From Actinomycetes bacterium (GTDB taxonomy: Bacteria > Actinomycetota > Thermoleophilia > Gaiellales > Gaiellaceae), in contig JAPOVR010000030.1 in NCBI GenBank assembly GCA_026708005.1, forward strand, positions 6,933 through 70,932: a stretch of DNA of 64,000 bases, written 5' to 3'. The notes under the pieces were generated by a model. That model was not told where the DNA came from. It did no database searches and saw nothing but the letters and a program-made list of their open reading frames with translations. Made by a program: the position numbers and the translations under genes. Positions within the stretch are counted from its first letter, which is position 1. Each line of letters opens with the position of its first letter. Positions 1 through 64,000 of the stretch are shown piece after piece.

Positions 1-1449
1 GTACGGCGTCCGCGCCTCGAACTCCGCTGCGCAGGAGTCGACAGCGAGACGGCCCGGCACCAAGCGCCTGGTCCGAACGTCGGCCTCGCTCAGCCCGAGC
101 ACCCGCGCGATCCGTGCGTCGGGAATGCCGAAGCGCTTGGCCTCGCCGACGTCGCCGTCGGCGGCCAAGCGGGACTCCGCCTCTCGGATCGACTCGAGCT
201 CACGAACGAAGTAGGGGTGGAGACCCGCGATCTCGGGCAGCTCACCATCCCCCTCCCTCCCTTCGGCTGCCTTGAGCAACGCCTCTGGGAACGTCCTGCC
301 GAGGCCAAGGGCCTCGCCGACTGCCCGCATCTCGGTGCCGAGCTCGGCGTCCGCGAGCGGGAACTTCTCGAAGTCGAACCGCGGTGCTTTGACCGCTACG
401 TAATCGAGCGCAGGCTCGAATGCGGCGCTCGATTTGCCCGTGATGTCGTTGGGAAGCTCATCGAGCGTGTAGCCGACCGCCAGCAGCGCAGCCAGCTTCG
501 CGATCGGAAACCCGGTGGCCTTCGACGCGAGCGCCGACGAACGCGACACGCGCGGGTTCATCTCGATCAGCACGAGCCTGCCCGGGCCTGGCTCGTACGC
601 GAACTGCACGTTCGCGCCGCCGGTCGCGACCCCGACCGTGCGCGCCGCCGCGAACGCCGCATCCCGCAGCCGCTGGTACTCGTGGTCGGGCAGTGTCTGC
701 TGAGGCGCGACCGTCCACGAGTCGCCGGTGTGGACACCCATGGGGTCGAGGTTCTCGATCGAGCACACGACGACGCAGTTGCCCGCAGTGTCGGACATGA
801 TCTCGAGCTCGTACTCCTGCCAGCCCTCGACCGACTCCTCGACGAGCACCTGCCCGATCGGACTCGCCTCGAGGCCATACCGGATCCGCGCGATCAGCTC
901 GTCCCAGTCGCGGGCGAGCCCGCCGCCCTTCCCGCCCAGCGTGAAAGCCGGCCGGACCACCGCCGGGCACGGTGTTCCCGCCGGCAGCTCGTCAAGGGAG
1001 GTAACGACGACGCTGCGAGGCACGGGCAGCGATGCCTCGTCCATCGCCTGGCGAAACGCGAGCCGATCCTCGGCCCTACGGATCGCGCCGACGTTGGCGC
1101 CAACCAGCTCGACTTCGTACTGCGAGAGCACACCTTCATCGGAGAGCTCGATGGCGAGGTTCAGCGCCGTCTGCCCACCGAGCGTGGGCAACAGCGCGTC
1201 AGGGCGCTCCTTCTCGATCACCTGGGCGAGGGCCTCTGCGTCGAGCGGTTCGATGTAGGTCGCGTCGGCCCACTCGGGATCGGTCATGATCGTTGCCGGG
1301 TTCGAGTTCACGAGCACAACGCGAAGGCCCTCGGCACGGAGGACGCGGCACGCCTGGGAGCCCGAGTAGTCGAACTCGCACGCCTGGCCGATACGGATTG
1401 GCCCGGAGCCGATGATCAGGATCGTGCGGAGGTCGGCGCGCTTCGGCAT
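1..1449 (-). CDS. carB: carbamoyl-phosphate synthase large subunit, N-terminal ~483 aa (runs off window start)
   Basis: Own translation of the minus strand from ATG at 1449-1447 gives [59 protein letters not shown]..., the canonical CarB ATP-grasp N-terminus. The frame stays open to position 1. It is absent from the ORF track because it is truncated by the window edge. Confidence 0.9.
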
Positions 1450-2495
1450 GCCGTTGCAATTCGGTCGAAGAACGGGCGAGCGTCGTGCGGGCCTGGAGCG
1501 GCCTCGGGATGGAATTGGAGCGAGAAGAAGCCGTCACCTTCGAGTCCCTCGACGGTGCCGTCGTTGAGCGAGATATGACTGACCGCCGCGGCCTCGTCGG
1601 CCTCCACGGCAAATCCGTGGTTCTGGACGGTAACGAGCACGCGCTTCGTCTCGCGCACGCGCACCGGGTGGTTCGCGCCGCGGTGGCCGAACGGAAGCTT
1701 GAATGTCTTGAGTCCAAGCGCGAGCCCGAGCAGCTGGTGCCCGAGGCAGATCCCGAAGACCTCTGTCTGCCCGAGCAGGCCTCGGATTGCCTGGACCGGC
1801 TCGCCCAGCTGGGCCGGATCGCCCGGCCCGTTGCCGATCAAGACGACGCGCGGGTCGAGACCGAGTATCTGGGCGACACCCCAGGTCGGGGGGACGAGAT
1901 GCACCTCGAGTCCCCGCTTGACGAGGTTGGCGACGATCGATCGCTTGCACCCGAAGTCCATCACCGCCACGCGGGGGCCCTCACCGAATACACGGGCGAC
2001 GGGCGTGCCGGCCTCCACCGCGAGCGGCGGGGCCATGAGGCTCTCGGCCTGTCCGCGCTCGAAATCGAGGTGTGGCTCTGCCTTAGCGGCGGCGATCAGG
2101 TCGGTCGGGGACGCCTGCCCCAGGCCACAGCGCATCGCACCAACCGAGCGCACATGGCGTACGAGCGCACGCGTGTCGACCTCCTCGAGCGCAACGACGT
2201 CTTGCTCGGCAAGCCACCGAGACCACACCGGCCTCGAACGCCGCATGATCACGCCTCGCGTCCAGACCCGGTCTGACTCCAGACGTGAATCCGCAACCCC
2301 GTAGTTCCCGATCAGCGGATAGCTGAACACCAGGACCTGGGCGTGGTAGCTCGGGTCGGTCACCGCCTCCTGGTAGCCGGCCATGGACGTCGTGAAGCAG
2401 ATCTCGCCGGTCGCTGTACCGGGCGCCCCCACCGCGCGCCCCGGGAACACCGAGCCGTCCTCAAGAGCGAGGTATGAATCCTCCATGACGGTCAT
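1416..2495 (-). CDS. carA: carbamoyl-phosphate synthase small (glutamine amidotransferase) subunit
   Basis: Part of ORF 1416..2798(-). From [67 protein letters not shown] it matches CarA, with a GATase domain (ICLGHQLL). Start trimmed to ATG 2495 (alternative ATG 2486). The 3' end overlaps the carB start. Confidence 0.9.
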
Positions 2496-2533
2496 TATTG
2501 CATAAATAGTCAGTGCTGTGCATAATAGACACC
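2494..2533. promoter_or_regulatory. carA/argC divergent control region: two ARG-box-like operators overlapping a TTGCAT-17-CATAAT promoter
   Basis: The only strongly AT-rich patch in the neighbourhood. TGCATAAATAG (2499-) and TGCATAATAG (2519-) are direct copies 20 nt apart, resembling actinobacterial ArgR operators. TTGCAT (2498-2503), a 17-nt spacer and CATAAT (2521-2526) end 7 nt before the argC ATG (2534), which implies a leaderless argC mRNA. Confidence 0.5.
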
Positions 2534-3529
2534 ATGTACTCCGTCGCGATCCTCGGCGCCGCTGGCTACTCAGGCCAGGAAACGCTCGACCGCGTGCTCG
2601 GTCATCCCGAGCTGGAGGTTGCCGCGCTCGGCTCAGACACGCTCGCCGGACAGCCCGTGAGCGCGCTCGACCCGCGGCTTGCCCAGATCGGCGCGGGCAC
2701 GCTCCCACGCTTCGTGACGAACGATGAGGCCCTCGCAAGCGACGCGAACCTCCTGTTCCTGTGCATCGACCACGAGCGCTCAGCGCAGCTCGAGCCACCG
2801 GCCGACGGTGTCATCGTCGACCTGTCGGGTGGGCATCGGCTCCTCGATGAGCACGCGTACGAGCAGTGGTATGGCTGGATCCATCCGCTCCCGGCAGGGC
2901 TTGCCGACTGGTCATACGGGGTGCCGGAGCTGCTGCCGCCGAGCGGCCGCCTGATCGCGAACCCGGGCTGTTACGCGACGGCCGTGCTGCTGGCGATCCT
3001 GCCTCTCGCCGGGTCAATCGAGCCAGCCAGCGTCGTCGTCGATGCCAAGTCGGGCATCTCTGGCGCCGGCCGCAGCCTCCGGCCGACGTCGCACGCTGGG
3101 GCGGTGCTCGAGAACCTCGTGCCCTACCGCGTCGGGCAGCACCAGCATCAGCCCGAGATCGAGCAGGCCCTCGGATTCCCGGTGTGCTTCGTGCCGCACC
3201 TGCTCCCGGTGCGCCGGGGGCTGATCGCAACCTGCTACGTTACGCCTGCCGAAGGCACCGATGCCCGCGCAGTGCTCGAGGCGACCTACGAGCAGGCGCC
3301 CGCGGTCACGGTGCTGTCCGAGGGCATGGCACCCGAGCTCGGCCGCGTCCAGGGCACGGATGCAGCCGAGATCGGTGTGTTCGCCGACCGGGCAACCGAC
3401 CGCGCAATCGTGATCTGCGCGATCGACAACCTCGGGAAGGGCGCCGCCGGTCAGGCCATCCAGAACGCGAACGCGGTGCTCGAGTTGCCTGCCACCGCAG
3501 GCCTTCGGCTCTCGGGAGTCCTCGTATGA
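2534..3529 (+). CDS. argC: N-acetyl-gamma-glutamyl-phosphate reductase
   Basis: MYSVAILGAAGYSGQETLDRVLGHPELEV... NAD-binding N-terminus, GCYAT catalytic Cys motif (NPGCYATAVLL), and arg operon context. Start trimmed from GTG 2513 to ATG 2534. Confidence 0.9.
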   Translation: MYSVAILGAAGYSGQETLDRVLGHPELEVAALGSDTLAGQPVSALDPRLAQIGAGTLPRFVTNDEALASDANLLFLCIDHERSAQLEPPADGVIVDLSGGHRLLDEHAYEQWYGWIHPLPAGLADWSYGVPELLPPSGRLIANPGCYATAVLLAILPLAGSIEPASVVVDAKSGISGAGRSLRPTSHAGAVLENLVPYRVGQHQHQPEIEQALGFPVCFVPHLLPVRRGLIATCYVTPAEGTDARAVLEATYEQAPAVTVLSEGMAPELGRVQGTDAAEIGVFADRATDRAIVICAIDNLGKGAAGQAIQNANAVLELPATAGLRLSGVLV

Positions 3530-3542
3530 GGGCCTGCTCCCC

Positions 3543-4706
3543 ATGAGCGTGACCCTGCCGAAGGGCTTTGTCGCGAGTGGGCTGCACTGCGGTATCCGCC
3601 GTACGCGGCCCGACGTGGCGATTGTCCGCTCGACCACGCCGGCCGTCGGTGCGGGGATGTTCACGCGCAACAAGGTCAAGGCGGCCTGCCTCGTGGTCGA
3701 CGAGCACCATCTCGCACAGGCCGAGCCGCAGGCCGTCGTCGTGAACTCGGGCGTCGCGAACGCCGCAACGGGCCAGCGCGGGCTGCTGAACGCGCTCGCG
3801 ACCGCCGCCGAGGCGGCTCGGATGCTCGAGCTGCGCGTAGAGGAGGTGCTCGTCCTCTCGACCGGCGTCATCGGCGTCCACCTTCCCATGGGCAAGCTCG
3901 GCGCTGGGTTGAAGCGCGGCATCGCAGCGCTCAGCTCCGACGGCGGCACCGACGCTGCCGAGGCGATCATGACGACCGACACCCGCTCGAAGCAGTCGCA
4001 CGCGGAGGGCGAGGGCTTCGCGGTGGGCGGGATGGCCAAGGGAGCGGGCATGATCCATCCGAACCTCGCGACCATGCTCGCGATCGCCACGACCGACTAC
4101 CCGCTGCGCGCCGGCGAGCCGATCAGGTTCCTCCGGCCGGCGGTCGAGCAGACCTTCAACGCGATCTCGGTGGACGGCGACTGCTCCACGAACGACACCG
4201 TGCTACTGCTTGCCAACGGCGCCAGCGAGATCGAGCGCACGCCGTCGTCCGACCAGGACTTCGCCGACGCGTTGCACGATGTGTGCGCCGACCTTGCACG
4301 CCAGATCGTCGCGGACGGCGAAGGCGTGACGGTGCTCGCCGAGATCAACGTCACGGGCGCCGTCGACACAGCTCAGGCCCAAGCCATCGCTGAGCGCATT
4401 GCCACGTCGCCGCTCGTGAAGACAGCGCTGTTCGGGCACGACGCAAACTGGGGCCGGGTGCTGATGGCGGCCGGCTCGGCACCGTACAGCGGCGGCTACG
4501 CGGAGGTCGAGCCCGACCTCGTCACGCTGAGCTACAACGGCTCGATCGTCCTCGAGCACGGCTCGCCGCAGCCCGTGACGCCCGACGTCTCAGGGCCGGC
4601 GTGCACGATCGATCTCGAGCTGGGCCTCGGCGATGGCGCCGCCAGCTATCTGACGAGCGACCTGACCTACGACTACGTTCGCATCAACGCGGAGTACACG
4701 ACGTGA
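3543..4706 (+). CDS. argJ: bifunctional ornithine acetyltransferase / N-acetylglutamate synthase
   Basis: MSVTLPKGFVASGLHCGIRR..., autoproteolysis site ATMLAIATTD, C-terminal INAEYTT typical of ArgJ. Confidence 0.9.
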   Translation: MSVTLPKGFVASGLHCGIRRTRPDVAIVRSTTPAVGAGMFTRNKVKAACLVVDEHHLAQAEPQAVVVNSGVANAATGQRGLLNALATAAEAARMLELRVEEVLVLSTGVIGVHLPMGKLGAGLKRGIAALSSDGGTDAAEAIMTTDTRSKQSHAEGEGFAVGGMAKGAGMIHPNLATMLAIATTDYPLRAGEPIRFLRPAVEQTFNAISVDGDCSTNDTVLLLANGASEIERTPSSDQDFADALHDVCADLARQIVADGEGVTVLAEINVTGAVDTAQAQAIAERIATSPLVKTALFGHDANWGRVLMAAGSAPYSGGYAEVEPDLVTLSYNGSIVLEHGSPQPVTPDVSGPACTIDLELGLGDGAASYLTSDLTYDYVRINAEYTT

Positions 4707-5425
4707 GCCGCGTGCTCGTCAAGTGCGGTGGCGCCGCAGCGTCGCTCGGAGTGCAGGAGCTAACAGGCCAGTTGACCGCTGCTGGCCACGAGGTCTGCGT
4801 CGTGCACGGAGCGGGCCCCCAGATCTCCGAAGAGATGCGCCGCCGAGGGCTCGAGGTCCAGTTCGTCGAAGGACGACGGGTCACCTCCGACGCGTCGCTC
4901 GACATCGTCCGAGAAGCCCTAATGGCCGTGAACGAGTCGCTCTGCACCTCGTTAGGGGATCGCGCCGTCGGGTTGATGGGCGACGCGATCGGCCTCAAGG
5001 CTCGGAGGCTGCCCGAGCTGGGCCTGGTGGGCAACGCGCTGCCGTCACGGCCCGCCGCGGTCCTCGACGCGCTGGCGGCCGGGTCGATTCCCGTCGTCGC
5101 TCCGCTCGCGGAGGGCCCCCTCAACGTCAACGCGGACGAAGCCGCTGTCGCGCTTGCCGCGGGTCTGGCGGCCGACCGCATCCTCTTTCTCACCGATGTC
5201 CCCGGCGTGCTCGTTAACGGGAAGATCGTCGACACGCTCGTGGCCGACGACGTCGACCAGATGCTGGCCAATGGCGTCTTCGAGGGCGGCATCGTGCCCA
5301 AGCTGCGTGCCGCGGTCAACGCGGCGAGGCTCGGAATAGCGGCCGGGATCGGCGAGACGGCGGTCGTCGTGGACGGGCCCGTCATAGCGGCAGACACCGC
5401 ATCAGATGAGGCGGATCAGCCATGA
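4703..5425 (+). CDS. argB: acetylglutamate kinase
   Basis: In-frame GTG at 4703 overlaps the argJ stop (GTGA). VSRVLVKCGGAAAS... is an amino-acid kinase fold. Rather short (240 aa). The upstream part of ORF 4601..5425 overlaps argJ and was trimmed. Confidence 0.8.
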   Translation: MSRVLVKCGGAAASLGVQELTGQLTAAGHEVCVVHGAGPQISEEMRRRGLEVQFVEGRRVTSDASLDIVREALMAVNESLCTSLGDRAVGLMGDAIGLKARRLPELGLVGNALPSRPAAVLDALAAGSIPVVAPLAEGPLNVNADEAAVALAAGLAADRILFLTDVPGVLVNGKIVDTLVADDVDQMLANGVFEGGIVPKLRAAVNAARLGIAAGIGETAVVVDGPVIAADTASDEADQP

Positions 5426-5479
5426 GCCTCGCCACGAACCACCCCATGAGCCGTTCGCTGCGACCCCGTGCACGCCCTG

Positions 5480-5630
5480 CACACAGTCGGCACGAACGCG
5501 CGACGGCCCGCGCGCCCCGCGCGCAGCGTTCGGTGCTAGACGCGATAGCGGGTGGTGGCTCGGGGTGGCCCCGAGGCGCACGGGTAAGGGCACGTCCATT
5601 TTGGGCAGGTGCGACGGGCGAGCCACCGGC
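5480..5630 (+). repeat. dispersed intergenic repeat, copy A (variant module GATAGCGGGTGG..GGGG-TGG-CCCC)
   Basis: 5544-5572 is 27/29 identical to 47177-47205, and 5545-5572 is 23/28 identical to 57182-57209. Hairpin CTCGGGG-TGG-CCCCGAG at 5559-5575. Lies in the 322-nt argB-argD spacer. Confidence 0.6.
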
Positions 5631-5747
5631 TGCCGGCCATCCGGCGACGCTCCGCCCGCCTGAAGCGGGGCTGAGACGGCCCGACACCGATCAGTATTCA
5701 TCGGCCGCACCGACGCGAGCTGCGGGCAGCCACGGGAACGGAGAGAC

Positions 5748-6887
5748 ATGAGCAACGCCGCGCAGGCACCGGTCATCCCCAACTACGCGCGCTTCGACGT
5801 GACGTTTGAGAGCGGCGATGGCGCGTGGCTGTACGCGGAAGACGGAAAGGAGTACCTGGACTTCGGCGCCGGCATCGCCGTGATCACGCTCGGCCACTGC
5901 CATCCGCAGGTCGTGGCGGCCGCACATGCCCAGCTCGACACGCTGTGGCACACGTCCAACCTTTACTGGACGAACCCGATGGCAGAGCTCGCCAGGGCCC
6001 TTTCGGCTCGCTTCGGCGGCGCGCAGACCTACTTCTGCAACTCCGGCGCTGAGAGCATTGAGGCGGGCCTCAAGTACGCGCGCAAGGCAACCGGCAAGCC
6101 GGGTATCGTGGCGCTCGAGAACTCGTTTCACGGGCGCACCTTCGGCGCTCTCTCGGTGACGGGCCAGCCCGCCAAGCACATGGGGTTCACACCGCTCGTG
6201 CCCGACGTGCGCTTCGCGAAGCAGAACGACGCTGAATCGCTCGCCGCGGCAGCCGCCGACGGCAAAGTCGGCTGCATCCTGATCGAGCCCATCCAGGGTG
6301 AGGGAGGCGTCAACCCGACGACACCCGAGTTCCTTGCATCGGCCGCAGAGCTTGCCCGCAGTGAAGGCGCTCTCCTGTTCTTCGATGAGGTGCAGTCCGG
6401 GACGGGCAGAACCGGGACGTTCTTCGCCTACGAGCAGCTCGGCACACAACCCGATCTCACCGCGCTCGCCAAGGGGCTCGCGAACGGCTTGCCGATCGGG
6501 GCGCTGCTCGTGAGCGACACAGCAGCACGCGGCTTCGAGCCCGGCGACCACGCAACGACGTTCGGCGGCAACCCCGTGTCGTGCGCCGCCGCCCTGGCCG
6601 TCGAGGCCGCTCTCACCAGCGAGCTGCTCGCGCACGTCCAGATGGTGGGAGCACACCTCGCCGAGGGACTCCGCCAGATCCCTGGTATCCGCGACGTGCG
6701 CGGCCGCGGGCTGATGCTCGGCGCCGAGCTCGACCAGCCGGCGCTCGACATCATCGGGGCCTGTGTCGAGCGGGGGCTGCTGCTCACATCGGCAGGCACG
6801 AACGTGCTGCGCTTCACGCCGCCGCTCGTCATCGAGGCGGCACACGTCGACCGCGCCCTTACCATCGTGCATGAGGTGCTGACATGA
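5748..6887 (+). CDS. argD: acetylornithine aminotransferase (class III PLP)
   Basis: MSNAAQAPVIPNYARFDVTFESGDGAWLYAEDGKEYLDFGAGIAVITLGHCHP..., FFDEVQSGTGRTG motif, arg operon context. Confidence 0.9.
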   Translation: MSNAAQAPVIPNYARFDVTFESGDGAWLYAEDGKEYLDFGAGIAVITLGHCHPQVVAAAHAQLDTLWHTSNLYWTNPMAELARALSARFGGAQTYFCNSGAESIEAGLKYARKATGKPGIVALENSFHGRTFGALSVTGQPAKHMGFTPLVPDVRFAKQNDAESLAAAAADGKVGCILIEPIQGEGGVNPTTPEFLASAAELARSEGALLFFDEVQSGTGRTGTFFAYEQLGTQPDLTALAKGLANGLPIGALLVSDTAARGFEPGDHATTFGGNPVSCAAALAVEAALTSELLAHVQMVGAHLAEGLRQIPGIRDVRGRGLMLGAELDQPALDIIGACVERGLLLTSAGTNVLRFTPPLVIEAAHVDRALTIVHEVLT

Positions 6888-7381
6888 GCCGGGCCGAGCG
6901 CCAGGGTACCATCCTCCGCCTGATCCGCGAGCAGGACATCGCGACGCAGAACGAGCTTGCACAGGCGCTCCGCGCTGCCGGCCACGATGTCGTCCAGACG
7001 ACGGTCTCCCGCGACGTGGCCGACCTCGGGCTCGTGAAGATCCGCGGCGAGAACAGCCTCGCGTACGCACACCCCGACACACCCGTGCAGCCGCGCAGCC
7101 AGATGCGCGACCTCCGCCTGGCGCTGCGGCGCTGGGCGCTCTCGATCGAGTCGAGCGCCAACCTCGTCGTCATCACGACGCCGAACGGCTTTGCCGACCC
7201 GCTCGCCCAGTCCATCGACGATGCCAATCACCCCCGCATCCTCGGCACAATCGCCGGCGAGAACACCATCCTCGTGATCGCCGCGGAACATTTCCCCGGC
7301 TCGGTGCTTCGCGACGAGCTCCGGAGCCACGTCGCAGGCGAGACCAGTCGAGGCTCGCCGGCACACACCGAAAGGAGCTGA
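6884..7381 (+). CDS. argR: arginine repressor
   Basis: MSRAERQGTILRLIREQDIATQNELAQALRAAGHDVVQTTVSRDVADLGLVK is a winged-helix ArgR N-domain, with a C-terminal oligomerisation domain (GTIAGENTILV). Start overlaps the argD stop. Confidence 0.9.
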   Translation: MSRAERQGTILRLIREQDIATQNELAQALRAAGHDVVQTTVSRDVADLGLVKIRGENSLAYAHPDTPVQPRSQMRDLRLALRRWALSIESSANLVVITTPNGFADPLAQSIDDANHPRILGTIAGENTILVIAAEHFPGSVLRDELRSHVAGETSRGSPAHTERS

Positions 7382-7388
7382 CCGACCG

Positions 7389-8612
7389 ATGCCCCGCACC
7401 GCCGTCCTCGCCTACTCGGGCGGACTCGACACGACCTGCGCGATCGCGTGGCTGCGCGAGGACTACGGCTTCGACGATGTCATCGCCGTCCTCGTCAATG
7501 TCGGCCAAGTGTTCGACGTCGAAGAGGCCATGGCCCGCGGAGACGCCGCCGGAGCAGCTGACGTGGTTCTGCTCGACCGCAAGGAGGCGTTCGCAAGCGA
7601 TCAGGTCGCGAAGGCGATCACGACCAACGCGCTCTACGAAGGGAAATACCCCCTCGTATCGGCCCTCTCACGGCCGGTCATCGCGGAGGCCGTCGCCTCG
7701 CTCGCCGAGGAGCTGGGAGCCGAGGCCGTCGTCCACGGCTGCACCGGCAAGGGCAACGACCAGCTGCGCTTCGAGCTCGCGTTCAAGGCCAGGTACCCCG
7801 GCGTGACGGTCATCGCCCCGCTGCGCGACCGCATCTGGACGCGCGAGGAGGAGGTCGCGTACGCGCTCGCGCGCGAGATCCCGGTCACGGCAACCGAGGA
7901 CTCGCCCTTCTCGATCGATGAGAATCTGCTCGGACGCTCGATCGAGGCCGGCGTGCTCGAAGATCCCTGGGCCCCACCGCCGGCGGAGCCCTACGCGCTC
8001 ACGGCCGCCCCAGATACGGCCCCGGTCCCGGTCGAGGTGGTCGTTGGCTTCGAAGCCGGGCTCCCGATTTCGCTCGATGGCCGCAACCTCAGCCTGGTCG
8101 ATCTCATCCATGAGCTGAACACCGCGGCGGGCGCGTACGGGATCGGCCGGATCGACATGATCGAGAACCGTGCGGTCGGTATCAAGAGCCGCGAGGTCTA
8201 CGAGGCTCCAGCCGCCATTGTCCTGATCGAGGCTCACCGTGCCCTCGAGGATCTCGTGCTCACCAAGGACGAGCTGCGCCTGAAGCGCGGGCTCGAGCAG
8301 CGCTGGACGGAGCTCGTCTACGACGGCCTCTGGTTCAGCCCTGCCCGCGAGGCAATCGACGCGTTCGTCGCCGCAACGCAACGGCCGGTTGCGGGAGACG
8401 TTCGCATCCAGCTCCGCCCCGCAGCCGCGATCGTGAACGGGCGCAGCTCGCCGAACGCCCTCTACGCCGAGACGCTCGCCTCGTACGCGGCAGGGGAGAC
8501 GTTCCCACATGACGCGGCGGAGGGTTTCATCCGCATCGCGGCCCTCGAGACAGAGCTCGCAGCGGCGCGCGAGCGGAGCGGGAGCGGCGAGGCCGCGCAG
8601 ACCGAGGCCTAA
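7389..8612 (+). CDS. argG: argininosuccinate synthase
   Basis: AYSGGLDTT ATP-binding motif, full-length 407 aa. Confidence 0.95.
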   Translation: MPRTAVLAYSGGLDTTCAIAWLREDYGFDDVIAVLVNVGQVFDVEEAMARGDAAGAADVVLLDRKEAFASDQVAKAITTNALYEGKYPLVSALSRPVIAEAVASLAEELGAEAVVHGCTGKGNDQLRFELAFKARYPGVTVIAPLRDRIWTREEEVAYALAREIPVTATEDSPFSIDENLLGRSIEAGVLEDPWAPPPAEPYALTAAPDTAPVPVEVVVGFEAGLPISLDGRNLSLVDLIHELNTAAGAYGIGRIDMIENRAVGIKSREVYEAPAAIVLIEAHRALEDLVLTKDELRLKRGLEQRWTELVYDGLWFSPAREAIDAFVAATQRPVAGDVRIQLRPAAAIVNGRSSPNALYAETLASYAAGETFPHDAAEGFIRIAALETELAAARERSGSGEAAQTEA

Positions 8613-8629
8613 GCGGCACCGGACTCACG

Positions 8630-9904
8630 ATGGCGCTCTGGTCAGGCAGAACAGGCGATACCCCGCTCTCAGCGGAGGTCAAGCGCTTCCTGAAAGCGGC
8701 GGACGCCGAGCTGCTTCCCTACGACTGCGAGGGCACCCGCATCCACGCAGAACGGCTGCGCAGCGCCGGTATCCTCACCGACGCGGAGCTCGACGAGGTC
8801 GACGTCGCCCTCAAGAGGATCGCGAAGCAGGGCGTTGCGGCGACGAGCGACCAGGACGAGGACGTCCACTCGTCGATCGAGCGGCTGCTCGGCGAGGTTG
8901 GCCGCAAGATCCACGCGGGCCGCTCGCGCAACGATCAGGTGGCGACAGCCTTTCGGCTCTACGTCGCGGCTGCCTGCCAGGAAGGGCTCGCTGCGATCGA
9001 CGCGCTCGCCGCGGCCGTCCTCGACCGCGCCGAGCGCGAGGCCGAAACGGTGATGCCGGGGTTCACGCACCTCCAGCGCGCACAGCCGGTCACCCTCGGT
9101 CACCATCTGCTCGCGTGGGTCGAGATGCTCGAGCGCGACCGCAACCGCTTCCTGCTCGCCGAGGGCCACGCCGCACCGGTGCCGCTCGGTGCCGGAGCGC
9201 TCGCGGGCTCGACCCTCGAGCTGCCCGCCCCTGACAACCAGGTTCCCAACTCGCTCGATGCAGTGGCCGACCGCGACTTCGCGCTCGACTACCTCTACGG
9301 GGCAGCAGGCCTGTTCGTGCACCTGTCGCGGATCGCCGAGGAGCTCGTGCTCTGGGTGACAGCGGAGTTCGACTTCGCCAGGCTGCCTGAGACGGCAGCG
9401 ACCGGCTCGTCGATGATGCCGCAGAAGCTCAACCCTGATGTCGCGGAGCTTGTCCGGGGCAAGGCGGGCTCAGCGATCGGACGCCTGGCCGGCCTGCTCT
9501 CGACGATCAAGGGCCTCCCGCTGGCCTACAACCTTGACCTCCAGGAAGACAAGCAGCCGGTCTTTGCCGCGCGGCGCGACGTGTCACATGCGCTCGGAGC
9601 CCTGGAAGTGTTGATCAGGGATCTCGAGTTCAACCACGAGCGGCTTGCGGAGGCCGCAAGCGATCCGATGCTGCTCGCCACCGACGAGGCTGAGCGCCTC
9701 GTCGCCCAAGGTCAGCCGTTTCGCGAGGCGCACGAGCAGGTTGCCGGCCAGGTTCGCGGCGGAACGCTGGCACCCTCCGCGGAGGCAGCCGAGAGCATCG
9801 CCTCGCGCCAGGCCCCCGGGCCTGGCTCCACCGCCGCCGCGGTCGCCTCCGCCCGGGAGCGCCTGCAGCGGCGCCGGGCGACGACATCCGGCACCACCCG
9901 CTAA
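8630..9904 (+). CDS. argH: argininosuccinate lyase
   Basis: Fumarate-lyase signature GSSMMPQKLNPDVAE, N-terminal LWSGR. 424 aa, somewhat shorter than typical ArgH. Confidence 0.9.
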   Translation: MALWSGRTGDTPLSAEVKRFLKAADAELLPYDCEGTRIHAERLRSAGILTDAELDEVDVALKRIAKQGVAATSDQDEDVHSSIERLLGEVGRKIHAGRSRNDQVATAFRLYVAAACQEGLAAIDALAAAVLDRAEREAETVMPGFTHLQRAQPVTLGHHLLAWVEMLERDRNRFLLAEGHAAPVPLGAGALAGSTLELPAPDNQVPNSLDAVADRDFALDYLYGAAGLFVHLSRIAEELVLWVTAEFDFARLPETAATGSSMMPQKLNPDVAELVRGKAGSAIGRLAGLLSTIKGLPLAYNLDLQEDKQPVFAARRDVSHALGALEVLIRDLEFNHERLAEAASDPMLLATDEAERLVAQGQPFREAHEQVAGQVRGGTLAPSAEAAESIASRQAPGPGSTAAAVASARERLQRRRATTSGTTR

Positions 9905-10051
9905 CCTCAGCAGCGTGTTGCGGCGGCTCGCAGTCGTGCCTGTCCTGGGCGGTCTCGGCCACCGTATTCGAGTCTTGCGGCCACATCCAGGCTCCATGCG
10001 CGTGCTGAGCGGCCACCGAGATCAACCAGACGTCCGCCCGACTATCCTCCG

Positions 10052-11272
10052 CTGACGGCAGAGAGCACAAGAGACCTCCTTCGCCAGATCGCACAAGCGG
10101 TCGGCACTCCCGTCTTCGTCTATGACGGCGACCGGTTCTGGGAGCGAATCGACCGGCTCCATGCGGCGCTCGAGAACACGCCGCACGCAGCCTGCTACGC
10201 GCTGAAGGCCAACGACGCGCTGGCCCTCATCGCGATCGCAGCGAGAGCCGGCCTCGGCGCTGACGTCGTCTCCGGCGGCGAGCTCCTGAAGGCGCTCCGG
10301 GCAGGCATGCTCCCCGAGGACATCGTCTTCTCGGGCGTGGGCAAGCACCGCGACGAGATCCGAACCGCGCTCGAGATCGGCATCCGGTCGCTGAACGTCG
10401 AGTCGCATGCCGAGCTCAAGGTCGTCGCCGAGGAGGCCTCGAAGGTACGCACAAGAGCGCCGATCTCGATTCGGATCAACCCGAGCGTCGAGCCGGGAAC
10501 GCATCCGTATACCTCGACAGGCGGCGCCGGCTCGAAGTTCGGCATCCCGCTCGATGAGGCCGTCGCCGCGTATCGGTACGCCGATGGCCACCGCTGGCTC
10601 GAGCCGGTCGGCATCGCGTTCCACGTCGGCTCCCAGCTCTTCGACACCGCCCCGATCATCGAGGCGGCAGAGAAGGCTGCCGCGGTGTGGCGCGAGCTCA
10701 TCAGTCTCGGAATCCAACTGCGCGACTTCGATGCGGGCGGCGGCCTCGGCGTGCCCTACGAAGGCCAGCCCGAGCCGTCACTGCGCGGCTACGTCAACCC
10801 CCTGACATCGATTGCCGGATCGCTGGAGGCTACCCTCGTGCTCGAGCTCGGGCGCTGGCTCGTCGCCGAGGCCGGCGTGTTGCTCACCGAGGTGCTTTAC
10901 ACGAAGGACACCGGCAACCGCCACGTCGTCGTCTGCGATGCCGGAATGAACGACCTCATTCGGCCCGCGCTCTACGGTTCCCACCATCCGATCGACCTGC
11001 TCGTCCCGGCCGGAACGCGGGAGCTGCGCCGCGTGGATCTCGTCGGGCCCGTGTGCGAGTCGGGCGACTTCTTCGCACTCGACCGCGAGCTGTCGGCACC
11101 CGAGGCAGGCGACCTCATCCGCATCGGGTTTGCCGGCGCCTACGCCCGGGTTATGAGCTCGACCTACAACGCGCGGCCCCTTGCGCCTGAGGTTCTCATC
11201 GAAGGGTCTGAATGGCGCACGATCCGCGAGCGACAGACTGTTGAGGACCTCAGCCCGGGCGAGCGCGCCTAG
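10052..11272 (+). CDS. lysA: diaminopimelate decarboxylase (start codon unresolved)
   Basis: Frame open from 9905. LysA homology starts about 10070 (LLRQIAQAVGTPVFVYD, PLP lysine in CYALKAND, later GPVCESGD). The track ORF starts only at ATG 10307, which would delete the PLP site. No in-frame ATG/GTG/TTG exists between 9905 and 10307, so CTG 10052 is used provisionally. Confidence 0.8.
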   Translation: MTAESTRDLLRQIAQAVGTPVFVYDGDRFWERIDRLHAALENTPHAACYALKANDALALIAIAARAGLGADVVSGGELLKALRAGMLPEDIVFSGVGKHRDEIRTALEIGIRSLNVESHAELKVVAEEASKVRTRAPISIRINPSVEPGTHPYTSTGGAGSKFGIPLDEAVAAYRYADGHRWLEPVGIAFHVGSQLFDTAPIIEAAEKAAAVWRELISLGIQLRDFDAGGGLGVPYEGQPEPSLRGYVNPLTSIAGSLEATLVLELGRWLVAEAGVLLTEVLYTKDTGNRHVVVCDAGMNDLIRPALYGSHHPIDLLVPAGTRELRRVDLVGPVCESGDFFALDRELSAPEAGDLIRIGFAGAYARVMSSTYNARPLAPEVLIEGSEWRTIRERQTVEDLSPGERA

Positions 11273-11774
11273 AGTAGAGCCCAGGGCTGTCTGAGGCCAG
11301 CCGCTGTTTGGCTTGGGGTGCTCCAGCCGCTGCTGCTGGACCTCACGGCGAGGTAGCTCACGGCGAGGTGTTTCTCGCGGGCGGTTTTGGTGGACCCTGC
11401 TTGGGTCGCTCCGGCCGCAGCTGCCGGAGCTCATGGCGAGAGCGCGCAGCCGCAGAGAGTTGCCGCCGGAATCGCCGTAGGCCGAGCCGACCGGCAAGCG
11501 CTTGGCGGCACTCGCTGCGAGCGTGGCTGCCCTCTGCATGTACGAAGCGACGGGCGAGCGCTTGGCGGCGCCTCTGGGTGACGAGGCGAACGCGCGAATG
11601 CTTGGCAGCGCCTATTGGGCACGCTGCGGGTGGCCAGGTTGGCCAACGCCGTAGCGAGCCGCCTTGCCAGGGAGTCACCACAGTGCGCAGGTAAAGGGGC
11701 GAAGCCACCGGGCCGCCGGGCCGGATCGCCGGGCCGAGCTGCCCCGCCAGCCCGGCACAAAGGGCAACCCGCCT

Positions 11775-11900
11775 CCGCCCACCACCCGGGGGGTGGGTAG
11801 CCGAGATATGCGCACAGATTATTCGCGGGGGTGCTCGCGGTGCGGAAACCTGTATGGACACGGGAAATCTTGTTTCAGGGATGCCCCTGTTTCGCCGGGA
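11775..11900 (+). repeat. dispersed intergenic repeat, copy H
   Basis: CCCACC-ACCCGGGG-GGTGGG hairpin (11778-11797) followed by GTAGCCGAGATATGCGCAC. This aligns with GGGAGGGTAGCCGAGGAACGCGAAC of the reverse complement of 35336-35436. Confidence 0.5.
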
Positions 11901-12189
11901 TGTGCGGACTCGGTTCGGACACAAACCGGGCGTTGTTGCCGCCTTGGCAACACCCTTAACTACCTGATCGTCCCTCTATCCGGTCGCCCCTCCAGCGGCT
12001 GGCTTCCCTCCCCAGGGGAGCGTTCGCCATGGTAGCTAGGGTCTCACGCGCCGCGTCGCGGCCCAGAACGCGGGCTCCTCCGAGGACACCGGCGGCTTGT
12101 ACGGGACTGCACCTGCTCGGGCCGGCCACGGGCGGCACCGCTCGTCACACACGGCGGCCCGGCCAGTCGGACAGACAATCCCCTACCCC

Positions 12190-12423
12190 GCGATGGAGCG
12201 GGCCGGGATCCCCTGGGCCGGCCCCACCGGCCAGCCCCGCACGTTCCACAGCTTCCGCCACACATTCGCCAAACGGGCCCTCGGAACAGGCCGCCCGATC
12301 ACCTGGCTCTCTAAACACCTCGGCCACTCGACCCTCAAAGTCACAACAGACGTCTACGGCCACTGGGAACACGCCGAACGCAAACACCAAGCAGAACAAA
12401 TGACCGGCCTCTTCGGCGTCTAA
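12190..12423 (+). pseudogene. tyrosine recombinase (phage-type integrase) C-terminal remnant
   Basis: ...RTFHSFRHTFAKRALGTGRPITWLSKHLGHSTLKVTTDVYGHW... carries the HxxR, GH and catalytic Y boxes only. No N-terminal or core-binding domain appears in any frame upstream. Flanked on both sides by repeat islands. Confidence 0.6.
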
Positions 12424-12504
12424 ACCCCCCACACCCACAGCCGCCTCTGCCCTCCGCCCCACACCGTCCCTGCGCTCCACCCAACGACACACCACCTCCA
12501 GCCT

Positions 12505-12770
12505 CTGAATGCCACCTTTGCGCATGCCGTGGGAGTGCGGGCAGCCGAGGGCGGGGGGCCTGCGTAGGCCGCTGTTCGCAACCCTTGCGCGGCGAGAAAG
12601 CGTCAATCCTGTCTGGGAGGCCGACTGCTTGCAGCCCTGCTCCACCCTTGCGCCTGCCGGCGCTCCCGGACTGTGCCCGACGGAGAGTCCGTTTGCACCC
12701 CGAATGCCACCCTTGCGCCCCATCCCGGCGTCCGATTCCTCCGCGCGGGCCGCGTCCCTCGATCGCCCAG
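12505..12770 (+). repeat. periodic ~65-nt array marked by CCACC(C/T)TTGCGC
   Basis: Motif at 12512-12523, 12578-12590 (GCAACCCTTGCGC), 12642-12653 and 12707-12718, with spacing 67/63/65 nt. Units 1 and 4 share GAATGCCACCyTTGCGC. The sequence between motifs is diverged. Confidence 0.55.
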
Positions 12771-12936
12771 CCTCACCGACTCCCGCACCCCGCCAGGGTC
12801 GCCTGCCGCGCCAGAAGCCAAGGCAGCCCAGGCCCCGCAGAGACGCGGACCGAACCCTTGCGGCCTACTCGACCCGTCCCCGGTCGCGCCAGGCCCCACG
12901 GAGACGTGATCGAACAGCCTTGCTGGACATCTTCAG

Positions 12937-13908
12937 CTAGGCGGCAGCTTTCGCCGCGCGGCTGAACGCGGCAAGCGAGCGCTCGACGTCAGCGCGGCGC
13001 ACGCCTCGCGCGATCACGACGACGCGGCTGCGCCGATCCTCGTCAGGCCATCCGTCGAGGTGCTGCGGTGGATGGACGATGTGCTGAACGCCGTTCAAGA
13101 GCAGCGGCCCCTCATCGCCCACGTTCAGCAGCCCCTTGACTCGCAGGATGTGCTCCCCGTGCGCAGCCAGCAGCATCGTGAGCCAGACACCGAACGCGGT
13201 CCAGTCGACCTCCTTGTCGAGCAGCACGCAGAACGCGTGCACGTCGTCGGCGTGAGCGTCCTCTGCAAGCTCGAGCTCGCGTGGATCGGGCTCGCGCCCG
13301 CCGAAGAGCAGGGCAGGCTCGACGTCCCCGAAGCGAGCCCGAAGGAGCGGCGCAACCGGGTTGATCACCGCAATGCGCTGCTCGATGTCGGCGACGTCCT
13401 CGGACGAGGTCAGATCGATCTTCGTCAACACGATGCGATCTGCGGCAGCCGCCTGCTTCACGGATTCGGGTTGCCGGGCGAGCTGACCTGCGCCGTTGAC
13501 GGCGTCGACGGTGGTCACGACTGCCTCCAGGGCGAAGTGGTGCTTGACGACAGACTCGGTGAGGAGCGTGTAGAGGACCGGCGCCGGGTCTGCCAGTCCC
13601 GAGGTCTCGACGACGACACGCCGGAAGTGGGGAATCTCACCTCGGCTGCGCCGGGAGACGAGCTCCCGCAGCTCGTCGGCGAGATCTCCCCGCATGACAC
13701 AACAGACGCAGCCGCGGCCCAGCACAACCGTACGCTCGTCGACCGACCGCACGAGGTGATGGTCGATCGGGATCTCGCCGAGCTCGTTGACGATCACCGC
13801 CGTCTCGCCCATGTCGGGGTGAGCCAAGAGCCGTGAGAGCAACGTCGTCTTTCCGCTCCCAAGAAATCCCGTCAGGAGCGTGATGGGATGCTTGCCCTGA
13901 TCAGCCAT
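12937..13908 (-). CDS. COG0523 / CobW-family G3E GTPase (putative metallochaperone)
   Basis: MADQGKHPITLLTGFLGSGKTTLLSRLL (P-loop), CVCC metal motif (GCVCCVMRGDL), and a CobW C-terminal domain. Start trimmed to ATG 13908 within ORF 12937..14085. Confidence 0.85.
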   Translation of the reverse strand: MADQGKHPITLLTGFLGSGKTTLLSRLLAHPDMGETAVIVNELGEIPIDHHLVRSVDERTVVLGRGCVCCVMRGDLADELRELVSRRSRGEIPHFRRVVVETSGLADPAPVLYTLLTESVVKHHFALEAVVTTVDAVNGAGQLARQPESVKQAAAADRIVLTKIDLTSSEDVADIEQRIAVINPVAPLLRARFGDVEPALLFGGREPDPRELELAEDAHADDVHAFCVLLDKEVDWTAFGVWLTMLLAAHGEHILRVKGLLNVGDEGPLLLNGVQHIVHPPQHLDGWPDEDRRSRVVVIARGVRRADVERSLAAFSRAAKAAA

Positions 13909-14185
13909 CGGCCTCGAGCGCGGCGAGGAGGCCAGGGTCGAGTGGATCGAGGGGCCGCCCCGCGAGCTGCTCAGCGGACGTCCAGAGCGCACCCACATCC
14001 TGGACGACCACCGAGCGTCCCTTCCTATCCCGGATTGTGTAGATGGCACCCGCCCAGTCAGCGAGGCTGAGACCCCAGTAGCCAAGGACGCGGTTCAGCA
14101 GCCGCACGCGCAGATCGCGCGCACGACGGCCCCCCGCGATCTCGGCCCAGTGATCCGACAGCAGCGTGCCGCACAAAACGCACAT
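13901..14185 (-). CDS. hypothetical 94-aa protein with N-terminal CxxC, translationally coupled to the COG0523 gene
   Basis: ORF MCVLCGTLLSDHWAEIAGG... has gene-like codon bias, GGGGAGG upstream, and a stop that overlaps the COG0523 ATG (ATGGCTGA). No family recognised. Confidence 0.5.
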   Translation of the reverse strand: MCVLCGTLLSDHWAEIAGGRRARDLRVRLLNRVLGYWGLSLADWAGAIYTIRDRKGRSVVVQDVGALWTSAEQLAGRPLDPLDPGLLAALEADG

Positions 14186-14304
14186 GGCACCCTTATACCT
14201 CCCCAGGTGCGCCTACCCCAGCACTCGCTCGACTCGCCTTCTCCGTAGCCATACCGTAGGTTGCCTCCTACGAGGTCATACCACCACACGAGAGAGGAGA
14301 ACTG

Positions 14305-15186
14305 ATGGCCAAGGAGATCTTGTGCGCCTTCGGTGTTGACGTCGACGCTGTTGCAGGCTGGTTGGGCTCGTACGGCGGCGAAGACTCGCCGGACGACATC
14401 TCGCGCGGCCTGTTCGCCGGCGAGGTCGCCGTCCCGAGGCTCGTGCGCCTCTTCGAGAAGTACGGGATCACGACGACGTGGTTCATCCCAGGCCACTCGG
14501 TCGAGACGTTCCCTGAGCAGACCAAGCAGGTCGTCGATGCAGGGCATGAGATCGGCATGCATGGCTACTCGCACGAGAACCCGATCTCGATGACCCCGGA
14601 GCAGGAGGAGGAGGTCCTGCTCAAGTGCATCGATCTGATCGAGGACGTCTCAGGCAGGCGGCCCCGGGGATACGTCGCACCCTGGTGGGAGTTCTCGAAC
14701 GTGACGAACGAGCTGCTGCTCAAGCACGGCATCAAGTACGACCACTCGTTGATGCACGACGACTTCACGCCGTACTACGTGCGTGTCGGGGACAGCTGGA
14801 CGAAGATCGACTACTCGATTCCCGCCGAGGACTGGATGAAGCCGCTCGTGCGTGGCGAAGAGACCGATCTGATCGAGATCCCGGCCAGCTGGTACCTGGA
14901 CGACCTCCCACCGATGATGTTCATCAAGGCCGCGCCAAACAGCCATGGCTTCGTGAACCCTCGGGATATCGAGCAGCTCTGGCTGGACCAGTTCGACTGG
15001 GTGTATCGCGAGATGGACTACGCCGTCTACGCGATGACGATCCACCCTGACGTCAGCGGGCGGCCGCAGGTCTTGCTCATGCTCGAGCGCATCATCGAGT
15101 ACATCAACGGTCACGAAGGCGTACGCTGGGCCACCTTCGAGGAAATCGCAGACGACTTCGCCGAGCGACCACCCCGCGCAGCCTGA
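14305..15186 (+). CDS. polysaccharide deacetylase-family hydrolase (PuuE allantoinase-like)
   Basis: NodB-type fold motifs ([43 protein letters not shown]). GAGAGGAG Shine-Dalgarno before the ATG. The neighbour is an allantoate-amidohydrolase-type M20 enzyme. Confidence 0.75.
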
Positions 15187-15242
15187 GACTACGCCGCGAA
15201 CGGCGACACCCGCGGGTGCGACAGCCGAGCTCGAACGACCGA

Positions 15243-15359
15243 TTAGCCGGCGCCGCGGCGCCGCTTGGAGATCCTGGCAGCCCGACGCTTGACGCGCATC
15301 TTCTTCTCACGCTGGCGGTCGCGCTTCCAGCGCACGCTTCGCCGAGAGCCTCGTCCCAC
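15243..15359 (-). CDS. possible 38-aa arginine/lysine-rich small protein (not in ORF track)
   Basis: Own translation from GTG 15359 gives MGRGSRRSVRWKRDRQREKKMRVKRRAARISKRRRGAG, ending at TAA 15245-15243. The AAG/AGA-rich stretch is compositionally atypical for the surrounding intergenic DNA. Composition resembles small basic ribosome-associated peptides (bS22-like), but no clear Shine-Dalgarno. Confidence 0.3.
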   Translation of the reverse strand: MGRGSRRSVRWKRDRQREKKMRVKRRAARISKRRRGAG

Positions 15360-15447
15360 GGGGGGACTCTACATGGCGTCCGAGCCCTCGCGCCGCTGGG
15401 CAAGCAACAGCCGATCGATTCCACCAGCGATCATCTAGGCTTGCGAG

Positions 15448-16740
15448 GTGGCGCTAGAGCCAGGCCGGACCATCGAGGAGCTCCAGGAGCTTCGGGAGCT
15501 CACAGGCACCGAGCTGGGCGCACAGCGCGTCTGCTGGACAGAGACCTGGAGGGAGGCGAGAGCCTGGCTGCGGGCCAAGTTCGAGGAGCTGCCAGTCGAT
15601 GTCGAGCAGGACGAGGCAGGCAATCTGTGGGCAACGCTGCACGGGCAATCCGAGCGAGCGGTCGTCATCGGCGGTCACATCGATTCGGTGCCCGACGGCG
15701 GGTGGCTTGACGGCTGCCTGAACACGCTCGCCGGGCTGGAGTCGCTCCGGCGAATCGCCGCCGAGGGCACACCGGACGTGACGGTGCGCTTGGTCGACTG
15801 GGCCGATGAAGAAGGCGCTCGGTTCAGAAGCAGCCTCCTCGGCTCGAGTGCCTGCTCAGGGGCGCTCGACGTCGACTCGGCCCGGCAGCTCACCGACCGC
15901 GACGGTGTGCTCCTGCCCGATGCCCTGGCCGAGCACGGTGTTCTCCTCGATCGCATGAAGGACGCACGCCAGCAGCTCGACAGCGCGGCCGCCTACCTCG
16001 AGCTGCATATCGAGCAAGGGCCGGTGCTCGAGCGGCTTGGACTACCGCTCGGAGCTGTTCTCGGGACCTTTGGTGTCGAGCGCTACGTCGTTCGCTTTCT
16101 CGGCCAGACGGCGCACTCGGGCTCGACGCCGATGGAGGATCGACGCGACGCGTTCGCGGGCGCCGCGCGGCTCTCGCTGGAGATCCGCGAGTGCACCCGA
16201 AGCGTCGGAGCAGGAGCTGTCTCGACCACGGGCAGCGTCGTCACGCAGCCGGGCATCGTGACCGCTGTCGCAGGCGTGTGCGAGATGACGGTTGACATAC
16301 GCCATCTCGACCCGGACGTGGTCGCCATGCTCCTGCGAAGCGCACGAGAGGCCAGCGAGCGCATTGCGGCCGAGGAGCGGCTCGAGGTCGAGTGGGAGTA
16401 TCTCTGGAACATTCACCCGATTCCATTCGACCCGACGCTGATCGATCTCGCCGGCGAGGCCATCGAAGAGGTGGCTGGCAAGTCGCATCGGCTACCCAGC
16501 GGCCCACTGCACGACGCCGCGGAGGTCACCCGCGCAGGCGTGCCGGCAGTCATGCTGTTCGTGCAGAGCCTGAACGGGCTGAGCCACACGAAGGAGGAAG
16601 ACACGAAGCTCGATCACATCGAGCTTTCGGTTGCCGCCCTCGACCGGCTCGCCTCCAAGGCGATCGACTATGTTCTCACCGGCGAGCCAGCCTCCGGGCC
16701 GAGCCCACCGGCTAGCTTTCGGCACGCCGGCCGGAGTTGA
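15448..16740 (+). CDS. M20-family amidohydrolase (allantoate amidohydrolase / N-carbamoyl-amino-acid hydrolase type)
   Basis: GGHIDSVPDGGWLDGCLN, VDWADEEGARF, GQTAHSGSTPM motifs of the AllC/HyuC subgroup. GTG start. Confidence 0.85.
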   Translation: MALEPGRTIEELQELRELTGTELGAQRVCWTETWREARAWLRAKFEELPVDVEQDEAGNLWATLHGQSERAVVIGGHIDSVPDGGWLDGCLNTLAGLESLRRIAAEGTPDVTVRLVDWADEEGARFRSSLLGSSACSGALDVDSARQLTDRDGVLLPDALAEHGVLLDRMKDARQQLDSAAAYLELHIEQGPVLERLGLPLGAVLGTFGVERYVVRFLGQTAHSGSTPMEDRRDAFAGAARLSLEIRECTRSVGAGAVSTTGSVVTQPGIVTAVAGVCEMTVDIRHLDPDVVAMLLRSAREASERIAAEERLEVEWEYLWNIHPIPFDPTLIDLAGEAIEEVAGKSHRLPSGPLHDAAEVTRAGVPAVMLFVQSLNGLSHTKEEDTKLDHIELSVAALDRLASKAIDYVLTGEPASGPSPPASFRHAGRS

Positions 16741-16964
16741 TCGCGCAGACGCCGCAAGCCCGACGCGGGGTGCCAGCCGCGGGCGGGTGAGGAGACCGTC
16801 GGCCTCGGTTCCGCAGGCCGGCGTCCGCCGGCCACGGGCGAAGCGCCGCCCAGGCGCGGTCTCGCAGGTCGCGGGCGAAGGGTCGCACGGTCGCCATCTT
16901 GCAGCTCGGGGACGCGCAGGCCGCAGGTGCGCAGGACTCGGCCGGCAAGACTCGGCTGCGCAGA

Positions 16965-17040
16965 GCCCCCCACCAGAGCCCGGGAGGCTACCAGGCGGAA
17001 CGTGAGCAATTCGTGCCGGTTCTGTCACGATTCCCACGCC
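16965..17040 (+). repeat. dispersed intergenic repeat, copy B
   Basis: 16979-17033 is 45/55 identical (ungapped) to 31677-31731. Contains the imperfect inverted repeat ATTCGTGCCGGTTCTGTCACGATTC (17009-17033). Confidence 0.65.
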
Positions 17041-17098
17041 TCGCCGTCCCGTCCCTCGCTACCCGACGCTCCCGACAACCAGCCTCGCGCCCCACACC

Positions 17099-17358
17099 TC
17101 GCCGCAGATCAGCCCCGCCGGCGACGAGCCCCATTGCCGCCTCCCCTCGCCGGAGATCAGCCCCCGGCGACGAGCCTCGCCGGCCAGTTCCTGCCGCCCG
17201 ACGCTTCGCTGGGCCGATCCCCGCCGGCCCACCCCCGCCGCCCCCGCTTCCTGCCGCTCCACATCTCGCTGCCCACTCCCGCCGTGATCGCCCCGCCAGC
17301 TTGGTCCCTGCCGCCCGGTTCCCGCCGCGGTCGCCCCGCCGGCTTGGTCCCTGCCGCC
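17099..17358 (+). repeat. degenerate ~43-49 nt tandem repeats
   Basis: TCGCCGCAGATCAGCCCCGCCGGCGACGAGCC (17099-17130) versus TCGCCGGAGATCAGCCCCCGGCGACGAGCC (17148-17177). TCGCCCCGCCAGCTTGGTCCCTGCCGCC (17288-17315) versus 17331-17358 (27/28 identical). Confidence 0.6.
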
Positions 17359-17953
17359 TCACCCTTGCCGCAGTGACCAAAGACAGCGGTCTCCCGACCG
17401 CCCTGAGCACCTCCAGCCGCTTGGATGGGTGCTCAAACGACTCGCTGAGACACCGGAAAGGGCCCGCACTGGTAGCCGAACCCCGTCGCGCACGGCACCG
17501 AGCGCAGGCGCGCGCCCACGGCCTAGGTCGCCGCCAAGCCGGGCGCAGGCGTCCAATCAGACAACGATCCGCGATCGGCGGCTGGCGTCGGCGACCATGC
17601 CAAGCGGGAGCACGCCTCCCCCGATCGGCAGGCACGCCGTCTGGCAGCGCGCGCATCTTCGCTGCGCCTGATGGAGGAGTTCGCGCTCGGCCGGCTCTGG
17701 AACCAGTGGCGCAGGGCGCACACCATCGCTACGCCCATGAAGCCTCGCGCGCTGAGCGTGACCCAAGTGCCGTTCGACGGAGCCGACCTTCGTTGCACCC
17801 ATGGAGCCTCGCGCGCGCCACCCCCGCCTTTCCCGCGGCGGGAGGAGACAGTTTGCTGCGCCTGATGGAGCCTGGCGCGCGTCCGATGTCAGCAGAGCGG
17901 CGAGATGGGCCGCTGGACACCGAGGCCGTCCCGGCCCATGGCACAGTGCATTG

Positions 17954-18613
17954 TCAAGATGCCGGCAGGAGCGGCGAGGTGGGCCGCTGGGCGAGGCCGC
18001 GCACCTCCGCCAAGGCGTCGAGCACGAGCGGGGTATCCGCGATGGGTACGTCCTCGAGGTATTCGTCGCGCTCCTCGAAGGAGCGGACAATGCGCTGCAA
18101 TCCACCGGCGTAGGTGGCGGCATCGCCGGCGGCCAAGCCGCACAGCGCCTCCGCGACCTCGCGGGGGAACAGCTCTGCACCGAGCAGGGCTCTGGCAAGC
18201 ACGAGCGCATCGTCATCCTCCCCGAGCACAAGCTGCGCAAGACAGGCGGCGTACCAGCCGATAGGTGAGTCGGCCTGCGCGGGGCCCTGCTCGAGCGACC
18301 ACCTCGCGTCGGCGCGAGCGCCGTCCCAGTCTGAGGCCACGACCCGCATCTTGAGCATGCCGATCAAGCGCCCCCAGCTCGCTGGCGGCGCACCGTCATA
18401 GCTCTCACGGTACCGAACCGCAGACTCGAGAAACCACGGCCGCGCGGCGACCGGATTCCCGGCCATCAGGCTCGCGAAGCCAGCGCCCAGCGCGGCGTTC
18501 GCGACGCGAGTCAGCTGCCTCTGCCGCGCGTCGAGGGCGTCGTCTGGAAGCCGGGCCAACCCATCTTCGTGGCGCGCCCGCTCACGCTCGAGGTGTGCTG
18601 TCCAATCCTCCAT
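17954..18613 (-). CDS. hypothetical protein (219 aa)
   Basis: ORF 17954..18709(-) trimmed to MEDWTAHLERERARHEDG... (ATG 18613). Helical, Ala/Leu-rich. No family recognised. Divergent from the helicase gene. Confidence 0.5.
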   Translation of the reverse strand: MEDWTAHLERERARHEDGLARLPDDALDARQRQLTRVANAALGAGFASLMAGNPVAARPWFLESAVRYRESYDGAPPASWGRLIGMLKMRVVASDWDGARADARWSLEQGPAQADSPIGWYAACLAQLVLGEDDDALVLARALLGAELFPREVAEALCGLAAGDAATYAGGLQRIVRSFEERDEYLEDVPIADTPLVLDALAEVRGLAQRPTSPLLPAS

Positions 18614-18798
18614 TTGACGAGCTCCAGCGTAGATGACCGACCGAGGAGGTCGCTCTCTCCGCCGACCAGCCAGGGAAAGAGGCAAGGCCTGTGCAACCCC
18701 GGCCTTCACGGAGCGCGGGAGCTGTGAGGCATGGGCTCAACGCCACTTCGGTAGCCGCGCAAGCACCTCGCTTGCGTCAGGCTCCCCTTCCCGCTCTC

Positions 18799-21486
18799 AT
18801 GTTCCCCCTGTCCAGTGATATGCTGACGGAGGGCGCAGTCAACGATCTCGTTCTGTGCTCAACCTGTCACGGCTCGCGGCGCTGGCGCGCTGCTTTCATG
18901 CAAGACGCTCGCTCTCATGCTGTTGTCGGCTCGGACGTAACGAGCCTGGTTGAGTCCGCACACCGCGCGGAGGACTGGGCGGGCGAGCCGTTCCTGAGGA
19001 ACGACGATCTGCCCGAGGAGGTGCTGGCCGCCGGCAAGGCGCGGCGCCAGGCCCTTGATGCGGCTCTGGCTGAGATCGAGGCTGGACGCCGCAGTCCATC
19101 CGCCGACTGGAAAGTCAAGTACGCGCTGATGCTCGGCTTGGAGCGGGTCCTGGGCAGCTCGCCGCCGAAGCTGGCATCAGGCACCGAGCTGCGGCGGCAC
19201 CAGGTCGACGCGCTCGCAGGCATGCTCACCGAGCTCATCGCCCGCCACGAGACGCCCTCGGAAAGCCCCAACGGTGACGCCGGCGAGCTCGTCGTCGTCG
19301 ATGTCGATGAGGACGAGTCGGTCATCGACGAGATCGACGAGGAGCCAGCGCTCGCAGACCCTGGAGCCGAGCGCCGCTACCGGTTCCGTCACCCGACAGC
19401 ATCCGGCAAAACGATCGCCGCGGCCGGGTTCGTCGAGGCGGCGCGCACGATGGGAGTCCTGATCCTGACGCACCGCCGGCTGCTGGTCAGCCAGTTCAAC
19501 CGCGACCTCACGACCGAGGGCTACGGCGAGCGATTCGCCAGCGCGATCACCGGCGGGCACGACCCGCCTGCGGCGAATCCGATCACGATCCAGACGTACG
19601 CGTGGTTCGCGCGACACGTCGACTCGCTCAGCCGCTCTGCCTACCAGCTCGTCATCTGCGACGAGGCCCACACGGCGCTGGGCGAGAAGACGAGCGCGGC
19701 GATCCGGCGACTGACGGAGCCGATCTACATCGGCATGACGGCCACCGAGCAGCTGATTGCCAAGCAGGTCTCCGACGTCTTCCCGGCCTCGGTGGATGAC
19801 CTGCCGCTCGGCGATGCCGCCCGGCGTGGCCTGATCGCACCGCTCAGGAGCCTTCGAGTGCCGCCCGCCGCGGCGGTGTCCTCAGTCCCGATCGTCGGGG
19901 GAGACTACGACCCGGACGCCTTGGCGAAGGTCCTCGACCACGAGCTGATCAACCAGGCCGCTGCGAGCCTCTATCGCGACCGATTCGGCGACACGCCAGG
20001 CATCGTCTACGCGGCCGGCGTCGAGCACGCTTACAACCTCGGCCGCGAGTTCCGTGCAGCCGGGCTCAAGGCCGAGGCGGTCAGCGGCCGCACGCCGCCA
20101 GTCAAGCTCGCCGAGACGCTCGCGGCCTACGAGCGAGGCGAGATCAACGTGCTCATCAACGCCCAGCTGCTCGCCGAGGGTTGGAACTCGCCGAGGGCGA
20201 CGGTGTGCATGCACCTCGCTCCAACGGCCAGCAAGCGCGTCTACCAGCAGCGAATCGGGCGCATCATGCGAACGCATCCCCGGAAGGAGGCCGGGATCGT
20301 CGTCGACTTCGTCGACCCAGCGGCGACGCACAACGAGCGCACCGTGACGATCCACAGCCTGCTCGATAGCGACTTCTACCGGCGCGGTGCGCGAGTCACC
20401 CCAGCGCCACGTCGACGCATTCAGCGCCGCGTGCGGCGCAGGCTGTCACCGGCGTCGTGGCTCGTGCCCGTCACACCCGACCCGACCCGGCGCCTCGCGG
20501 TGATCGCGCGCGAATGGCAGCGCACCAACCCGAGCAAGCTCGCCGACGACGAGCAGAAGGTCTGGGCACGCCTCGCCGGCCGCCAGGTGCGTATCGAGGA
20601 ACGGCAGGCGTTTGCCGAGAAGCTTGCGAAGGCGAGCAAGCAGTGCCGCGAGCTGTTCCTCATGGCATGCGCAGCCGAGAACCCCAACCGCCGGCTCAGG
20701 CTCGCCGCGCTGGGCGATCGCGTCTCCACCTCGGTGAGCCGCGCCGACTTCGACGATCTCGTCACGATCGTCTCCTCCTCACCGACCTGGGAGAACGACC
20801 GCATCCAAGGCCTTCGAATCCTGCTGCGAGCGATCGGCGAGGGGAAGGTCGACGTCTCTGAAGACATCCTCGCGCGGTGGACGTGGCGCCTCGCGAAAGC
20901 AAGTCGCAAGATCCAGGATCGCCAGGCGAGCGCGGAGTTCCCGGAGGCAAAGCGGCTGCTGGGGACGCTCGCGAACTCCCGGCGCCATCGGCATGAGGAG
21001 AACGCGGGGCGGCTGGTGAACGTCGCGCTGGAGCAGCCAATTGTGGTTGCCGCCGCGCTACTTGCATCCGCCGAGGGCTACACGCCAACGGCGCAGCAGC
21101 TCATCGAGCGCGCGCGCGAGCGCATCGGGACGATCCACGAGGTCGCGAACGCCCTCGCCGACAATCTGCCCCAGCCGAAGTCGAGCTCCGAGAAGCGCCG
21201 GCGGCGCAAGAAGCGCAAGAAGGAGAAGAGCGCAGCGGCAGCCGATACTGCCAGCGGGCGGAAAGGCGCTGGCGATCAGGTTCAGCCGGGCTCAGACGCG
21301 CCGGCGGAGATGCAGGGCGAGGTCGAGCCAGACGGGAAGCCCGGCTCACCTCAGCAGAGCAGTCAGCGGCAGCACGAGCAGCAACCCACGCCGGCTGAGC
21401 ACAATGGCGTGCTGGCCGACGCCGACGAGGCTGCCGCACAGGTTACGACCGCGGTGGGCTCGGCTCCGGCCGACCGCCAAGCCTAG
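18799..21486 (+). CDS. SF2 DEAD/DEAH-box helicase (ResIII-like core) with long C-terminal extension and K/R-rich tail
   Basis: Motif I PTASGKT, motif II ICDEAH, GMTAT, and a helicase-C region (QQRIGRIMR). About 380 aa of unassigned C-terminal region ends in SSEKRRRRKKRKKEKS. Start uncertain (18691, 18799, 18820 or later). Confidence 0.8.
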   Translation: MFPLSSDMLTEGAVNDLVLCSTCHGSRRWRAAFMQDARSHAVVGSDVTSLVESAHRAEDWAGEPFLRNDDLPEEVLAAGKARRQALDAALAEIEAGRRSPSADWKVKYALMLGLERVLGSSPPKLASGTELRRHQVDALAGMLTELIARHETPSESPNGDAGELVVVDVDEDESVIDEIDEEPALADPGAERRYRFRHPTASGKTIAAAGFVEAARTMGVLILTHRRLLVSQFNRDLTTEGYGERFASAITGGHDPPAANPITIQTYAWFARHVDSLSRSAYQLVICDEAHTALGEKTSAAIRRLTEPIYIGMTATEQLIAKQVSDVFPASVDDLPLGDAARRGLIAPLRSLRVPPAAAVSSVPIVGGDYDPDALAKVLDHELINQAAASLYRDRFGDTPGIVYAAGVEHAYNLGREFRAAGLKAEAVSGRTPPVKLAETLAAYERGEINVLINAQLLAEGWNSPRATVCMHLAPTASKRVYQQRIGRIMRTHPRKEAGIVVDFVDPAATHNERTVTIHSLLDSDFYRRGARVTPAPRRRIQRRVRRRLSPASWLVPVTPDPTRRLAVIAREWQRTNPSKLADDEQKVWARLAGRQVRIEERQAFAEKLAKASKQCRELFLMACAAENPNRRLRLAALGDRVSTSVSRADFDDLVTIVSSSPTWENDRIQGLRILLRAIGEGKVDVSEDILARWTWRLAKASRKIQDRQASAEFPEAKRLLGTLANSRRHRHEENAGRLVNVALEQPIVVAAALLASAEGYTPTAQQLIERARERIGTIHEVANALADNLPQPKSSSEKRRRRKKRKKEKSAAAADTASGRKGAGDQVQPGSDAPAEMQGEVEPDGKPGSPQQSSQRQHEQQPTPAEHNGVLADADEAAAQVTTAVGSAPADRQA

Positions 21487-21587
21487 CCGACTCGAACCAA
21501 TCGGCAAGACCCTAGGCTCGCACTGCTGCCAACCCAGAGGCGGCAGCCGAAGAGCGCCCGAGCCGACCACCCCGCCGAGCCCGTCAG

Positions 21588-22448
21588 CTAGCTCTCGGAT
21601 TCCTCCTCGCGGCGTCGCCTCGCCTCGTGCTCTCGGAGGAACCGCGTGAGTTCGGCCGCGAGCTTATCGCCGCTCGGCAGATCTTCCGCAGAGATCGTGT
21701 CCACCTGCTCCTCGAGCTCGCTGACGTAGGCGGAGGTCTCCTCGTCGGCAGCCACTGCGGTGCTTACCTGGGCTTCGTAGGACTCGGCCGCCCGCTCAAG
21801 CTCGGAAAGATCGAGCTCGATCGAGAGGAACTCCGCGAGCCGTGTGCACAGCGCGAGAGCTGCCTTCGGGCTCGGGGCAAGCGAGGCGTAATGCGGCACT
21901 GCGGCCCAGAGGCTGGCAGAGGGAAGGTCGGCATGTCGACAGGCGTCGTGGAGCACGCCGACGATGCCGGTCGGCCCCTCGTACTTCGACGCCGCCAACT
22001 CGAGATCACCAACGAGATCAGGATTGCTCGCCGAACCGGTGACGGGCGCCACTCGCGTGTGCGGTACGTCGGCCAGAAGCGCACCGAAGGTGATCAAGAG
22101 CTCGACACCCACCGACTGCGCAAGCGCGAGGATCGTGCTCGTGAACGCCCGCCAGCGGGTGCTCGGCTCGATCCCCATGAGCAGCACGACATCCCGTTCG
22201 GCCCCTGGCACGACCGCGTGGTGGAACGCATTCTCCGGCCACTCAACGCTTCGTGTCATGCCTCCCTCGAGGGTGACCTGCGGCCGGACTGCCTGGAAGT
22301 CGTAGAACTCCTCGGGATCGATGTCGGCAAACCGCTTGGCGCTCCATTCCCGAGCGAGGAAGCTCGTGGCCAGCGATGCCCCCTGCGCACCGTCGTTCCA
22401 ACCGCGAAATGCGGCGATCATGAGCGGCCGACGGAGCTCGGGGCGCAT
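21588..22448 (-). CDS. PAC2 (proteasome assembly chaperone 2-like) family protein
   Basis: LRRPLMIAAFRGWNDGAQGAS... GIEPSTRWRAF ... YEGPTGIVGVL ... WAAVPHY is the characteristic actinobacterial PAC2 pattern. Start trimmed to ATG 22448. Confidence 0.8.
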   Translation of the reverse strand: MRPELRRPLMIAAFRGWNDGAQGASLATSFLAREWSAKRFADIDPEEFYDFQAVRPQVTLEGGMTRSVEWPENAFHHAVVPGAERDVVLLMGIEPSTRWRAFTSTILALAQSVGVELLITFGALLADVPHTRVAPVTGSASNPDLVGDLELAASKYEGPTGIVGVLHDACRHADLPSASLWAAVPHYASLAPSPKAALALCTRLAEFLSIELDLSELERAAESYEAQVSTAVAADEETSAYVSELEEQVDTISAEDLPSGDKLAAELTRFLREHEARRRREEESES

Positions 22449-22464
22449 CTCGATTCGCAGGTGC

Positions 22465-23493
22465 TCAGCGATGGCCAAGAGTGTATTCCTGCCGCACACC
22501 GGCGCGGGCGCCGACCTGCGCGTGCCGTGCGAGCCTCGCCCCGACCGCAACCATGCCGATCCAGACGAGCGTCGCCAGCACGACATGCGCCAAGACGAGC
22601 TCCCATGGCAACCCCGACTCCTTCTGCACCTCCCCGATCACGAGCTGCGCAACGAGGACAGCGAGCACCCCGAGACCGACCCGTAGCTCGACGAGCGTGA
22701 GCCGTCGAAGGCGCCAAAGGCCTGCCAGCAGCCCTGCGAAGCCGATGCCGAACGCTCCGCTGACCCACACGTGCACACGCAGCGCCTCCCAGAAGTCGCC
22801 AAGCCGACGGACACCCTCATCGCCGGCATGGGGGCCGGCAGCCGTGACGAATGCTCCAGTGACGACGAGCACCGCGGCGAGCGGCACGAGGGCAACCGCC
22901 AGCCGCCCCACCCGGCGGACGGTTTGGGAGTTGGGAACAGGCACCGATCCTCCTCGCGCGAATCGCCTGGCCTCCACCGCGACGACGGTTGCAAGCCCGA
23001 GCACGATGAGAGCGAGGAGGAAGTGGCTCATGACCGCGAGCGGGTGCAGGCCGACCCGGACGGTGATACCTCCCAGCGGGATCTGAGCCATCGTGCCGAG
23101 AAGGGCGGCCCCCGCGGTGACCCGCACGTGGCGCGGCAGAGCGCTCACCCGAAACGCACCTATAGCTGCGGCGATCACCGGGAGGATTCCGACAACAACG
23201 ACAACTCGGTTGGCGAACTCGACCGTGGCGTGGAACTCCTGCGCAGGGAGCAAGGTCTCGCCGCAGTTCGGCCAGTTATCGCATCCCAGCCCCGAGTCGG
23301 TCAGCCGCACGACGGCACCGCTGACGGTCACGACAAAGAGCCCTGCGACGGCAGCCTCCGCGAGCCGTTGGAAGCGGGAAGCAGAGAGCGGCCGCAACAG
23401 CCGCAACGGCCAGGTGCGGACAGACGTCCAAATGGCAGCCACCGGCCTCAGTCTACGGCGCGAGACGAGCGGGTTCCGGTACCCACCGGCCAC
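22465..23493 (-). CDS. ctaA: heme A synthase (COX15/CtaA family)
   Basis: Polytopic membrane protein with RLTDSGLGCDNWPNCGE motif and conserved His-containing helices. Confidence 0.8.
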   Translation of the reverse strand: MAGGYRNPLVSRRRLRPVAAIWTSVRTWPLRLLRPLSASRFQRLAEAAVAGLFVVTVSGAVVRLTDSGLGCDNWPNCGETLLPAQEFHATVEFANRVVVVVGILPVIAAAIGAFRVSALPRHVRVTAGAALLGTMAQIPLGGITVRVGLHPLAVMSHFLLALIVLGLATVVAVEARRFARGGSVPVPNSQTVRRVGRLAVALVPLAAVLVVTGAFVTAAGPHAGDEGVRRLGDFWEALRVHVWVSGAFGIGFAGLLAGLWRLRRLTLVELRVGLGVLAVLVAQLVIGEVQKESGLPWELVLAHVVLATLVWIGMVAVGARLARHAQVGARAGVRQEYTLGHR

Positions 23494-23629
23494 TCAGCCC
23501 AAGCAGCTCGCTGGCCGTGCGGGTAGCGCGCCCTGCGCGCAGGTACGTTCCGGGCCGTCGCCTGGAACCGGCGGGGCAAACGCCCATCGTTCGCCTGCGC
23601 GCGGCGCAAGGGGTGGTCGCCTGGGAGAC

Positions 23630-24670
23630 TCAACCGCCCCGTACCTGCACACCCGTCCCCTGCTCGACCCAACCGATGCGGGCGAGCACGAGGCCACGAT
23701 CTCGAAACGCCGCCTCAAGCGCAGCGACGTGCTGCTGCGGAAGCGAGACGAGGAGCCCACCTGCTGTCTGTGGGTCATGGCCCAGGGTGTCGAGCGCATC
23801 GGGAACATCAGCGAGCTCGACCCGGCCGGCGACGAACTCGCGGTTTCTCCTGTCACCACCGGTGCGCACCTGGGCTGCAGCCGCCTCGAGCGCACCCGGC
23901 AAGGCTGGCATCCGCTCGGCCTCTATCACAATGCGGACGCCGCTTCGCTCAGCCATCTCGACCGAGTGGCCGAACAGCCCGAAGCCGGTGACGTCGGTGA
24001 CGGCGCTTGGCTGTGCCGGTCGCAGCAGCTCGGCCGCGGCACGGTTGAGCTTGCACATCTGGGCGACCGCCTCCGCCTGGAGGGCCTCGGGAAGCACACC
24101 CCTGTTGGCCCCGGCCAGCACCAGGCCCGTGCCCAACAGCTTCGTGAGGTAGAGGACATCTCCAGGTTGAGCCGTCGACTTGCGCCAGACGTCGTCGGGA
24201 GCCGCCGTCCCGACGACAGCGAGCCCATACTTCGACTCCTGATCCCGGATCGTGTGACCGCCGGCGAGCAGCCCGCCCGCCTCACGTACCTTCGCGTCAG
24301 CCGCCGCGAAGACCGCGGCAACCGTGTCGTTGTCGAGGTCCTCGCTAAAGGCCGCGACCGAGAGGGCGAGCAAGGGCGCACCGCCCATTGCAAACACATC
24401 GTTCAGGGCGTTGGCGGCCGCGATCGCTCCGAATGTCGCCGGGTCTTCAACGAGCGGCGGGAAGAAGTCGATGGTGAAGATCAGGACACGCTCGTCGTCG
24501 AGCCGATACACGGCTGCATCGTCGCTCGGGGCAAGGCCCACGAGCAGCCTGTCGGAGTCGACGGGGGCAAACCCCCGAACGAGCTCCTCGAGCCGGCGCG
24601 CTGGGAACTTCGCTGCGCAGCCGCCGCCGACGGTGAGGCCAAGCCCGCCCTGGGCCCACGGCGTGCTCAT
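23630..24670 (-). CDS. selD: selenide, water dikinase (Cys-type)
   Basis: MSTPWAQGGLGLTVGGGCAAKFPA (Cys at the catalytic position), SDDAAVYRLDDERVLIFTIDFFPPLVEDPATFGAIAAANALNDVFAMGG, PurM-like fold. Start trimmed to ATG 24670, which overlaps the upstream stop (ATGA). Confidence 0.85.
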   Translation of the reverse strand: MSTPWAQGGLGLTVGGGCAAKFPARRLEELVRGFAPVDSDRLLVGLAPSDDAAVYRLDDERVLIFTIDFFPPLVEDPATFGAIAAANALNDVFAMGGAPLLALSVAAFSEDLDNDTVAAVFAAADAKVREAGGLLAGGHTIRDQESKYGLAVVGTAAPDDVWRKSTAQPGDVLYLTKLLGTGLVLAGANRGVLPEALQAEAVAQMCKLNRAAAELLRPAQPSAVTDVTGFGLFGHSVEMAERSGVRIVIEAERMPALPGALEAAAAQVRTGGDRRNREFVAGRVELADVPDALDTLGHDPQTAGGLLVSLPQQHVAALEAAFRDRGLVLARIGWVEQGTGVQVRGG

Positions 24671-25809
24671 GCGTCCACCAGGTGCTCGACGATCGAGCGG
24701 CGAAGCTCCTCGCTGGAGAAGGCGCCCTCGAACCGATCGCGGATGACGCCGGCCCCGTCGACGATGAACGTCCAGGGCTCGCTCGCGAGCCTCCATTCCT
24801 GCACCCATTCGTTGATCCCGCGGGCCGGATCGTTCTCGTGATAGATCTCGATGTGGATGAAACGGACACCTGTGCCCTCGAGCTCCGCGCGCACCTCGTC
24901 CAGCACGTCGACGACCGGCCCGCAGATGCGGCTGAGGCAGAACGCCGGCGTGGCAAAGGTCACAACGAAGGGGACGGAGGCCTCGAGGGACTGCTTCACC
25001 GAGTAGCGCAGGAGCTCGATTGCGGGCGGGCGCTGCGTCGTGATCTCTCGGGCTTGGGCATCGTCGAGGGTCGGGTTCTCGCTCGGGAACGCCCGGTCTC
25101 CGACCGCCGGCGAGACGGGGTAGGCCCGCACTTGGAGGAATCTCAACGCCTGCACGTCCGCTCCCTCAGGCTCGGCGACGAGCCAGTACACGCCGGGCTC
25201 GTGAAAGGTGACGCGCGCGACGTAGAGGTGCTCGACGTCGAGCTCCGCGGCTGTCTCATCGGCAGGGGCGCTCTCACCGGGGGCGTCGGCGGCTGTCCCG
25301 GCACGGCCCGCTGCAGCTCCGATCGTGATGAGGCGCGCCTGCGTCTCCGCGAGCGGCGTCCCGTCAACCATGCTTGGGTTGATCGTGAACGGTGTCTCCT
25401 TCAGTGCGTCGCCGAACCCGTCGGGCTCACCCGGTACCGCGAGCGGCGCATCCACCCGCCCGACGAGGACGCGGGCGGTTGGACTGAGTACGGGACTCGC
25501 ATCACCTCGAAGCACGAGGAAGGTCACGCGGTTCTCTCCAAGCGCGAGATCCGACACGCCGGGCACCATTGCGACGTCCTCGCCAGGCCGGCCGAGGAGG
25601 AAGTCCGCAAGCGATACCTCGAATGCCGACCCACGGCCGTTGGTTCGCGCGGGCTCGGACGGGATTCGCTCGACCCCTTCCACGATCACACCGCTGTCGC
25701 CGGCACCCGCTCGGGCACCCTCCGTCTCGGCGGAGCTCGAGCTGCCGCAGCCGGCGACGAGGAGCGGGACCGCGAGGGCAGCCTGGATGCTCAAGCAGCG
25801 CACCAGCAC
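24667..25809 (-). CDS. lipoprotein with C-terminal thioredoxin-like domain (FATPAFCLSRICGP)
   Basis: Signal peptide plus lipobox (LLVAGCGSS). The C-terminal ~110 aa resemble a TlpA/redoxin-like fold with Cys-x5-Cys. 4-nt overlap with selD. Confidence 0.6.
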   Translation of the reverse strand: MLVRCLSIQAALAVPLLVAGCGSSSSAETEGARAGAGDSGVIVEGVERIPSEPARTNGRGSAFEVSLADFLLGRPGEDVAMVPGVSDLALGENRVTFLVLRGDASPVLSPTARVLVGRVDAPLAVPGEPDGFGDALKETPFTINPSMVDGTPLAETQARLITIGAAAGRAGTAADAPGESAPADETAAELDVEHLYVARVTFHEPGVYWLVAEPEGADVQALRFLQVRAYPVSPAVGDRAFPSENPTLDDAQAREITTQRPPAIELLRYSVKQSLEASVPFVVTFATPAFCLSRICGPVVDVLDEVRAELEGTGVRFIHIEIYHENDPARGINEWVQEWRLASEPWTFIVDGAGVIRDRFEGAFSSEELRRSIVEHLVDA

Positions 25810-25924
25810 GCGAGCCAGTCTAGCGCCGGCATTCTGCCGGGTGCACCTTGCGCTGGCCAGGGATCCTGGACGGTGGCTAACGTCGGTCTGAGGCAGCTCC
25901 GGCGGCCGGCACGGCCGTGTGGGG

Positions 25925-26063
25925 CCGGTGCAGAGCAGGGTTGGCGCAGGGCTGGCTCAGAGCGAGCCGGCACAGAGTGGGCACAGTTTCGTGACGCTTT
26001 TGTCACACATGGTGCGAAAGGCGTGCGCCTTTCTGGGCTACCCTCCCCCGGGGGTGGGGAGGG
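25925..26063 (-). repeat. dispersed intergenic repeat, copy F
   Basis: 25990-26051 is 52/62 identical (ungapped) to 35358-35419. Hairpins GAAAGGC-GTGC-GCCTTTC and CCCTCCCC-CGGGGGT-GGGGAGGG (26041-26063). Orientation is opposite to copies B/C/H. Confidence 0.7.
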
Positions 26064-26345
26064 GTTCCTCATATGCGGCTCCTGAGCGTCGAGCGGCCTT
26101 CTCAGCGGCTCGGGCGGTATGCGACGGCCGGGCGTCGAGCGGCCTGTCGCAGGAGCTTGGCGACAGGCGGCCGCTGGAACGGCGAGCAGCCTGTCTTAGT
26201 GGCTTGGCAGCCTCGCGTGGGGCAGCGCCGACGCCCGAGTGACAGGCCGCAACACTGGTCGACGACCGCCCGCAAGCCGGCCCCGCACCCTCCCCAGGCC
26301 GCCAGCCCCCGTCAGCCGCCCAACCTTGGCGGCAGCCACAACTGC

Positions 26346-26393
26346 CACACCAAACCACCCCCGCCGGGCCCACACCAAACCACCCCCGCCGGG
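26346..26393 (+). repeat. 2 x 23-nt perfect tandem repeat CACACCAAACCACCCCCGCCGGG
   Basis: Copies at 26346-26368 and 26371-26393, separated by CC. Confidence 0.8.
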
Positions 26394-26674
26394 CTGAGCG
26401 ACCACGCCGAAGGTTCCCCGCCTAGGCGAGCCGCGCGACGATCATCACCGCAGCGGCCAGCCAGGCGGCCCCGAGCAGGAGCAGGAGCGGCGCGAGAGGG
26501 CGCAGAGATGGGCGTGACTCGGGCTTTCCTGGCATGGCGGGAGCACTGTCTTCGGCGCGGACGGCGCCGCTCCTTCTCGAAATTCACGAGTCAGTGAGAA
26601 CAGCCCGTTCTGGCAGCGCGTCGGCATCAGCAGTCGGGCCTCCGGAGCGGTCGGTGAACTACGCTTCAGACCGC

Positions 26675-28600
26675 ATGACAGAGCCGATCTGGACGCCTGA
26701 TGAGGCCACGCTCGAGCACGCGAACGTCGTGCGTCTCATGCGGCGCGCCGGCGTCGGAACGTACGGCGAGCTCGTGCGGCGCTCGCAGGAGGAGCCCGAG
26801 TGGTTCTGGCCGCTCGTGATCGAGGACATGGGCATCGAGTTCTCGAGTCGATGGGACCGGGTTGTCGATGTCTCGCGGGGCAAGGAGTGGGCCCAGTGGT
26901 TCGTCGGCGGCCGTATCAACATCGCCGACAACTGCGTCCACCGCTGGGCGCGAGGACAGCACGCACGCCGCACCGCGGCCCGCTTCGAAGGGGAGGACGG
27001 GCTGCGGCGCTCGCTGACCTTCGCCGAGCTCTCCGAACAGGTCACCCAGCTTGCCGAGACGCTCGTCGCCCTCGGCGTCAAGGCTGGCGACCGCGTCGCC
27101 CTCTACCTGCCGATGTCGCCCGAGGTGGCGATCGCCTCGCACGCGTGCGCGCACGTCGGTGCGATCCAGCTTCCGATCTTCTCGGGCTTTGCAGCGCCGG
27201 CGGTCGCCCAGCGCCTCATCGACGCGGAGGCAAAGGTCGTCATTACCGCGGATGGGTCGCTTCGCCGAGGCCGCGAGCTCCCGATGAAGGAAACGGTCAA
27301 CGAGGCGCTTGGCAAGGCGGCCTCGGTCGAGCACGTCCTCGTCTGGCGCAGGCTGGGCGACGACAGCGTTCCCATGAGCGCCGGCCGCGACCTCTACTGG
27401 GACGAGGCCGTCGCCGACTCCGCGGGAACGCTCGAGGCCGTTCCCCTCGAGAGCGAGACGCCGTACCTGATCGCGTACACCTCGGGGACCACGGGTACCC
27501 CGAAGGGTGTCGTTCACGTCCAGGGCGGCTTCCTCGTGTCGATCGCCCGCGAGGCGATCTACCAGAGCGACGCAAAGACAGCTGACGTGTTCCACTTCGC
27601 CACTGATATGGGCTGGATAATGGGCCCATGGACGGTGGTTGGCGCGGGCGCAGCGGGCACCCCCGTCGTCTACGCGGAAGGCGCGCCCGACTGGCCCCAT
27701 GACCGGCTGTGGTCGCTGGTCGAGCGCGAGCGCGTGTCGCTCTTGGGGCTCTCTCCGACCCTTGCCCGGGCGCTCTCCCAGCGCGGCCGCCCGTCGGCCG
27801 ACCTCTCGTCGCTGCGCGTGATGATCACCACGGGCGAGCCGTGGAACCCCGAGCCGTACCGCTGGCTGTTCGAGCAGGTCGGCGGCGGACGCTGCCCGAT
27901 CATCAACTGCTCGGGCGGCACGGAGGTTGGCGCCTGCTTCCTCTCACCGTCCGTCGCCATGCCGATCAAGACGTGCTCCCTCGGCTACCCCGCGCTCGGC
28001 TGCGCTGTGGACGTCGTCGATGAGTCGGGCGTCTCCGTCCGAGGCGAGGTCGGCGAGCTCATCTGCCGGGAGCCGTGGCCCGGCATGACCCGTGGGTTCT
28101 GGCGCAACGATGAGCGGTACATCGACACCTACTGGCGCCGTCTGCCCGGCGTCTGGGTACACGGCGACTGGGCATCGATCGACGAGGACGGCTACTGGTT
28201 CTTGCACGGCCGCTCTGACGACACGATGAACATTGCTGGCAAGCGCATCGGGCCGGCCGAGCTCGAGTCGGCAGCCGTTGAGCATCCGGGTGTCGTCGAG
28301 GCCGCAGCCGTGGCGATCCCCCACGAGTTGAAGGGCGAGGTCCCGTGGCTGTTCTGCGTTGCTCCCGTCGACTACGCCCCGAGCGACCAGGCGAACGAGC
28401 AGGTGGCAATGCTCGTTGCGGGAGTGCTCGGAAAGGCGTTCCGACCCGACCGCGTGATCTTCGTCGAGGCGCTTCCGAAGACCCGCAGCGCGAAGATCGT
28501 CCGTCGAGCGGTGCGGGCGGCGGCCATCGGCGACGACCCTGGCGACCTCTCCTCCGTCGAGAACCCCGACGCGCTCGAGACCATTGCTCGCGCCGTCTGA
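26675..28600 (+). CDS. AMP-dependent acyl-CoA synthetase (acetyl/acetoacetyl-CoA synthetase-like)
   Basis: Acs-type N-terminal region (EPEWFWPLVIEDMGIEF, WFVGGRINIADNC), AMP-binding signature YTSGTTGTPKGVVH. Start trimmed to ATG 26675. Confidence 0.85.
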   Translation: MTEPIWTPDEATLEHANVVRLMRRAGVGTYGELVRRSQEEPEWFWPLVIEDMGIEFSSRWDRVVDVSRGKEWAQWFVGGRINIADNCVHRWARGQHARRTAARFEGEDGLRRSLTFAELSEQVTQLAETLVALGVKAGDRVALYLPMSPEVAIASHACAHVGAIQLPIFSGFAAPAVAQRLIDAEAKVVITADGSLRRGRELPMKETVNEALGKAASVEHVLVWRRLGDDSVPMSAGRDLYWDEAVADSAGTLEAVPLESETPYLIAYTSGTTGTPKGVVHVQGGFLVSIAREAIYQSDAKTADVFHFATDMGWIMGPWTVVGAGAAGTPVVYAEGAPDWPHDRLWSLVERERVSLLGLSPTLARALSQRGRPSADLSSLRVMITTGEPWNPEPYRWLFEQVGGGRCPIINCSGGTEVGACFLSPSVAMPIKTCSLGYPALGCAVDVVDESGVSVRGEVGELICREPWPGMTRGFWRNDERYIDTYWRRLPGVWVHGDWASIDEDGYWFLHGRSDDTMNIAGKRIGPAELESAAVEHPGVVEAAAVAIPHELKGEVPWLFCVAPVDYAPSDQANEQVAMLVAGVLGKAFRPDRVIFVEALPKTRSAKIVRRAVRAAAIGDDPGDLSSVENPDALETIARAV

Positions 28601-29639
28601 GTTCGAGCCGGATCGCGTCCGCGGCTACCTCGATACCGCAACCTACGGGCTGCCGCCAGCACGCGCGCTCGAGGCTCTCGCAGAAGCCGCGGACGGCTGG
28701 CGCAATCAGGAGAGCTGGCACCGATGGGAGGAGGACGGCGAGACGTGCCGCCAGCTGCTCGCGAAGCTCGTTGGGCGCCCCGTCGACGAGGTTGCGATCG
28801 TCCCCGCCGTCTCCGTCGCAGCGGGCCTCGTCGCCGCCAGTCTCCCCGCAGAGCCGGGGGACAACGTTGTCGTTCCCGCCGACGATTTCGCCTCCGCCAT
28901 CTTCCCCTGGTCCGGCCTGGAAGCTCGGGGGGTCGAGGTTCGCACGGCGCCGCTCGCCGAGCTCGCAGAACGCGCCGACAGGCGCACGGTGCTGATCGCC
29001 GCGAGCTACGTCCAGTCGGCCAACGGCGCCGTCGTCGACCTCGGCGCGCTCCGCACGACCGGGGCACGCCTGTTCATCGACCTGAGCCAAGCGCTCGGCG
29101 CGGTGCCCGTCGATCTCGACGGGGTCGACTACGTCGCGTGCCACACCTACAAGTGGCTGCTCTGCGCGCGGGGGTTGTCCTTCCTCGCAGTCCGTCGCGA
29201 TCGCCTTGCCGAGATCGAGCCGTGGACCTCCGGCTGGAAGTCTCGAGACCGCCCCTACGAGAACTACTACGGTCTGCCGCGGGCGCTCACCGACGATGCT
29301 CGACGCCTTGACGTCTCACTCGCCTGGCTCATCGTGGCCTCGGCCCGCAGGAGCCTTGAGCTGATCGACACACTCGGCATCGAGGCGATCGCCACGCACA
29401 ACCTCAGGCTCGCGAGCCGATTCGCGCTCGAGCTTGGCCTGCCGCAGCCCGCCTCGCCGATCCTCCGCCTGGGCGTCGAGGCTGCGGACGCGGCTGTCAG
29501 CAATCTGCGCGGCGCCGGCGTCGCGTGCTCGGCCCGAGCGGGATCGGTGCGCGTGTCGTTCCACCTCTACAACGACGATGCCGACGTCGAGCTGGCGGTG
29601 GGCGCACTCGCCGGCACGGGCGTGCGCAGACCCTGCTGA
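28584..29639 (+). CDS. class-V aminotransferase / cysteine desulfurase-like protein
   Basis: GYLDTATYGLPP..., HTYKWLL (PLP Lys region). TTG start overlaps the synthetase stop. Confidence 0.7.
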   Translation: MLAPSEFEPDRVRGYLDTATYGLPPARALEALAEAADGWRNQESWHRWEEDGETCRQLLAKLVGRPVDEVAIVPAVSVAAGLVAASLPAEPGDNVVVPADDFASAIFPWSGLEARGVEVRTAPLAELAERADRRTVLIAASYVQSANGAVVDLGALRTTGARLFIDLSQALGAVPVDLDGVDYVACHTYKWLLCARGLSFLAVRRDRLAEIEPWTSGWKSRDRPYENYYGLPRALTDDARRLDVSLAWLIVASARRSLELIDTLGIEAIATHNLRLASRFALELGLPQPASPILRLGVEAADAAVSNLRGAGVACSARAGSVRVSFHLYNDDADVELAVGALAGTGVRRPC

Positions 29640-29687
29640 GCGCGGTCGGCTCGAGCTTTTCGCCTCTCAGTCGATATCCTCTCAGGT

Positions 29688-31403
29688 ATGCGCGTCGCGC
29701 TTGCACAAATCAACACGCTGGTCGGTGACCTCGACGGGAATCGCGCTCGGATTCTCGAGCGGCTCGATGAGGCCCGCACAGCCGGCGCGGATCTCGTGCT
29801 CTTTCCGGAGCTTGTGGTCACGGGTTACCCGCCCGAGGATCTCCTGCTTCGGCCCGATTTCCTGCGCGCAGCGCACGAGAGCCTCGAGCTGATTGCGAAG
29901 CAGACTCGCGGCTTCGCCTGCCTCGTCGGCGCGCCGCAGCTGGCGCGTGACCTGTTCAACGCCTGCGCCGTGTGCGTCGACGGGGCGCTCGTTGGCGTGT
30001 ATCGGAAGCGCTACCTCCCCAACTATGGCGTCTTCGACGAGCACCGATACTTCCAGCCGAGTCGAGAGCTTCTCCTCCTGCGGCTCGGAGAGACGCTGAT
30101 CGGGCCGACGGTCTGCGAGGACATCTGGCAGCCGGGCGCTCCGGCGACCGAGCTCGCCCTCGCGGGCGCAACCGTGATAACGAACGTCTCGGCGTCGCCG
30201 TTTCACCTGGGCAAGGGCCGCGAGCGCGAGGAGATGCTCGCGACGCGGGCGCGCGACAACGCGTGTTGGGTGGTGTTCGCGAACGCCGTCGGAGGCCAGG
30301 ACGAGCTCGTCTTTGACGGGCACTCGCTGGTGATCGACCAGGATGGAGAGATCGTGGCGCGGGCGCCCGCGTTCGAGGAGACCCTGCTCGTGGCCGATAT
30401 CGATGCCTCGACCGCACTTGCCAGGCGTCTTCGTGACGCTCGCCGGAGAGGGCTGGTGCGTGAGCGGTCAACGCTTCCCGACCCCCCGGTCATCGAGCTG
30501 GGCGAGCCCAAGCACTCAGAACGGTCGATCACGCCGATGCGCGCGACAACCCTGGCTGGACCCGAGGAGGCGCGGGCGGCGCTCGAGCTAGGACTGCGCG
30601 ACTACGTCGTCAAGAACGGGTTCACGACGGTCCTGATCGGTATCTCCGGCGGCATCGACTCGGCGCTCACGGCCGCGCTCGCCGTGGAGGCGGTCGGCGC
30701 CGAGCACGTCGTCCTCGTGTCGATGCCGTCCAAGTACAGCTCAAAGGGCACACGCAGCGATGCTCGCCGGGTGGCCGAGAACCTCGGCACGCGGTTCTTC
30801 GAGATCCCAATCGAGCCGATCGTCAGCGCGGTCGACGGCGCGCTTCACGACGCCTTCGCAGACACGGAGGTCGGGCTTGCAGAGGAGAATGTCCAGGCGC
30901 GTATCCGCGGTGTGGTCCTGATGGCCCTTTCGAACAAGTTCGGCTGGCTGCTCGTGGCCACGGGCAACAAGAGCGAGTACGCCGTCGGCTACGCCACGCT
31001 CTACGGCGACATGGCGGGCGGGTTTGCGCTGATCAAGGACGTGTTCAAGACCGACGTCTTCCGACTGGCCCGATACCTGAACGAGCGTGCCGGGCGCGAG
31101 CTGATCCCCGCGTCGGTAATCGATCGGCCCCCGACCGCCGAGCTGCGGGCCGACCAGCGGGATGAGGACTCACTCCCGCCGTACCCGATCCTCGACGACG
31201 TGCTGGAGGCGTACATCGAGCTTGACCGAAGCCGCGAGGAGCTCGCGCGCGATGGCTTCGCCGCGGACGTGGTGGAGCAGACCCTCGCTCTCGTGGATCG
31301 TGCCGAGTACAAGCGCCGCCAGTCCCCGCCGGGCGTCAAGCTGCGGCCGAAGGCGTTTGGCCGCGATCGGCGACTTCCGATCACCAGCCGCCGGTCTGCC
31401 TAG
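29688..31403 (+). CDS. nadE: glutamine-dependent NAD+ synthetase
   Basis: N-terminal CN-hydrolase domain (MRVALAQINTLVGDLDGN...FPEL) plus C-terminal NAD synthase domain (GISGGIDSAL). Confidence 0.9.
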   Translation: MRVALAQINTLVGDLDGNRARILERLDEARTAGADLVLFPELVVTGYPPEDLLLRPDFLRAAHESLELIAKQTRGFACLVGAPQLARDLFNACAVCVDGALVGVYRKRYLPNYGVFDEHRYFQPSRELLLLRLGETLIGPTVCEDIWQPGAPATELALAGATVITNVSASPFHLGKGREREEMLATRARDNACWVVFANAVGGQDELVFDGHSLVIDQDGEIVARAPAFEETLLVADIDASTALARRLRDARRRGLVRERSTLPDPPVIELGEPKHSERSITPMRATTLAGPEEARAALELGLRDYVVKNGFTTVLIGISGGIDSALTAALAVEAVGAEHVVLVSMPSKYSSKGTRSDARRVAENLGTRFFEIPIEPIVSAVDGALHDAFADTEVGLAEENVQARIRGVVLMALSNKFGWLLVATGNKSEYAVGYATLYGDMAGGFALIKDVFKTDVFRLARYLNERAGRELIPASVIDRPPTAELRADQRDEDSLPPYPILDDVLEAYIELDRSREELARDGFAADVVEQTLALVDRAEYKRRQSPPGVKLRPKAFGRDRRLPITSRRSA

Positions 31404-31644
31404 GCGACGTCGGCTGCACGCAGCGAGCAGTCTGCGTCAAGCCCACGCCCTGCCTCGCACGCAGACCCGTACAGAGACCCAGCTCTGCGCCGCCAGCGCA
31501 GCACGGCCGACCCGGCGCGACCAGCTCGGGCGCGCGCCAGCTTGGCATGCCCAGTTCGCCGGGCCCAGCTCCGCGTGGCCAGCTCGGCTAAGCCAAGGCG
31601 GCCAGCTGGGACCCGCGCGGGCGGCCGGACGCGCGCGCGAAAGC

Positions 31645-31735
31645 CCACCTCCAATCCCACCTCCCACCAACCCTGACCCGGGAGGGTACCAGCAGGGGTG
31701 TGACCCATTCGTGCCGATTCTGTCGCGATTCATCC
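31645..31735 (+). repeat. dispersed intergenic repeat, copy C
   Basis: 31677-31731 is 45/55 identical to 16979-17033. Hairpin CCTCCC...GGGAGG (31660-31685). Followed by GCCCAGCGTTG-type short repeats at 31741-31810. Confidence 0.65.
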
Positions 31736-32333
31736 TGTGCGGTTTCCCCAGCGTTGATCCCATGCGGCTTGCCCAGCGTTGCTTGCCCAGCGTTGATCCA
31801 ATCCGGTTTCTCCAGTGTCCATCGCCGGGAGCTGCCCGTGGTAGTTGCCCCCCCCCGCGCGCTCCCTTGGCTCAAGCCGCGCGAGAACGCCTCCGCCATG
31901 AACTCCCGCGTTCCACCGCTCAAGCACGCGCGCTCCGCTTGGCTCACGCCGGCCGGCGGACGCGGCCCGAGCGTGATTCGGTAACGTCCGGAGGTGTTGC
32001 TGAAGCGCCATGTGCACGCCGGCAGGCGTGCAACCGACCGCTCGATGCGCGCCGAGAGCGCGGCAGCGACCTCGCCGCTCGCCGTAACGGTGCCTCAGCA
32101 CCCGCCTCGCTCTGGGCTGACGCAGCACGGGGCAGGGGCCCTCCAGCATGACGGCAGGTCTGCCCAGGGTATGTGCAAAGCGCCAGCGGTGGCCTCCAGC
32201 AGCGCGACCCGCCCGGATCGCGAGCGGCATGGTCGCACCGTCAGCACCGCGCTTGGAGCCGGTGCCCCGTACGAACGGGGCGTCGAGGGCTTCAAGCGCA
32301 CGACAGGCACCTGATGAAGCACGCCCCGTTCTG

Positions 32334-33521
32334 ATGGGACACGACCCGCTCGATGTGCAGGCGGTGCGATGCCGCTACGCTGCGCTCGCCCAAGGCACGG
32401 TGTTTCTGGATGCTCCGGCCGGGACGCAGGTGCCGGATTCGGTCGTCGATGCGATGGCGTCCTACCTCCGCAACGCGAACGCCAACCTCGGTGGGCACTT
32501 CGCGACGAGCCGCCAGAGCGAGCTCGTGGTCAGAGACGCGCGAACGGCCGCCGGGACCTTCCTCGGCTGCGCACCTTCCGCCATCGGATTCGGGCTGAAC
32601 ATGACGAGCCTGAACTTCAGCCTGTCACGCACCGTCGCGCGCACCTTGCGCTCCGGCGACGAGATCCTCGTCACCAGACTCGACCATGACGCGAACATTG
32701 CACCCTGGCTGGAGATCGCAGCCGACCTCGACATCACCGTCCGGTTCGCGGACATCGATCCAAGCGACTGCACCCTCGATCTGGCCGACCTGGAACGGCA
32801 GCTCGGCGAACGCACGCGCGTCGTCACGTTTCCCTGGACAGCCAACGCCGTCGGAACGGTCAACGACGTCCGGCGCATCTGCGCTCTCGCGCACGAGGCT
32901 GGAGCGCTGGCGTGGGTCGATGCGGTCCACCAGGCGCCACACGGGCCGATCGACGCCGTGGCCGTTGGAGCCGACATCCTGTTCTGCTCGCCGTACAAGT
33001 TCTTCGGGCCGCACCTGGGAGTCTTCTACGGACGCCCTGACGTCACGGAGCGGTGGCGCCCGTACAAGGTTCGCCCGGCCCCCGACGAGCCAGGCGGGGA
33101 GCGTTTCGAGAACGGCACCCTGCCACACGAGAGCCTCGCTGGGTTCACCGCAGCTGTCCACTACATCCACTCGCTCGGCTGGAAGCACATCATTGCCCAC
33201 GAGCGCGAGCTCGCAACCCTGTTCCTCGCGGGCCTACCAAGCGCCTACCGCCTGTACGGGAGACCCGAGGTCGAGGGTCGAGTTCCAACCTTCGCCATCC
33301 AGCACCCGACGCTGGCGCCAGGCGAGGTTGCGCAACGGCTGGCCGAGCGGGATATCGCTGTCTGGCACGGCGACTACTACGCGCCCGAGATCATGCAGCG
33401 CCTCGGGCTGCCCGACGGCGCCGTCCGCATTGGCTTCGTGCACTACAACACGGCTGACGAGGTCGACCGTGTCCTCGACGAGCTCGACCGGCTGCTGCCG
33501 AGGACATTGGCCGAAGGCTGA
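32334..33521 (+). CDS. cysteine desulfurase-like class-V aminotransferase
   Basis: VFLDAPAGTQVPDSVVDAM..., FCSPYKFFGPH (PLP Lys), ADEVDRVL. Start trimmed to ATG 32334. Confidence 0.8.
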   Translation: MGHDPLDVQAVRCRYAALAQGTVFLDAPAGTQVPDSVVDAMASYLRNANANLGGHFATSRQSELVVRDARTAAGTFLGCAPSAIGFGLNMTSLNFSLSRTVARTLRSGDEILVTRLDHDANIAPWLEIAADLDITVRFADIDPSDCTLDLADLERQLGERTRVVTFPWTANAVGTVNDVRRICALAHEAGALAWVDAVHQAPHGPIDAVAVGADILFCSPYKFFGPHLGVFYGRPDVTERWRPYKVRPAPDEPGGERFENGTLPHESLAGFTAAVHYIHSLGWKHIIAHERELATLFLAGLPSAYRLYGRPEVEGRVPTFAIQHPTLAPGEVAQRLAERDIAVWHGDYYAPEIMQRLGLPDGAVRIGFVHYNTADEVDRVLDELDRLLPRTLAEG

Positions 33522-33629
33522 TCAGCGCAGGCCCTGTGACAACTCGTGCTCAGCCTGCGAGGGGCAAACCTGACGACCATGGTCTCGCCCCTCACGGTCG
33601 CGGGAGCATCCCGCCCGTCGCCGGCTGGC

Positions 33630-33660
33630 TTGACGAGGTGGAGAAACGCTTGCGTAGCAT
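33630..33660 (+). promoter_or_regulatory. sigma70-like promoter TTGACG-19-TAGCAT, predicts leaderless mRNA
   Basis: TTGACG 33630-33635 and TAGCAT 33655-33660. The M16 peptidase ATG (33667) lies 6 nt after the -10 box and has no Shine-Dalgarno. Confidence 0.45.
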
Positions 33661-33666
33661 GGCTCC

Positions 33667-34938
33667 ATGAGCACATTCGAGAAGGCAACCCTGACGAACG
33701 GGTTGCGCGTGGTGAGCGCGCCGATGCCCCAGGCGAAGTCCGTCGCCTGCTTCATCATGGTTGCCGCGGGCTCACGCTACGAGACCCCTGAGTCGAGCGG
33801 CATCGCGCACTTCGCCGAGCACATGTTCTTCAAGGGCACCGAGCGGAGGCCAACGGCCCAGGACGTCGCGGGCGAGATCGATGCCATCGGCGGCGAGTTC
33901 AATGCCTTCACGGGGAAGGAGTACACCGGCTACTACGTCAAGTGCGCGGCCGAGCACCGAGACACCGCGCTCGACACGCTGGTCGACATGCTCCTGCGAT
34001 CGACGTTCAGCCCCGATGAGATCGAGCGCGAGAAGGGCGTGATCATCGAGGAGATGAACATGTACGTCGACACCCCGCGCGACCACGTGGACTCCGTGTA
34101 TGAACAACTGCTCTACGGTGATCAGCCACTCGGTTGGGACATCATCGGGACGAAGGAAACCGTCCGTGCAGCGACACGCGAGACCTTCCTCGACTACCTG
34201 AACCGATGGTACCGGGCTCCGCGAATCGTCGTCGGCGTCGCCGGCAGCCTCGGCTCCGGGCTGGAGTCGATGCTCGAAAGCCTGCTCGGAGACGTCCCGA
34301 ACGTGTCAACGGCAGAGCCGCCGCCCGTTGTCTGGGAGCAGCAGGCTCCCCGCGTCAGGGTGCATCACAAGGAATCGGATCAGGCACACCTACGCTTCGG
34401 CGTTCACAGCTACCCCCTCGCACATCCCGACCGGTATGCCGTCGCGATGCTTGCAACGATCCTCGGTGGCGGGATGTCGTCGCGCCTCTTCACCGAGATC
34501 CGAGAGCGCCGCGGGCTCGCGTACTACATCTACGCCCGCAACCAGGGATATACGGATACCGGCACTCTCTTTGCTCAGGGCGGTGTCGATATTGCCCGCA
34601 TCGACGAGGCGATCTCGACGATCGTCGCCGAGTTCGCGCGTATCGTCCACGAGACCGTCAAAGCCGACGAGCTCGAGAAGGCTCGCAGCTTCACCAAGGG
34701 CCGCCTCGTGCTTACGCTGGAAGATCCCAAGGGTGTGATCCTGTTCGGCTTGCGCGGCGAGGTCCTCGAGAACCGCCTGTGGGAGCTGGACGAGGTGCTC
34801 GCGGGCCTCGATGCAGTCACGGCGGAGGATGTGCAGCGCGTCGCACGGGATCTGATCCGAACCGACCGGCTCAACCTGGCGCTGATCGGACCGTTCGAGG
34901 AGGCCGAGCGGTTCGAGCGCTGGCTTAGCATCGCTTAG
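33667..34938 (+). CDS. M16-family zinc peptidase (insulinase-like)
   Basis: HxxEH zinc motif in GIAHFAEHMFFKGT, full two-domain length (423 aa). Confidence 0.9.
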   Translation: MSTFEKATLTNGLRVVSAPMPQAKSVACFIMVAAGSRYETPESSGIAHFAEHMFFKGTERRPTAQDVAGEIDAIGGEFNAFTGKEYTGYYVKCAAEHRDTALDTLVDMLLRSTFSPDEIEREKGVIIEEMNMYVDTPRDHVDSVYEQLLYGDQPLGWDIIGTKETVRAATRETFLDYLNRWYRAPRIVVGVAGSLGSGLESMLESLLGDVPNVSTAEPPPVVWEQQAPRVRVHHKESDQAHLRFGVHSYPLAHPDRYAVAMLATILGGGMSSRLFTEIRERRGLAYYIYARNQGYTDTGTLFAQGGVDIARIDEAISTIVAEFARIVHETVKADELEKARSFTKGRLVLTLEDPKGVILFGLRGEVLENRLWELDEVLAGLDAVTAEDVQRVARDLIRTDRLNLALIGPFEEAERFERWLSIA

Positions 34939-35335
34939 CTGCAGATCCTCTGCAAGCTGGATCTCAGCACGCTGCTCCAGCCGGGATTCTTCGACGTCGG
35001 GCTTGGCAGCCCGAAGGGCCGAGACAGACTCGGCGCAGACGAGCAGGGTGCGCTGACTCCGAGCTCTCCCGGCACTTAGCGGGAGCGGAGAGCTGTTCTT
35101 GAGGATGGACGAAGGTGCAGGGTCACGCGAAGGCGGCTCGGACCTCGGGGCAGCCATGAGCGTTGCGCCCGCTCACCCTTGTGCCAGCGGCGAACCAGGC
35201 CGGCGCCGGGCGGTAACGTGGCGCGCCTCCGCCGGCCCCTCCCTGCTCGCGCAGTAGCCCTCGCCGCTCGCTGTGATCCAGCTGCTGCAAGCCGCCTCCG
35301 CGCGCCAGCCCCTGCGCGGCAGCCGGGTGGTGCAG

Positions 35336-35436
35336 CCGTGCAGAGTTGGCGCAGTTCCGTGACGCTTCTGCAACACCCGGTGGGAAAGGCGTTCGCGTTC
35401 CTCGGCTACCCTCCCCCGGATGGTAGGTGGGAGGGC
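35336..35436 (-). repeat. dispersed intergenic repeat, copy G
   Basis: See copy F (52/62 identity). Hairpin CCCTCCC-13 nt-GGGAGGG at 35409-35435. Confidence 0.7.
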
Positions 35437-35475
35437 GGGCTGTCCTTGGCAGCGGCCCGGCGAGGAGCGGGCCGT

Positions 35476-35660
35476 CTCAGCGTGACCCGGCGAGCGAACC
35501 CGACACGCCCGGAGCAGGCACGCGGCTGGCCGGCTGACGAGCAGGCGCACGACTGGCCGGGCACAAGCGGACACAGGACTGGCTGGGCACGTGCGGACGC
35601 ACGACTGGCTGGTTCATCGCTCAGCGTGACCCGGCGAACGAACCCGACATGTCCAGAGCA
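35476..35660 (+). repeat. 41-nt direct repeats flanking 3 x ~24-nt GCACGACTGGCyGG tandem units
   Basis: CTCAGCGTGACCCGGCGAGCGAACCCGACACGCCCGGAGCA (35476-35516) versus 35620-35660 (37/41 identical). Between them are three GCACGACTGGCC/GACTGGCTGG units. Confidence 0.7.
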
Positions 35661-35855
35661 CGGGCGCGATCCCAGATGCCCGCAGCGGGCCTTCGGTGCA
35701 GGCGTCGACACTCCAGGGATCGGCATGCCGGCGCCAGCCTGGCAGCAGGGCCATCGCGCTGCGGCCCCCGCGGCCCGACCAGGATCAGCCCACACCGCCG
35801 GCGCTGACGGGATCGTGGGCTACAGCAGGGCCATCCCACGGCGGTCCACTCAGGA

Positions 35856-36410
35856 TCAGAGCAGCCTGCGGGCAAACGCCTCGAGCGCGAGCAGCAGATC
35901 GACGAGCGACCCCCGTGTCGCCTGATCGGTCAGCCCACCGTGCTCATCGAACTTGTCGTTCGCGTTCGACACCCACACCTCAGGCTTGGGCAGAACGCAC
36001 GCGCCGGGGTTCCCGAGAATCTGCCTCGCCTGAAACTGCGATGCGCGCGTACCAAAGCCGCCGGGGGTGGCTCCCACGATGGCGACCGGCTTGCCGGCGA
36101 GTGCCTGCTCGGGCGGACGCGACGCCCAATCGAGCGCGTTCTTCATGACACCGGTCATGCCACGGTTGTACTCAGGAGTCGCCAGCAGCAGGGCGTCGCT
36201 CGAGAGGATCCGCCGCTTGAGCTGGGCAACCGACGGCGGGTCTCCCTCGGCCTCGACATCCCCGTTGTAGAGGGGAATCGGGGCGAGATCGAACACCGAC
36301 AGCCGCACGCTCGGCGGCGCCTCCGCAACCGCCGCTCGCAGCAGGCCGCGGTTGACCGATGCCCTTCGCAGACTCCCAGCAATCCCCAGAACGTTCAGCG
36401 GTTCTGTCAT
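35856..36410 (-). CDS. NADPH-dependent FMN reductase
   Basis: MTEPLNVLGIAGSLRRASVNRGLL..., LLLATPEYNRGMTGVMKNALDW is a flavodoxin-like FMN_red pattern. Start trimmed to ATG 36410. Confidence 0.85.
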   Translation of the reverse strand: MTEPLNVLGIAGSLRRASVNRGLLRAAVAEAPPSVRLSVFDLAPIPLYNGDVEAEGDPPSVAQLKRRILSSDALLLATPEYNRGMTGVMKNALDWASRPPEQALAGKPVAIVGATPGGFGTRASQFQARQILGNPGACVLPKPEVWVSNANDKFDEHGGLTDQATRGSLVDLLLALEAFARRLL

Positions 36411-36512
36411 CCCGTTTCTCCTCTCGACGCCGGCGAGCCCCGTGCCAGCCCGCCGCGCAGGGCAGTCGCGTTGACGTCTTGCCACGAAGCACTGTCGGCT
36501 ATCGTCGCCTCA

Positions 36513-37664
36513 GTGAGAACCCCACTCGAGCATGCAGAGGAGCTTCTGGCCTCCGCCGAAGCAGACGTGCGACAGCTGTTGCCTCGCCGAACCACGATAG
36601 TGGACGCGCACGTCCACGTCGGTCGGGATATCGACGGTTTCGTCGCGAGCTATGACGACCTCATCCGCTTTCTCGGCGACAGCGGAGCCTCGCGCGCGTT
36701 CTGCTTCTGTCTCGATGAGCCCGACCGGGAGCCGGCATTCCGCGCGGCCAACGACCGCACGCTCCAGGCAGCGAAGCGGTCGAATGGAACGCTCATTCCG
36801 TTCGCCCGGCTCGACCCGAGTGAGGCGCCGCTCGAGGAGGCAACGCGGGCCCTCGACGCCGGGGCTCGGGGCATCAAGCTCCACCCGCGCTCCCAGGCAT
36901 TCTCGCTCGATGATGGCTGGCTCGGGCCGATCTTCGCGCTCGCGGCAGAGCGAAGCGTCCCGATCCTCATTCACGGCGGTCGTGGGCTGCCGCCGATTGC
37001 CGAGCAGCTCGCCCACCTCTGCGATACCCATGACGGGACACAGCTCATCATCGCCCATGCAGGCGTCGCCGACCTTCTCGGGCTGGCGAGGCTCTTGAGA
37101 GGACGCCCCGGCGTCTTCTTCGACACGTCCGTCTGGAGCGTCCTCGATCTCCTCGAGCTCTTGCGGAATGTCGGCCCCGAACAGGTTGTCTATGCGTCGG
37201 ACTTCCCATACGGGCGCCTGCCAGGGTCGCTTTTCCTGGCGCTCAAGAGCGCACGCCGCGCCGGGCTCGCCGACCACCAGGTTCGCGACCTGATGGGAGG
37301 GACCGCATCGAGAATCGCCGACGGAGCTGAGCCGAAGACCCCCACTGCCCCGCTGGACCTGGATGATGGTCAGCCGATCACGCTTGCGCGGATCCACCAC
37401 TACATCGCGATGGCGATCACGCTGCTGTGGACCCGCCAACCCGAGCAGATTGGGGTGCTCGGGCTTGCGCGAAACACCTGCGCGGAGCTGCACGACTTCC
37501 CCGCCGCGAGGGACCGCGCCGGCGAGCTCCTCCAAGCCGCAGAGGACCTCTGGGCAGCCCTGCACGAGGTGGAGGACGACGAGGAGCGCCTCCAGCTCGA
37601 GCGCACCGTCTTCAGCCTGCTGCACATGGCCGACGTCGAAGCTCTCACATCGGCGAGGTCGTAG
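36513..37664 (+). CDS. amidohydrolase-2 family metal-dependent hydrolase (TIM barrel) with C-terminal extension
   Basis: VDAHVHVG...GIKLHP...ILIHGG...IIAHAG...ASDFPY motif series. The 5' part of ORF 35940..37664 is antisense to the FMN reductase and was trimmed. Start is GTG 36513 or TTG 36471. Confidence 0.7.
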   Translation: MRTPLEHAEELLASAEADVRQLLPRRTTIVDAHVHVGRDIDGFVASYDDLIRFLGDSGASRAFCFCLDEPDREPAFRAANDRTLQAAKRSNGTLIPFARLDPSEAPLEEATRALDAGARGIKLHPRSQAFSLDDGWLGPIFALAAERSVPILIHGGRGLPPIAEQLAHLCDTHDGTQLIIAHAGVADLLGLARLLRGRPGVFFDTSVWSVLDLLELLRNVGPEQVVYASDFPYGRLPGSLFLALKSARRAGLADHQVRDLMGGTASRIADGAEPKTPTAPLDLDDGQPITLARIHHYIAMAITLLWTRQPEQIGVLGLARNTCAELHDFPAARDRAGELLQAAEDLWAALHEVEDDEERLQLERTVFSLLHMADVEALTSARS

Positions 37665-37679
37665 CGCGGGGCTGGATCG

Positions 37680-38231
37680 GTGGCCAGGGAGCCCACTGGG
37701 GTCTCGGGTGTGGTGCTCGCAGCCGGAGCGGCAAGCCGCTTCGGGGAGCCGAAGCAGCGCATCTTGCTGCCGCAGGTCCTCGAGAGACTCGCCGCGGCCG
37801 AGCTCGACGAGACCGTCGTCATCGCTGGTGCCCACGAGCTCGAGCTCGACGCGGGCAAGCGGGCTCGGCTCGTGTACTGCACGGATTGGGACCGAGGCCC
37901 TGGTGCTTCGCTGCGCGCAGGCCTGGCCGCACTCCGTCCCGAAGCTCGCAGCGCTGTCGTGTGCCTAGCTGACGGGCCACTGCTCTCACCAGCCGCGGTC
38001 GCGCGGGTCATCGACGCGTGGCGGCGCGGGATCGGTCTGCTGCTCGCCGCGAGCTACGACGGCACACGCGACCATCCGGTGCTCATCGACCGAAGCCTCT
38101 GGTCGGCGATCCCTGACGACGGTGGTCGTGCGCTGCCGACGCAGCTCGTCGACTGCAGCGATCTTCCCCCACCCGGCGACATCAACACGAAGCACGACCT
38201 GGCGCGCCTCGGGACTGTCTCCGCGCGGTGA
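37680..38231 (+). CDS. MobA/MocA-like nucleotidyltransferase (molybdenum cofactor cytidylyl/guanylyl-transferase family)
   Basis: GVVLAAGAASRFGEPKQ N-terminal NTP-transferase motif, 183 aa. Confidence 0.7.
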   Translation: MAREPTGVSGVVLAAGAASRFGEPKQRILLPQVLERLAAAELDETVVIAGAHELELDAGKRARLVYCTDWDRGPGASLRAGLAALRPEARSAVVCLADGPLLSPAAVARVIDAWRRGIGLLLAASYDGTRDHPVLIDRSLWSAIPDDGGRALPTQLVDCSDLPPPGDINTKHDLARLGTVSAR

Positions 38232-38304
38232 GCCTGCTCCCCGGCTCGCGGAGACACTTGGAGGTCAGCGGTCGGCGGAAGAGCGCCGCCGCGGGGGTGC
38301 CGCG

Positions 38305-38556
38305 CTAGCCGGGCTCTGATCGGAGCGCCGCGAGGCGCTGCTGCAACCCGTTCGAGGCAAGCTCGCCGTTGACTTCCTCCTCGCAACAGTTGCGCACGTG
38401 CTTCCAGAGGACCTCCTCGAGACGGTAGCAGCGGGCACAGCGCCCGCACTCGCTGAGGTGCAGCTGGACGATCGCTCGCTCGTCGGCGGTGAGGGTACGG
38501 TCGAGGTAGGGCTGGAGGCGCTCCTCGCACTGCCGGCAGTCGCCGTGCGCCGTCAT
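38305..38556 (-). CDS. zinc-binding (ZAS) anti-sigma factor, RsrA-like
   Basis: HLSECGRCARCY is the HxxxCxxC ZAS motif, with additional Cys. 83 aa, soluble. Start overlaps the sigma gene stop. Confidence 0.8.
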   Translation of the reverse strand: MTAHGDCRQCEERLQPYLDRTLTADERAIVQLHLSECGRCARCYRLEEVLWKHVRNCCEEEVNGELASNGLQQRLAALRSEPG

Positions 38557-39128
38557 CCGGTTGCCGCCATGTCAGCCAGTTGCTGCTTGAGAATCCGTCT
38601 GCCCCGATGCAGGCGCGACATGACCGTTCCGATCGGCACATCGAGAATCTGTGCGGCGTCCGCATAGGAGAACTCGCCGATGTCGACGAGAACCACGACG
38701 TCACGGAAGTCATGGGGCACGGCCGCCAGCGCCTCCACGATCGAATCCTGTGAGAGGCGTTCGACGAGGCGGTGCTCCTCGCCCGCGCCGGCCTCGTCGA
38801 GCCGGTCGTAGAGGAAGTAGTCCCCTTCCTCGACCGGCTGCGTGCTCGGCGCTCGCTGGGCCCGCCGGCCGCGGTCGATGTTGAGATTCGTGAGAATCCG
38901 CAGGAGCCAGGCGCGGAGGTTGGTCCCCGCCTCGAACGACCGCCAGTTGCGAAAGGCGCGGACGTACGTGTCCTGCACGAGGTCCTCGGCTTCCTCCGGG
39001 GATGGCACGAGCCGCCTCGCCACCCGGTACACCTGATCGGCGAGGGCGAGAGCCTCTTCCTCGAATCGAATCCGATCGCGAGCCTCACCCGCGATCTCGC
39101 GCGCGTGGTCGGGCGTCGCCTCGCTCAC
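38553..39128 (-). CDS. ECF RNA polymerase sigma factor, SigR/SigH type
   Basis: Region 2 (EDLVQDTYVRAFRNWRSF, NLRAWLLRILTN) and region 4 (YADAAQILDVPIGTVMSRLHRGR). Start provisionally GTG 39128. The ORF stays open to 39302. Confidence 0.85.
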   Translation of the reverse strand: MSEATPDHAREIAGEARDRIRFEEEALALADQVYRVARRLVPSPEEAEDLVQDTYVRAFRNWRSFEAGTNLRAWLLRILTNLNIDRGRRAQRAPSTQPVEEGDYFLYDRLDEAGAGEEHRLVERLSQDSIVEALAAVPHDFRDVVVLVDIGEFSYADAAQILDVPIGTVMSRLHRGRRILKQQLADMAATG

Positions 39129-39274
39129 GAGACGGAGACTAGAGGATCCAGTAGCCGCCGACGCCTCAGAAGCGCACGCGCGGCGCGCGGGCGCTGCCCG
39201 CCTCACGCTTCTCGTACCGACGCGGCACAGGCCCGTGCGGGCGCCCCCTGCGCGTGCTTGCCCACACACTTCCA

Positions 39275-39300
39275 AACGAGCCCGCGGCCGGTCCCATTCC
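39275..39300 (-). promoter_or_regulatory. SigR/SigH-type promoter GGAAT-N18-GTT
   Basis: The minus strand reads GGAAT (39300-39296), exactly 18 nt, then GTT (39277-39275). It lies between the HMA gene stop and the sigma gene and points toward the sigma gene. Matches the SigR (Streptomyces) / SigH (Mycobacterium) consensus. Confidence 0.55.
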
Positions 39301-39312
39301 ACGGCGCCCGGC

Positions 39313-39525
39313 TCAGGCGGCGAGCTGGAAGCCGCCGCGCTCGATGGCCGCGATGATCGTGTCGTGATCGAGCAGCTCCTCGTCCCACACGAGCGTGACC
39401 TCGCCCATCAGCGTTGCGTTGGCCGACTCCAGCCCCTCAAGGCCACCGAGAACCGCGCCAAGGCGCAGAACGCATCGCTCACAGCGGATGCCCTGCACTT
39501 GCAACACGTCGCTCCGACGCGCCAT
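39313..39525 (-). CDS. heavy-metal-associated (HMA, CopZ-like) domain protein
   Basis: 70 aa. VQGIRCERCVLRLGAVL is a ferredoxin-like HMA fold with a CxxC in the usual loop (GIRCERC instead of GMTCxxC). Confidence 0.65.
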   Translation of the reverse strand: MARRSDVLQVQGIRCERCVLRLGAVLGGLEGLESANATLMGEVTLVWDEELLDHDTIIAAIERGGFQLAA

Positions 39526-39735
39526 GGCGCCATCCTACTCCGACCTCAGCCCCCGGTCGCCTTCCAACCACAGGCCTCGGCTCCCGGTAGCCCGCGCGCG
39601 CAGACGTCAGTCACGCTGGTGACCGCGCCGAGCCATGTGACAGGCCGAGCTGGCACAGATGGAGGTGACCGGAGGGCCTAGCAGGCGGCTGGCCCTCCGG
39701 TCGATTGCTTCCGGCAGCTGGCCGTGTGCCAGCCT

Positions 39736-39758
39736 GGTCCTAAGGGAGGGTTAGGACC
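39736..39758 (-). terminator. stem-loop 15 nt downstream of htrA stop (I-shaped terminator candidate)
   Basis: GGTCCTAA-GGGAGGG-TTAGGACC is an 8-bp perfect stem. A second 12-bp perfect stem, GACCGGAGGGCC...GGCCCTCCGGTC, lies at 39667-39702. No U-tract. Confidence 0.45.
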
Positions 39759-39773
39759 CGGAAGCTGGGCGTC

Positions 39774-41255
39774 TTAGCCCGTTGGCGGAGACGGCCGACG
39801 CCCAAGCTCAACGATGACCGAATCGGTTGTGCCGTCGCTTCGGGTGATTCCGAGTGCAAGCGGATCGCCCGGCTTCCTGCTCGAGACGGCGGTGACGACG
39901 TCGGATGCCTCTGAGACTGGCTCGCCATCGATCTCCGTGATGATGTCGCCTCCGATGGTGAACGTGTTGCCGTCGATGGTGATATCGCGATCGCCGCCTC
40001 GGAGCCCGGCGTCGGCGGCCGACGTTCCGGGCTCCACGTGTGCGACAAGCACACCCCCGTCGACCGGGAGGCGAACGGTCTCGTGGAGCTCTTCCGTGAT
40101 GGACTGGACGATGACGCCGAGGTAGGCGTGAACGACCTCGCCGGTCTCGAGCATTTGGGTGACGACGTCCTTGACGGTGTTCACCGGAACGGCAAAGCCG
40201 ATCCCGACGTTGCCCGTTCCCCCGTCGGTGACGATCTGCGAGTTGACGCCGATCACCTCGCCGAGCTCGTTCAGCAGAGGCCCACCCGAGTTGCCGCTGT
40301 TGATTGCGGCATCCGTCTGAATCACGCCCTCGATCCGGAAGCGGCCGGCCGCTCGGATCTGCCGCTGCACGGCACTGACGATGCCGGCCGTGACAGTGCG
40401 GTCGAGACCGAACGGGTTCCCGATGGCGATAGCCAGCTCCCCGGCCTTGACCTTGTCGGAATCACCGAGGCGCAGCGGCGAGAGCGCGCGGCCGTCGAGA
40501 TCGGCCCGGAGCAGCGCGATATCGGTGGACGGGTCGCTGCCTACAATCTTGGCGAGGACGCCGTCACCGTCGGAGAAGGCGACGCGAACAGAGCTTGCTC
40601 CGTCGATCACGTGGAAGTTCGTCACGATGTGGCCTTCCTTGTCGATCACGAAGCCAGAGCCGAGGCCTCTGCGCGGGATGAGCGGCTCGAAGCTGCCGGT
40701 GCCGTCCCTGTCGATGGACGTCGTGATCTGCACAACGGCAGGACTCGCAAGCTCGTAGATCTCCTGCACAGAGAGGGGCTCGAGACCGCGCGTCTCGTCG
40801 GCAGAAGGCTGGGCGTCCGTCTCGCTGGCAGGAGGCTGTGGGTCGAGCGAGGTGAGCTCGGCTGGGCTTGGGGAGACCTCGCGGATGACTGTCGTCGTGC
40901 TGTCGCCGTCCGCCGCTCCGACGATCACGGTGATTCCGGCCGCGATCCCGCCGCCGATCAAGCCGGCGAGCAGGAGCGGCACCACCGCCCGCACGTGGGA
41001 TCGGTATCGCGACCTCCGTTCGCCCGGCTGGCCGCCCGCTGCAGGCGGGATCTGCGAGGCTGCCTCCTGGGCGCGGTCGGGAGCCGCTGGCGGCTCCGAC
41101 GGCAGCGCCGGAGCGGTCACCTCGCTGCTCTCGTCCCTTATCCCCTCGCGCACAGGGGCAGCGTCGGCCCGTCGCCCGTCCGTGTGCTCAGGCTCCTGCG
41201 CTGCGTCGCTGTCAGGCTCCACCGGTGAGCTCTCGTCCCGAGTCGTGTCGTCCAT
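39774..41255 (-). CDS. htrA: HtrA/DegP-family serine protease with PDZ domain
   Basis: Catalytic triad context (TNFHVI, DIALL, GNSGGPLL), one N-terminal TM segment after a disordered acidic/Pro-rich region, and a C-terminal PDZ domain. Confidence 0.9.
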   Translation of the reverse strand: MDDTTRDESSPVEPDSDAAQEPEHTDGRRADAAPVREGIRDESSEVTAPALPSEPPAAPDRAQEAASQIPPAAGGQPGERRSRYRSHVRAVVPLLLAGLIGGGIAAGITVIVGAADGDSTTTVIREVSPSPAELTSLDPQPPASETDAQPSADETRGLEPLSVQEIYELASPAVVQITTSIDRDGTGSFEPLIPRRGLGSGFVIDKEGHIVTNFHVIDGASSVRVAFSDGDGVLAKIVGSDPSTDIALLRADLDGRALSPLRLGDSDKVKAGELAIAIGNPFGLDRTVTAGIVSAVQRQIRAAGRFRIEGVIQTDAAINSGNSGGPLLNELGEVIGVNSQIVTDGGTGNVGIGFAVPVNTVKDVVTQMLETGEVVHAYLGVIVQSITEELHETVRLPVDGGVLVAHVEPGTSAADAGLRGGDRDITIDGNTFTIGGDIITEIDGEPVSEASDVVTAVSSRKPGDPLALGITRSDGTTDSVIVELGRRPSPPTG

Positions 41256-41443
41256 GAGTCGGTTTATACCGAGCGCCCATTCAGGAGCGGTTGTGCAGGC
41301 ATTGAGCTCGGTTAGGCCCGCGTTGAGCGCCGGTTAAGCGCACGGGGAGCCTGGGTGGGTGGAACACCCCCCTGCGGCACCGCGAGCGCTCCCGGTGGGA
41401 AAGCGCGCCAAGCCTGCCGCGGACAAGACGACGAGCGGTATCG

Positions 41444-43066
41444 CTAGAAGACCGGCGTCTCGCGCCAGAGACCCCAGATGTCGCGCAGCGAATCACACAT
41501 CTCGCCCACGGTCGCCTGCGCCTTGCTGGCAGCCACCAGGGCGGGCATGAGGTTGACATCGGAGACCGCATCTCGCTTGATGCGAGCCACTGCCGCTTCG
41601 ACCCCCGCGGTCTCGCGGCGCGCCCGGAGCGCCCGCACGCGCGCCACCTGCTTCCGCTCGAGCTCAGGATCGATGTGGAGCAGATCGAGGGGCTCGCCCT
41701 CGGGCTCTTGGTAGGCGTTCACGCCGACCACGACGCGCTCGCCCGAGTCCACGTCGCTCTGGAACTGGAACGAGGCCTCCGCGATCTCCTGCTGGAAGAA
41801 GTTCTCGCGAATTGCGGGAATCACGCCTCCGAGCTGCCGGATCCGGTCGAGGTAGGCGTGCGCCTCCTCCTCGAGACGGTCGGTCAGCGCCTCTACGTAG
41901 TAGGAGCCACCGAGCGGGTCGGCCGTCGAGGCAGCGCCGGACTCGTGCGCAATGATCTGCTGTGTCCGAAGCGCGATCTTCGCGGCGCGCTCGGTCGGCA
42001 GCGCGAGGGCTTCGTCGTAGGAGTTCGTATGGAGCGACTGGCAGCCGCCCATGACAGCGGCCATCGCCTCGACCGCGGTGCGCACGATGTTCAGCTCGGG
42101 CTGCTGCGCGGTGAGCGAGACGCCGGCGGTCTGGGCGTGGAAGCGCATGCGAAGCGAGCGTGGATCACTCGCTCCATAGCGCTCCTTCAGCTCGCGGGCC
42201 CAGATGCGTCTCGCAGCGCGATACTTCGCGACCTCCTCGAAGAAGTCGATGTGCGCGTTGAAGAAGAACGAGAGCCGCGGCGAGAAGGCGTCGACGTCGA
42301 GCCCTCGGCTGATGCCCTCCTCCACGTAGGCGAAGCCGTCGGCGAGCGTGAACGCGAGCTCCTGCGCCGCCGTCGAGCCGGCCTCCCGGATGTGGTACCC
42401 CGAGATCGAGACCGGATGCCAGAGCGGCATCTCCTCGGTGCAGAACTCGATCATGTCGACGCACAGGCGCATCGAGGGCTCCGGCGGGTAGATCCACTCC
42501 TTCTGGGCGATGTACTCCTTCAGGATGTCGGCCTGGACCGTCCCGCGGAGCAGCTCCCGAGGAGTTCCCTGCTCTTCGCCGACGCAGAGATAGAACGCCA
42601 GCAGCATCGCGGCAGGCGCGTTGATCGTCATGGACGTTGAGATCTCAGCCAGCGGGATGCCGGCGAAGAGATCCTCCATGTCTGCCAGCGAGTCGATGGC
42701 GACCCCCTCGCGCCCGACCTCGCCGAGCGCCCGCGCGTGGTCGCTGTCGTAGCCCATCAGCGTCGGCATGTCGAACGCGACCGACAGCCCCGTCTGCCCG
42801 TGCTCGATCAGGTAGCGGAAGCGCTCGTTCGTCTCCTCGACCGTGCCGAACCCGGCGAACTGCCGCATCGTCCAGAGGCGACCTCGGTACATCGACTCGT
42901 AGACGCCCCGGGTATACGGGTACGCGCCCGGGTCACCGAGGTCGCGCTCGTAGTCAACCGCGTCGGCAGACGCTGTGTAGAGCGGCTCGACCGGAATCCC
43001 CGACAGCGTCGTCTCCGGGACGCCTGCAGCGGCCGCCTGCCGCCGCCTGGGCTCGGTCGTCGCCAT
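41444..43066 (-). CDS. methylmalonyl-CoA mutase-family catalytic (large, substrate-binding) subunit without B12-binding domain
   Basis: [53 protein letters not shown]. 540 aa after trimming to ATG 43066. Confidence 0.85.
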
Positions 43067-43147
43067 CAGCCAATCATACGCAGGCCGAACTGGAACGTCG
43101 CCTCGGCAGGGAGAACGCAAGCGGCGTAAGCGGCCCGCCAGCGAGGC

Positions 43148-46100
43148 TCACGTGGTCGCGGCAGCTCCTTGACCAGCCTTCTTCCTGCGCAGCTCCGCGG
43201 TGGCTTGGACATCGACGCCGCTGAGGTCTGGCTCGAGCACCACGCCATAGGCCTCGGTCGCCTGCTCCCGCGTCGCGAACCCATCGAGCACGTCGGAGAG
43301 CACGAGCTCCGGATCGCGCTCGAGCGGGTCGCCGTAGCCGCCCGAGCTTGGGACGGTGATCTCGATCGCGCTGCCCGCGTGGAGCGTCTTGCCGCTGAAC
43401 TTGGAGGGCCAGCGCTCGACACTGCCGTCGGAGCCGTGCACGCGCACGGATGCGTTCAGCCCTCCGTGGCCGCCGAAGATACCCCAGGGCGGGTCGCTGT
43501 CGTGGCGCTCCCCCTCGCACGTGACGATCGTGTCCTCGAGGAACCGGTTCACGCGCACGATGCCGATCCCGCCGCGGGACCGGCCGGGCGGCGCCGGCTC
43601 GTCGCGCAGCTCGTAGCGTTCAGTACGCATCGGAAAGCGCCACTCGAGCTCCTCGATCGGGTTGTTTCTCGTATTCGCGATCAGCGAGTCCACCGAGTCG
43701 AGCCCATCCCGGTCGAGCCGGCCGCCGTAGGAGCCCTCGTCGACCTCGAGATAGACCCAGTACTCGCTCTCCTCAGGGATGAACCCCGAGTAGGAGATGA
43801 AGTGCAGGTGCGCAGAGTTGCCGGCCGTGATCTTCTCGGGCACGACCGGGGAGAGCGCCCTCAGCGCAAGATCGACCGCGCGCTGAGCCTGGCAGAAGCG
43901 GGCAAAACACGCCCGCGGGTAGTTCGGGTTGAAGATCGATCCCTTCGGGGCAACGACGTTGACGGGCCTCAGCATCCCCTCGTTCTGTGGCACGAACACG
44001 GGGTAGGCCTCCTCGTCGAGGAAGATCATCCGGGTGATGAAGGTCATCGCGGAGACCGTCGTTCCTTCGAAAGGCACGTTGTAGCCTGTGGGTACCTCAT
44101 CGCTCGAGCCCGTCAGGTCATAGATGATCTCGTCGCCGTTGATCTCGACGGCCACCTTGACAGGAAGTGGCTTGCCGCGGTTGACGCCGTCATCGTCCAG
44201 CCAGCCGACGTCGGTCTCGTACCGTCCATCGGGAACCTTGGCGATCTCCTGGCGCAGCATCCGCTCGGAGTAGTCGATCCAGTCGCTCGCAGCACCAAGC
44301 ACCGCAGCAGGGCCGTAGCGGTCGAGCAGCTCGATGTAGCGCGCGCGCGCGAGCTCGCACGCCGCGATCATCGCCTGGATGTCTCCGCGGTTATGCGTCG
44401 GCGTGCGCGTGTTCTCGAGGATGTGCTGCCACAGCTTCTCCTGCCACACGCCCTTCTCGGCAAGCTTGACCGCACGGTAGATGTTTCCCTCAGACCAGTT
44501 GTCGACGAGGTCGATGGCGAGGCCCGGGTAGGCACCACCGATGTCGAGGATGTGCGCTGAGGCACCGGAGAAGCCGACCAGCTCGCCCCCGTAGAAGATC
44601 GGGATTACAATCGCGACGTCGGGCGTGTGGGTCGCGCCGAGGTAGGGGTCGTTGTGGAGGATGATGTCGCCCTCGTGAATGTCGTCGCCCAGCGTCCTGA
44701 TGACTCCCTTGACGATCTTGGGCATCGCGCCCATGAACATCGGCGTCGAGTCTGATTCGGCGAGGTTGCTTCCCTCCCGATCGAAGATGCCGGCACCGAG
44801 GTCTTCGGACTCACGGATGATCGACGAGTAGCTCATTCGGTAGAGCACGCCCGCCATCTCCTTGGCGATCGCCGAGAACGCGCCCCCGATGACGCGCATC
44901 AGGATCGGCGTCGCAAGCTCGGCACCCCGGCGCGACTCAGACCGGGCTCGCGTCGTGCAGTCGATGATGATGTTGCCGAACCCGTCGATCTCGGCCGTGA
45001 GCCCGGGGGGAACGAGCGTTGTCGAGTCGTACTGCTCGATGATGGCCGGCCCTTCAACCCCGTCCCCGGCCTGGAGCAGGGCGCGATCGTAGAAGGGGGT
45101 CAAGCGGCGCTCGGCCACGCCGTCGACGTCGAAGATGACCTCGCGCTCGAGGATCTGCGCATGGGCTGGATCACCGTCACCGGGGTCCACCTCCGTTGCC
45201 TTGAGCTCCGTCATCCGCCCGATGCCCACGGCTCGGATGTTGATGATCTCGACCTCGGCGTCGAATCGCTGGCCGTACTCGAGCTCGTGAGCGCGGTGGA
45301 AGCCCTCCTGCAGCTGCTCGACCCAGGCGTCGTCTATCTCGCTGGCGGGTACATCAAAGCGAACCTCGTAACCCTGCCCGGCATAGCGGCAGTCGGCAAG
45401 CCGCCGCACCAGACGCCGGTTCTCGGGAACGGCGTCCCGGTCGAGCTGTCGCATCGCGTCGGCGACGAGCTGCTCGAACCGTAGCGCGAGCCGTTCCTTG
45501 TCGAGGTTCTTGAGCTGGTGCCGCTCGGTCGCGACGAACTCGTGATGCAGATCGGTCGCCAGCAGCCCCGTCGCGGCAACAATGCCGGGGTAGGGCGGCA
45601 CGAGGACGCGCGGAATCTCGAGCTCGAGCGCGATGTCACACGCAAAGAGAGGGCCGGCACCGCCGGCGGCGACGAGCGTGAAGTCGCGCGGGTCGTAGCC
45701 ACGGCGCACGGAGTTCAGCTCGATCGCCTGGGTCATCCCGTACTTCTGAAGCTGCAGAGCACCCAGCGCGGCTTCCTCAACCAGCATGCCGAGGCTGTCG
45801 GCGACTGACTTCATCGCCTCCCGGGCGAGATCGACGTCGAGCCGCATGGCCCCACCGAGAAGGCCCTGCTCGGCCCGGATGCGACCGAGCAAGAGCTGGG
45901 CGTCGGTGGCCGTGGGCTGGAGGCCACCGCGCCCGTAGCACGCCGGGCCTGGATCCGCGCCTGCCGACTGCGGGCCGGTGCGAAACACGCCGCCCTCGTC
46001 GACGTAGGCAATCGAGCCGCCACCGGCACCGATCGTGTCGATGTCGACCATCGGCACCATTGCCTGGTAGTCGCCGACCTTCGTGTCGAGCAGGTGCCGC

Positions 46101-47023
46101 ATCCGAACGTTTCCTTCAGCCGCGACGCCGATATCCGCCGACGTGCCGCCCATGTCGAGCGTGACGACGTTGTCGAACCCCGACATCTTCCCTGCCCAGA
46201 TCCCGCCGATCAGCCCGGCCACAGGACCGGACATGAGCATGTTGACGGGACGCCGGGTTGCCGATTCTACCGTTGCCATGCCGCCGGATGACTGCATCAG
46301 CTGCACGTCGCGCGCGAATCCCTCGCGCTGCATCGACTCGGCGAACCGCTCCACGTAGCGCGCCACCTTTGGCCCGACGTAGGCATTCAGGCAGACCGTC
46401 GAGAACCGCTCGAACTCGCGGTAGAGGGGAAGCACCTCGTGCGAGACGGAGAGGTAGGCCTCCGGGAACTCTTCGAGCACGATCTCCTTCACCCGTTGCT
46501 CGTGCGCGGGGTTGAGGTAAGAGTGGAGCAGACACACCGAAACGGCTTCGACGCCGGCAGCCTTGAGCCCGCGTACGCGCTCGCGCACCTCATCGTCGTC
46601 AAGCGACTCCAGAACGGCCCCATCGGGGACCGTGACCCGCTCCTTGACCGTCAGCCGATGGCGGCGCTTGACGAGTGGGCGCGACTGCCAGGGTAGTTCC
46701 TGCTGGAGCGAGAAGTTGTAGGGCTTCTTGTGCCGCGCGATGTGGAGGATGTCGCGGAAGCCCTCGGTCGTGATCATGCCGACCTCGGCTCCCGTGTGCG
46801 TGAGCGCGATGTTCGTCGCGACCGTCGTGCCATGGAGGAGGTTGTCGACATCCGGCAACGCCACATCCGCCTTCCCACAGAGCTCGCGGATTCCGTCGAC
46901 AACTCCGCGAGCGGGGTCGTCTGGAGTCGAGGGGACCTTGTCGACCGTAATCCGGCTAGCCTCTTCGTCGACGAGGATCAGGTCGGTGAACGTTCCACCG
47001 ACGTCAACGCCAATTCGCTTCAT
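43148..47023 (-). CDS. fused hydantoinase A/B - 5-oxoprolinase family ATP-dependent amidohydrolase (1291 aa)
   Basis: MKRIGVDVGGTFTDLILVD (HyuA N-terminus), followed by the HyuB domain in one polypeptide. GGAGGAG Shine-Dalgarno. Confidence 0.9.
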   Translation of the reverse strand: MKRIGVDVGGTFTDLILVDEEASRITVDKVPSTPDDPARGVVDGIRELCGKADVALPDVDNLLHGTTVATNIALTHTGAEVGMITTEGFRDILHIARHKKPYNFSLQQELPWQSRPLVKRRHRLTVKERVTVPDGAVLESLDDDEVRERVRGLKAAGVEAVSVCLLHSYLNPAHEQRVKEIVLEEFPEAYLSVSHEVLPLYREFERFSTVCLNAYVGPKVARYVERFAESMQREGFARDVQLMQSSGGMATVESATRRPVNMLMSGPVAGLIGGIWAGKMSGFDNVVTLDMGGTSADIGVAAEGNVRMRHLLDTKVGDYQAMVPMVDIDTIGAGGGSIAYVDEGGVFRTGPQSAGADPGPACYGRGGLQPTATDAQLLLGRIRAEQGLLGGAMRLDVDLAREAMKSVADSLGMLVEEAALGALQLQKYGMTQAIELNSVRRGYDPRDFTLVAAGGAGPLFACDIALELEIPRVLVPPYPGIVAATGLLATDLHHEFVATERHQLKNLDKERLALRFEQLVADAMRQLDRDAVPENRRLVRRLADCRYAGQGYEVRFDVPASEIDDAWVEQLQEGFHRAHELEYGQRFDAEVEIINIRAVGIGRMTELKATEVDPGDGDPAHAQILEREVIFDVDGVAERRLTPFYDRALLQAGDGVEGPAIIEQYDSTTLVPPGLTAEIDGFGNIIIDCTTRARSESRRGAELATPILMRVIGGAFSAIAKEMAGVLYRMSYSSIIRESEDLGAGIFDREGSNLAESDSTPMFMGAMPKIVKGVIRTLGDDIHEGDIILHNDPYLGATHTPDVAIVIPIFYGGELVGFSGASAHILDIGGAYPGLAIDLVDNWSEGNIYRAVKLAEKGVWQEKLWQHILENTRTPTHNRGDIQAMIAACELARARYIELLDRYGPAAVLGAASDWIDYSERMLRQEIAKVPDGRYETDVGWLDDDGVNRGKPLPVKVAVEINGDEIIYDLTGSSDEVPTGYNVPFEGTTVSAMTFITRMIFLDEEAYPVFVPQNEGMLRPVNVVAPKGSIFNPNYPRACFARFCQAQRAVDLALRALSPVVPEKITAGNSAHLHFISYSGFIPEESEYWVYLEVDEGSYGGRLDRDGLDSVDSLIANTRNNPIEELEWRFPMRTERYELRDEPAPPGRSRGGIGIVRVNRFLEDTIVTCEGERHDSDPPWGIFGGHGGLNASVRVHGSDGSVERWPSKFSGKTLHAGSAIEITVPSSGGYGDPLERDPELVLSDVLDGFATREQATEAYGVVLEPDLSGVDVQATAELRRKKAGQGAAATT

Positions 47024-47104
47024 CGCTCCTCCGGTCCCCTTTCACGACCATGCCGTGCGCTGCAGCTGCCCCGACACCAACCGGCAGCCGCAATCCGGCA
47101 CGCT

Positions 47105-47214
47105 CTCATTCGGCACGTTCTCGCGACAATCATGACACGATCGCCGCGCCACGCGTCCCACCCTCGCCGCTACGCTGATAGCGGGTGGAGGCACGGGGTG
47201 GCCCCTTTGGTGCC
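47105..47214 (+). repeat. dispersed intergenic repeat, copy D
   Basis: ATTCGGCACGTTCTCGCGACAATC (47108-47131) resembles the module-2 inverted repeat. 47177-47205 is 27/29 identical to 5544-5572. Hairpin GGCAC-GGGG-TGG-CCCC-TTTG-GTGCC (47190-47214). Followed (47250-47400) by degenerate GGGCAGCCCrGCGAG / GCCCGACAACCAC short tandem units. Confidence 0.6.
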
Positions 47215-47423
47215 TGTTCCATTCAGGCATGTCCCCAGACATCCACGTTTGGGGCGGCGAGCTGCGGGGCAGCCCGGCGAGCCGCGGGACGGCCCAGCAA
47301 GGCGCGGGGCAGCCCAGCGAGACGCAGGGTGGCCTGGCCCAGACGCAGGCGGCCCGACAACCACGCGGGCAGCCCGACAACCACAGGCTCCGCGCCGGCC
47401 AGCCGCGCCGTCACGCGGCTGTC

Positions 47424-48077
47424 TCACGAGCGCGCTGCAAGCAGCCCGCGGTGGACAGCATCGCCGACGAGCTCGAGCGCGAGAGCCGTCGGATCGATGA
47501 CAACCGGGCCCGCCTCGGGGCGAACCTCGACGGCCGAGCAGCCGTTGATGACCGAGTCGACGCCGCTCGGTTGCAGCTCGACAAGCGCCTTGTCGAGCGC
47601 GTCGTTCCAGGTGTCGGTGCGGACAACGTCCTCGAAGGAGAGGTGCAGCACGCGAAGGGCCTCCACGCGATCGCGATGGCCGAAGTCGATGAGACGACGC
47701 TGCAACTCGTCGGCGATCGCCTCATTCCGCGCCACGCCGCCGATGCGATGCCCGAGGCCTGTCAGGTAACCCGAGACGAGCCGCGTGATACCGACAACCG
47801 GCCCGGTCGCGTCAACCTCGAGGCGCTCGAGCGAGGGATCCAGCACGCAATCGAGCAGCACGCCACCGTAACGCGACCAGTCCGTTCGCATGACCTCCGC
47901 GTAGACGCAGTCCGCCGATGCGAGGATATCGTCCGGGCTGTCGAGGCGGTCCGGCCCCTCGCTGGGGCTTGCCATCTCGATCTCGATTCTCTCGGGGGAG
48001 AGCGAGTCGTAGCGCCGCTGCCGGCGCTCAAGCTCGACGGCCGGGAGCACGACCGGCGCAACCGCACGCAGCCTCAT
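47424..48077 (-). CDS. Asp/Glu/hydantoin racemase-family protein
   Basis: 217 aa. LLDCVLDPSLERL and INGCSAVEV are the two pseudo-symmetric Cys-containing active-site regions of the family. ATGA overlap with the upstream gene. Confidence 0.7.
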   Translation of the reverse strand: MRLRAVAPVVLPAVELERRQRRYDSLSPERIEIEMASPSEGPDRLDSPDDILASADCVYAEVMRTDWSRYGGVLLDCVLDPSLERLEVDATGPVVGITRLVSGYLTGLGHRIGGVARNEAIADELQRRLIDFGHRDRVEALRVLHLSFEDVVRTDTWNDALDKALVELQPSGVDSVINGCSAVEVRPEAGPVVIDPTALALELVGDAVHRGLLAARS

Positions 48078-49450
48078 GACTGCCCCAGCCTCGCGAGGTC
48101 CGCAAGGTGGACGCTCACCGAGAGCGCCTCAGGTAACCCCACCACGAGGTTCCGCAAGGCACTGGCATCCACCAGCCCAAGCAGGGTAGCGAGTTTCTGC
48201 TCGATCTCGCGCCACCCGAGCGGGCTGCAGTCAGCGTCCCCGATCGGGTTTCTCGCCTCTGCTTGCAGCCGTACCCCGTCTGCCATCACAACCGAGACAC
48301 GGGCGCCCCGCTCTGCCGGAAGCCGAGCCTCGAACTCGTCGCTTGCCCGAACCGAGACTCGCTCGGCAAGCCGCTGGACGGCAGGATCAGCGCGCCGCTG
48401 CGCACCGCTCGCCGTTGGCCCGAAACTCCCCTCGCGCAGGGTCTCTGCAATGACATAGGGGATCGAGAACATCGCACCGAGCCGCGTGCCGTACTCGGCG
48501 CGGCCGAGCCGGCTCGCCAACTCGTACGTTTCGACCTCAACCGCGGCGACGGAATCGGAATCGATCGCGTGCTCTGCACGCAACGCGAGGACGGCGTCGG
48601 CGGCGGGATGCGTATACGCGCAGGCGGCGTGGCGCTTGAAGTAGCCGCCCATGATCTCGTACCGCTCGCCCAGCCCGTCAGCGAGCGCAGAGACGTCCAG
48701 CGTCCCGAGAATCCGACCGAAGCTCTCGCTGGCCGTCCCGTCGGGCGCAGCGAGGCCGGCAAGCGCGAGACGCGCCGCGGTCAGACCCGCGACCGACGCC
48801 GCCCCGATCCACGTATTTCGAACGAAGCTGCCGGCGAAGACCGTGCTGAACGGCGGCGCGAGCGCAAGACCGCTCGCAGCATCGATCGCGCCGGCGAGCG
48901 CCACGCCGTCGAGACCAACGAGCCGCCCCGCAGCCGTCGCTGCTCCAACTGCACCCCAGGTGCCGTGCGGATGCACTCCGGGGTCGAGCACCGTCGCGCG
49001 ACCGAAGCGGGCGGCCACGTCGTACCCGGCGAGGAACGCGGCGAGCCAATGCTCTCCCGGGCCTTCGTAGGTCGAACCCACAGCGACAGCGGCCGGCAGC
49101 GTGTGGGCGGCCGGGTGCCCCCGAGCGTACTTCGAGCCCTCGTCGAGCTCGAGCGAGCAGACGTTCGTCCCGTTGATCCAGCAGGCTGACTCCTCGCTGG
49201 CCGTCTGGCCCGTGCCCACGAGGGGAACGGATCCCGGCGCGGGATCCCACACAGAAATCAACGCTCGCGCCTCGTCGGTCTGCGCACCGGCAGCCATGAC
49301 GCCCAGCGTGTCGTAGAGCACGAGCAGCGTCCGATCTTTCACCGCATCGGGCGCCGCAGCCCACTCGAGCTCACCGGCGAAACTCCCGAGCACCCCGAGC
49401 GCATCGGCCACCGCAGCCCGCTCGGGCGCTGTCGCGAACGCCTCGCTCAC
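48074..49450 (-). CDS. MmgE/PrpD-family protein (2-methylcitrate dehydratase-like)
   Basis: DRTLLVLYDTLGVMAAGAQT and family-length two-domain architecture. Start set to GTG 49450, preceded by GGAGGAG. The ORF is open to 49672. Confidence 0.75.
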   Translation of the reverse strand: MSEAFATAPERAAVADALGVLGSFAGELEWAAAPDAVKDRTLLVLYDTLGVMAAGAQTDEARALISVWDPAPGSVPLVGTGQTASEESACWINGTNVCSLELDEGSKYARGHPAAHTLPAAVAVGSTYEGPGEHWLAAFLAGYDVAARFGRATVLDPGVHPHGTWGAVGAATAAGRLVGLDGVALAGAIDAASGLALAPPFSTVFAGSFVRNTWIGAASVAGLTAARLALAGLAAPDGTASESFGRILGTLDVSALADGLGERYEIMGGYFKRHAACAYTHPAADAVLALRAEHAIDSDSVAAVEVETYELASRLGRAEYGTRLGAMFSIPYVIAETLREGSFGPTASGAQRRADPAVQRLAERVSVRASDEFEARLPAERGARVSVVMADGVRLQAEARNPIGDADCSPLGWREIEQKLATLLGLVDASALRNLVVGLPEALSVSVHLADLARLGQS

Positions 49451-49764
49451 GCGGCTCCTCCGGGCTGGGGCGGCACAGGCTCGCAGCCCGCAGCCCCGGG
49501 CTGCCCGATCCGCCCGGCGCCGCATGCGGAGGGACCTGCCCGGCCGCCGCAGCTGCCGGAAGCGCGCAGCAGCCGCCCAGCGGGCGTCAGCGAGGGCCAC
49601 CGAGACCCGATCGGCGGCCTGCATGCCGCGGCGCTCGAAGACGTTCGGCTCGGCAGCGCCATGGCCTGCCACCCCGGCTCCGGCACCGGCTCGCCAATCC
49701 GCACGTTCCTCCTCCCGATCAGGCCGCTACGACAGCGATCCTACGAGAGCGGAAGCGGAAACGC

Positions 49765-50472
49765 TCAGGTGATGAAGGAGCGTCCATCGGCGCGACCGTG
49801 GCGGAGTGCGTGAATCTCGAGCTCCGGCATGGTCGAGCGCATCTCGGCGAGTGAGCTCGAGCCTGCCACCTCAGCCGCGGCTGCGATCACCGGCTCGAGC
49901 TCGACCAAGAGCCGCTGTGCGCGGCGCGACGTGAGGCGGCCGAGCCGCACGGCAGCCGAGAGCATGGCACTGGCACTGCCGCGAACGCTGAGCAGTGCAA
50001 CGACCGAACCCGGAAGGCCGCGCGCGGCGGCAGCCGCACCTTCGACGACACAGAGGTTTCCGTCGGCCTCACCCGCAACCACGCGGTCGAAGTAGCCGCG
50101 CGCTGGCTCGGCGGTGAGATCGGCATCGGTGAGGCCGAGGGCCAGCCGAGCAAGCTGTCTCCCACAGGACGTCGATGCGAGCCGAGCGCTGGGGATCAGG
50201 CGTCGCGCGGTCACCGCACAGTCGACCTCGACGAGCGCCGCGCAGGTGCGCGCAGCGCAGGCGAGCGCTGCCGCCACCCCATCGAGAGGACCGGAGGACT
50301 CGGTTATCTGCGATTCCACGAGCTCGCGGATGTGCGCGTCCCCGAGCGCGGGAGAGGCGGCAAGCAGCGCCTCCAGCCCCTGCGAGTGGGCAAAGCGACC
50401 GATCGGCAGCGCGCTATCGCCGAGCTGGAGAGCAACGAGCAGCGATCGGGTATCCACGTCGCTAATCCTCAC
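49765..50472 (-). CDS. ureF: urease accessory protein UreF
   Basis: LLVALQLGDSALPIGRFAHSQGLE is the UreF N-terminal signature. Start is GTG 50472 or 50457. Confidence 0.8.
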   Translation of the reverse strand: MRISDVDTRSLLVALQLGDSALPIGRFAHSQGLEALLAASPALGDAHIRELVESQITESSGPLDGVAAALACAARTCAALVEVDCAVTARRLIPSARLASTSCGRQLARLALGLTDADLTAEPARGYFDRVVAGEADGNLCVVEGAAAAARGLPGSVVALLSVRGSASAMLSAAVRLGRLTSRRAQRLLVELEPVIAAAAEVAGSSSLAEMRSTMPELEIHALRHGRADGRSFIT

Positions 50473-50762
50473 AGTGCTGGGCCGGCGCTGCACGGTTGTC
50501 CGAACGCCAAGCCCCCAGGTAGGAGCCGCGCAGCTCGGAGGGGACGTCACCCGCGTGGATGTGGACGCCGGCGGTACGGAGCGGGCATGGAGTCGCAGGG
50601 CCTCGGCGCAGCACGCAGCCTCGTGGGTCGATCTGGGTGCTTTCGGCCGCCCCACGGCGGATAGCGGCAGCAGGCAGCCGGAGTGCATGCAGCCATGGCG
50701 GTGCGATCCACGGTGTGCGCTCTGTGCCTGGCGAAGTCACCTGATCGCCGTGCCGGACCGCC

Positions 50763-50885
50763 CACCGCCGAGCGGCCCTCAAGGGAAACCCTCGACCGCC
50801 GAGCAGCCCTGAAGGGCAGCCGCCTGCCGCCGAGCGGCCCTCAAGGACGGGCCGGCCCCACCCACCACCCCCCCGGGGGGAGCAC
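50763..50885 (+). repeat. 3 x ~31-nt tandem repeat plus partial copy of the dispersed-repeat hairpin seed, inside the urease operon
   Basis: CCGCCGAGCrGCCCTsAAGG occurs at 50766-, 50797- and 50828-. It is followed by CCCACCACCCCCCCCGGGGGG (50861-50880), similar to 11778-11797. Confidence 0.6.
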
Positions 50886-50952
50886 GGCGCGGCGCAGCAC
50901 GACGAAGCGGCGCGGCGCAGACCGGCCTCATCGCCTGCCAGCAGCCCGTAAC

Positions 50953-51453
50953 TCAGTGGTGGTGACCGTGGATGTGACCGCTCAGCGGCTGGTCGCATCC
51001 GAGGCGCACGCGCTCGATAGACGCCTCGACCCCGGCAAGGCGGAGCGAGCGCACGGTCTGCTCGGCGAGCTCCGCGCTCGACGTGATCGGTGCCCGCAGC
51101 TCGTCTTCGGCGACCTCGATCGGCACATGCTGATTGCCGAAGGCGTGGCCGAGCCGCAGAGCTGCTGCCACCCGCTCCTTTGCGGACAGTTCGGGCGCGA
51201 ATCGCACGACGAGCGCATCCTCCGGCTTTCGATCCACGACGATGATGCGCGTGCCGTCGTCGTCGAGCACGGCGCCGTGGTGCAGGTAGGCTCCGCGGGG
51301 CACGTCAACCGCCACGTCCGTGCCCCCCTCCGACCGCAGGCGCAGGCGCCGCTTGGACGCATCGGCGGTGGCAACCTCGACTCGCTCGGTCAGGCGGCCC
51401 GCAAAGCGCTCCTCGCCACAGCTACCAACCAGGGCGCGGACGTGAACGGTCAC
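50953..51453 (-). CDS. ureE: urease accessory protein UreE (His-rich tail)
   Basis: LGHAFGNQHVPIEV and C-terminal GHIHGHHH. GTG 51453 overlaps the ureD stop (GTGA). Confidence 0.8.
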   Translation of the reverse strand: MTVHVRALVGSCGEERFAGRLTERVEVATADASKRRLRLRSEGGTDVAVDVPRGAYLHHGAVLDDDGTRIIVVDRKPEDALVVRFAPELSAKERVAAALRLGHAFGNQHVPIEVAEDELRAPITSSAELAEQTVRSLRLAGVEASIERVRLGCDQPLSGHIHGHHH

Positions 51454-52307
51454 TTGCGCCTCGGCGGCAGCGCGAGCCCGAGCAGGGCTCGCCGTGCAGC
51501 GGCCCACGCCTCGTCGAGCGCCCGCCGCGCCGCCGGCGCCGACTCGGCGAGGACGCGCGCAACCGCCCCTGAGCCATACGGCAGCTCGCCAGCCGCTGCA
51601 ACCGCCCCGTCCGGCTCACCCAGCACATCGTCCATCGTCTGTGCAAGCGCACCCGAGAGACCGGGACGATCGGTCACGGCAATCAGCGTCCCGACGTAGG
51701 CCCACTGACCAAGAACACCGGCCGCTGAGACAGCTCGGCGAGCCGGCTCCAGCTGCATCGTCTCGGCACAGAGCTCGGAGTCCGCCGGCCCGCGCACGCT
51801 GGTGCTGAGATTCAGCCGGGTGTAGGCGAACCGCTCACCCCGCGCTAAGCGGCCGGGCGCAACGAGCTCGGTGCCGACGAACGACGCCCCCCGCCCGAGC
51901 CGAACGCACAGCGACTGCTCGAGGCGCGATCGGGCGTGGGGGATCAGCGTGTCAGGCACGTACTCGAGGTATGCGCCATCGCCAACCGAAAGGTCAACGT
52001 GCTGCTCGGCGCCTCGGTCGTCTGTGCGGTACACCTTGGTCGCGGACTGCGTTGTCAGGTGCGCACGGGTCTCGTTCCCGGCATCGACCTTGACGACGAG
52101 CCGGTCGCCGCCAAACAGACCGCCGGTGGGGTTCTGGACGTAGATGAAGGCCATGGTCTCATCCTGCGCGTCCAGGTAGTGCGGCACCGTCATACGCAGC
52201 GGAAACGCCTGACGCCGAGAGGCAAGCTCGGTTCGGCCGTCCGTGCCGACCCGCAGGCCAAGCTCCAGGCGGCCGCCCGCCGGGCGGTCCCACCCGCTGA
52301 TGTTCAT
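51450..52307 (-). CDS. ureD: urease accessory protein UreD/UreH
   Basis: [17 protein letters not shown] and [10 protein letters not shown] motifs, 285 aa. Confidence 0.85.
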
Positions 52308-52918
52308 CGCGCAGCGCCGTCGAAGAGCACCGCGTGGTTCACGTGAGCCAGGACCTCCCCGGCGTCCCCGGCGCGCAGGTCGGTGAAGACCGTCGGCCGG
52401 TCAGGCCGCACCACCTCGAGATCCCAGCGCATGCGCTCGAGATCGGCGCCGACATACGGCGCGAGGTCGATCTTGTTCACGACGAGCAGATCGGCCTGGA
52501 TGATGCCCAGACCCCGCTTGCGAGGGATGTCGTCACCCGCGGCGACATCGATGATGTAGAGCCAGTGATCGACCAACTCGGCGCTGAACGTCGAGGCGAG
52601 GTTATCGCCGCCAGACTCGATCAATACGAGGTCGAGGTCGTGCGTGCGCTCGAGGCGCTCGGCAACGTCCAGGTTCATCGAGGGATCCTCACGGATTGCG
52701 GTGTGCGGGCATGCACCGGTCTCGACGCCGGCGACGAGCGACGGATCGATCAACCCTCCGCGCTTCACGCGCTCGGCATCCTCGGTCGTGACGAGGTCGT
52801 TGGTAATCACGGCGACGCGCCGACCCTGCTCGTGCAGAAGCGGGAGCAGCCGCTCGATCAGCCGGGTCTTGCCCGACCCGACCGGCCCACCGATCCCCAC
52901 GCGAACGGCCGAGCTCAC
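52304..52918 (-). CDS. ureG: urease accessory GTPase UreG
   Basis: [21 protein letters not shown]-loop, [23 protein letters not shown] 52918 overlaps the ureC stop. Confidence 0.9.
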
Positions 52919-54630
52919 TTCAGAACGTAGAGCGGCCCGAGCGGCACCCGCGCAAGCGGCTCGCACGAGCAGAGCTCGCCGTTGACCTCGACCCGATACG
53001 TCTCGGGGTCGACGGTGATCTCGGGCACGGCGTCGTTCCAGGCGAGATCTCGCTTCTGGAGCGTGCGGGTTCCCGTCGGCGCAACCACGCGCTTCCGGAG
53101 GCCAATTCGCTCTGGCACGCCATCCTCGATTGCCCCTTGCGCCATGAACGTGACCGCCAGCGCCTCTTTCGCCCGACCGTACGCACCCCACTGCGGTCGA
53201 TAGGAGAGGGGCTCGCAGGTCATCAGCGACGCATTCGACTCGCCCATCACCGAATAGGCAGGGAAGCCCCCTTTGAAGACGACCTCGGGCTTAATCCCGA
53301 AGAACTTCGGCTCCCACAGGACGATGTCGGCAAGCTTGCCGGTCTCGATCGAGCCGATCTCGTGGTCGATGCCAAAGATGCGGGCCGCATTGAGCGTCAC
53401 CTTCGAGACGTAGCGCTTGACCCTCGTGTTGTCGTTCCCAGACCCCTCGTCCTCAGGGAGCGATCCACGCTCGGCCTTCATGTGGGAGGCAACCTGCCAG
53501 GTGCGCGCGATGGTCTCGCCGATCCGGCCCATGCCCTGCGAGTCAGACCCCATGACGCTGATCGCGCCGAGATCGTGCAGCACGTCCTCGGCAGCGATCG
53601 TCTCGCGGCGAATCCGCGACTCGGCGAACGCGACGTCCTCAGGGACTCGCGGATTCAGGTGATGACACACCATCACCATGTCGAGGTGCTCGTCGAAGGT
53701 GTTGACCGTGAACGGGTTCGTCGGGTTCGTCGAGGATGGGAGGCAGTTGGCCTCCCCGGAGACGCGGATGATGTCCGGCGCGTGCCCGCCTCCAGCCCCT
53801 TCGGAGTGGTACGTGTGGATCGTCCGTCCGCCGATCGCGTCCATCGTCTGCTCGAAGAAGCCAGACTCATTGAGCGTGTCGGTGTGGATCTGAACCTGGA
53901 CGTCGAGCTCATCCGCGGCATCGAGCGACGCGTGGATCACCGCGGGCGTCGCGCCCCAGTCCTCGTGGATCTTCAGACCGATGGCCCCGGCGCGGAGCTG
54001 CTCGAGCAGCGGCTCGACCGAGCTCGCGCTGCCGTTCCCGAGGAACCCGAAGTTGACCGGGAAGTCTTCGGCTGCCTGGAACATGCGGGCGAGGTTGAAC
54101 GTGCCCGACGAGCAGATGCCGACCGTGACAGGCCCGAGCCCTCCCCCGATCATGGTCGTGACGCCGCTTGCGATCGCTTCCTCGCAGAGGCCGGCGGAGT
54201 CGAAGTGAACGTGCACGTCGATCGCACCCGGCGTGGCGATCATTCCCTCGGCAGAGCGAACGTCGGTGCCCGCTCCCACGACGAGGCTCGGGTCGACGCC
54301 GTCCATGATCTGCGGATTCCCAGCCTTGCCGACGCCGGCGATACGTCCGTCCTTGATGCCGATGTCTGTCTTGATAACCCCGTGCACCGGATCGATCAGC
54401 AGCACATTCGAGATGACGAAATCGAGCGCGCCGTCCTCGTTGGTCTTCCCGCCATGAACGCCAAGCCCGTCGCGCAGCGTCTTGCCGCCACCAAACACGC
54501 ACTCGTCGCCCGGCACGATGTTGTCGCGCTCGACCTCAGCCCAGAGGTCGGTGTCTCCCAGCCTGATGCGATCGCCCACCGTTGGGCCGAACAGCTCGAC
54601 GTACTCGCGGCGGGTGAGCTTCCTCGGCAT
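52915..54630 (-). CDS. ureC: urease alpha subunit
   Basis: 571 aa. [42 protein letters not shown] nickel-ligand motifs. Confidence 0.95.
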
Positions 54631-55325
54631 CAGCCCTCACCCCCTGCCCCGCGGAACCCTGCCGCGGCTGCGCGAGCGAGCGCCTCGTCAAGACGGTCGG
54701 CTGACGTCCTCCCTTCCGTCAGCTGGTTCAGCCCATGCACGCTGCGGTCGCCACCAAAGGCGACGAGCTGGACCTCTCGCTCCTCGCCCGGCTCGAACCG
54801 CACCGCCGTTCCGGCCGGGATATCGAGGCGCATGCCGAACGCCTCCGAGCGGTCGAACGCCAGCTCGGGGTTCACCTCGAAGAAGTGGTAGTGCGAGCCG
54901 ACCTGGACTGGGCGGTCGCCGACGTTCGCAACCATGACAGCCGCGCTCTCGCGCCCCTCGTTGAGAATCACGTCGCCATCGGCCAGCTCGTACCCGCCCG
55001 GCTCGACCTCATCGGCACCCCCGCGCGGGATGGGGTCGTGCACGGTGACGAGCTTCTGCCCATCGGGAAACATGGCCTCGACTTGGAGCGTCCCCATTAG
55101 CTGCGGCACGCCCCGCATGACGTCGTCAGCCGTCAAGAGCGTGGCACCAAAGCCCATTAGCTCGGCGACGCTGCGGCCGTCGCGCGCGCCTTCGCAGATC
55201 TCATCGGCTATCAGGGCGCGCGCCTCTGGATAGTTCAGCTTGAGGCCTCGGGCTCGTCGTCTCCGGGCTAACTCGGCGGCCAAGAAGAGGAGGAGGCGGT
55301 CGGCCTCCTTGGGGCTCAGATGCAT
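54630..55325 (-). CDS. ureAB: fused urease gamma-beta subunit
   Basis: [35 protein letters not shown] (gamma) continues in frame into [17 protein letters not shown]...[10 protein letters not shown] (beta). GGAGG Shine-Dalgarno. Confidence 0.9.
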
Positions 55326-55739
55326 GTCGCGCCTCCTACGTTCGCGAGGATGCGGGCCATCGGCGGCTAGACGGTCGGTCGACGACTGGGTGCTGTTGAG
55401 CTATCGAGAACCATCGAGGCCGGATGCGTGTTCAGGCGATTGCGCATTATGGCCGCCCGAGCGACTCCCATGTCGCCGGGTCTCGATGCCGATCGGGAAG
55501 CACGGGCCGCCACCCTCGCCGGGCACGTCCTGAGCCCGCGCGGAGGCTCACCCCTAGCGGAGCAACCCGACCGCAGCCTCGGTGGCAGGCCCTCTACGGG
55601 CGGAGCCGCACTGATTACCCCGCGGCCTGAGCGCGAACGGCGCGGCGTGGCTGCAGGGGCCAGTTCAACCGGCGATCGTGGCGGTGCAGCACGAGCGGGG
55701 TCGGGATGCGCATCTTCCGCCCACCAGCGCAGCGATCCT

Positions 55740-56162
55740 CTACGGCTCGAGCGTGAACTCGATGTCTTGGGCTCCCTGCCACTGCACGAGCCGCCCGAGC
55801 TCGGCGAGCTGATCCCGTCCCTCCACGACTGTCAGGAAGTGGTTGCCCGCAAGCGGCCCAGCAACGCTGGCGAAGTAGGTTGCGCCGTAGGGAACCAGGA
55901 TCTCGACCTCGCTCACGCCCCCCGGATAGAAGAGCAGCTCGCCTGCTCCCGGAATCGTGGTCGCGTTCTCCGGGGGAAGCTTGACGTCGTCGCGGAAACC
56001 GAGCGGAACCCACGCAGCGAAGCCGCTCCAGCGCGCCTGCAGGACCTTGCTGCGGTAGGGCAGGAGCGAGCGGAACAGCGCGCACGTCGCCGGCGCTGCC
56101 TCCTTCTCGAGGCGACCCACAAAGCGAAGCGGCCCGGCGCTGATCGAGACTAAGTCGGACAC
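55740..56162 (-). CDS. small cyclophilin-fold-like protein (DUF3830-like), function unknown
   Basis: 140 aa. ...EAAPATCALFRSLLPYRSKVLQARWSGFAAW... resembles the AP-TC...LP...RWSG pattern I associate with DUF3830. Assignment from memory only. Confidence 0.45.
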   Translation of the reverse strand: MSDLVSISAGPLRFVGRLEKEAAPATCALFRSLLPYRSKVLQARWSGFAAWVPLGFRDDVKLPPENATTIPGAGELLFYPGGVSEVEILVPYGATYFASVAGPLAGNHFLTVVEGRDQLAELGRLVQWQGAQDIEFTLEP

Positions 56163-56193
56163 GGTTGACCTCCCCGGCAGTTGTCCTCGGCAG

Positions 56194-57030
56194 TCACTCG
56201 GCGTACTCGTAGAAGCCCCGCCCCGTCTTGCGGCCCAGCCAGCCTGCCTCCACGTACTGGCGCAGGAGCGGGCAGGGCCGGTACTTGGGGTCGCCGAGTC
56301 CCTCGTGCATGACCTCCATCACGGAGAGGCACGTGTCGAGACCGATCAGGTCGGCAAGCGAGAGGGGACCCAGCGGGTGGCGCATGCCGAGCTTCATCAC
56401 TTCGTCGATTGCCGCTGCGGTGCCGACGCCCTCCATGAGTGCAAAGACTGCCTCGTTGATCATCGGCATGAGGATGCGATTGCCGATGAAGCCGGGGAAG
56501 TCATTGGCCTCGACGGGCGTCTTGCCGAGCCGCTTGGCGAGCTTGATCGTCGCCTCCACGGTCGCGTCGCTCGTTCGCAGGCCGCGAATCACCTCGACGA
56601 GCGGGAGCATGGGCACCGGGTTCATGAAGTGCATCCCGATGAACAGCTCCGGCCGCCGCGTCGCCTGCGAGAGACGCGTGATCGGGATCGACGAGGTGTT
56701 CGTCGCGATGATCGCGCCCGAGGGGAGACGGTCGTCGAGCTCAGCGAGGACAGCGCGCTTGGCGGCTTCGTCCTCGGTCACAGCTTCGATGCCGCAGTCA
56801 GCGGCCCCATCGGGAACTGCCTGCGATGTCGTGATCTGCCCAAGCACGTCCTCGGCCGAGACACCACCCTTCTCGGCGAGCCTCGCCTGGCTCCTCTCGA
56901 TTGCGGCCAGGCCGCGGGCGAGCAGCTCCTCGCCGACATCGACCATTACCACCTCGAGCTCGGCCGCCGCGCACACCTGAGCGATGCCGCTGCCCATCTG
57001 GCCGGCCCCGACGACAACGACTCGATTCAT
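56194..57030 (-). CDS. hbd: 3-hydroxyacyl/3-hydroxybutyryl-CoA dehydrogenase
   Basis: MNRVVVVGAGQMGSGIAQV Rossmann motif plus a C-terminal 3HCDH domain. Start trimmed to ATG 57030. Confidence 0.85.
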   Translation of the reverse strand: MNRVVVVGAGQMGSGIAQVCAAAELEVVMVDVGEELLARGLAAIERSQARLAEKGGVSAEDVLGQITTSQAVPDGAADCGIEAVTEDEAAKRAVLAELDDRLPSGAIIATNTSSIPITRLSQATRRPELFIGMHFMNPVPMLPLVEVIRGLRTSDATVEATIKLAKRLGKTPVEANDFPGFIGNRILMPMINEAVFALMEGVGTAAAIDEVMKLGMRHPLGPLSLADLIGLDTCLSVMEVMHEGLGDPKYRPCPLLRQYVEAGWLGRKTGRGFYEYAE

Positions 57031-57099
57031 GCCCCGCTCCCTCGTCCCGGCTGACACCGTCCGCTCCCCTCCTGACGCATCGTGAGCAAACCCTTGCGC

Positions 57100-57275
57100 A
57101 GGCTCCCTACGCCTGTAGCCAATTCGTTCCGCCCCGGTTGCAGACCCGTGCACGATTCGCTACTACCGTCGAACGTGGGTGGTGGTCCGGGGTGGCCCCA
57201 GCGCGGCCCGCGGCCCTGCCCCTTCCGGACGGGTCCGATTGGGACACGGCGGGTTGGCGAGCCGATCGCGGCCCC
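57100..57275 (+). repeat. dispersed intergenic repeat, copy E (both modules)
   Basis: AATTCGTTCC...GTGCACGATTCGC (57121-57160) resembles module 2. 57182-57209 is 23/28 identical to 5545-5572 (GGGTGGTGG..GGGG-TGG-CCCC). Preceded by the CAAACCCTTGCGC motif (57089-). Confidence 0.6.
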
Positions 57276-57431
57276 CCCGCGGATGCCACGCTCGCAGCGC
57301 GCCTCGCTGACCCTCCCGGGACGAGGCAGCGCCGGCGACGTGCACGCTTCTCCGCTCGCTCCTGTCCTACCGCCTGTCCTTCCGCCGCAACGGACAGGAC
57401 GCCCTTGGCCCTCCTCACCTCTCGGCACTCC

Positions 57432-59020
57432 TCACGAGCAGCCCTCGAGAACCGGGGCCCTCAGTGCGCCTCGGCGAGGCTTGTCGCTCTCGGTCTTCGG
57501 AAGCTCGGTACAGGCGTGGAACGACCGCGGGGCGGCGTGCCAGCCAACCCGCTCGCCGACAAGCTGCCGCAGCTCACTATCGAGCTGCGGGCGATGGTCG
57601 GTGGCGAGGACAAGGTGAGCTGCGACGACCTCCCCCTTCCGTGAATCTGGCGCACCGACGCACGCCGCCTCCACGACCGCGGGATGCTCCATGAGCACGC
57701 CCTCGATCTCAACGGGGCCGACGTTGTAGCCGGCGGTCACGATCACATCATCGCTGCGCCCGACGTACCAGAACCTCCCGTCGACGTCGGTGCGCACTCG
57801 ATCCTCGGTCATCCACCAACGGTCCTCGAGCCGCTCTTGCCACTCCTCGTCACGGCCCCAGTACGTCGAGCTGAGGAACCAGCCCTCGTCACGCACTGCG
57901 AGCCGCCCCGTCTCACCCGGCGGCGCTGGGCGCCCGTCCGCATCGATGACCCGCACATCGAAGCCCGACACCGGCCACCCCATCGACCCGGCCACGGGCG
58001 CCCGAGCGTCGGGCCCGCGGCCGTTGGCGACGACCATGCCGAGCTCGGTGAGACCATAGCAGTCGTGAACGGTCAGGCCCACCGACTCCTCGAACCACCG
58101 AAGAGCCTCCGCATCGAGCGGCTCGCCGGCAGCGGTGAGCGCGCGGAGGCTGGCCGAGGGCCCCTCACGTGCCTCCGCGCCGGCGAGCGCCAGCTGCCGG
58201 AACCCGGTCGGCGCGCTCGCCAGGTGGGTCACACTGAGCTCGGCGATCGCCGTCCACCAGGCGCACGGGTCGAAGCCCCCCTCGTACAAGAGCCGCGAGT
58301 ACCCGAGCGCCATCGGTGCAAACCCGGTCGTGTAGAGGCCGAACGACCAGCCGGCATCCGCCGTCGAGAAGAGGAGGTCCTGGGAGGTGAGCCCGAGACA
58401 TCGCTCGACGAACGGCGCGAGGTTCACGACGGCGCGATGCGGGATGACGCAACCCTTCGGCCGACCGCTCGTACCCGACGTGTACATCACCGTGGCCGGA
58501 TCGGACAGCGTCGTCTCGGCATACCTGCCATCTGGACATCGCTCCTCAGCGAGATCATCGAACGCGAGCTCCCCATCGGTCGGCACACCGCCACGAGCGC
58601 AACTGTGCGGTCCTCCTCCACACTGGCGAGGCTCCGGCGGTTGGTGGGACCGGTCACGATGGCCACCGCGCCGCTGTCGGATAGCCGAATACGCAAGGCG
58701 TCGGTGCGAAAACCCGAGAAGAGCGGGACGTACACAGCCCCGAGCTGCCACGTTCCAAGGGGAACGGAAAAGGCCTCGGGCCGCCGGCCCATGAGACCTG
58801 CGACCCGATCGCCGCGCCTGACTCCGGCACTGCGCAGAACCGCTGCCGCGCGCCGGCCCCGCTCGTGCAGCTCATCGCCAGACAACACCGTGACCGAGCC
58901 GTCTTCGCGTCTCCAGACCAGCGCACGCCCGTGCGCAAGGGGCACACGCGCGGTGTTGAAGCGCCCGTCTCGATCAGCGCCGAGCCGTCGGGCCGCGCGG
59001 TCCCAATCCCAGGCGCTCAC
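57432..59020 (-). pseudogene. AMP-dependent acyl-CoA synthetase interrupted by a 1-nt frameshift near 58585-58597
   Basis: ORF 58487..59020(-) encodes the N-terminal part (...AVYVPLFSGFRTDALRIRLSDSGAVAIVTGP...EEDRTVALVA). ORF 57432..58751(-) continues in another frame with GVPTDGELAFDDL...VMYTSGTSGRPKGCVIPH... to the C-terminus. Either a genuine pseudogene or a sequencing error. Confidence 0.7.
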
Positions 59021-60501
59021 CGAATGAGTGGCAGCGGCGAAGGCGTCCTCGAGACAGCTGCCGGAAGCTCGACGTCCATCGCCTGGGCAACCGCCTCGAG
59101 CGCTGGCCCGAGATCAGCGTCGCGCAGCGTCTGCAGCAGCTGCGCTTGGAGCGACCCCTCCCCGTGCAGGGTGACGACGAGGTTGTAGCCGCCGTAGTCC
59201 GACGCGGTGAGGTCGCGAATGAGGTTGAACAAGCGCAGCCGCAGCTCCGCGTCTGTGCCGCGCGCTCCCTGAAGGTACTTGCGCACCCAGTCGCCGGTGT
59301 CCGGACTCTCGAGATCCGCCTCCCACGGCGCCGTGATGGCAAAGCCGCCGGCGATGTCCTGCACGACCTGAACGATCCCGTGGTAGTTGCTCGCGAAGTG
59401 GAGCTTCCCGACGTTCGAGTAGACGGGGTTGGGAAGCAGCAGCCCGCCCTCGACCGGCTGCGCCGACCGGGCAGCCTCGCGAACGCAGGCGCGCAGCTGC
59501 TCCCGGTAGGAGACGAGGCGCGCGATCTTCTCGCGGACGTGCGATGCACTGGAGGTTCCGTTGAGCTCGGCCGCCAGCACGGCGCATCCCAGCAGGAGCT
59601 CCGCCGCCGGCTGCTTGTACGCGATGGCGGTGAACCGATGGTAGGTCGCGAAGGTCAATGCCAGCGACGCGGCAAACCGCCACTCGCCCGCCATGAAGAC
59701 CCGGTCCCAGGGGACGAAGACCCGATCTAAGATCGTCAACGACTCGATCTCCACATTGCGGCTCGAGATCGGCCGATCGAACGTGCTGGCCGAGCTGTCA
59801 GGCAGCGGCCCGCAGATCATCCGCAACCCATCTGTCGCAATCGGGATCGCGAAGGCGACCGCATAGTCGGCGTCGGCCTCCCCCATCGCTCGCGTGGGCA
59901 GGACGATCAGCTCGTCGGCGACCGGCGCCATGGTCGTGTGCGCCTTCGCCCCTTGTACGACGATGCCGTCGGCTCGGCGCTCGACGATCCGCACGTGGAG
60001 GTCGGGGTCCTCCTGCTCGTGCGGCGCGAGGCTTCGATCGCCCTTGACGTCGGTCTGCGCGAGCACGATCGTGCGATCGCCGTGGGCGCACGCAGACCCG
60101 AACGCCTCGACGCGGGCCGCGTACTCGCTCCCCTCGGACCGATCGATCGCCGCGCTCACGCTCGTGAGGCCTGCCAGCGCATCCGTGCCGACCGCTTTCG
60201 TGAGGTTGAGGGACGCCCGGCCGCGGCGCGTGTGCTCCTCGATCAGCCGCGACCGACGCTCGATCGCCTCGACGGACGTCAGAGGCTCGAAGTACCGGCT
60301 GGCGACATCGCCGTCGAACTCGAAGGTGAACAGCTCGCGCGTGTCCGGGTCGGCGGCAAGCTCGAACACGTTGGCCGCATGGCCGATGGCGACCGCGAGG
60401 TCAGCGTGCTCCGTCACGTCGGGGACCCGCGTGCCTCGAACGTACACCTCGCGCGCGTCGCGCAGGCCCGCCCGAAACTCCTCAGCAGTGCGAAGCGCCA
60501 T
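59017..60501 (-). CDS. 4-hydroxybutyryl-CoA dehydratase / 4-hydroxyphenylacetate 3-monooxygenase (AbfD/HpaB) family flavoprotein
   Basis: 494 aa. MALRTAEEFRAGLRDAREVYVRGTRVPDVTEH... is the family-typical N-terminus. GGAGGTG Shine-Dalgarno. CoA-metabolism neighbours favour the AbfD-like role. Confidence 0.75.
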   Translation of the reverse strand: MALRTAEEFRAGLRDAREVYVRGTRVPDVTEHADLAVAIGHAANVFELAADPDTRELFTFEFDGDVASRYFEPLTSVEAIERRSRLIEEHTRRGRASLNLTKAVGTDALAGLTSVSAAIDRSEGSEYAARVEAFGSACAHGDRTIVLAQTDVKGDRSLAPHEQEDPDLHVRIVERRADGIVVQGAKAHTTMAPVADELIVLPTRAMGEADADYAVAFAIPIATDGLRMICGPLPDSSASTFDRPISSRNVEIESLTILDRVFVPWDRVFMAGEWRFAASLALTFATYHRFTAIAYKQPAAELLLGCAVLAAELNGTSSASHVREKIARLVSYREQLRACVREAARSAQPVEGGLLLPNPVYSNVGKLHFASNYHGIVQVVQDIAGGFAITAPWEADLESPDTGDWVRKYLQGARGTDAELRLRLFNLIRDLTASDYGGYNLVVTLHGEGSLQAQLLQTLRDADLGPALEAVAQAMDVELPAAVSRTPSPLPLIR

Positions 60502-60660
60502 CGCTCGTCACCTCCTCGGGATCGCTCGCCGGACTCGCCCGAGAGCGATGACGGGCTGCGGGCGTTGCGAGAGGCTCGGCCGCAACACTGCCCGCGGCGG
60601 CGGGTGTCTCCTCCTCGTCAGAGCGAAGCGCCGGAACGACCGGCACGAGCTCGGCGGCGC

Positions 60661-63144
60661 TCATGTCTGGGCCAGCACGCCGTTCGAGACCGTCGATCCG
60701 TCGAGCCCCTTGCCGTCAAGGCCCGGACGAACGAGCCGCGCCGGGCGCTTGAGGCCGGCGTCGTTGAACGGCGGGTTGATCGCATCCGACAGCGGGGCTG
60801 CCCCGAACGAGAGCGCCGTGCGGCTACGATCAGGCGTGCCGTACAGGGTCGTGCGCTGCCGAGGCGTGCGCCCTAGACCCGCGATCGCCGCCTCCAACCT
60901 CTCGGGAGGCATCTCCTGACCGTGGCTTGCCCCGGCCGCGCGCGAGATCGACTCGTTCATGAGCGTCCCGCCCAGGTCGTTCGCCCCCGCGGCCAGACAC
61001 GCCTGGGCACCGGCGATCCCCAGCTTGACCCAGGAAGCCTGGATGTTGGTGATGACGGGGTGCAGCGCCAGGCGAGCGACCGCGTGCATCAGCAGGGCCT
61101 CTCGGAAGGTCGGCCCTCGGCGGGCAGCGCCCTTCAGGTAGATCGGGGCCTCCATGTGCACGAAGGGCAGCGGCACGAACTCCGTGAAGCCACCCGAGCG
61201 CTGCTGCTGATCCCGGACGTGAAGGAGGTGGCGCGCCCAGCTCCGAGGCCCCTCGATCGCCCCGAACATGATCGTCGCGGTCGAGCGCAGACCAACCGCG
61301 TGCGCCGCGTCATGAACCTCGAGCCACTGCGCGGTGTTCACCTTGTCGGGGCACAGGTCTGCGCGAACGGCATCGTCGAGGATCTCAGCCGCCGTACCCG
61401 GCAGCGACGCGAGCCCGCTGTCGCGCAGGCGCGAGAGGTAGTCGTTGAGCGTGCTGCTCAGCGTCGCCGCGCCCTGCCACACCTCGAGCGCGGAGAACGC
61501 GTGAATGTGGAGCTCGGGGAGCTCGCTCGCGATGGCGCGCACGATCTCGAGGTAGTCATCGCCGGTGAACGCGGGGTGGATCCCCCCCTGGAGGCAGACC
61601 TCGACGGCGCCCCGCTCCCAGGCCTCGCGGGACCGGCGAACGATCTCGTCCGTTGGGACAAGGTAGGCGGGACCGCGGAGGTTCTCGGCCAGCTTTCCCT
61701 TCGAGAAGGCGCAGAAACCGCACCGGAAGTAGCAGACGTTCGTGTAGTTGATGTTCCTCGTGATCACGTACGTGACCTCATCGCCCGAGACCTCGCGCCG
61801 GAGATCGTCGGCCGCCCTGAGCACGGCCTGAAGGCCCGGGCCGCGAGCCTCGAACAGGTGGGTGACGTCGTCCTCATCGAGCGCAGCGCCGGCCTCGACC
61901 TTTGCGAGCGCCTGCTGCAGAGGCCGCTGGGTCCGCTGCCTGGCCCGCGTCGGGCGCCGTTTCGTCCACGGCGAGCTCGTCAGCTCGCGGGGCGCCTCCG
62001 CCTCTGCGCCCGCAGACCACGGCGCCTCGCGGCCGAGACCGGAAGCGTCAGCCCGCCGAAGCAGCGCGGTCGCAATGTGGGGCTCGGCCCAGCGGTCGAG
62101 ATCAGCGACGTACTCGGGGTAGACGGGAAGCCGCGGAGCGAGCGAGAGACCGCGCTGCTCCGTCTGCTCGCGAAGTACCGCAATCTGGGGCCACGGCGCC
62201 TCGGGATTGACGTGGTCGATGGTGATAGGCGAGACGCCTCCCCAGTCGTTGATCCCAGCGTCGAGCAGCCGCGGGAACCCGTCGAAGGAGAGGTTCGGTG
62301 GCACCTGGATATTCGCGGACGGCCCGAGGATGAGCCGGGCAGCCGCCGCGGTCCAGAGCAGATCATCGGCGGTGGGCTCGGGGTGCCCTTCCATCTTGGT
62401 GTCCGGCTTGGCTCGGAAGTTCTGCACGATGACTTCCTGGATGTGCCCATAGCGCTCGTGCAGGTCGCGGAGTGCGAGGAGCGCGTCGATGCGATCCGCG
62501 CGGCTCTCGCCGATGCCAATCAGGACGCCGCTCGTGAACGGCACGTTGAGCTCGCCGGCAAGCCGCAACGTCTCGAGCCGAACGGCGGGGTGCTTGTCGG
62601 GTGATCCGAAGTGCGGACCGCCCCGCTGCGACAGCTGCTCGGACGTGCTTTCGAGCATGATCCCCATCGAGGCCGACACGCGGCGGAGGGCGGCAAGGTC
62701 GTCGCGGCTCATCACTCCCGGGTTCAGGTGCGGGAGCAGGCCGGTTTCGCGGAGGACGAGCTCGGCGCACTCGGCCAGGTAGGAGAGCGTGGAGTCGTGT
62801 CCGAGCTCGCGAAGCTCCCGTCGCGCGACCTGGTAGCGAGCCTCCGGCTTGTCTCCGAGCGTGAAGAGGGCCTCGTGGCAACCCGCGTCGGCGCCGGCCC
62901 GCGCGAGGTCGAGGATCTCCGTATGGCTGAGGTATGCGCGCTGGCCTGGACGAGGTGGCTTGGCAAACGTGCAGTAGTGGCAGACATCGCGACACAGCAC
63001 GGTGAGCGGAATGAAGACCTTTGGTGAGTACGTGATCGTCGACCCATGACCTGCGTCGCGAAGCTCCTGAGCAGGCTCCAGCAGAGCCTCGCTCGGCTGC
63101 CTCACGAGGGCAAACGCATCGTCTCTGGCGAGTGGGGCTGGCAT
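60661..63144 (-). CDS. fbiC: FO synthase (fused CofG/CofH), F420 biosynthesis
   Basis: Two radical-SAM CxxxCxxC sites (CRDVCHYCTF and CYFRCGFCAF) in one about 827-aa protein. Start trimmed to ATG 63144. Confidence 0.9.
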   Translation of the reverse strand: MPAPLARDDAFALVRQPSEALLEPAQELRDAGHGSTITYSPKVFIPLTVLCRDVCHYCTFAKPPRPGQRAYLSHTEILDLARAGADAGCHEALFTLGDKPEARYQVARRELRELGHDSTLSYLAECAELVLRETGLLPHLNPGVMSRDDLAALRRVSASMGIMLESTSEQLSQRGGPHFGSPDKHPAVRLETLRLAGELNVPFTSGVLIGIGESRADRIDALLALRDLHERYGHIQEVIVQNFRAKPDTKMEGHPEPTADDLLWTAAAARLILGPSANIQVPPNLSFDGFPRLLDAGINDWGGVSPITIDHVNPEAPWPQIAVLREQTEQRGLSLAPRLPVYPEYVADLDRWAEPHIATALLRRADASGLGREAPWSAGAEAEAPRELTSSPWTKRRPTRARQRTQRPLQQALAKVEAGAALDEDDVTHLFEARGPGLQAVLRAADDLRREVSGDEVTYVITRNINYTNVCYFRCGFCAFSKGKLAENLRGPAYLVPTDEIVRRSREAWERGAVEVCLQGGIHPAFTGDDYLEIVRAIASELPELHIHAFSALEVWQGAATLSSTLNDYLSRLRDSGLASLPGTAAEILDDAVRADLCPDKVNTAQWLEVHDAAHAVGLRSTATIMFGAIEGPRSWARHLLHVRDQQQRSGGFTEFVPLPFVHMEAPIYLKGAARRGPTFREALLMHAVARLALHPVITNIQASWVKLGIAGAQACLAAGANDLGGTLMNESISRAAGASHGQEMPPERLEAAIAGLGRTPRQRTTLYGTPDRSRTALSFGAAPLSDAINPPFNDAGLKRPARLVRPGLDGKGLDGSTVSNGVLAQT

Positions 63145-63205
63145 GTCAGGCGTCGGTGCGACGGATGTGCATTCTGACGGATTCGCCCACTCGCTTGGAC
63201 CAACG

Positions 63206-63577
63206 TCAGCTGAGGCGCACGATGGCAACTCCGAGCGCGGCAGCAGCCAGCCCCGCAAGGACGCTGCCGAGCGTGTAGGCAACCGCAAGGCCGTAGGCGC
63301 CATCTTCCAGCAGCCGGTGCGTCTGGAGCGAGAACGTCGAGAACGTCGTGTACCCACCGAGCAGGCCAATCGCGAGGCTTGTGCGGAGCCAGCTGCTGAT
63401 CTCAATGCGCTCGGTCGTCACCGCGAACAGCACCCCGAGGAGGAGGGAGCCCGTGACGTTGGCCGTGAACGTCCCCCACGGAAACACCGTTCCCTCGCGG
63501 CCAAGCCAGCGCTCGAGACCGTAGCGGGCTGCCGCGCCCACACCGCCGAACAGGATCACGCCAAGGACGGTAGGCAT
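63206..63577 (-). CDS. crcB: fluoride ion channel CrcB/FluC
   Basis: 123 aa, four TM segments, FPWGTFTANVTGS and GGYTTFSTF motifs. Confidence 0.9.
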   Translation of the reverse strand: MPTVLGVILFGGVGAAARYGLERWLGREGTVFPWGTFTANVTGSLLLGVLFAVTTERIEISSWLRTSLAIGLLGGYTTFSTFSLQTHRLLEDGAYGLAVAYTLGSVLAGLAAAALGVAIVRLS

Positions 63578-63649
63578 CGAGATCGTCCTACACGCTAAGC
63601 GCCGGCTCGGATCACGCCGCCTGCCAGCCGCGGTATGCTGGCCGTTGCA

Positions 63650-63745
63650 AGCGAGACGGGGAGCTGCTTCCTAGCGGCTGAGAGAGGGCTGGTGAGCCCT
63701 GACCCGCAGAACCTGATCTGGGTAATGCCAGCGGAGGGAGTGCGA
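63650..63745 (+). promoter_or_regulatory. TPP (THI-box) riboswitch
   Basis: GACGGGGAGC...GCGGCUGAGAGAGGGCUGGUGAGCCCUGACCCGCAGAACCUGAUCUGGGUAAUGCCAGCGGAGGGAG aligns with the E. coli thiM aptamer core (GGGGUGC..GGCUGAGA..ACCC..ACCUGAUCUGGAUAAUGCCAGCGUAGGGA). Confidence 0.85.
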
Positions 63746-63794
63746 TGAGCATCACCAACGGACGATCTTCACCAGCCGGCCGCTCGGGGCGCAG

Positions 63795-64000
63795 GTGCTG
63801 AGCGGTACCGCAGGCTGGCTCCTGACCGTCGGGGCGCTCGTCGTCTTCGGCTGGATCGGCATTCGCGCCGGTAGTCGGCTGCGGCGCTCCGACGACGACA
63901 ACTACCTCACCGCGCGAGGCACTCAAGGGACGGTCGCGCTCGGACTGAACTTCTTCGCCTCGGTGCTCGGCGCCTGGATTCTCTTCGCGCCCCCCGAGGT
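63795..64000 (+). CDS. membrane transporter, N-terminal fragment (sodium:solute symporter-like; runs off window)
   Basis: Own translation from GTG 63795 gives VLSGTAGWLLTVGALVVFGWIGIRAGSRLRRSDDDNYLTARGTQGTVALGLNFFASVLGAWILFAPPEV. This is TM1, then a (D)Y-L-x-A-R-G box, then TM2, as in SSS-family N-termini. Sits downstream of the TPP riboswitch. Confidence 0.55.
   Translation, partial: MLSGTAGWLLTVGALVVFGWIGIRAGSRLRRSDDDNYLTARGTQGTVALGLNFFASVLGAWILFAPPE

Follow-up and report, generated by a model that had tools for sequence, protein, structure and literature searches.

Copies of a promoter-like cassette of ~90 bases recur in the intergenic gaps of an uncultured Gaiellales bacterium and its relatives

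The DNA studied here comes from an uncultured soil actinobacterium of the order Gaiellales (class Thermoleophilia). Copies of a promoter-like cassette of ~90 bases lie in many intergenic gaps of this genome and of its relatives. The copies found in the window, meaning the whole stretch of 64,000 nucleotides that was analyzed, are given below with their parts and with two possibly related features.

5478..5575, plus strand: copy A (sub-type A/G/H), between argB and argD; found by profile, repeat, and core-motif searches; orthologs in the relatives L088 and L089
5478-5504, plus strand: copy A boxes TGCAC, GGCAC, and GCGAC
5537-5542, plus strand: copy A degenerate hexamer TAGACG (TAGGCT in relatives)
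5550-5558, plus strand: copy A GGGTGGTGG
5559-5575, plus strand: copy A hairpin CTCGGGG-TGG-CCCCGAG
5428..5746, plus strand: 319-nt insert carrying copy A, from comparison with relatives
11768..11815, minus strand: copy B (sub-type D/F/B), truncated; found by inverted repeat, D/F profile (E = 5e-5), and GSTASCCWCCC box
11799-11794, minus strand: copy B hexamer TACCCA
11787-11768, minus strand: copy B GGGTGGTGGGCGGAGGCGGG
16960..17033, minus strand: copy C (sub-type C/E); found by repeat search, self-BLAST, profile, and box patterns
17028-17002, minus strand: copy C boxes GTGAC, GGCAC, and CTCAC, followed by 11 nt
16990-16985, minus strand: copy C hexamer TAGCCT, followed by CCCGGG and GGTGGGGGG
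25969..26064, plus strand: copy D (sub-type D/F/B); found by repeat search, self-BLAST (85 bits), and metagenome profile (E = 3e-4)
25969-26006, plus strand: four copy D boxes, GGCAC, GGCAC, GTGAC, and GTCAC, followed by 32 nt
26039-26044, plus strand: copy D hexamer TACCCT
26050-26064, plus strand: copy D GGGGGTGGGGAGGGG
31632..31731, minus strand: copy E (sub-type C/E); found by repeat search, self-BLAST, box patterns, and its L214 ortholog
31726-31700, minus strand: copy E boxes GCGAC, GGCAC, and GTCAC, followed by 11 nt
31688-31683, minus strand: copy E hexamer TACCCT, followed by a G-rich tract with two GGAGGTGGG
35341..35442, plus strand: copy F (sub-type D/F/B); found by repeat search, self-BLAST, profile, and GSTASCCWCCC box
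35359-35374, plus strand: copy F boxes, including GTGAC and GCAAC
35407-35412, plus strand: copy F hexamer TACCCT, followed by GGTAGGTGGGAGGGCGGG
41311..41337, minus strand: phased TTAAC, TCAAC, and CTAAC boxes upstream of htrA
47112..47205, plus strand: copy G (sub-type A/G/H); found by repeat search, box pattern, metagenome profile (E = 1e-13), and 23-nt core
47112-47138, plus strand: copy G boxes GGCAC, GCGAC, and GACAC, followed by 32 nt
47171-47176, plus strand: copy G hexamer TACGCT
47183-47191, plus strand: copy G GGGTGGAGG
47195-47205, plus strand: copy G hairpin
50850..50885, minus strand: possible degenerate relative CCCCCCGGGGGGGTGGTGGGTGGGG in the ureE-ureF spacer
57115..57199, plus strand: copy H (sub-type A/G/H); found by repeat search, metagenome profile, and 23-nt core
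57115-57152, read on the minus strand: four phased copy H boxes
57164-57169, plus strand: copy H hexamer TACCGT
57177-57185, plus strand: copy H GGGTGGTGG
57189-57199, plus strand: copy H hairpin

The insert carrying copy A is flanked by a direct duplication, CATGAGC (5421-5427 and 5747-5753), by which the argB stop and argD start both stay intact, and no coding potential was found in 5428..5746. Copy B retains only the downstream half, its upstream box region being replaced relative to the L088 ortholog, and adjoins an integrase fragment (12193-12423). Copy C is directed toward the 3' end of an M20 peptidase gene, copy D is flanked by acs (26534, plus strand) and by a divergent gene whose function is unknown (start 25809, minus strand), and copy E is convergent with nadE. 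Copy F lies within a 917-nt noncoding spacer on which M16 peptidase and FMN reductase genes converge. An oxoprolinase gene (start 47023, minus strand) is divergent from copy G and a racemase gene is convergent with it, and copy H is divergent from a 3-hydroxyacyl-CoA dehydrogenase gene. The original prediction had called such positions operon-internal, a description that suits some loci and not the others; its statement that no transposase is associated holds in the window, to which we add the integrase fragment beside copy B. The element at 50850..50885 has no recognizable hexamer and was matched by none of the profiles, and no coding potential was found in 50473-50952. At the position upstream of htrA, the relative L214 has a full A/G/H-type copy (19475-19575; E = 4e-15).

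Read in one orientation, all eight loci have a common layout, in which phased GnnAC direct repeats are followed by a TAnnnT hexamer and then by a G-rich GGGTGGnGG tract. The repeats number two to four and are spaced 11 bp apart, one helical turn. The last box lies 11 nt from the hexamer in C, E, and the E ortholog in L214 and 32 nt from it in A, D, F, G, and the A ortholog in L089; 6-14 nt separate hexamer and tract, after which A, G, and H have a GGGG-TGG-CCCC hairpin. TAnnnT is matched by every window copy but A. The start region holds a Shine-Dalgarno-like GGAGG or GGTGG with GTG 6 nt later, and downstream of about +25 the sequence is not conserved between copies. No TTGACA-like -35 element was found, and a generic sigma-70 scanner was blank over 25.8-36 kb. 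This layout revises two modules proposed earlier: the recurring box of module 1, GGGTAGCC, is real and is better read as the reverse complement of the -10-type hexamer GGCTACCCT, and module 2, taken for an inverted repeat, is better described by GnnAC direct repeats, three in all, that recur every 11 bp.

The dispersed intergenic family, present in both orientations, is genuine. All of the sequences named in the original prediction were found where it had placed them, and its hand-counted identities (52/62, 45/55, and 27/29) were exact. An independent repeat search of the window gave 84% identity over 79 nt for D/F (25973-26051 versus 35341-35419), 76% over 68 nt for C/E (16966-17033 versus 31664-31731), a 29-nt family at 5544, 47177, and 57171 (93% and 83% identity), and an inverted partner of F (35391-35434) in B (11772-11815). 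When self-BLAST of the window was compared with 15 dinucleotide shuffles of the window, D/F (85 bits) and C/E (58 bits) exceeded every shuffle (best, 50.4), whereas A/G (45.7 bits) and B/F (41 bits), as single pairs, fell inside the shuffle range. The 23-nt core GGGTGGWGGNNNGGGGTGGCCCC occurs three times in the window against 0.00 expected, even allowing two mismatches, and the box GSTASCCWCCC, a pattern derived post hoc from the data, five times against 0.09. The three-box pattern GnnAC-n6-GnnAC-n6-nnnAC occurs eight times against 1.9 expected, with six of the eight matches in element loci, although just 16.5% of the window is intergenic. Sequence comparison links the sub-types only weakly, but the links are real by profile: a D/F profile detects B (E = 5e-5), and a profile from metagenome copies alone detects A, G, H, L026, L088, and L089 as well as D (E = 3e-4) and the L088 ortholog of B. 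D, F, and this ortholog share ~80% identity over about -75 to +8 and diverge beyond, which suggests that the promoter part alone was copied.

The cassette family is not private to this genome; orthologous sites in relatives retain copies, and other sites have gained them. Same-site copies occur in relatives at 83-96% protein identity, and empty sites occur in more distant ones. Copy A is kept in L088 and L089 (ArgD identity, 96% and 83%), and its site is empty in L210 and L212, where ArgD identity is ~70% and argB and argD overlap by 11 nt. In L214, an 86% relative, the ortholog of copy E (7933-8005) has unchanged layout and orientation, and D and F are missing, the F spacer there being only 59 nt. 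The L026 copy occupies a site where eight other loci have abutting genes. The inserted DNA varies in length (about 125, 228, 319, and 860 nt), with likeness confined to the ~80-90-nt promoter part. Related contigs totaling 682 kb held only 3 further copies beyond the anchoring copy, and the per-genome copy number therefore looks modest.

Further copies, which the original prediction called for, proved to be many outside the window. The core motif is present in at least 120 soil-metagenome contigs, and no copy was found in 2.9 million viral contigs. The metagenome scan pattern was the +1..+23 motif only, so that conservation of +1..+23 among the matches is imposed by the search pattern; many matches are mutually orthologous and thus not independent. 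TAnnnT stands exactly 6-7 nt upstream in 110 of 115 distinct matches (TACGCT in 72). In an alignment of 105 sequences, the three middle bases of the hexamer vary; only its -10-type positions (T, A, and last T) are invariant or >90% conserved. Only ~20% of metagenome copies have full G..AC-n6-G..AC pairs at the modal position; therefore, the response-regulator part of the model given below may hold for a subset only. The neighbors are diverse housekeeping genes (103 clusters), and some sense genes (tgt, gatA, gdh, pyk, tpiA, and murJ) begin 6-70 nt downstream. Unexpectedly, some two thirds of the copies are directed toward the tail end of an adjacent gene.

Structured RNA, small gene, REP, and MITE were each considered as candidates and were unsupported by Rfam, covariation, folding energy, coding potential, and terminal inverted repeats. 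The Rfam search matched no family, RNAalifold gave no consensus structure, and the predicted transcripts had no excess folding stability over shuffles (z from -1.5 to +1.9); no tRNA, covariation, or coding potential was found in the element sequences. The copies have no common terminal inverted repeats and no full-length likeness, and no palindrome continues past the 4-bp GGGG/CCCC stem, the extension of which shows no covariation. Of the three identities offered originally, operator sites came closest, and neither REP/MITE nor structured RNA was supported.

Several known systems resemble the cassettes in part. Like REP, BIME, and REPIN elements with RAYT, they are short GC-rich hairpin repeats, intergenic only, in both orientations, and often right after stop codons; unlike them, they lack an extended imperfect palindrome, inverted pairs, or a known RAYT gene, and their conserved ~90 nt are mostly nonpalindromic and bear a -10 signature. 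Promoter-bearing MITEs, such as Neisseria Correia elements and ERIC, are likewise dispersed intergenic repeats able to supply promoters, with target duplication on insertion. Such MITEs are of fixed length, carry terminal inverted repeats, and resemble one another from end to end; the cassettes show none of these features. The 11-bp-spaced direct-repeat layout recalls OmpR/PhoB-family response regulators (GlnR and MtrA). Four GlnR protomers bind gTnAc-n6-GaAAC sites head-to-tail, around and downstream of the -35 element (PMC10235972). As in GlnR promoters, MtrA GTCACAgcg sites, and PhoP direct-repeat sites, the cassettes carry 5-nt direct repeats, three or four in number, that recur every 11 bp and in C, E, and the L214 ortholog of E reach ~11 nt upstream of TAnnnT without a good -35; in contrast, the boxes of A, D, F, and G lie 32 nt from the hexamer. 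GTGAC and GTCAC forms of the GlnR a-site are common, whereas the b-site GaAAC is rarely matched, the repeats reading GGCAC or GCGAC, and the adjacent genes form no coherent nitrogen regulon. The cassettes also resemble the putative mobile promoters, or promoter propagation, of Matus-Garcia, Nijveen, and van Passel (2012), as outlined in a commentary (PMC3575422), in which only -150 to -50 upstream of annotated genes was examined and the operational criterion was an identity of 80% or more across 50 nt or more. By that account, both are highly similar upstream sequences before unrelated genes of one genome, common to related taxa, with no tie to a known insertion sequence or Rfam family, and D/F (84% over 79 nt) falls within the 80% threshold. 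Unlike mobile promoters as outlined there, the cassettes do not, for the most part, precede a gene; in addition, the predicted -10 hexamer and transcript start belong to the copied unit, and conservation of the family spans an entire uncultured clade.

A selfish nonautonomous mobile element of the MITE/REP/REPIN type, inserted in either orientation with promoter-like features incidental or carried along, could explain the sites gained relative to outgroups, the 7-nt duplication around the copy A insert, the filled and empty sites for F and the L026 copy, the filling of whole short spacers, the mutually unrelated neighbors, and the integrase fragment beside B. We consider it unlikely, given the want of shared terminal inverted repeats, the unequal insert lengths with similarity in the promoter part only, the absence of REPIN-type paired inverted copies in the window repeat search and of a transposase in the window, a hairpin stem without covariation, orientation independent of replication direction, the modest copy number, and T-12, A-11, and T-7 kept by selection while the flanks diverge. 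Distinctly unlikely, in our view, is a region that mainly binds a transcription factor, as the regulon of a response regulator resembling GlnR or MtrA, or of a palindrome-binding repressor, controlling adjacent, often divergent genes, with the hexamer and G-rich tract as a secondary divergent promoter. The 11-bp phasing, the gTnAc and GTCAC-type repeats recognized by GlnR and MtrA (PMC10235972; PMC2945938), and the nitrogen-related neighbors (arg genes, nadE, oxoprolinase, acs, and urease) speak for such a region. So do neighboring divergent genes, which begin 85-160 nt from the boxes of D, G, H, L026, and the L088 ortholog of B and, in 66 of 105 metagenome loci, a median of 76 nt upstream. 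However, conservation peaks in the hexamer and +1..+23 rather than in the boxes, GaAAC is mostly unmatched, the urease operon has no boxes upstream, no divergent gene is near C, E, or F, and the neighbors are of unrelated housekeeping functions.

The promoter signature followed by an invariant 23-nt start would also suit genes for short noncoding or antisense RNAs, with the 5' end GGGUGGnGG and hairpin as a common seed, protein-binding, or ribosome-binding tag. Most copies converge with a gene end, so that antisense RNA would result, the convergent arrangement of E is retained in the 86% relative, and the start region has its Shine-Dalgarno-like element and GTG. Such genes are nevertheless improbable: conservation ends at +25, neither a terminator signature nor a stable fold was found, the GTG is an inconsistent start codon (in frame in 7 gene families, out of frame in 8, and mixed in 3), and A and T are about equally frequent at position W of the motif, which argues against strict Shine-Dalgarno function. 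The least probable reading, to which we give very little weight, is punctuation of gene ends on the opposite strand, where a GC hairpin right after the stop codon and then C-rich CCWCCACCC would form a 3'-end, terminator, or mRNA-stabilizing signal. In 72 of 105 metagenome loci, the distance between hairpin and stop codon is -1 to 36 nt, with a median of 15 nt, and flanking genes both opposite to the element strand (-,-) outnumber (+,+) flanks by 51 to 22. Yet the hairpin is short (loop of 3 nt, stem of 4-7 bp) and lacks a U-tract, no gene ends at it in one third of the copies, 200-500 nt separate it from the convergent stop codon in the window, and the invariant hexamer T, A, and T 20 nt away and the conserved ~60 nt beyond are left unexplained.

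On balance, and with modest confidence, we lean toward reading the eight loci as three sub-types (A/G/H, D/F/B, and C/E) of a single lineage-specific, ~80-100-bp propagated sigma-70-type promoter cassette. TAnnnT would be the -10 hexamer, with the GnnAC repeats replacing a canonical -35 element; a response regulator bound to these repeats probably assists RNA polymerase with the housekeeping sigma factor, and transcription is predicted from the sequence to begin 6-7 nt 3' of the hexamer. GGGTGGnGG would then be a conserved G-rich start region, and the A, G, and H transcripts would continue with the GGGG-UGG-CCCC hairpin. Against this promoter reading, the convergent placement of some two thirds of the copies, with the stop codon a median of 15 nt past the hairpin, is atypical for an ordinary gene promoter, and the strict +1..+23 conservation exceeds what promoter function needs. 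At a minority of sites, transcription may read through into the next gene, for example from A into argD-argR-argG-argH, perhaps from D into acs, and from the L214 copy into htrA. At the majority, it would enter noncoding DNA or, in antisense, a convergent gene at its 3' end, and these antisense copies may serve a biological purpose. The promoter part alone would have been copied into new intergenic spacers, by promoter propagation, and then kept for long periods.

The dispersed intergenic repeat family of the original prediction proved to be real: all of its sequences were present at the predicted positions, and its three identity counts made by eye were exact on recount. A repeat search of the window (G+C content, 68-69%) recovered the copies designated D and F (79 nt, 84% identity) and C and E (68 nt, 76% identity), together with a triplet of copies A, G, and H and an inverted match between copies B and F. 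Control against dinucleotide shuffles bore out some of these identities and not others, as D/F (85 bits) and C/E (58 bits) scored above the best of 15 shuffles (50.4 bits) whereas A/G (45.7 bits) and B/F (41 bits), taken as single pairs, scored below it. The 23-nt core common to A, G, and H was observed three times in the window against an expectation of 0.00, an 11-nt box, GSTASCCWCCC, was observed five times against 0.09 (a pattern derived post hoc), and copy B was detected by a D/F profile (E=5e-5).

The interpretation originally placed on these sequences was right in part. The box GGGTAGCC of the first proposed module is present but is the reverse complement of a hexamer, GGCTACCC(T), and the second module, described as an imperfect inverted repeat, is instead GTGAC-n6-GGCAC-n6-CTCAC read from the opposite strand. 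Once the copies had been oriented (A, D, F, G, and H on the plus strand; B, C, and E on the minus strand), all shared one order of parts, namely, GnnAC repeats with an 11-bp period, a TAnnnT-type hexamer, and a G-rich tract. The window hexamers are TACCCT (three copies), TAGCCT, TACGCT, TACCGT, and TACCCA, with TAGACG in copy A; they lie 6 to 14 nt before the GGGTGGnGG-type tract, after which GGGG-TGG-CCCC follows in A, G, and H. Copies C, D, E, G, and H each carry three or four GnnAC boxes separated by n6, and the last box is separated from the hexamer by 11 nt in C, E, and related locus L214 and by 32 nt in A, D, F, G, and related locus L089. The three-box pattern was observed eight times in the window versus 1.9 expected, with six of the eight inside element loci.

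The direct repeats of this array lie at or shortly before the -35 position, as for GlnR and OmpR/PhoB-type sites. GTGAC and GTCAC, which are like the GlnR a-site, are frequent in the boxes, and the b-site position is mostly GGCAC or GCGAC; a full box pair stands at the modal position in only approximately 20% of metagenome copies. No TTGACA-like -35 element was found 16 to 18 nt upstream of the -10 position, where the consensus is CCCACG, and a generic sigma-70 promoter scanner detected no promoter between 25.8 and 36 kb. The missing -35 hexamer is consistent with an activator-dependent promoter.

Copies outside the window were found at orthologous sites, in L026 (a contig from a different genus), and in soil metagenome contigs. 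Metagenomes were scanned with the 23-nt core only, the hexamer being left out of the pattern, and the core was present in at least 120 contigs. TAnnnT lay exactly 6 to 7 nt upstream of the core in 110 of the 115 distinct matches listed, among which the hexamers TACGCT (72), TAGGCT (15), and TACGAT (10) occurred. In an alignment of 105 sequences, the T, the A, and the last T of the hexamer, at -12, -11, and -7, were invariant or at least 90% conserved and the middle three bases were variable. This pattern is, at the level of sequence, the signature of a sigma-70-family -10 element. The upstream consensus of the metagenome copies reads GnCAC-n6-GGCAC, then CCAC at about -32 and TTT at about -20. 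A profile built from metagenome copies only recovered A, G, H, and the copies in L026, L088, and L089 (the last two being relatives of the window) and also matched D (E=3e-4) and the L088 ortholog of B; in their promoter part the sub-types therefore belong to a single family. The sub-types D/F and C/E, of which there were none in 682 kb of related metagenome contigs, are restricted to the species or genus of the window. A phage origin was rejected, as the 23-nt core had no match in 2.9 million viral contigs.

The nearest species-level genomes are Gaiellaceae/Gaiellales metagenome-assembled genomes with NadE identities of only 65 to 72%, so that the host is an uncultured member of the Gaiellales (Thermoleophilia). 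The gene map combines Pfam matches with the gene calls of the contigs themselves and is given below, with "element" marking an element-bearing spacer.

Gene blocks and tandem repeats of the window
argCJB, element, argDRGH-lysA
cobW, M20 peptidase, helicase
acs-aminotransferase-nadE, element, aminotransferase-M16 peptidase, element, FMN reductase
ECF sigma factor, htrA, methylmalonyl-CoA mutase
oxoprolinase, element, racemase
urease genes
3-hydroxyacyl-CoA dehydrogenase, element, AMP ligase
11311-11628, 17272-17371, 26345-26394, 35548-35612, 47257-47384, and 50757-50846, degenerate tandem repeats

All window spacers longer than 300 nt contain an element, except 12424-12936 and 55326-55739. The spacers 3' of the cassettes are unusually long (0.3 to 1.2 kb), noncoding, and rich in degenerate tandem repeats with units of 20 to 44 nt, and one indel between the window and L088 (a 96% relative) is a 41-nt tandem-repeat unit. 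Between ureE and ureF, an open reading frame (ORF) of "178 aa" (50473-50952) has no coding potential and is uncalled in another assembly of the same species; this spacer holds 31-nt tandem repeats and a CCCCCCGGGGGGGTGGTGGGTGGGG tract resembling the cassette start region. Downstream of copy H, a 51-nt piece of DUF3830 coding sequence (56052-56102) is duplicated in the sense direction at 57323-57373 with 92% identity, and a weak full-length Rfam match to a CPEB3/HDV-like ribozyme that overlaps this duplication (24.3 bits versus a gathering score of 35; E=0.04) is probably spurious. Upstream of a sodium:solute symporter family gene is a TPP riboswitch (63647-63756; Rfam RF00059, 70 bits).

Comparison with relatives revealed retention, gain, and turnover of copies. 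Copy A was kept between argB and argD in L088 (ArgD identity, 96%) and L089 (83%), with the hexamer TAGGCT, a nearly unchanged hexamer-to-hairpin stretch, and diverged flanks. In L210 and L212 (approximately 70% identity), there is an 11-nt overlap between argB and argD (L210 1370-1380), and the window has here a 319-nt insert (5428-5746) between direct duplications of CATGAGC (5421-5427 and 5747-5753) that leave the argB stop and the argD start intact. By its sequence the duplication looks like a target-site duplication; it is 7 nt long, was seen at one locus, and is required in part regardless to preserve the argB stop and argD start, and none was seen at the copy F locus. The L088 ortholog of copy B has a complete, D/F-like upstream half, which the window copy has lost. 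A phage-integrase fragment (12193-12423; 76 aa, weak Pfam match) adjoins the latter, and because the gene order after lysA differs from that in L088, the region looks like a rearrangement breakpoint that deleted the upstream half.

Copy E was kept in L214 (an 86% relative), where it has four phased boxes, TACCCT after a gap of 11 nt, and the G-rich tract and is likewise convergent with nadE. Copies D and F are absent from L214, and the spacer between the M16 peptidase and FMN reductase genes is 59 nt there versus 917 nt in the window. L214 carries an extra full A/G/H-type cassette in the sense direction upstream of htrA (19475-19575), and the corresponding window site (41256-41443) has only three phased boxes, TTAAC/TCAAC/CTAAC; this difference shows cassette turnover between close relatives. 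L026 has an A/G/H-type copy between two genes that directly abut in eight other loci, and the cassette was absent near nadE in other Gaiellaceae genera except L026. In two different lineages, a cassette stands immediately upstream of a uracil-DNA glycosylase family gene and diverges from it (L088 7109-7354 and L026 12678-12790), the sub-types being different.

Genomic context was counted from our own gene calls on metagenome contigs, with the strands of the upstream and downstream genes given relative to the element; many loci are mutually orthologous, so that the counts are nonindependent. The classes were (-,-) at 51 loci, (+,+) at 22, (+,-) at 13, and (-,+) at 9, and about two-thirds of these partly orthologous copies therefore point at the 3' end of a gene. 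The spacers at these loci are short and are filled by the cassette: the median distance to the predicted transcript start is 66 nt from the end of a co-oriented upstream gene and 76 nt from the start of a divergent one, and beyond the hairpin a co-oriented downstream gene starts after approximately 35 to 40 nt and a convergent one ends after a median of 15 nt. The neighboring genes make up 103 protein clusters, whose housekeeping functions are unrelated (among them queA/tgt, gatA, gdh, purD/purB, pyk, tpiA, murJ, era, hemH, and guaA).

The best-supported reading is that the family is a lineage-specific promoter cassette. Such a promoter would be activator dependent, without a -35 element and with a housekeeping-type -10; the phased GnnAC repeats would be putative response-regulator-type sites, and the promoter part has been copied into further spacers and kept there. 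By analogy, the layout resembles that of the transcription activation complex of GlnR, whose four protomers are bound head-to-tail at gTnAc/GaAAC sites around -35 (PMC10235972); MtrA recognizes GTCAC-type repeats (PMC2945938). A duplicated and retained promoter part fits the concept of putative mobile promoters (PMC3575422), whose operational definition asks for an identity of 80% or more across 50 nt or more in front of nonhomologous genes. D/F agrees with this definition (84% over 79 nt, unrelated flanks), and C/E lies under the cutoff (76% over 68 nt). The concept is exceeded by the invariant +1 to +23 leader (in copies that were collected with the 23-nt core pattern) and by the fact that most copies aim at the end of a convergent gene.

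Because leader and convergent-end bias lie outside the mobile-promoter concept, four rivals were retained. Were the family a selfish mobile element, the REP/MITE kinds originally suggested would be the known models. The 20- to 40-nt imperfect palindrome of a REP/REPIN, with a stem maintained between copies, is lacking, and no closely spaced inverted pairs or transposase were found within the window. Nor do the loci have the common terminal inverted repeats of a MITE, and their likeness is limited to approximately 80 to 90 nt, with inserts of 125 to 860 nt. Chi- or KOPS-like elements oriented with replication and an IS200/IS605-type lagging-strand bias were rejected, since flank GC skew tracks gene strand and not element strand, element orientation being independent of replication. 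A further rival is an operator regulon controlling divergent genes; among regulatory sites considered, a CRP/FNR-type palindrome was rejected for its spacing and because the copies carry direct rather than inverted repeats, and a SigB/SigF-type GGGTA -10 in the originally proposed orientation was rejected for want of a GTTT -35, the opposite orientation matching TAnnnT. A G-quadruplex was discarded, four G3 runs being present only in E. Gene-end punctuation acting on the opposite strand is another rival.

The remaining rival is a noncoding or antisense RNA family. The earlier suggestion of small structured RNAs gained no support: there was no Rfam match at any copy, at the gathering threshold or at E≤1, no RNAalifold consensus structure, no covariation beyond that of shuffles, and no extra folding stability, since the eight predicted transcripts, folded over their initial 91 nt, had z-scores of -1.5 to +1.9, no better than shuffles. 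GGGG/CCCC is the only constant stem, and pairing at the three flanking positions (47% of cells) did not exceed that in shuffles. An upstream hairpin that seemed to covary convincingly by eye in a few sequences had 27% of its cells paired, which did not exceed the shuffles or slid controls. ARAGORN found no tRNA or tmRNA genes, and a tRNA-like fold of copy A (GGTGGCTCG...CGAGCCACC) was rejected on this result and on a closing stem unconserved in L088. Coding potential was assessed with a codon-usage model for which the Pfam-supported genes of the window were the training set (sensitivity of 98% with 9% false positives in 100-codon windows), and none was detected in the spacers of A, B, D, E, F, G, and H. 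Small protein genes downstream were dismissed, as the ORFs after the G-rich tract are unconserved between copies and without coding potential; indels between the window and L088 are not multiples of three. The hairpin GTG as a common start codon was likewise discarded, its apparent in-frame excess of 17/27 vanishing once loci were grouped into gene families, of which 7 had it in frame and 8 out of frame, with 3 mixed.

It is conceivable, if improbable, that the promoter cassette is a dedicated antisense-promoter system, in which dozens of housekeeping genes across a Gaiellales clade would each have a response-regulator-controlled promoter immediately after the stop codon. The invariant 5' leader of the cassette, in which a Shine-Dalgarno-like tract is accompanied by GUG and the hairpin, would then stabilize the antisense RNA or protect it against Rho, and one signal could damp or terminate many convergent genes together. 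Such a system, if true, would add an unusual level of control across the genome; if it is false, the family is still a useful clade marker and annotation feature.

The Gaiellales, like other Thermoleophilia, belong to the most abundant actinobacteria of soils and have barely been cultured, and we know of nothing on their promoters and regulation. Propagated promoters and intergenic repeat families are known kinds, and the host clade is unstudied. Why most copies, as predicted promoters, should fire toward gene 3' ends is a directly testable puzzle. With its -10 signature, phased activator-type repeats, and invariant predicted start conserved at more than 100 metagenomic sites, the putative promoter cassette provides a first handle on the transcription signals of this lineage and a clean natural case of promoter duplication without an insertion sequence.
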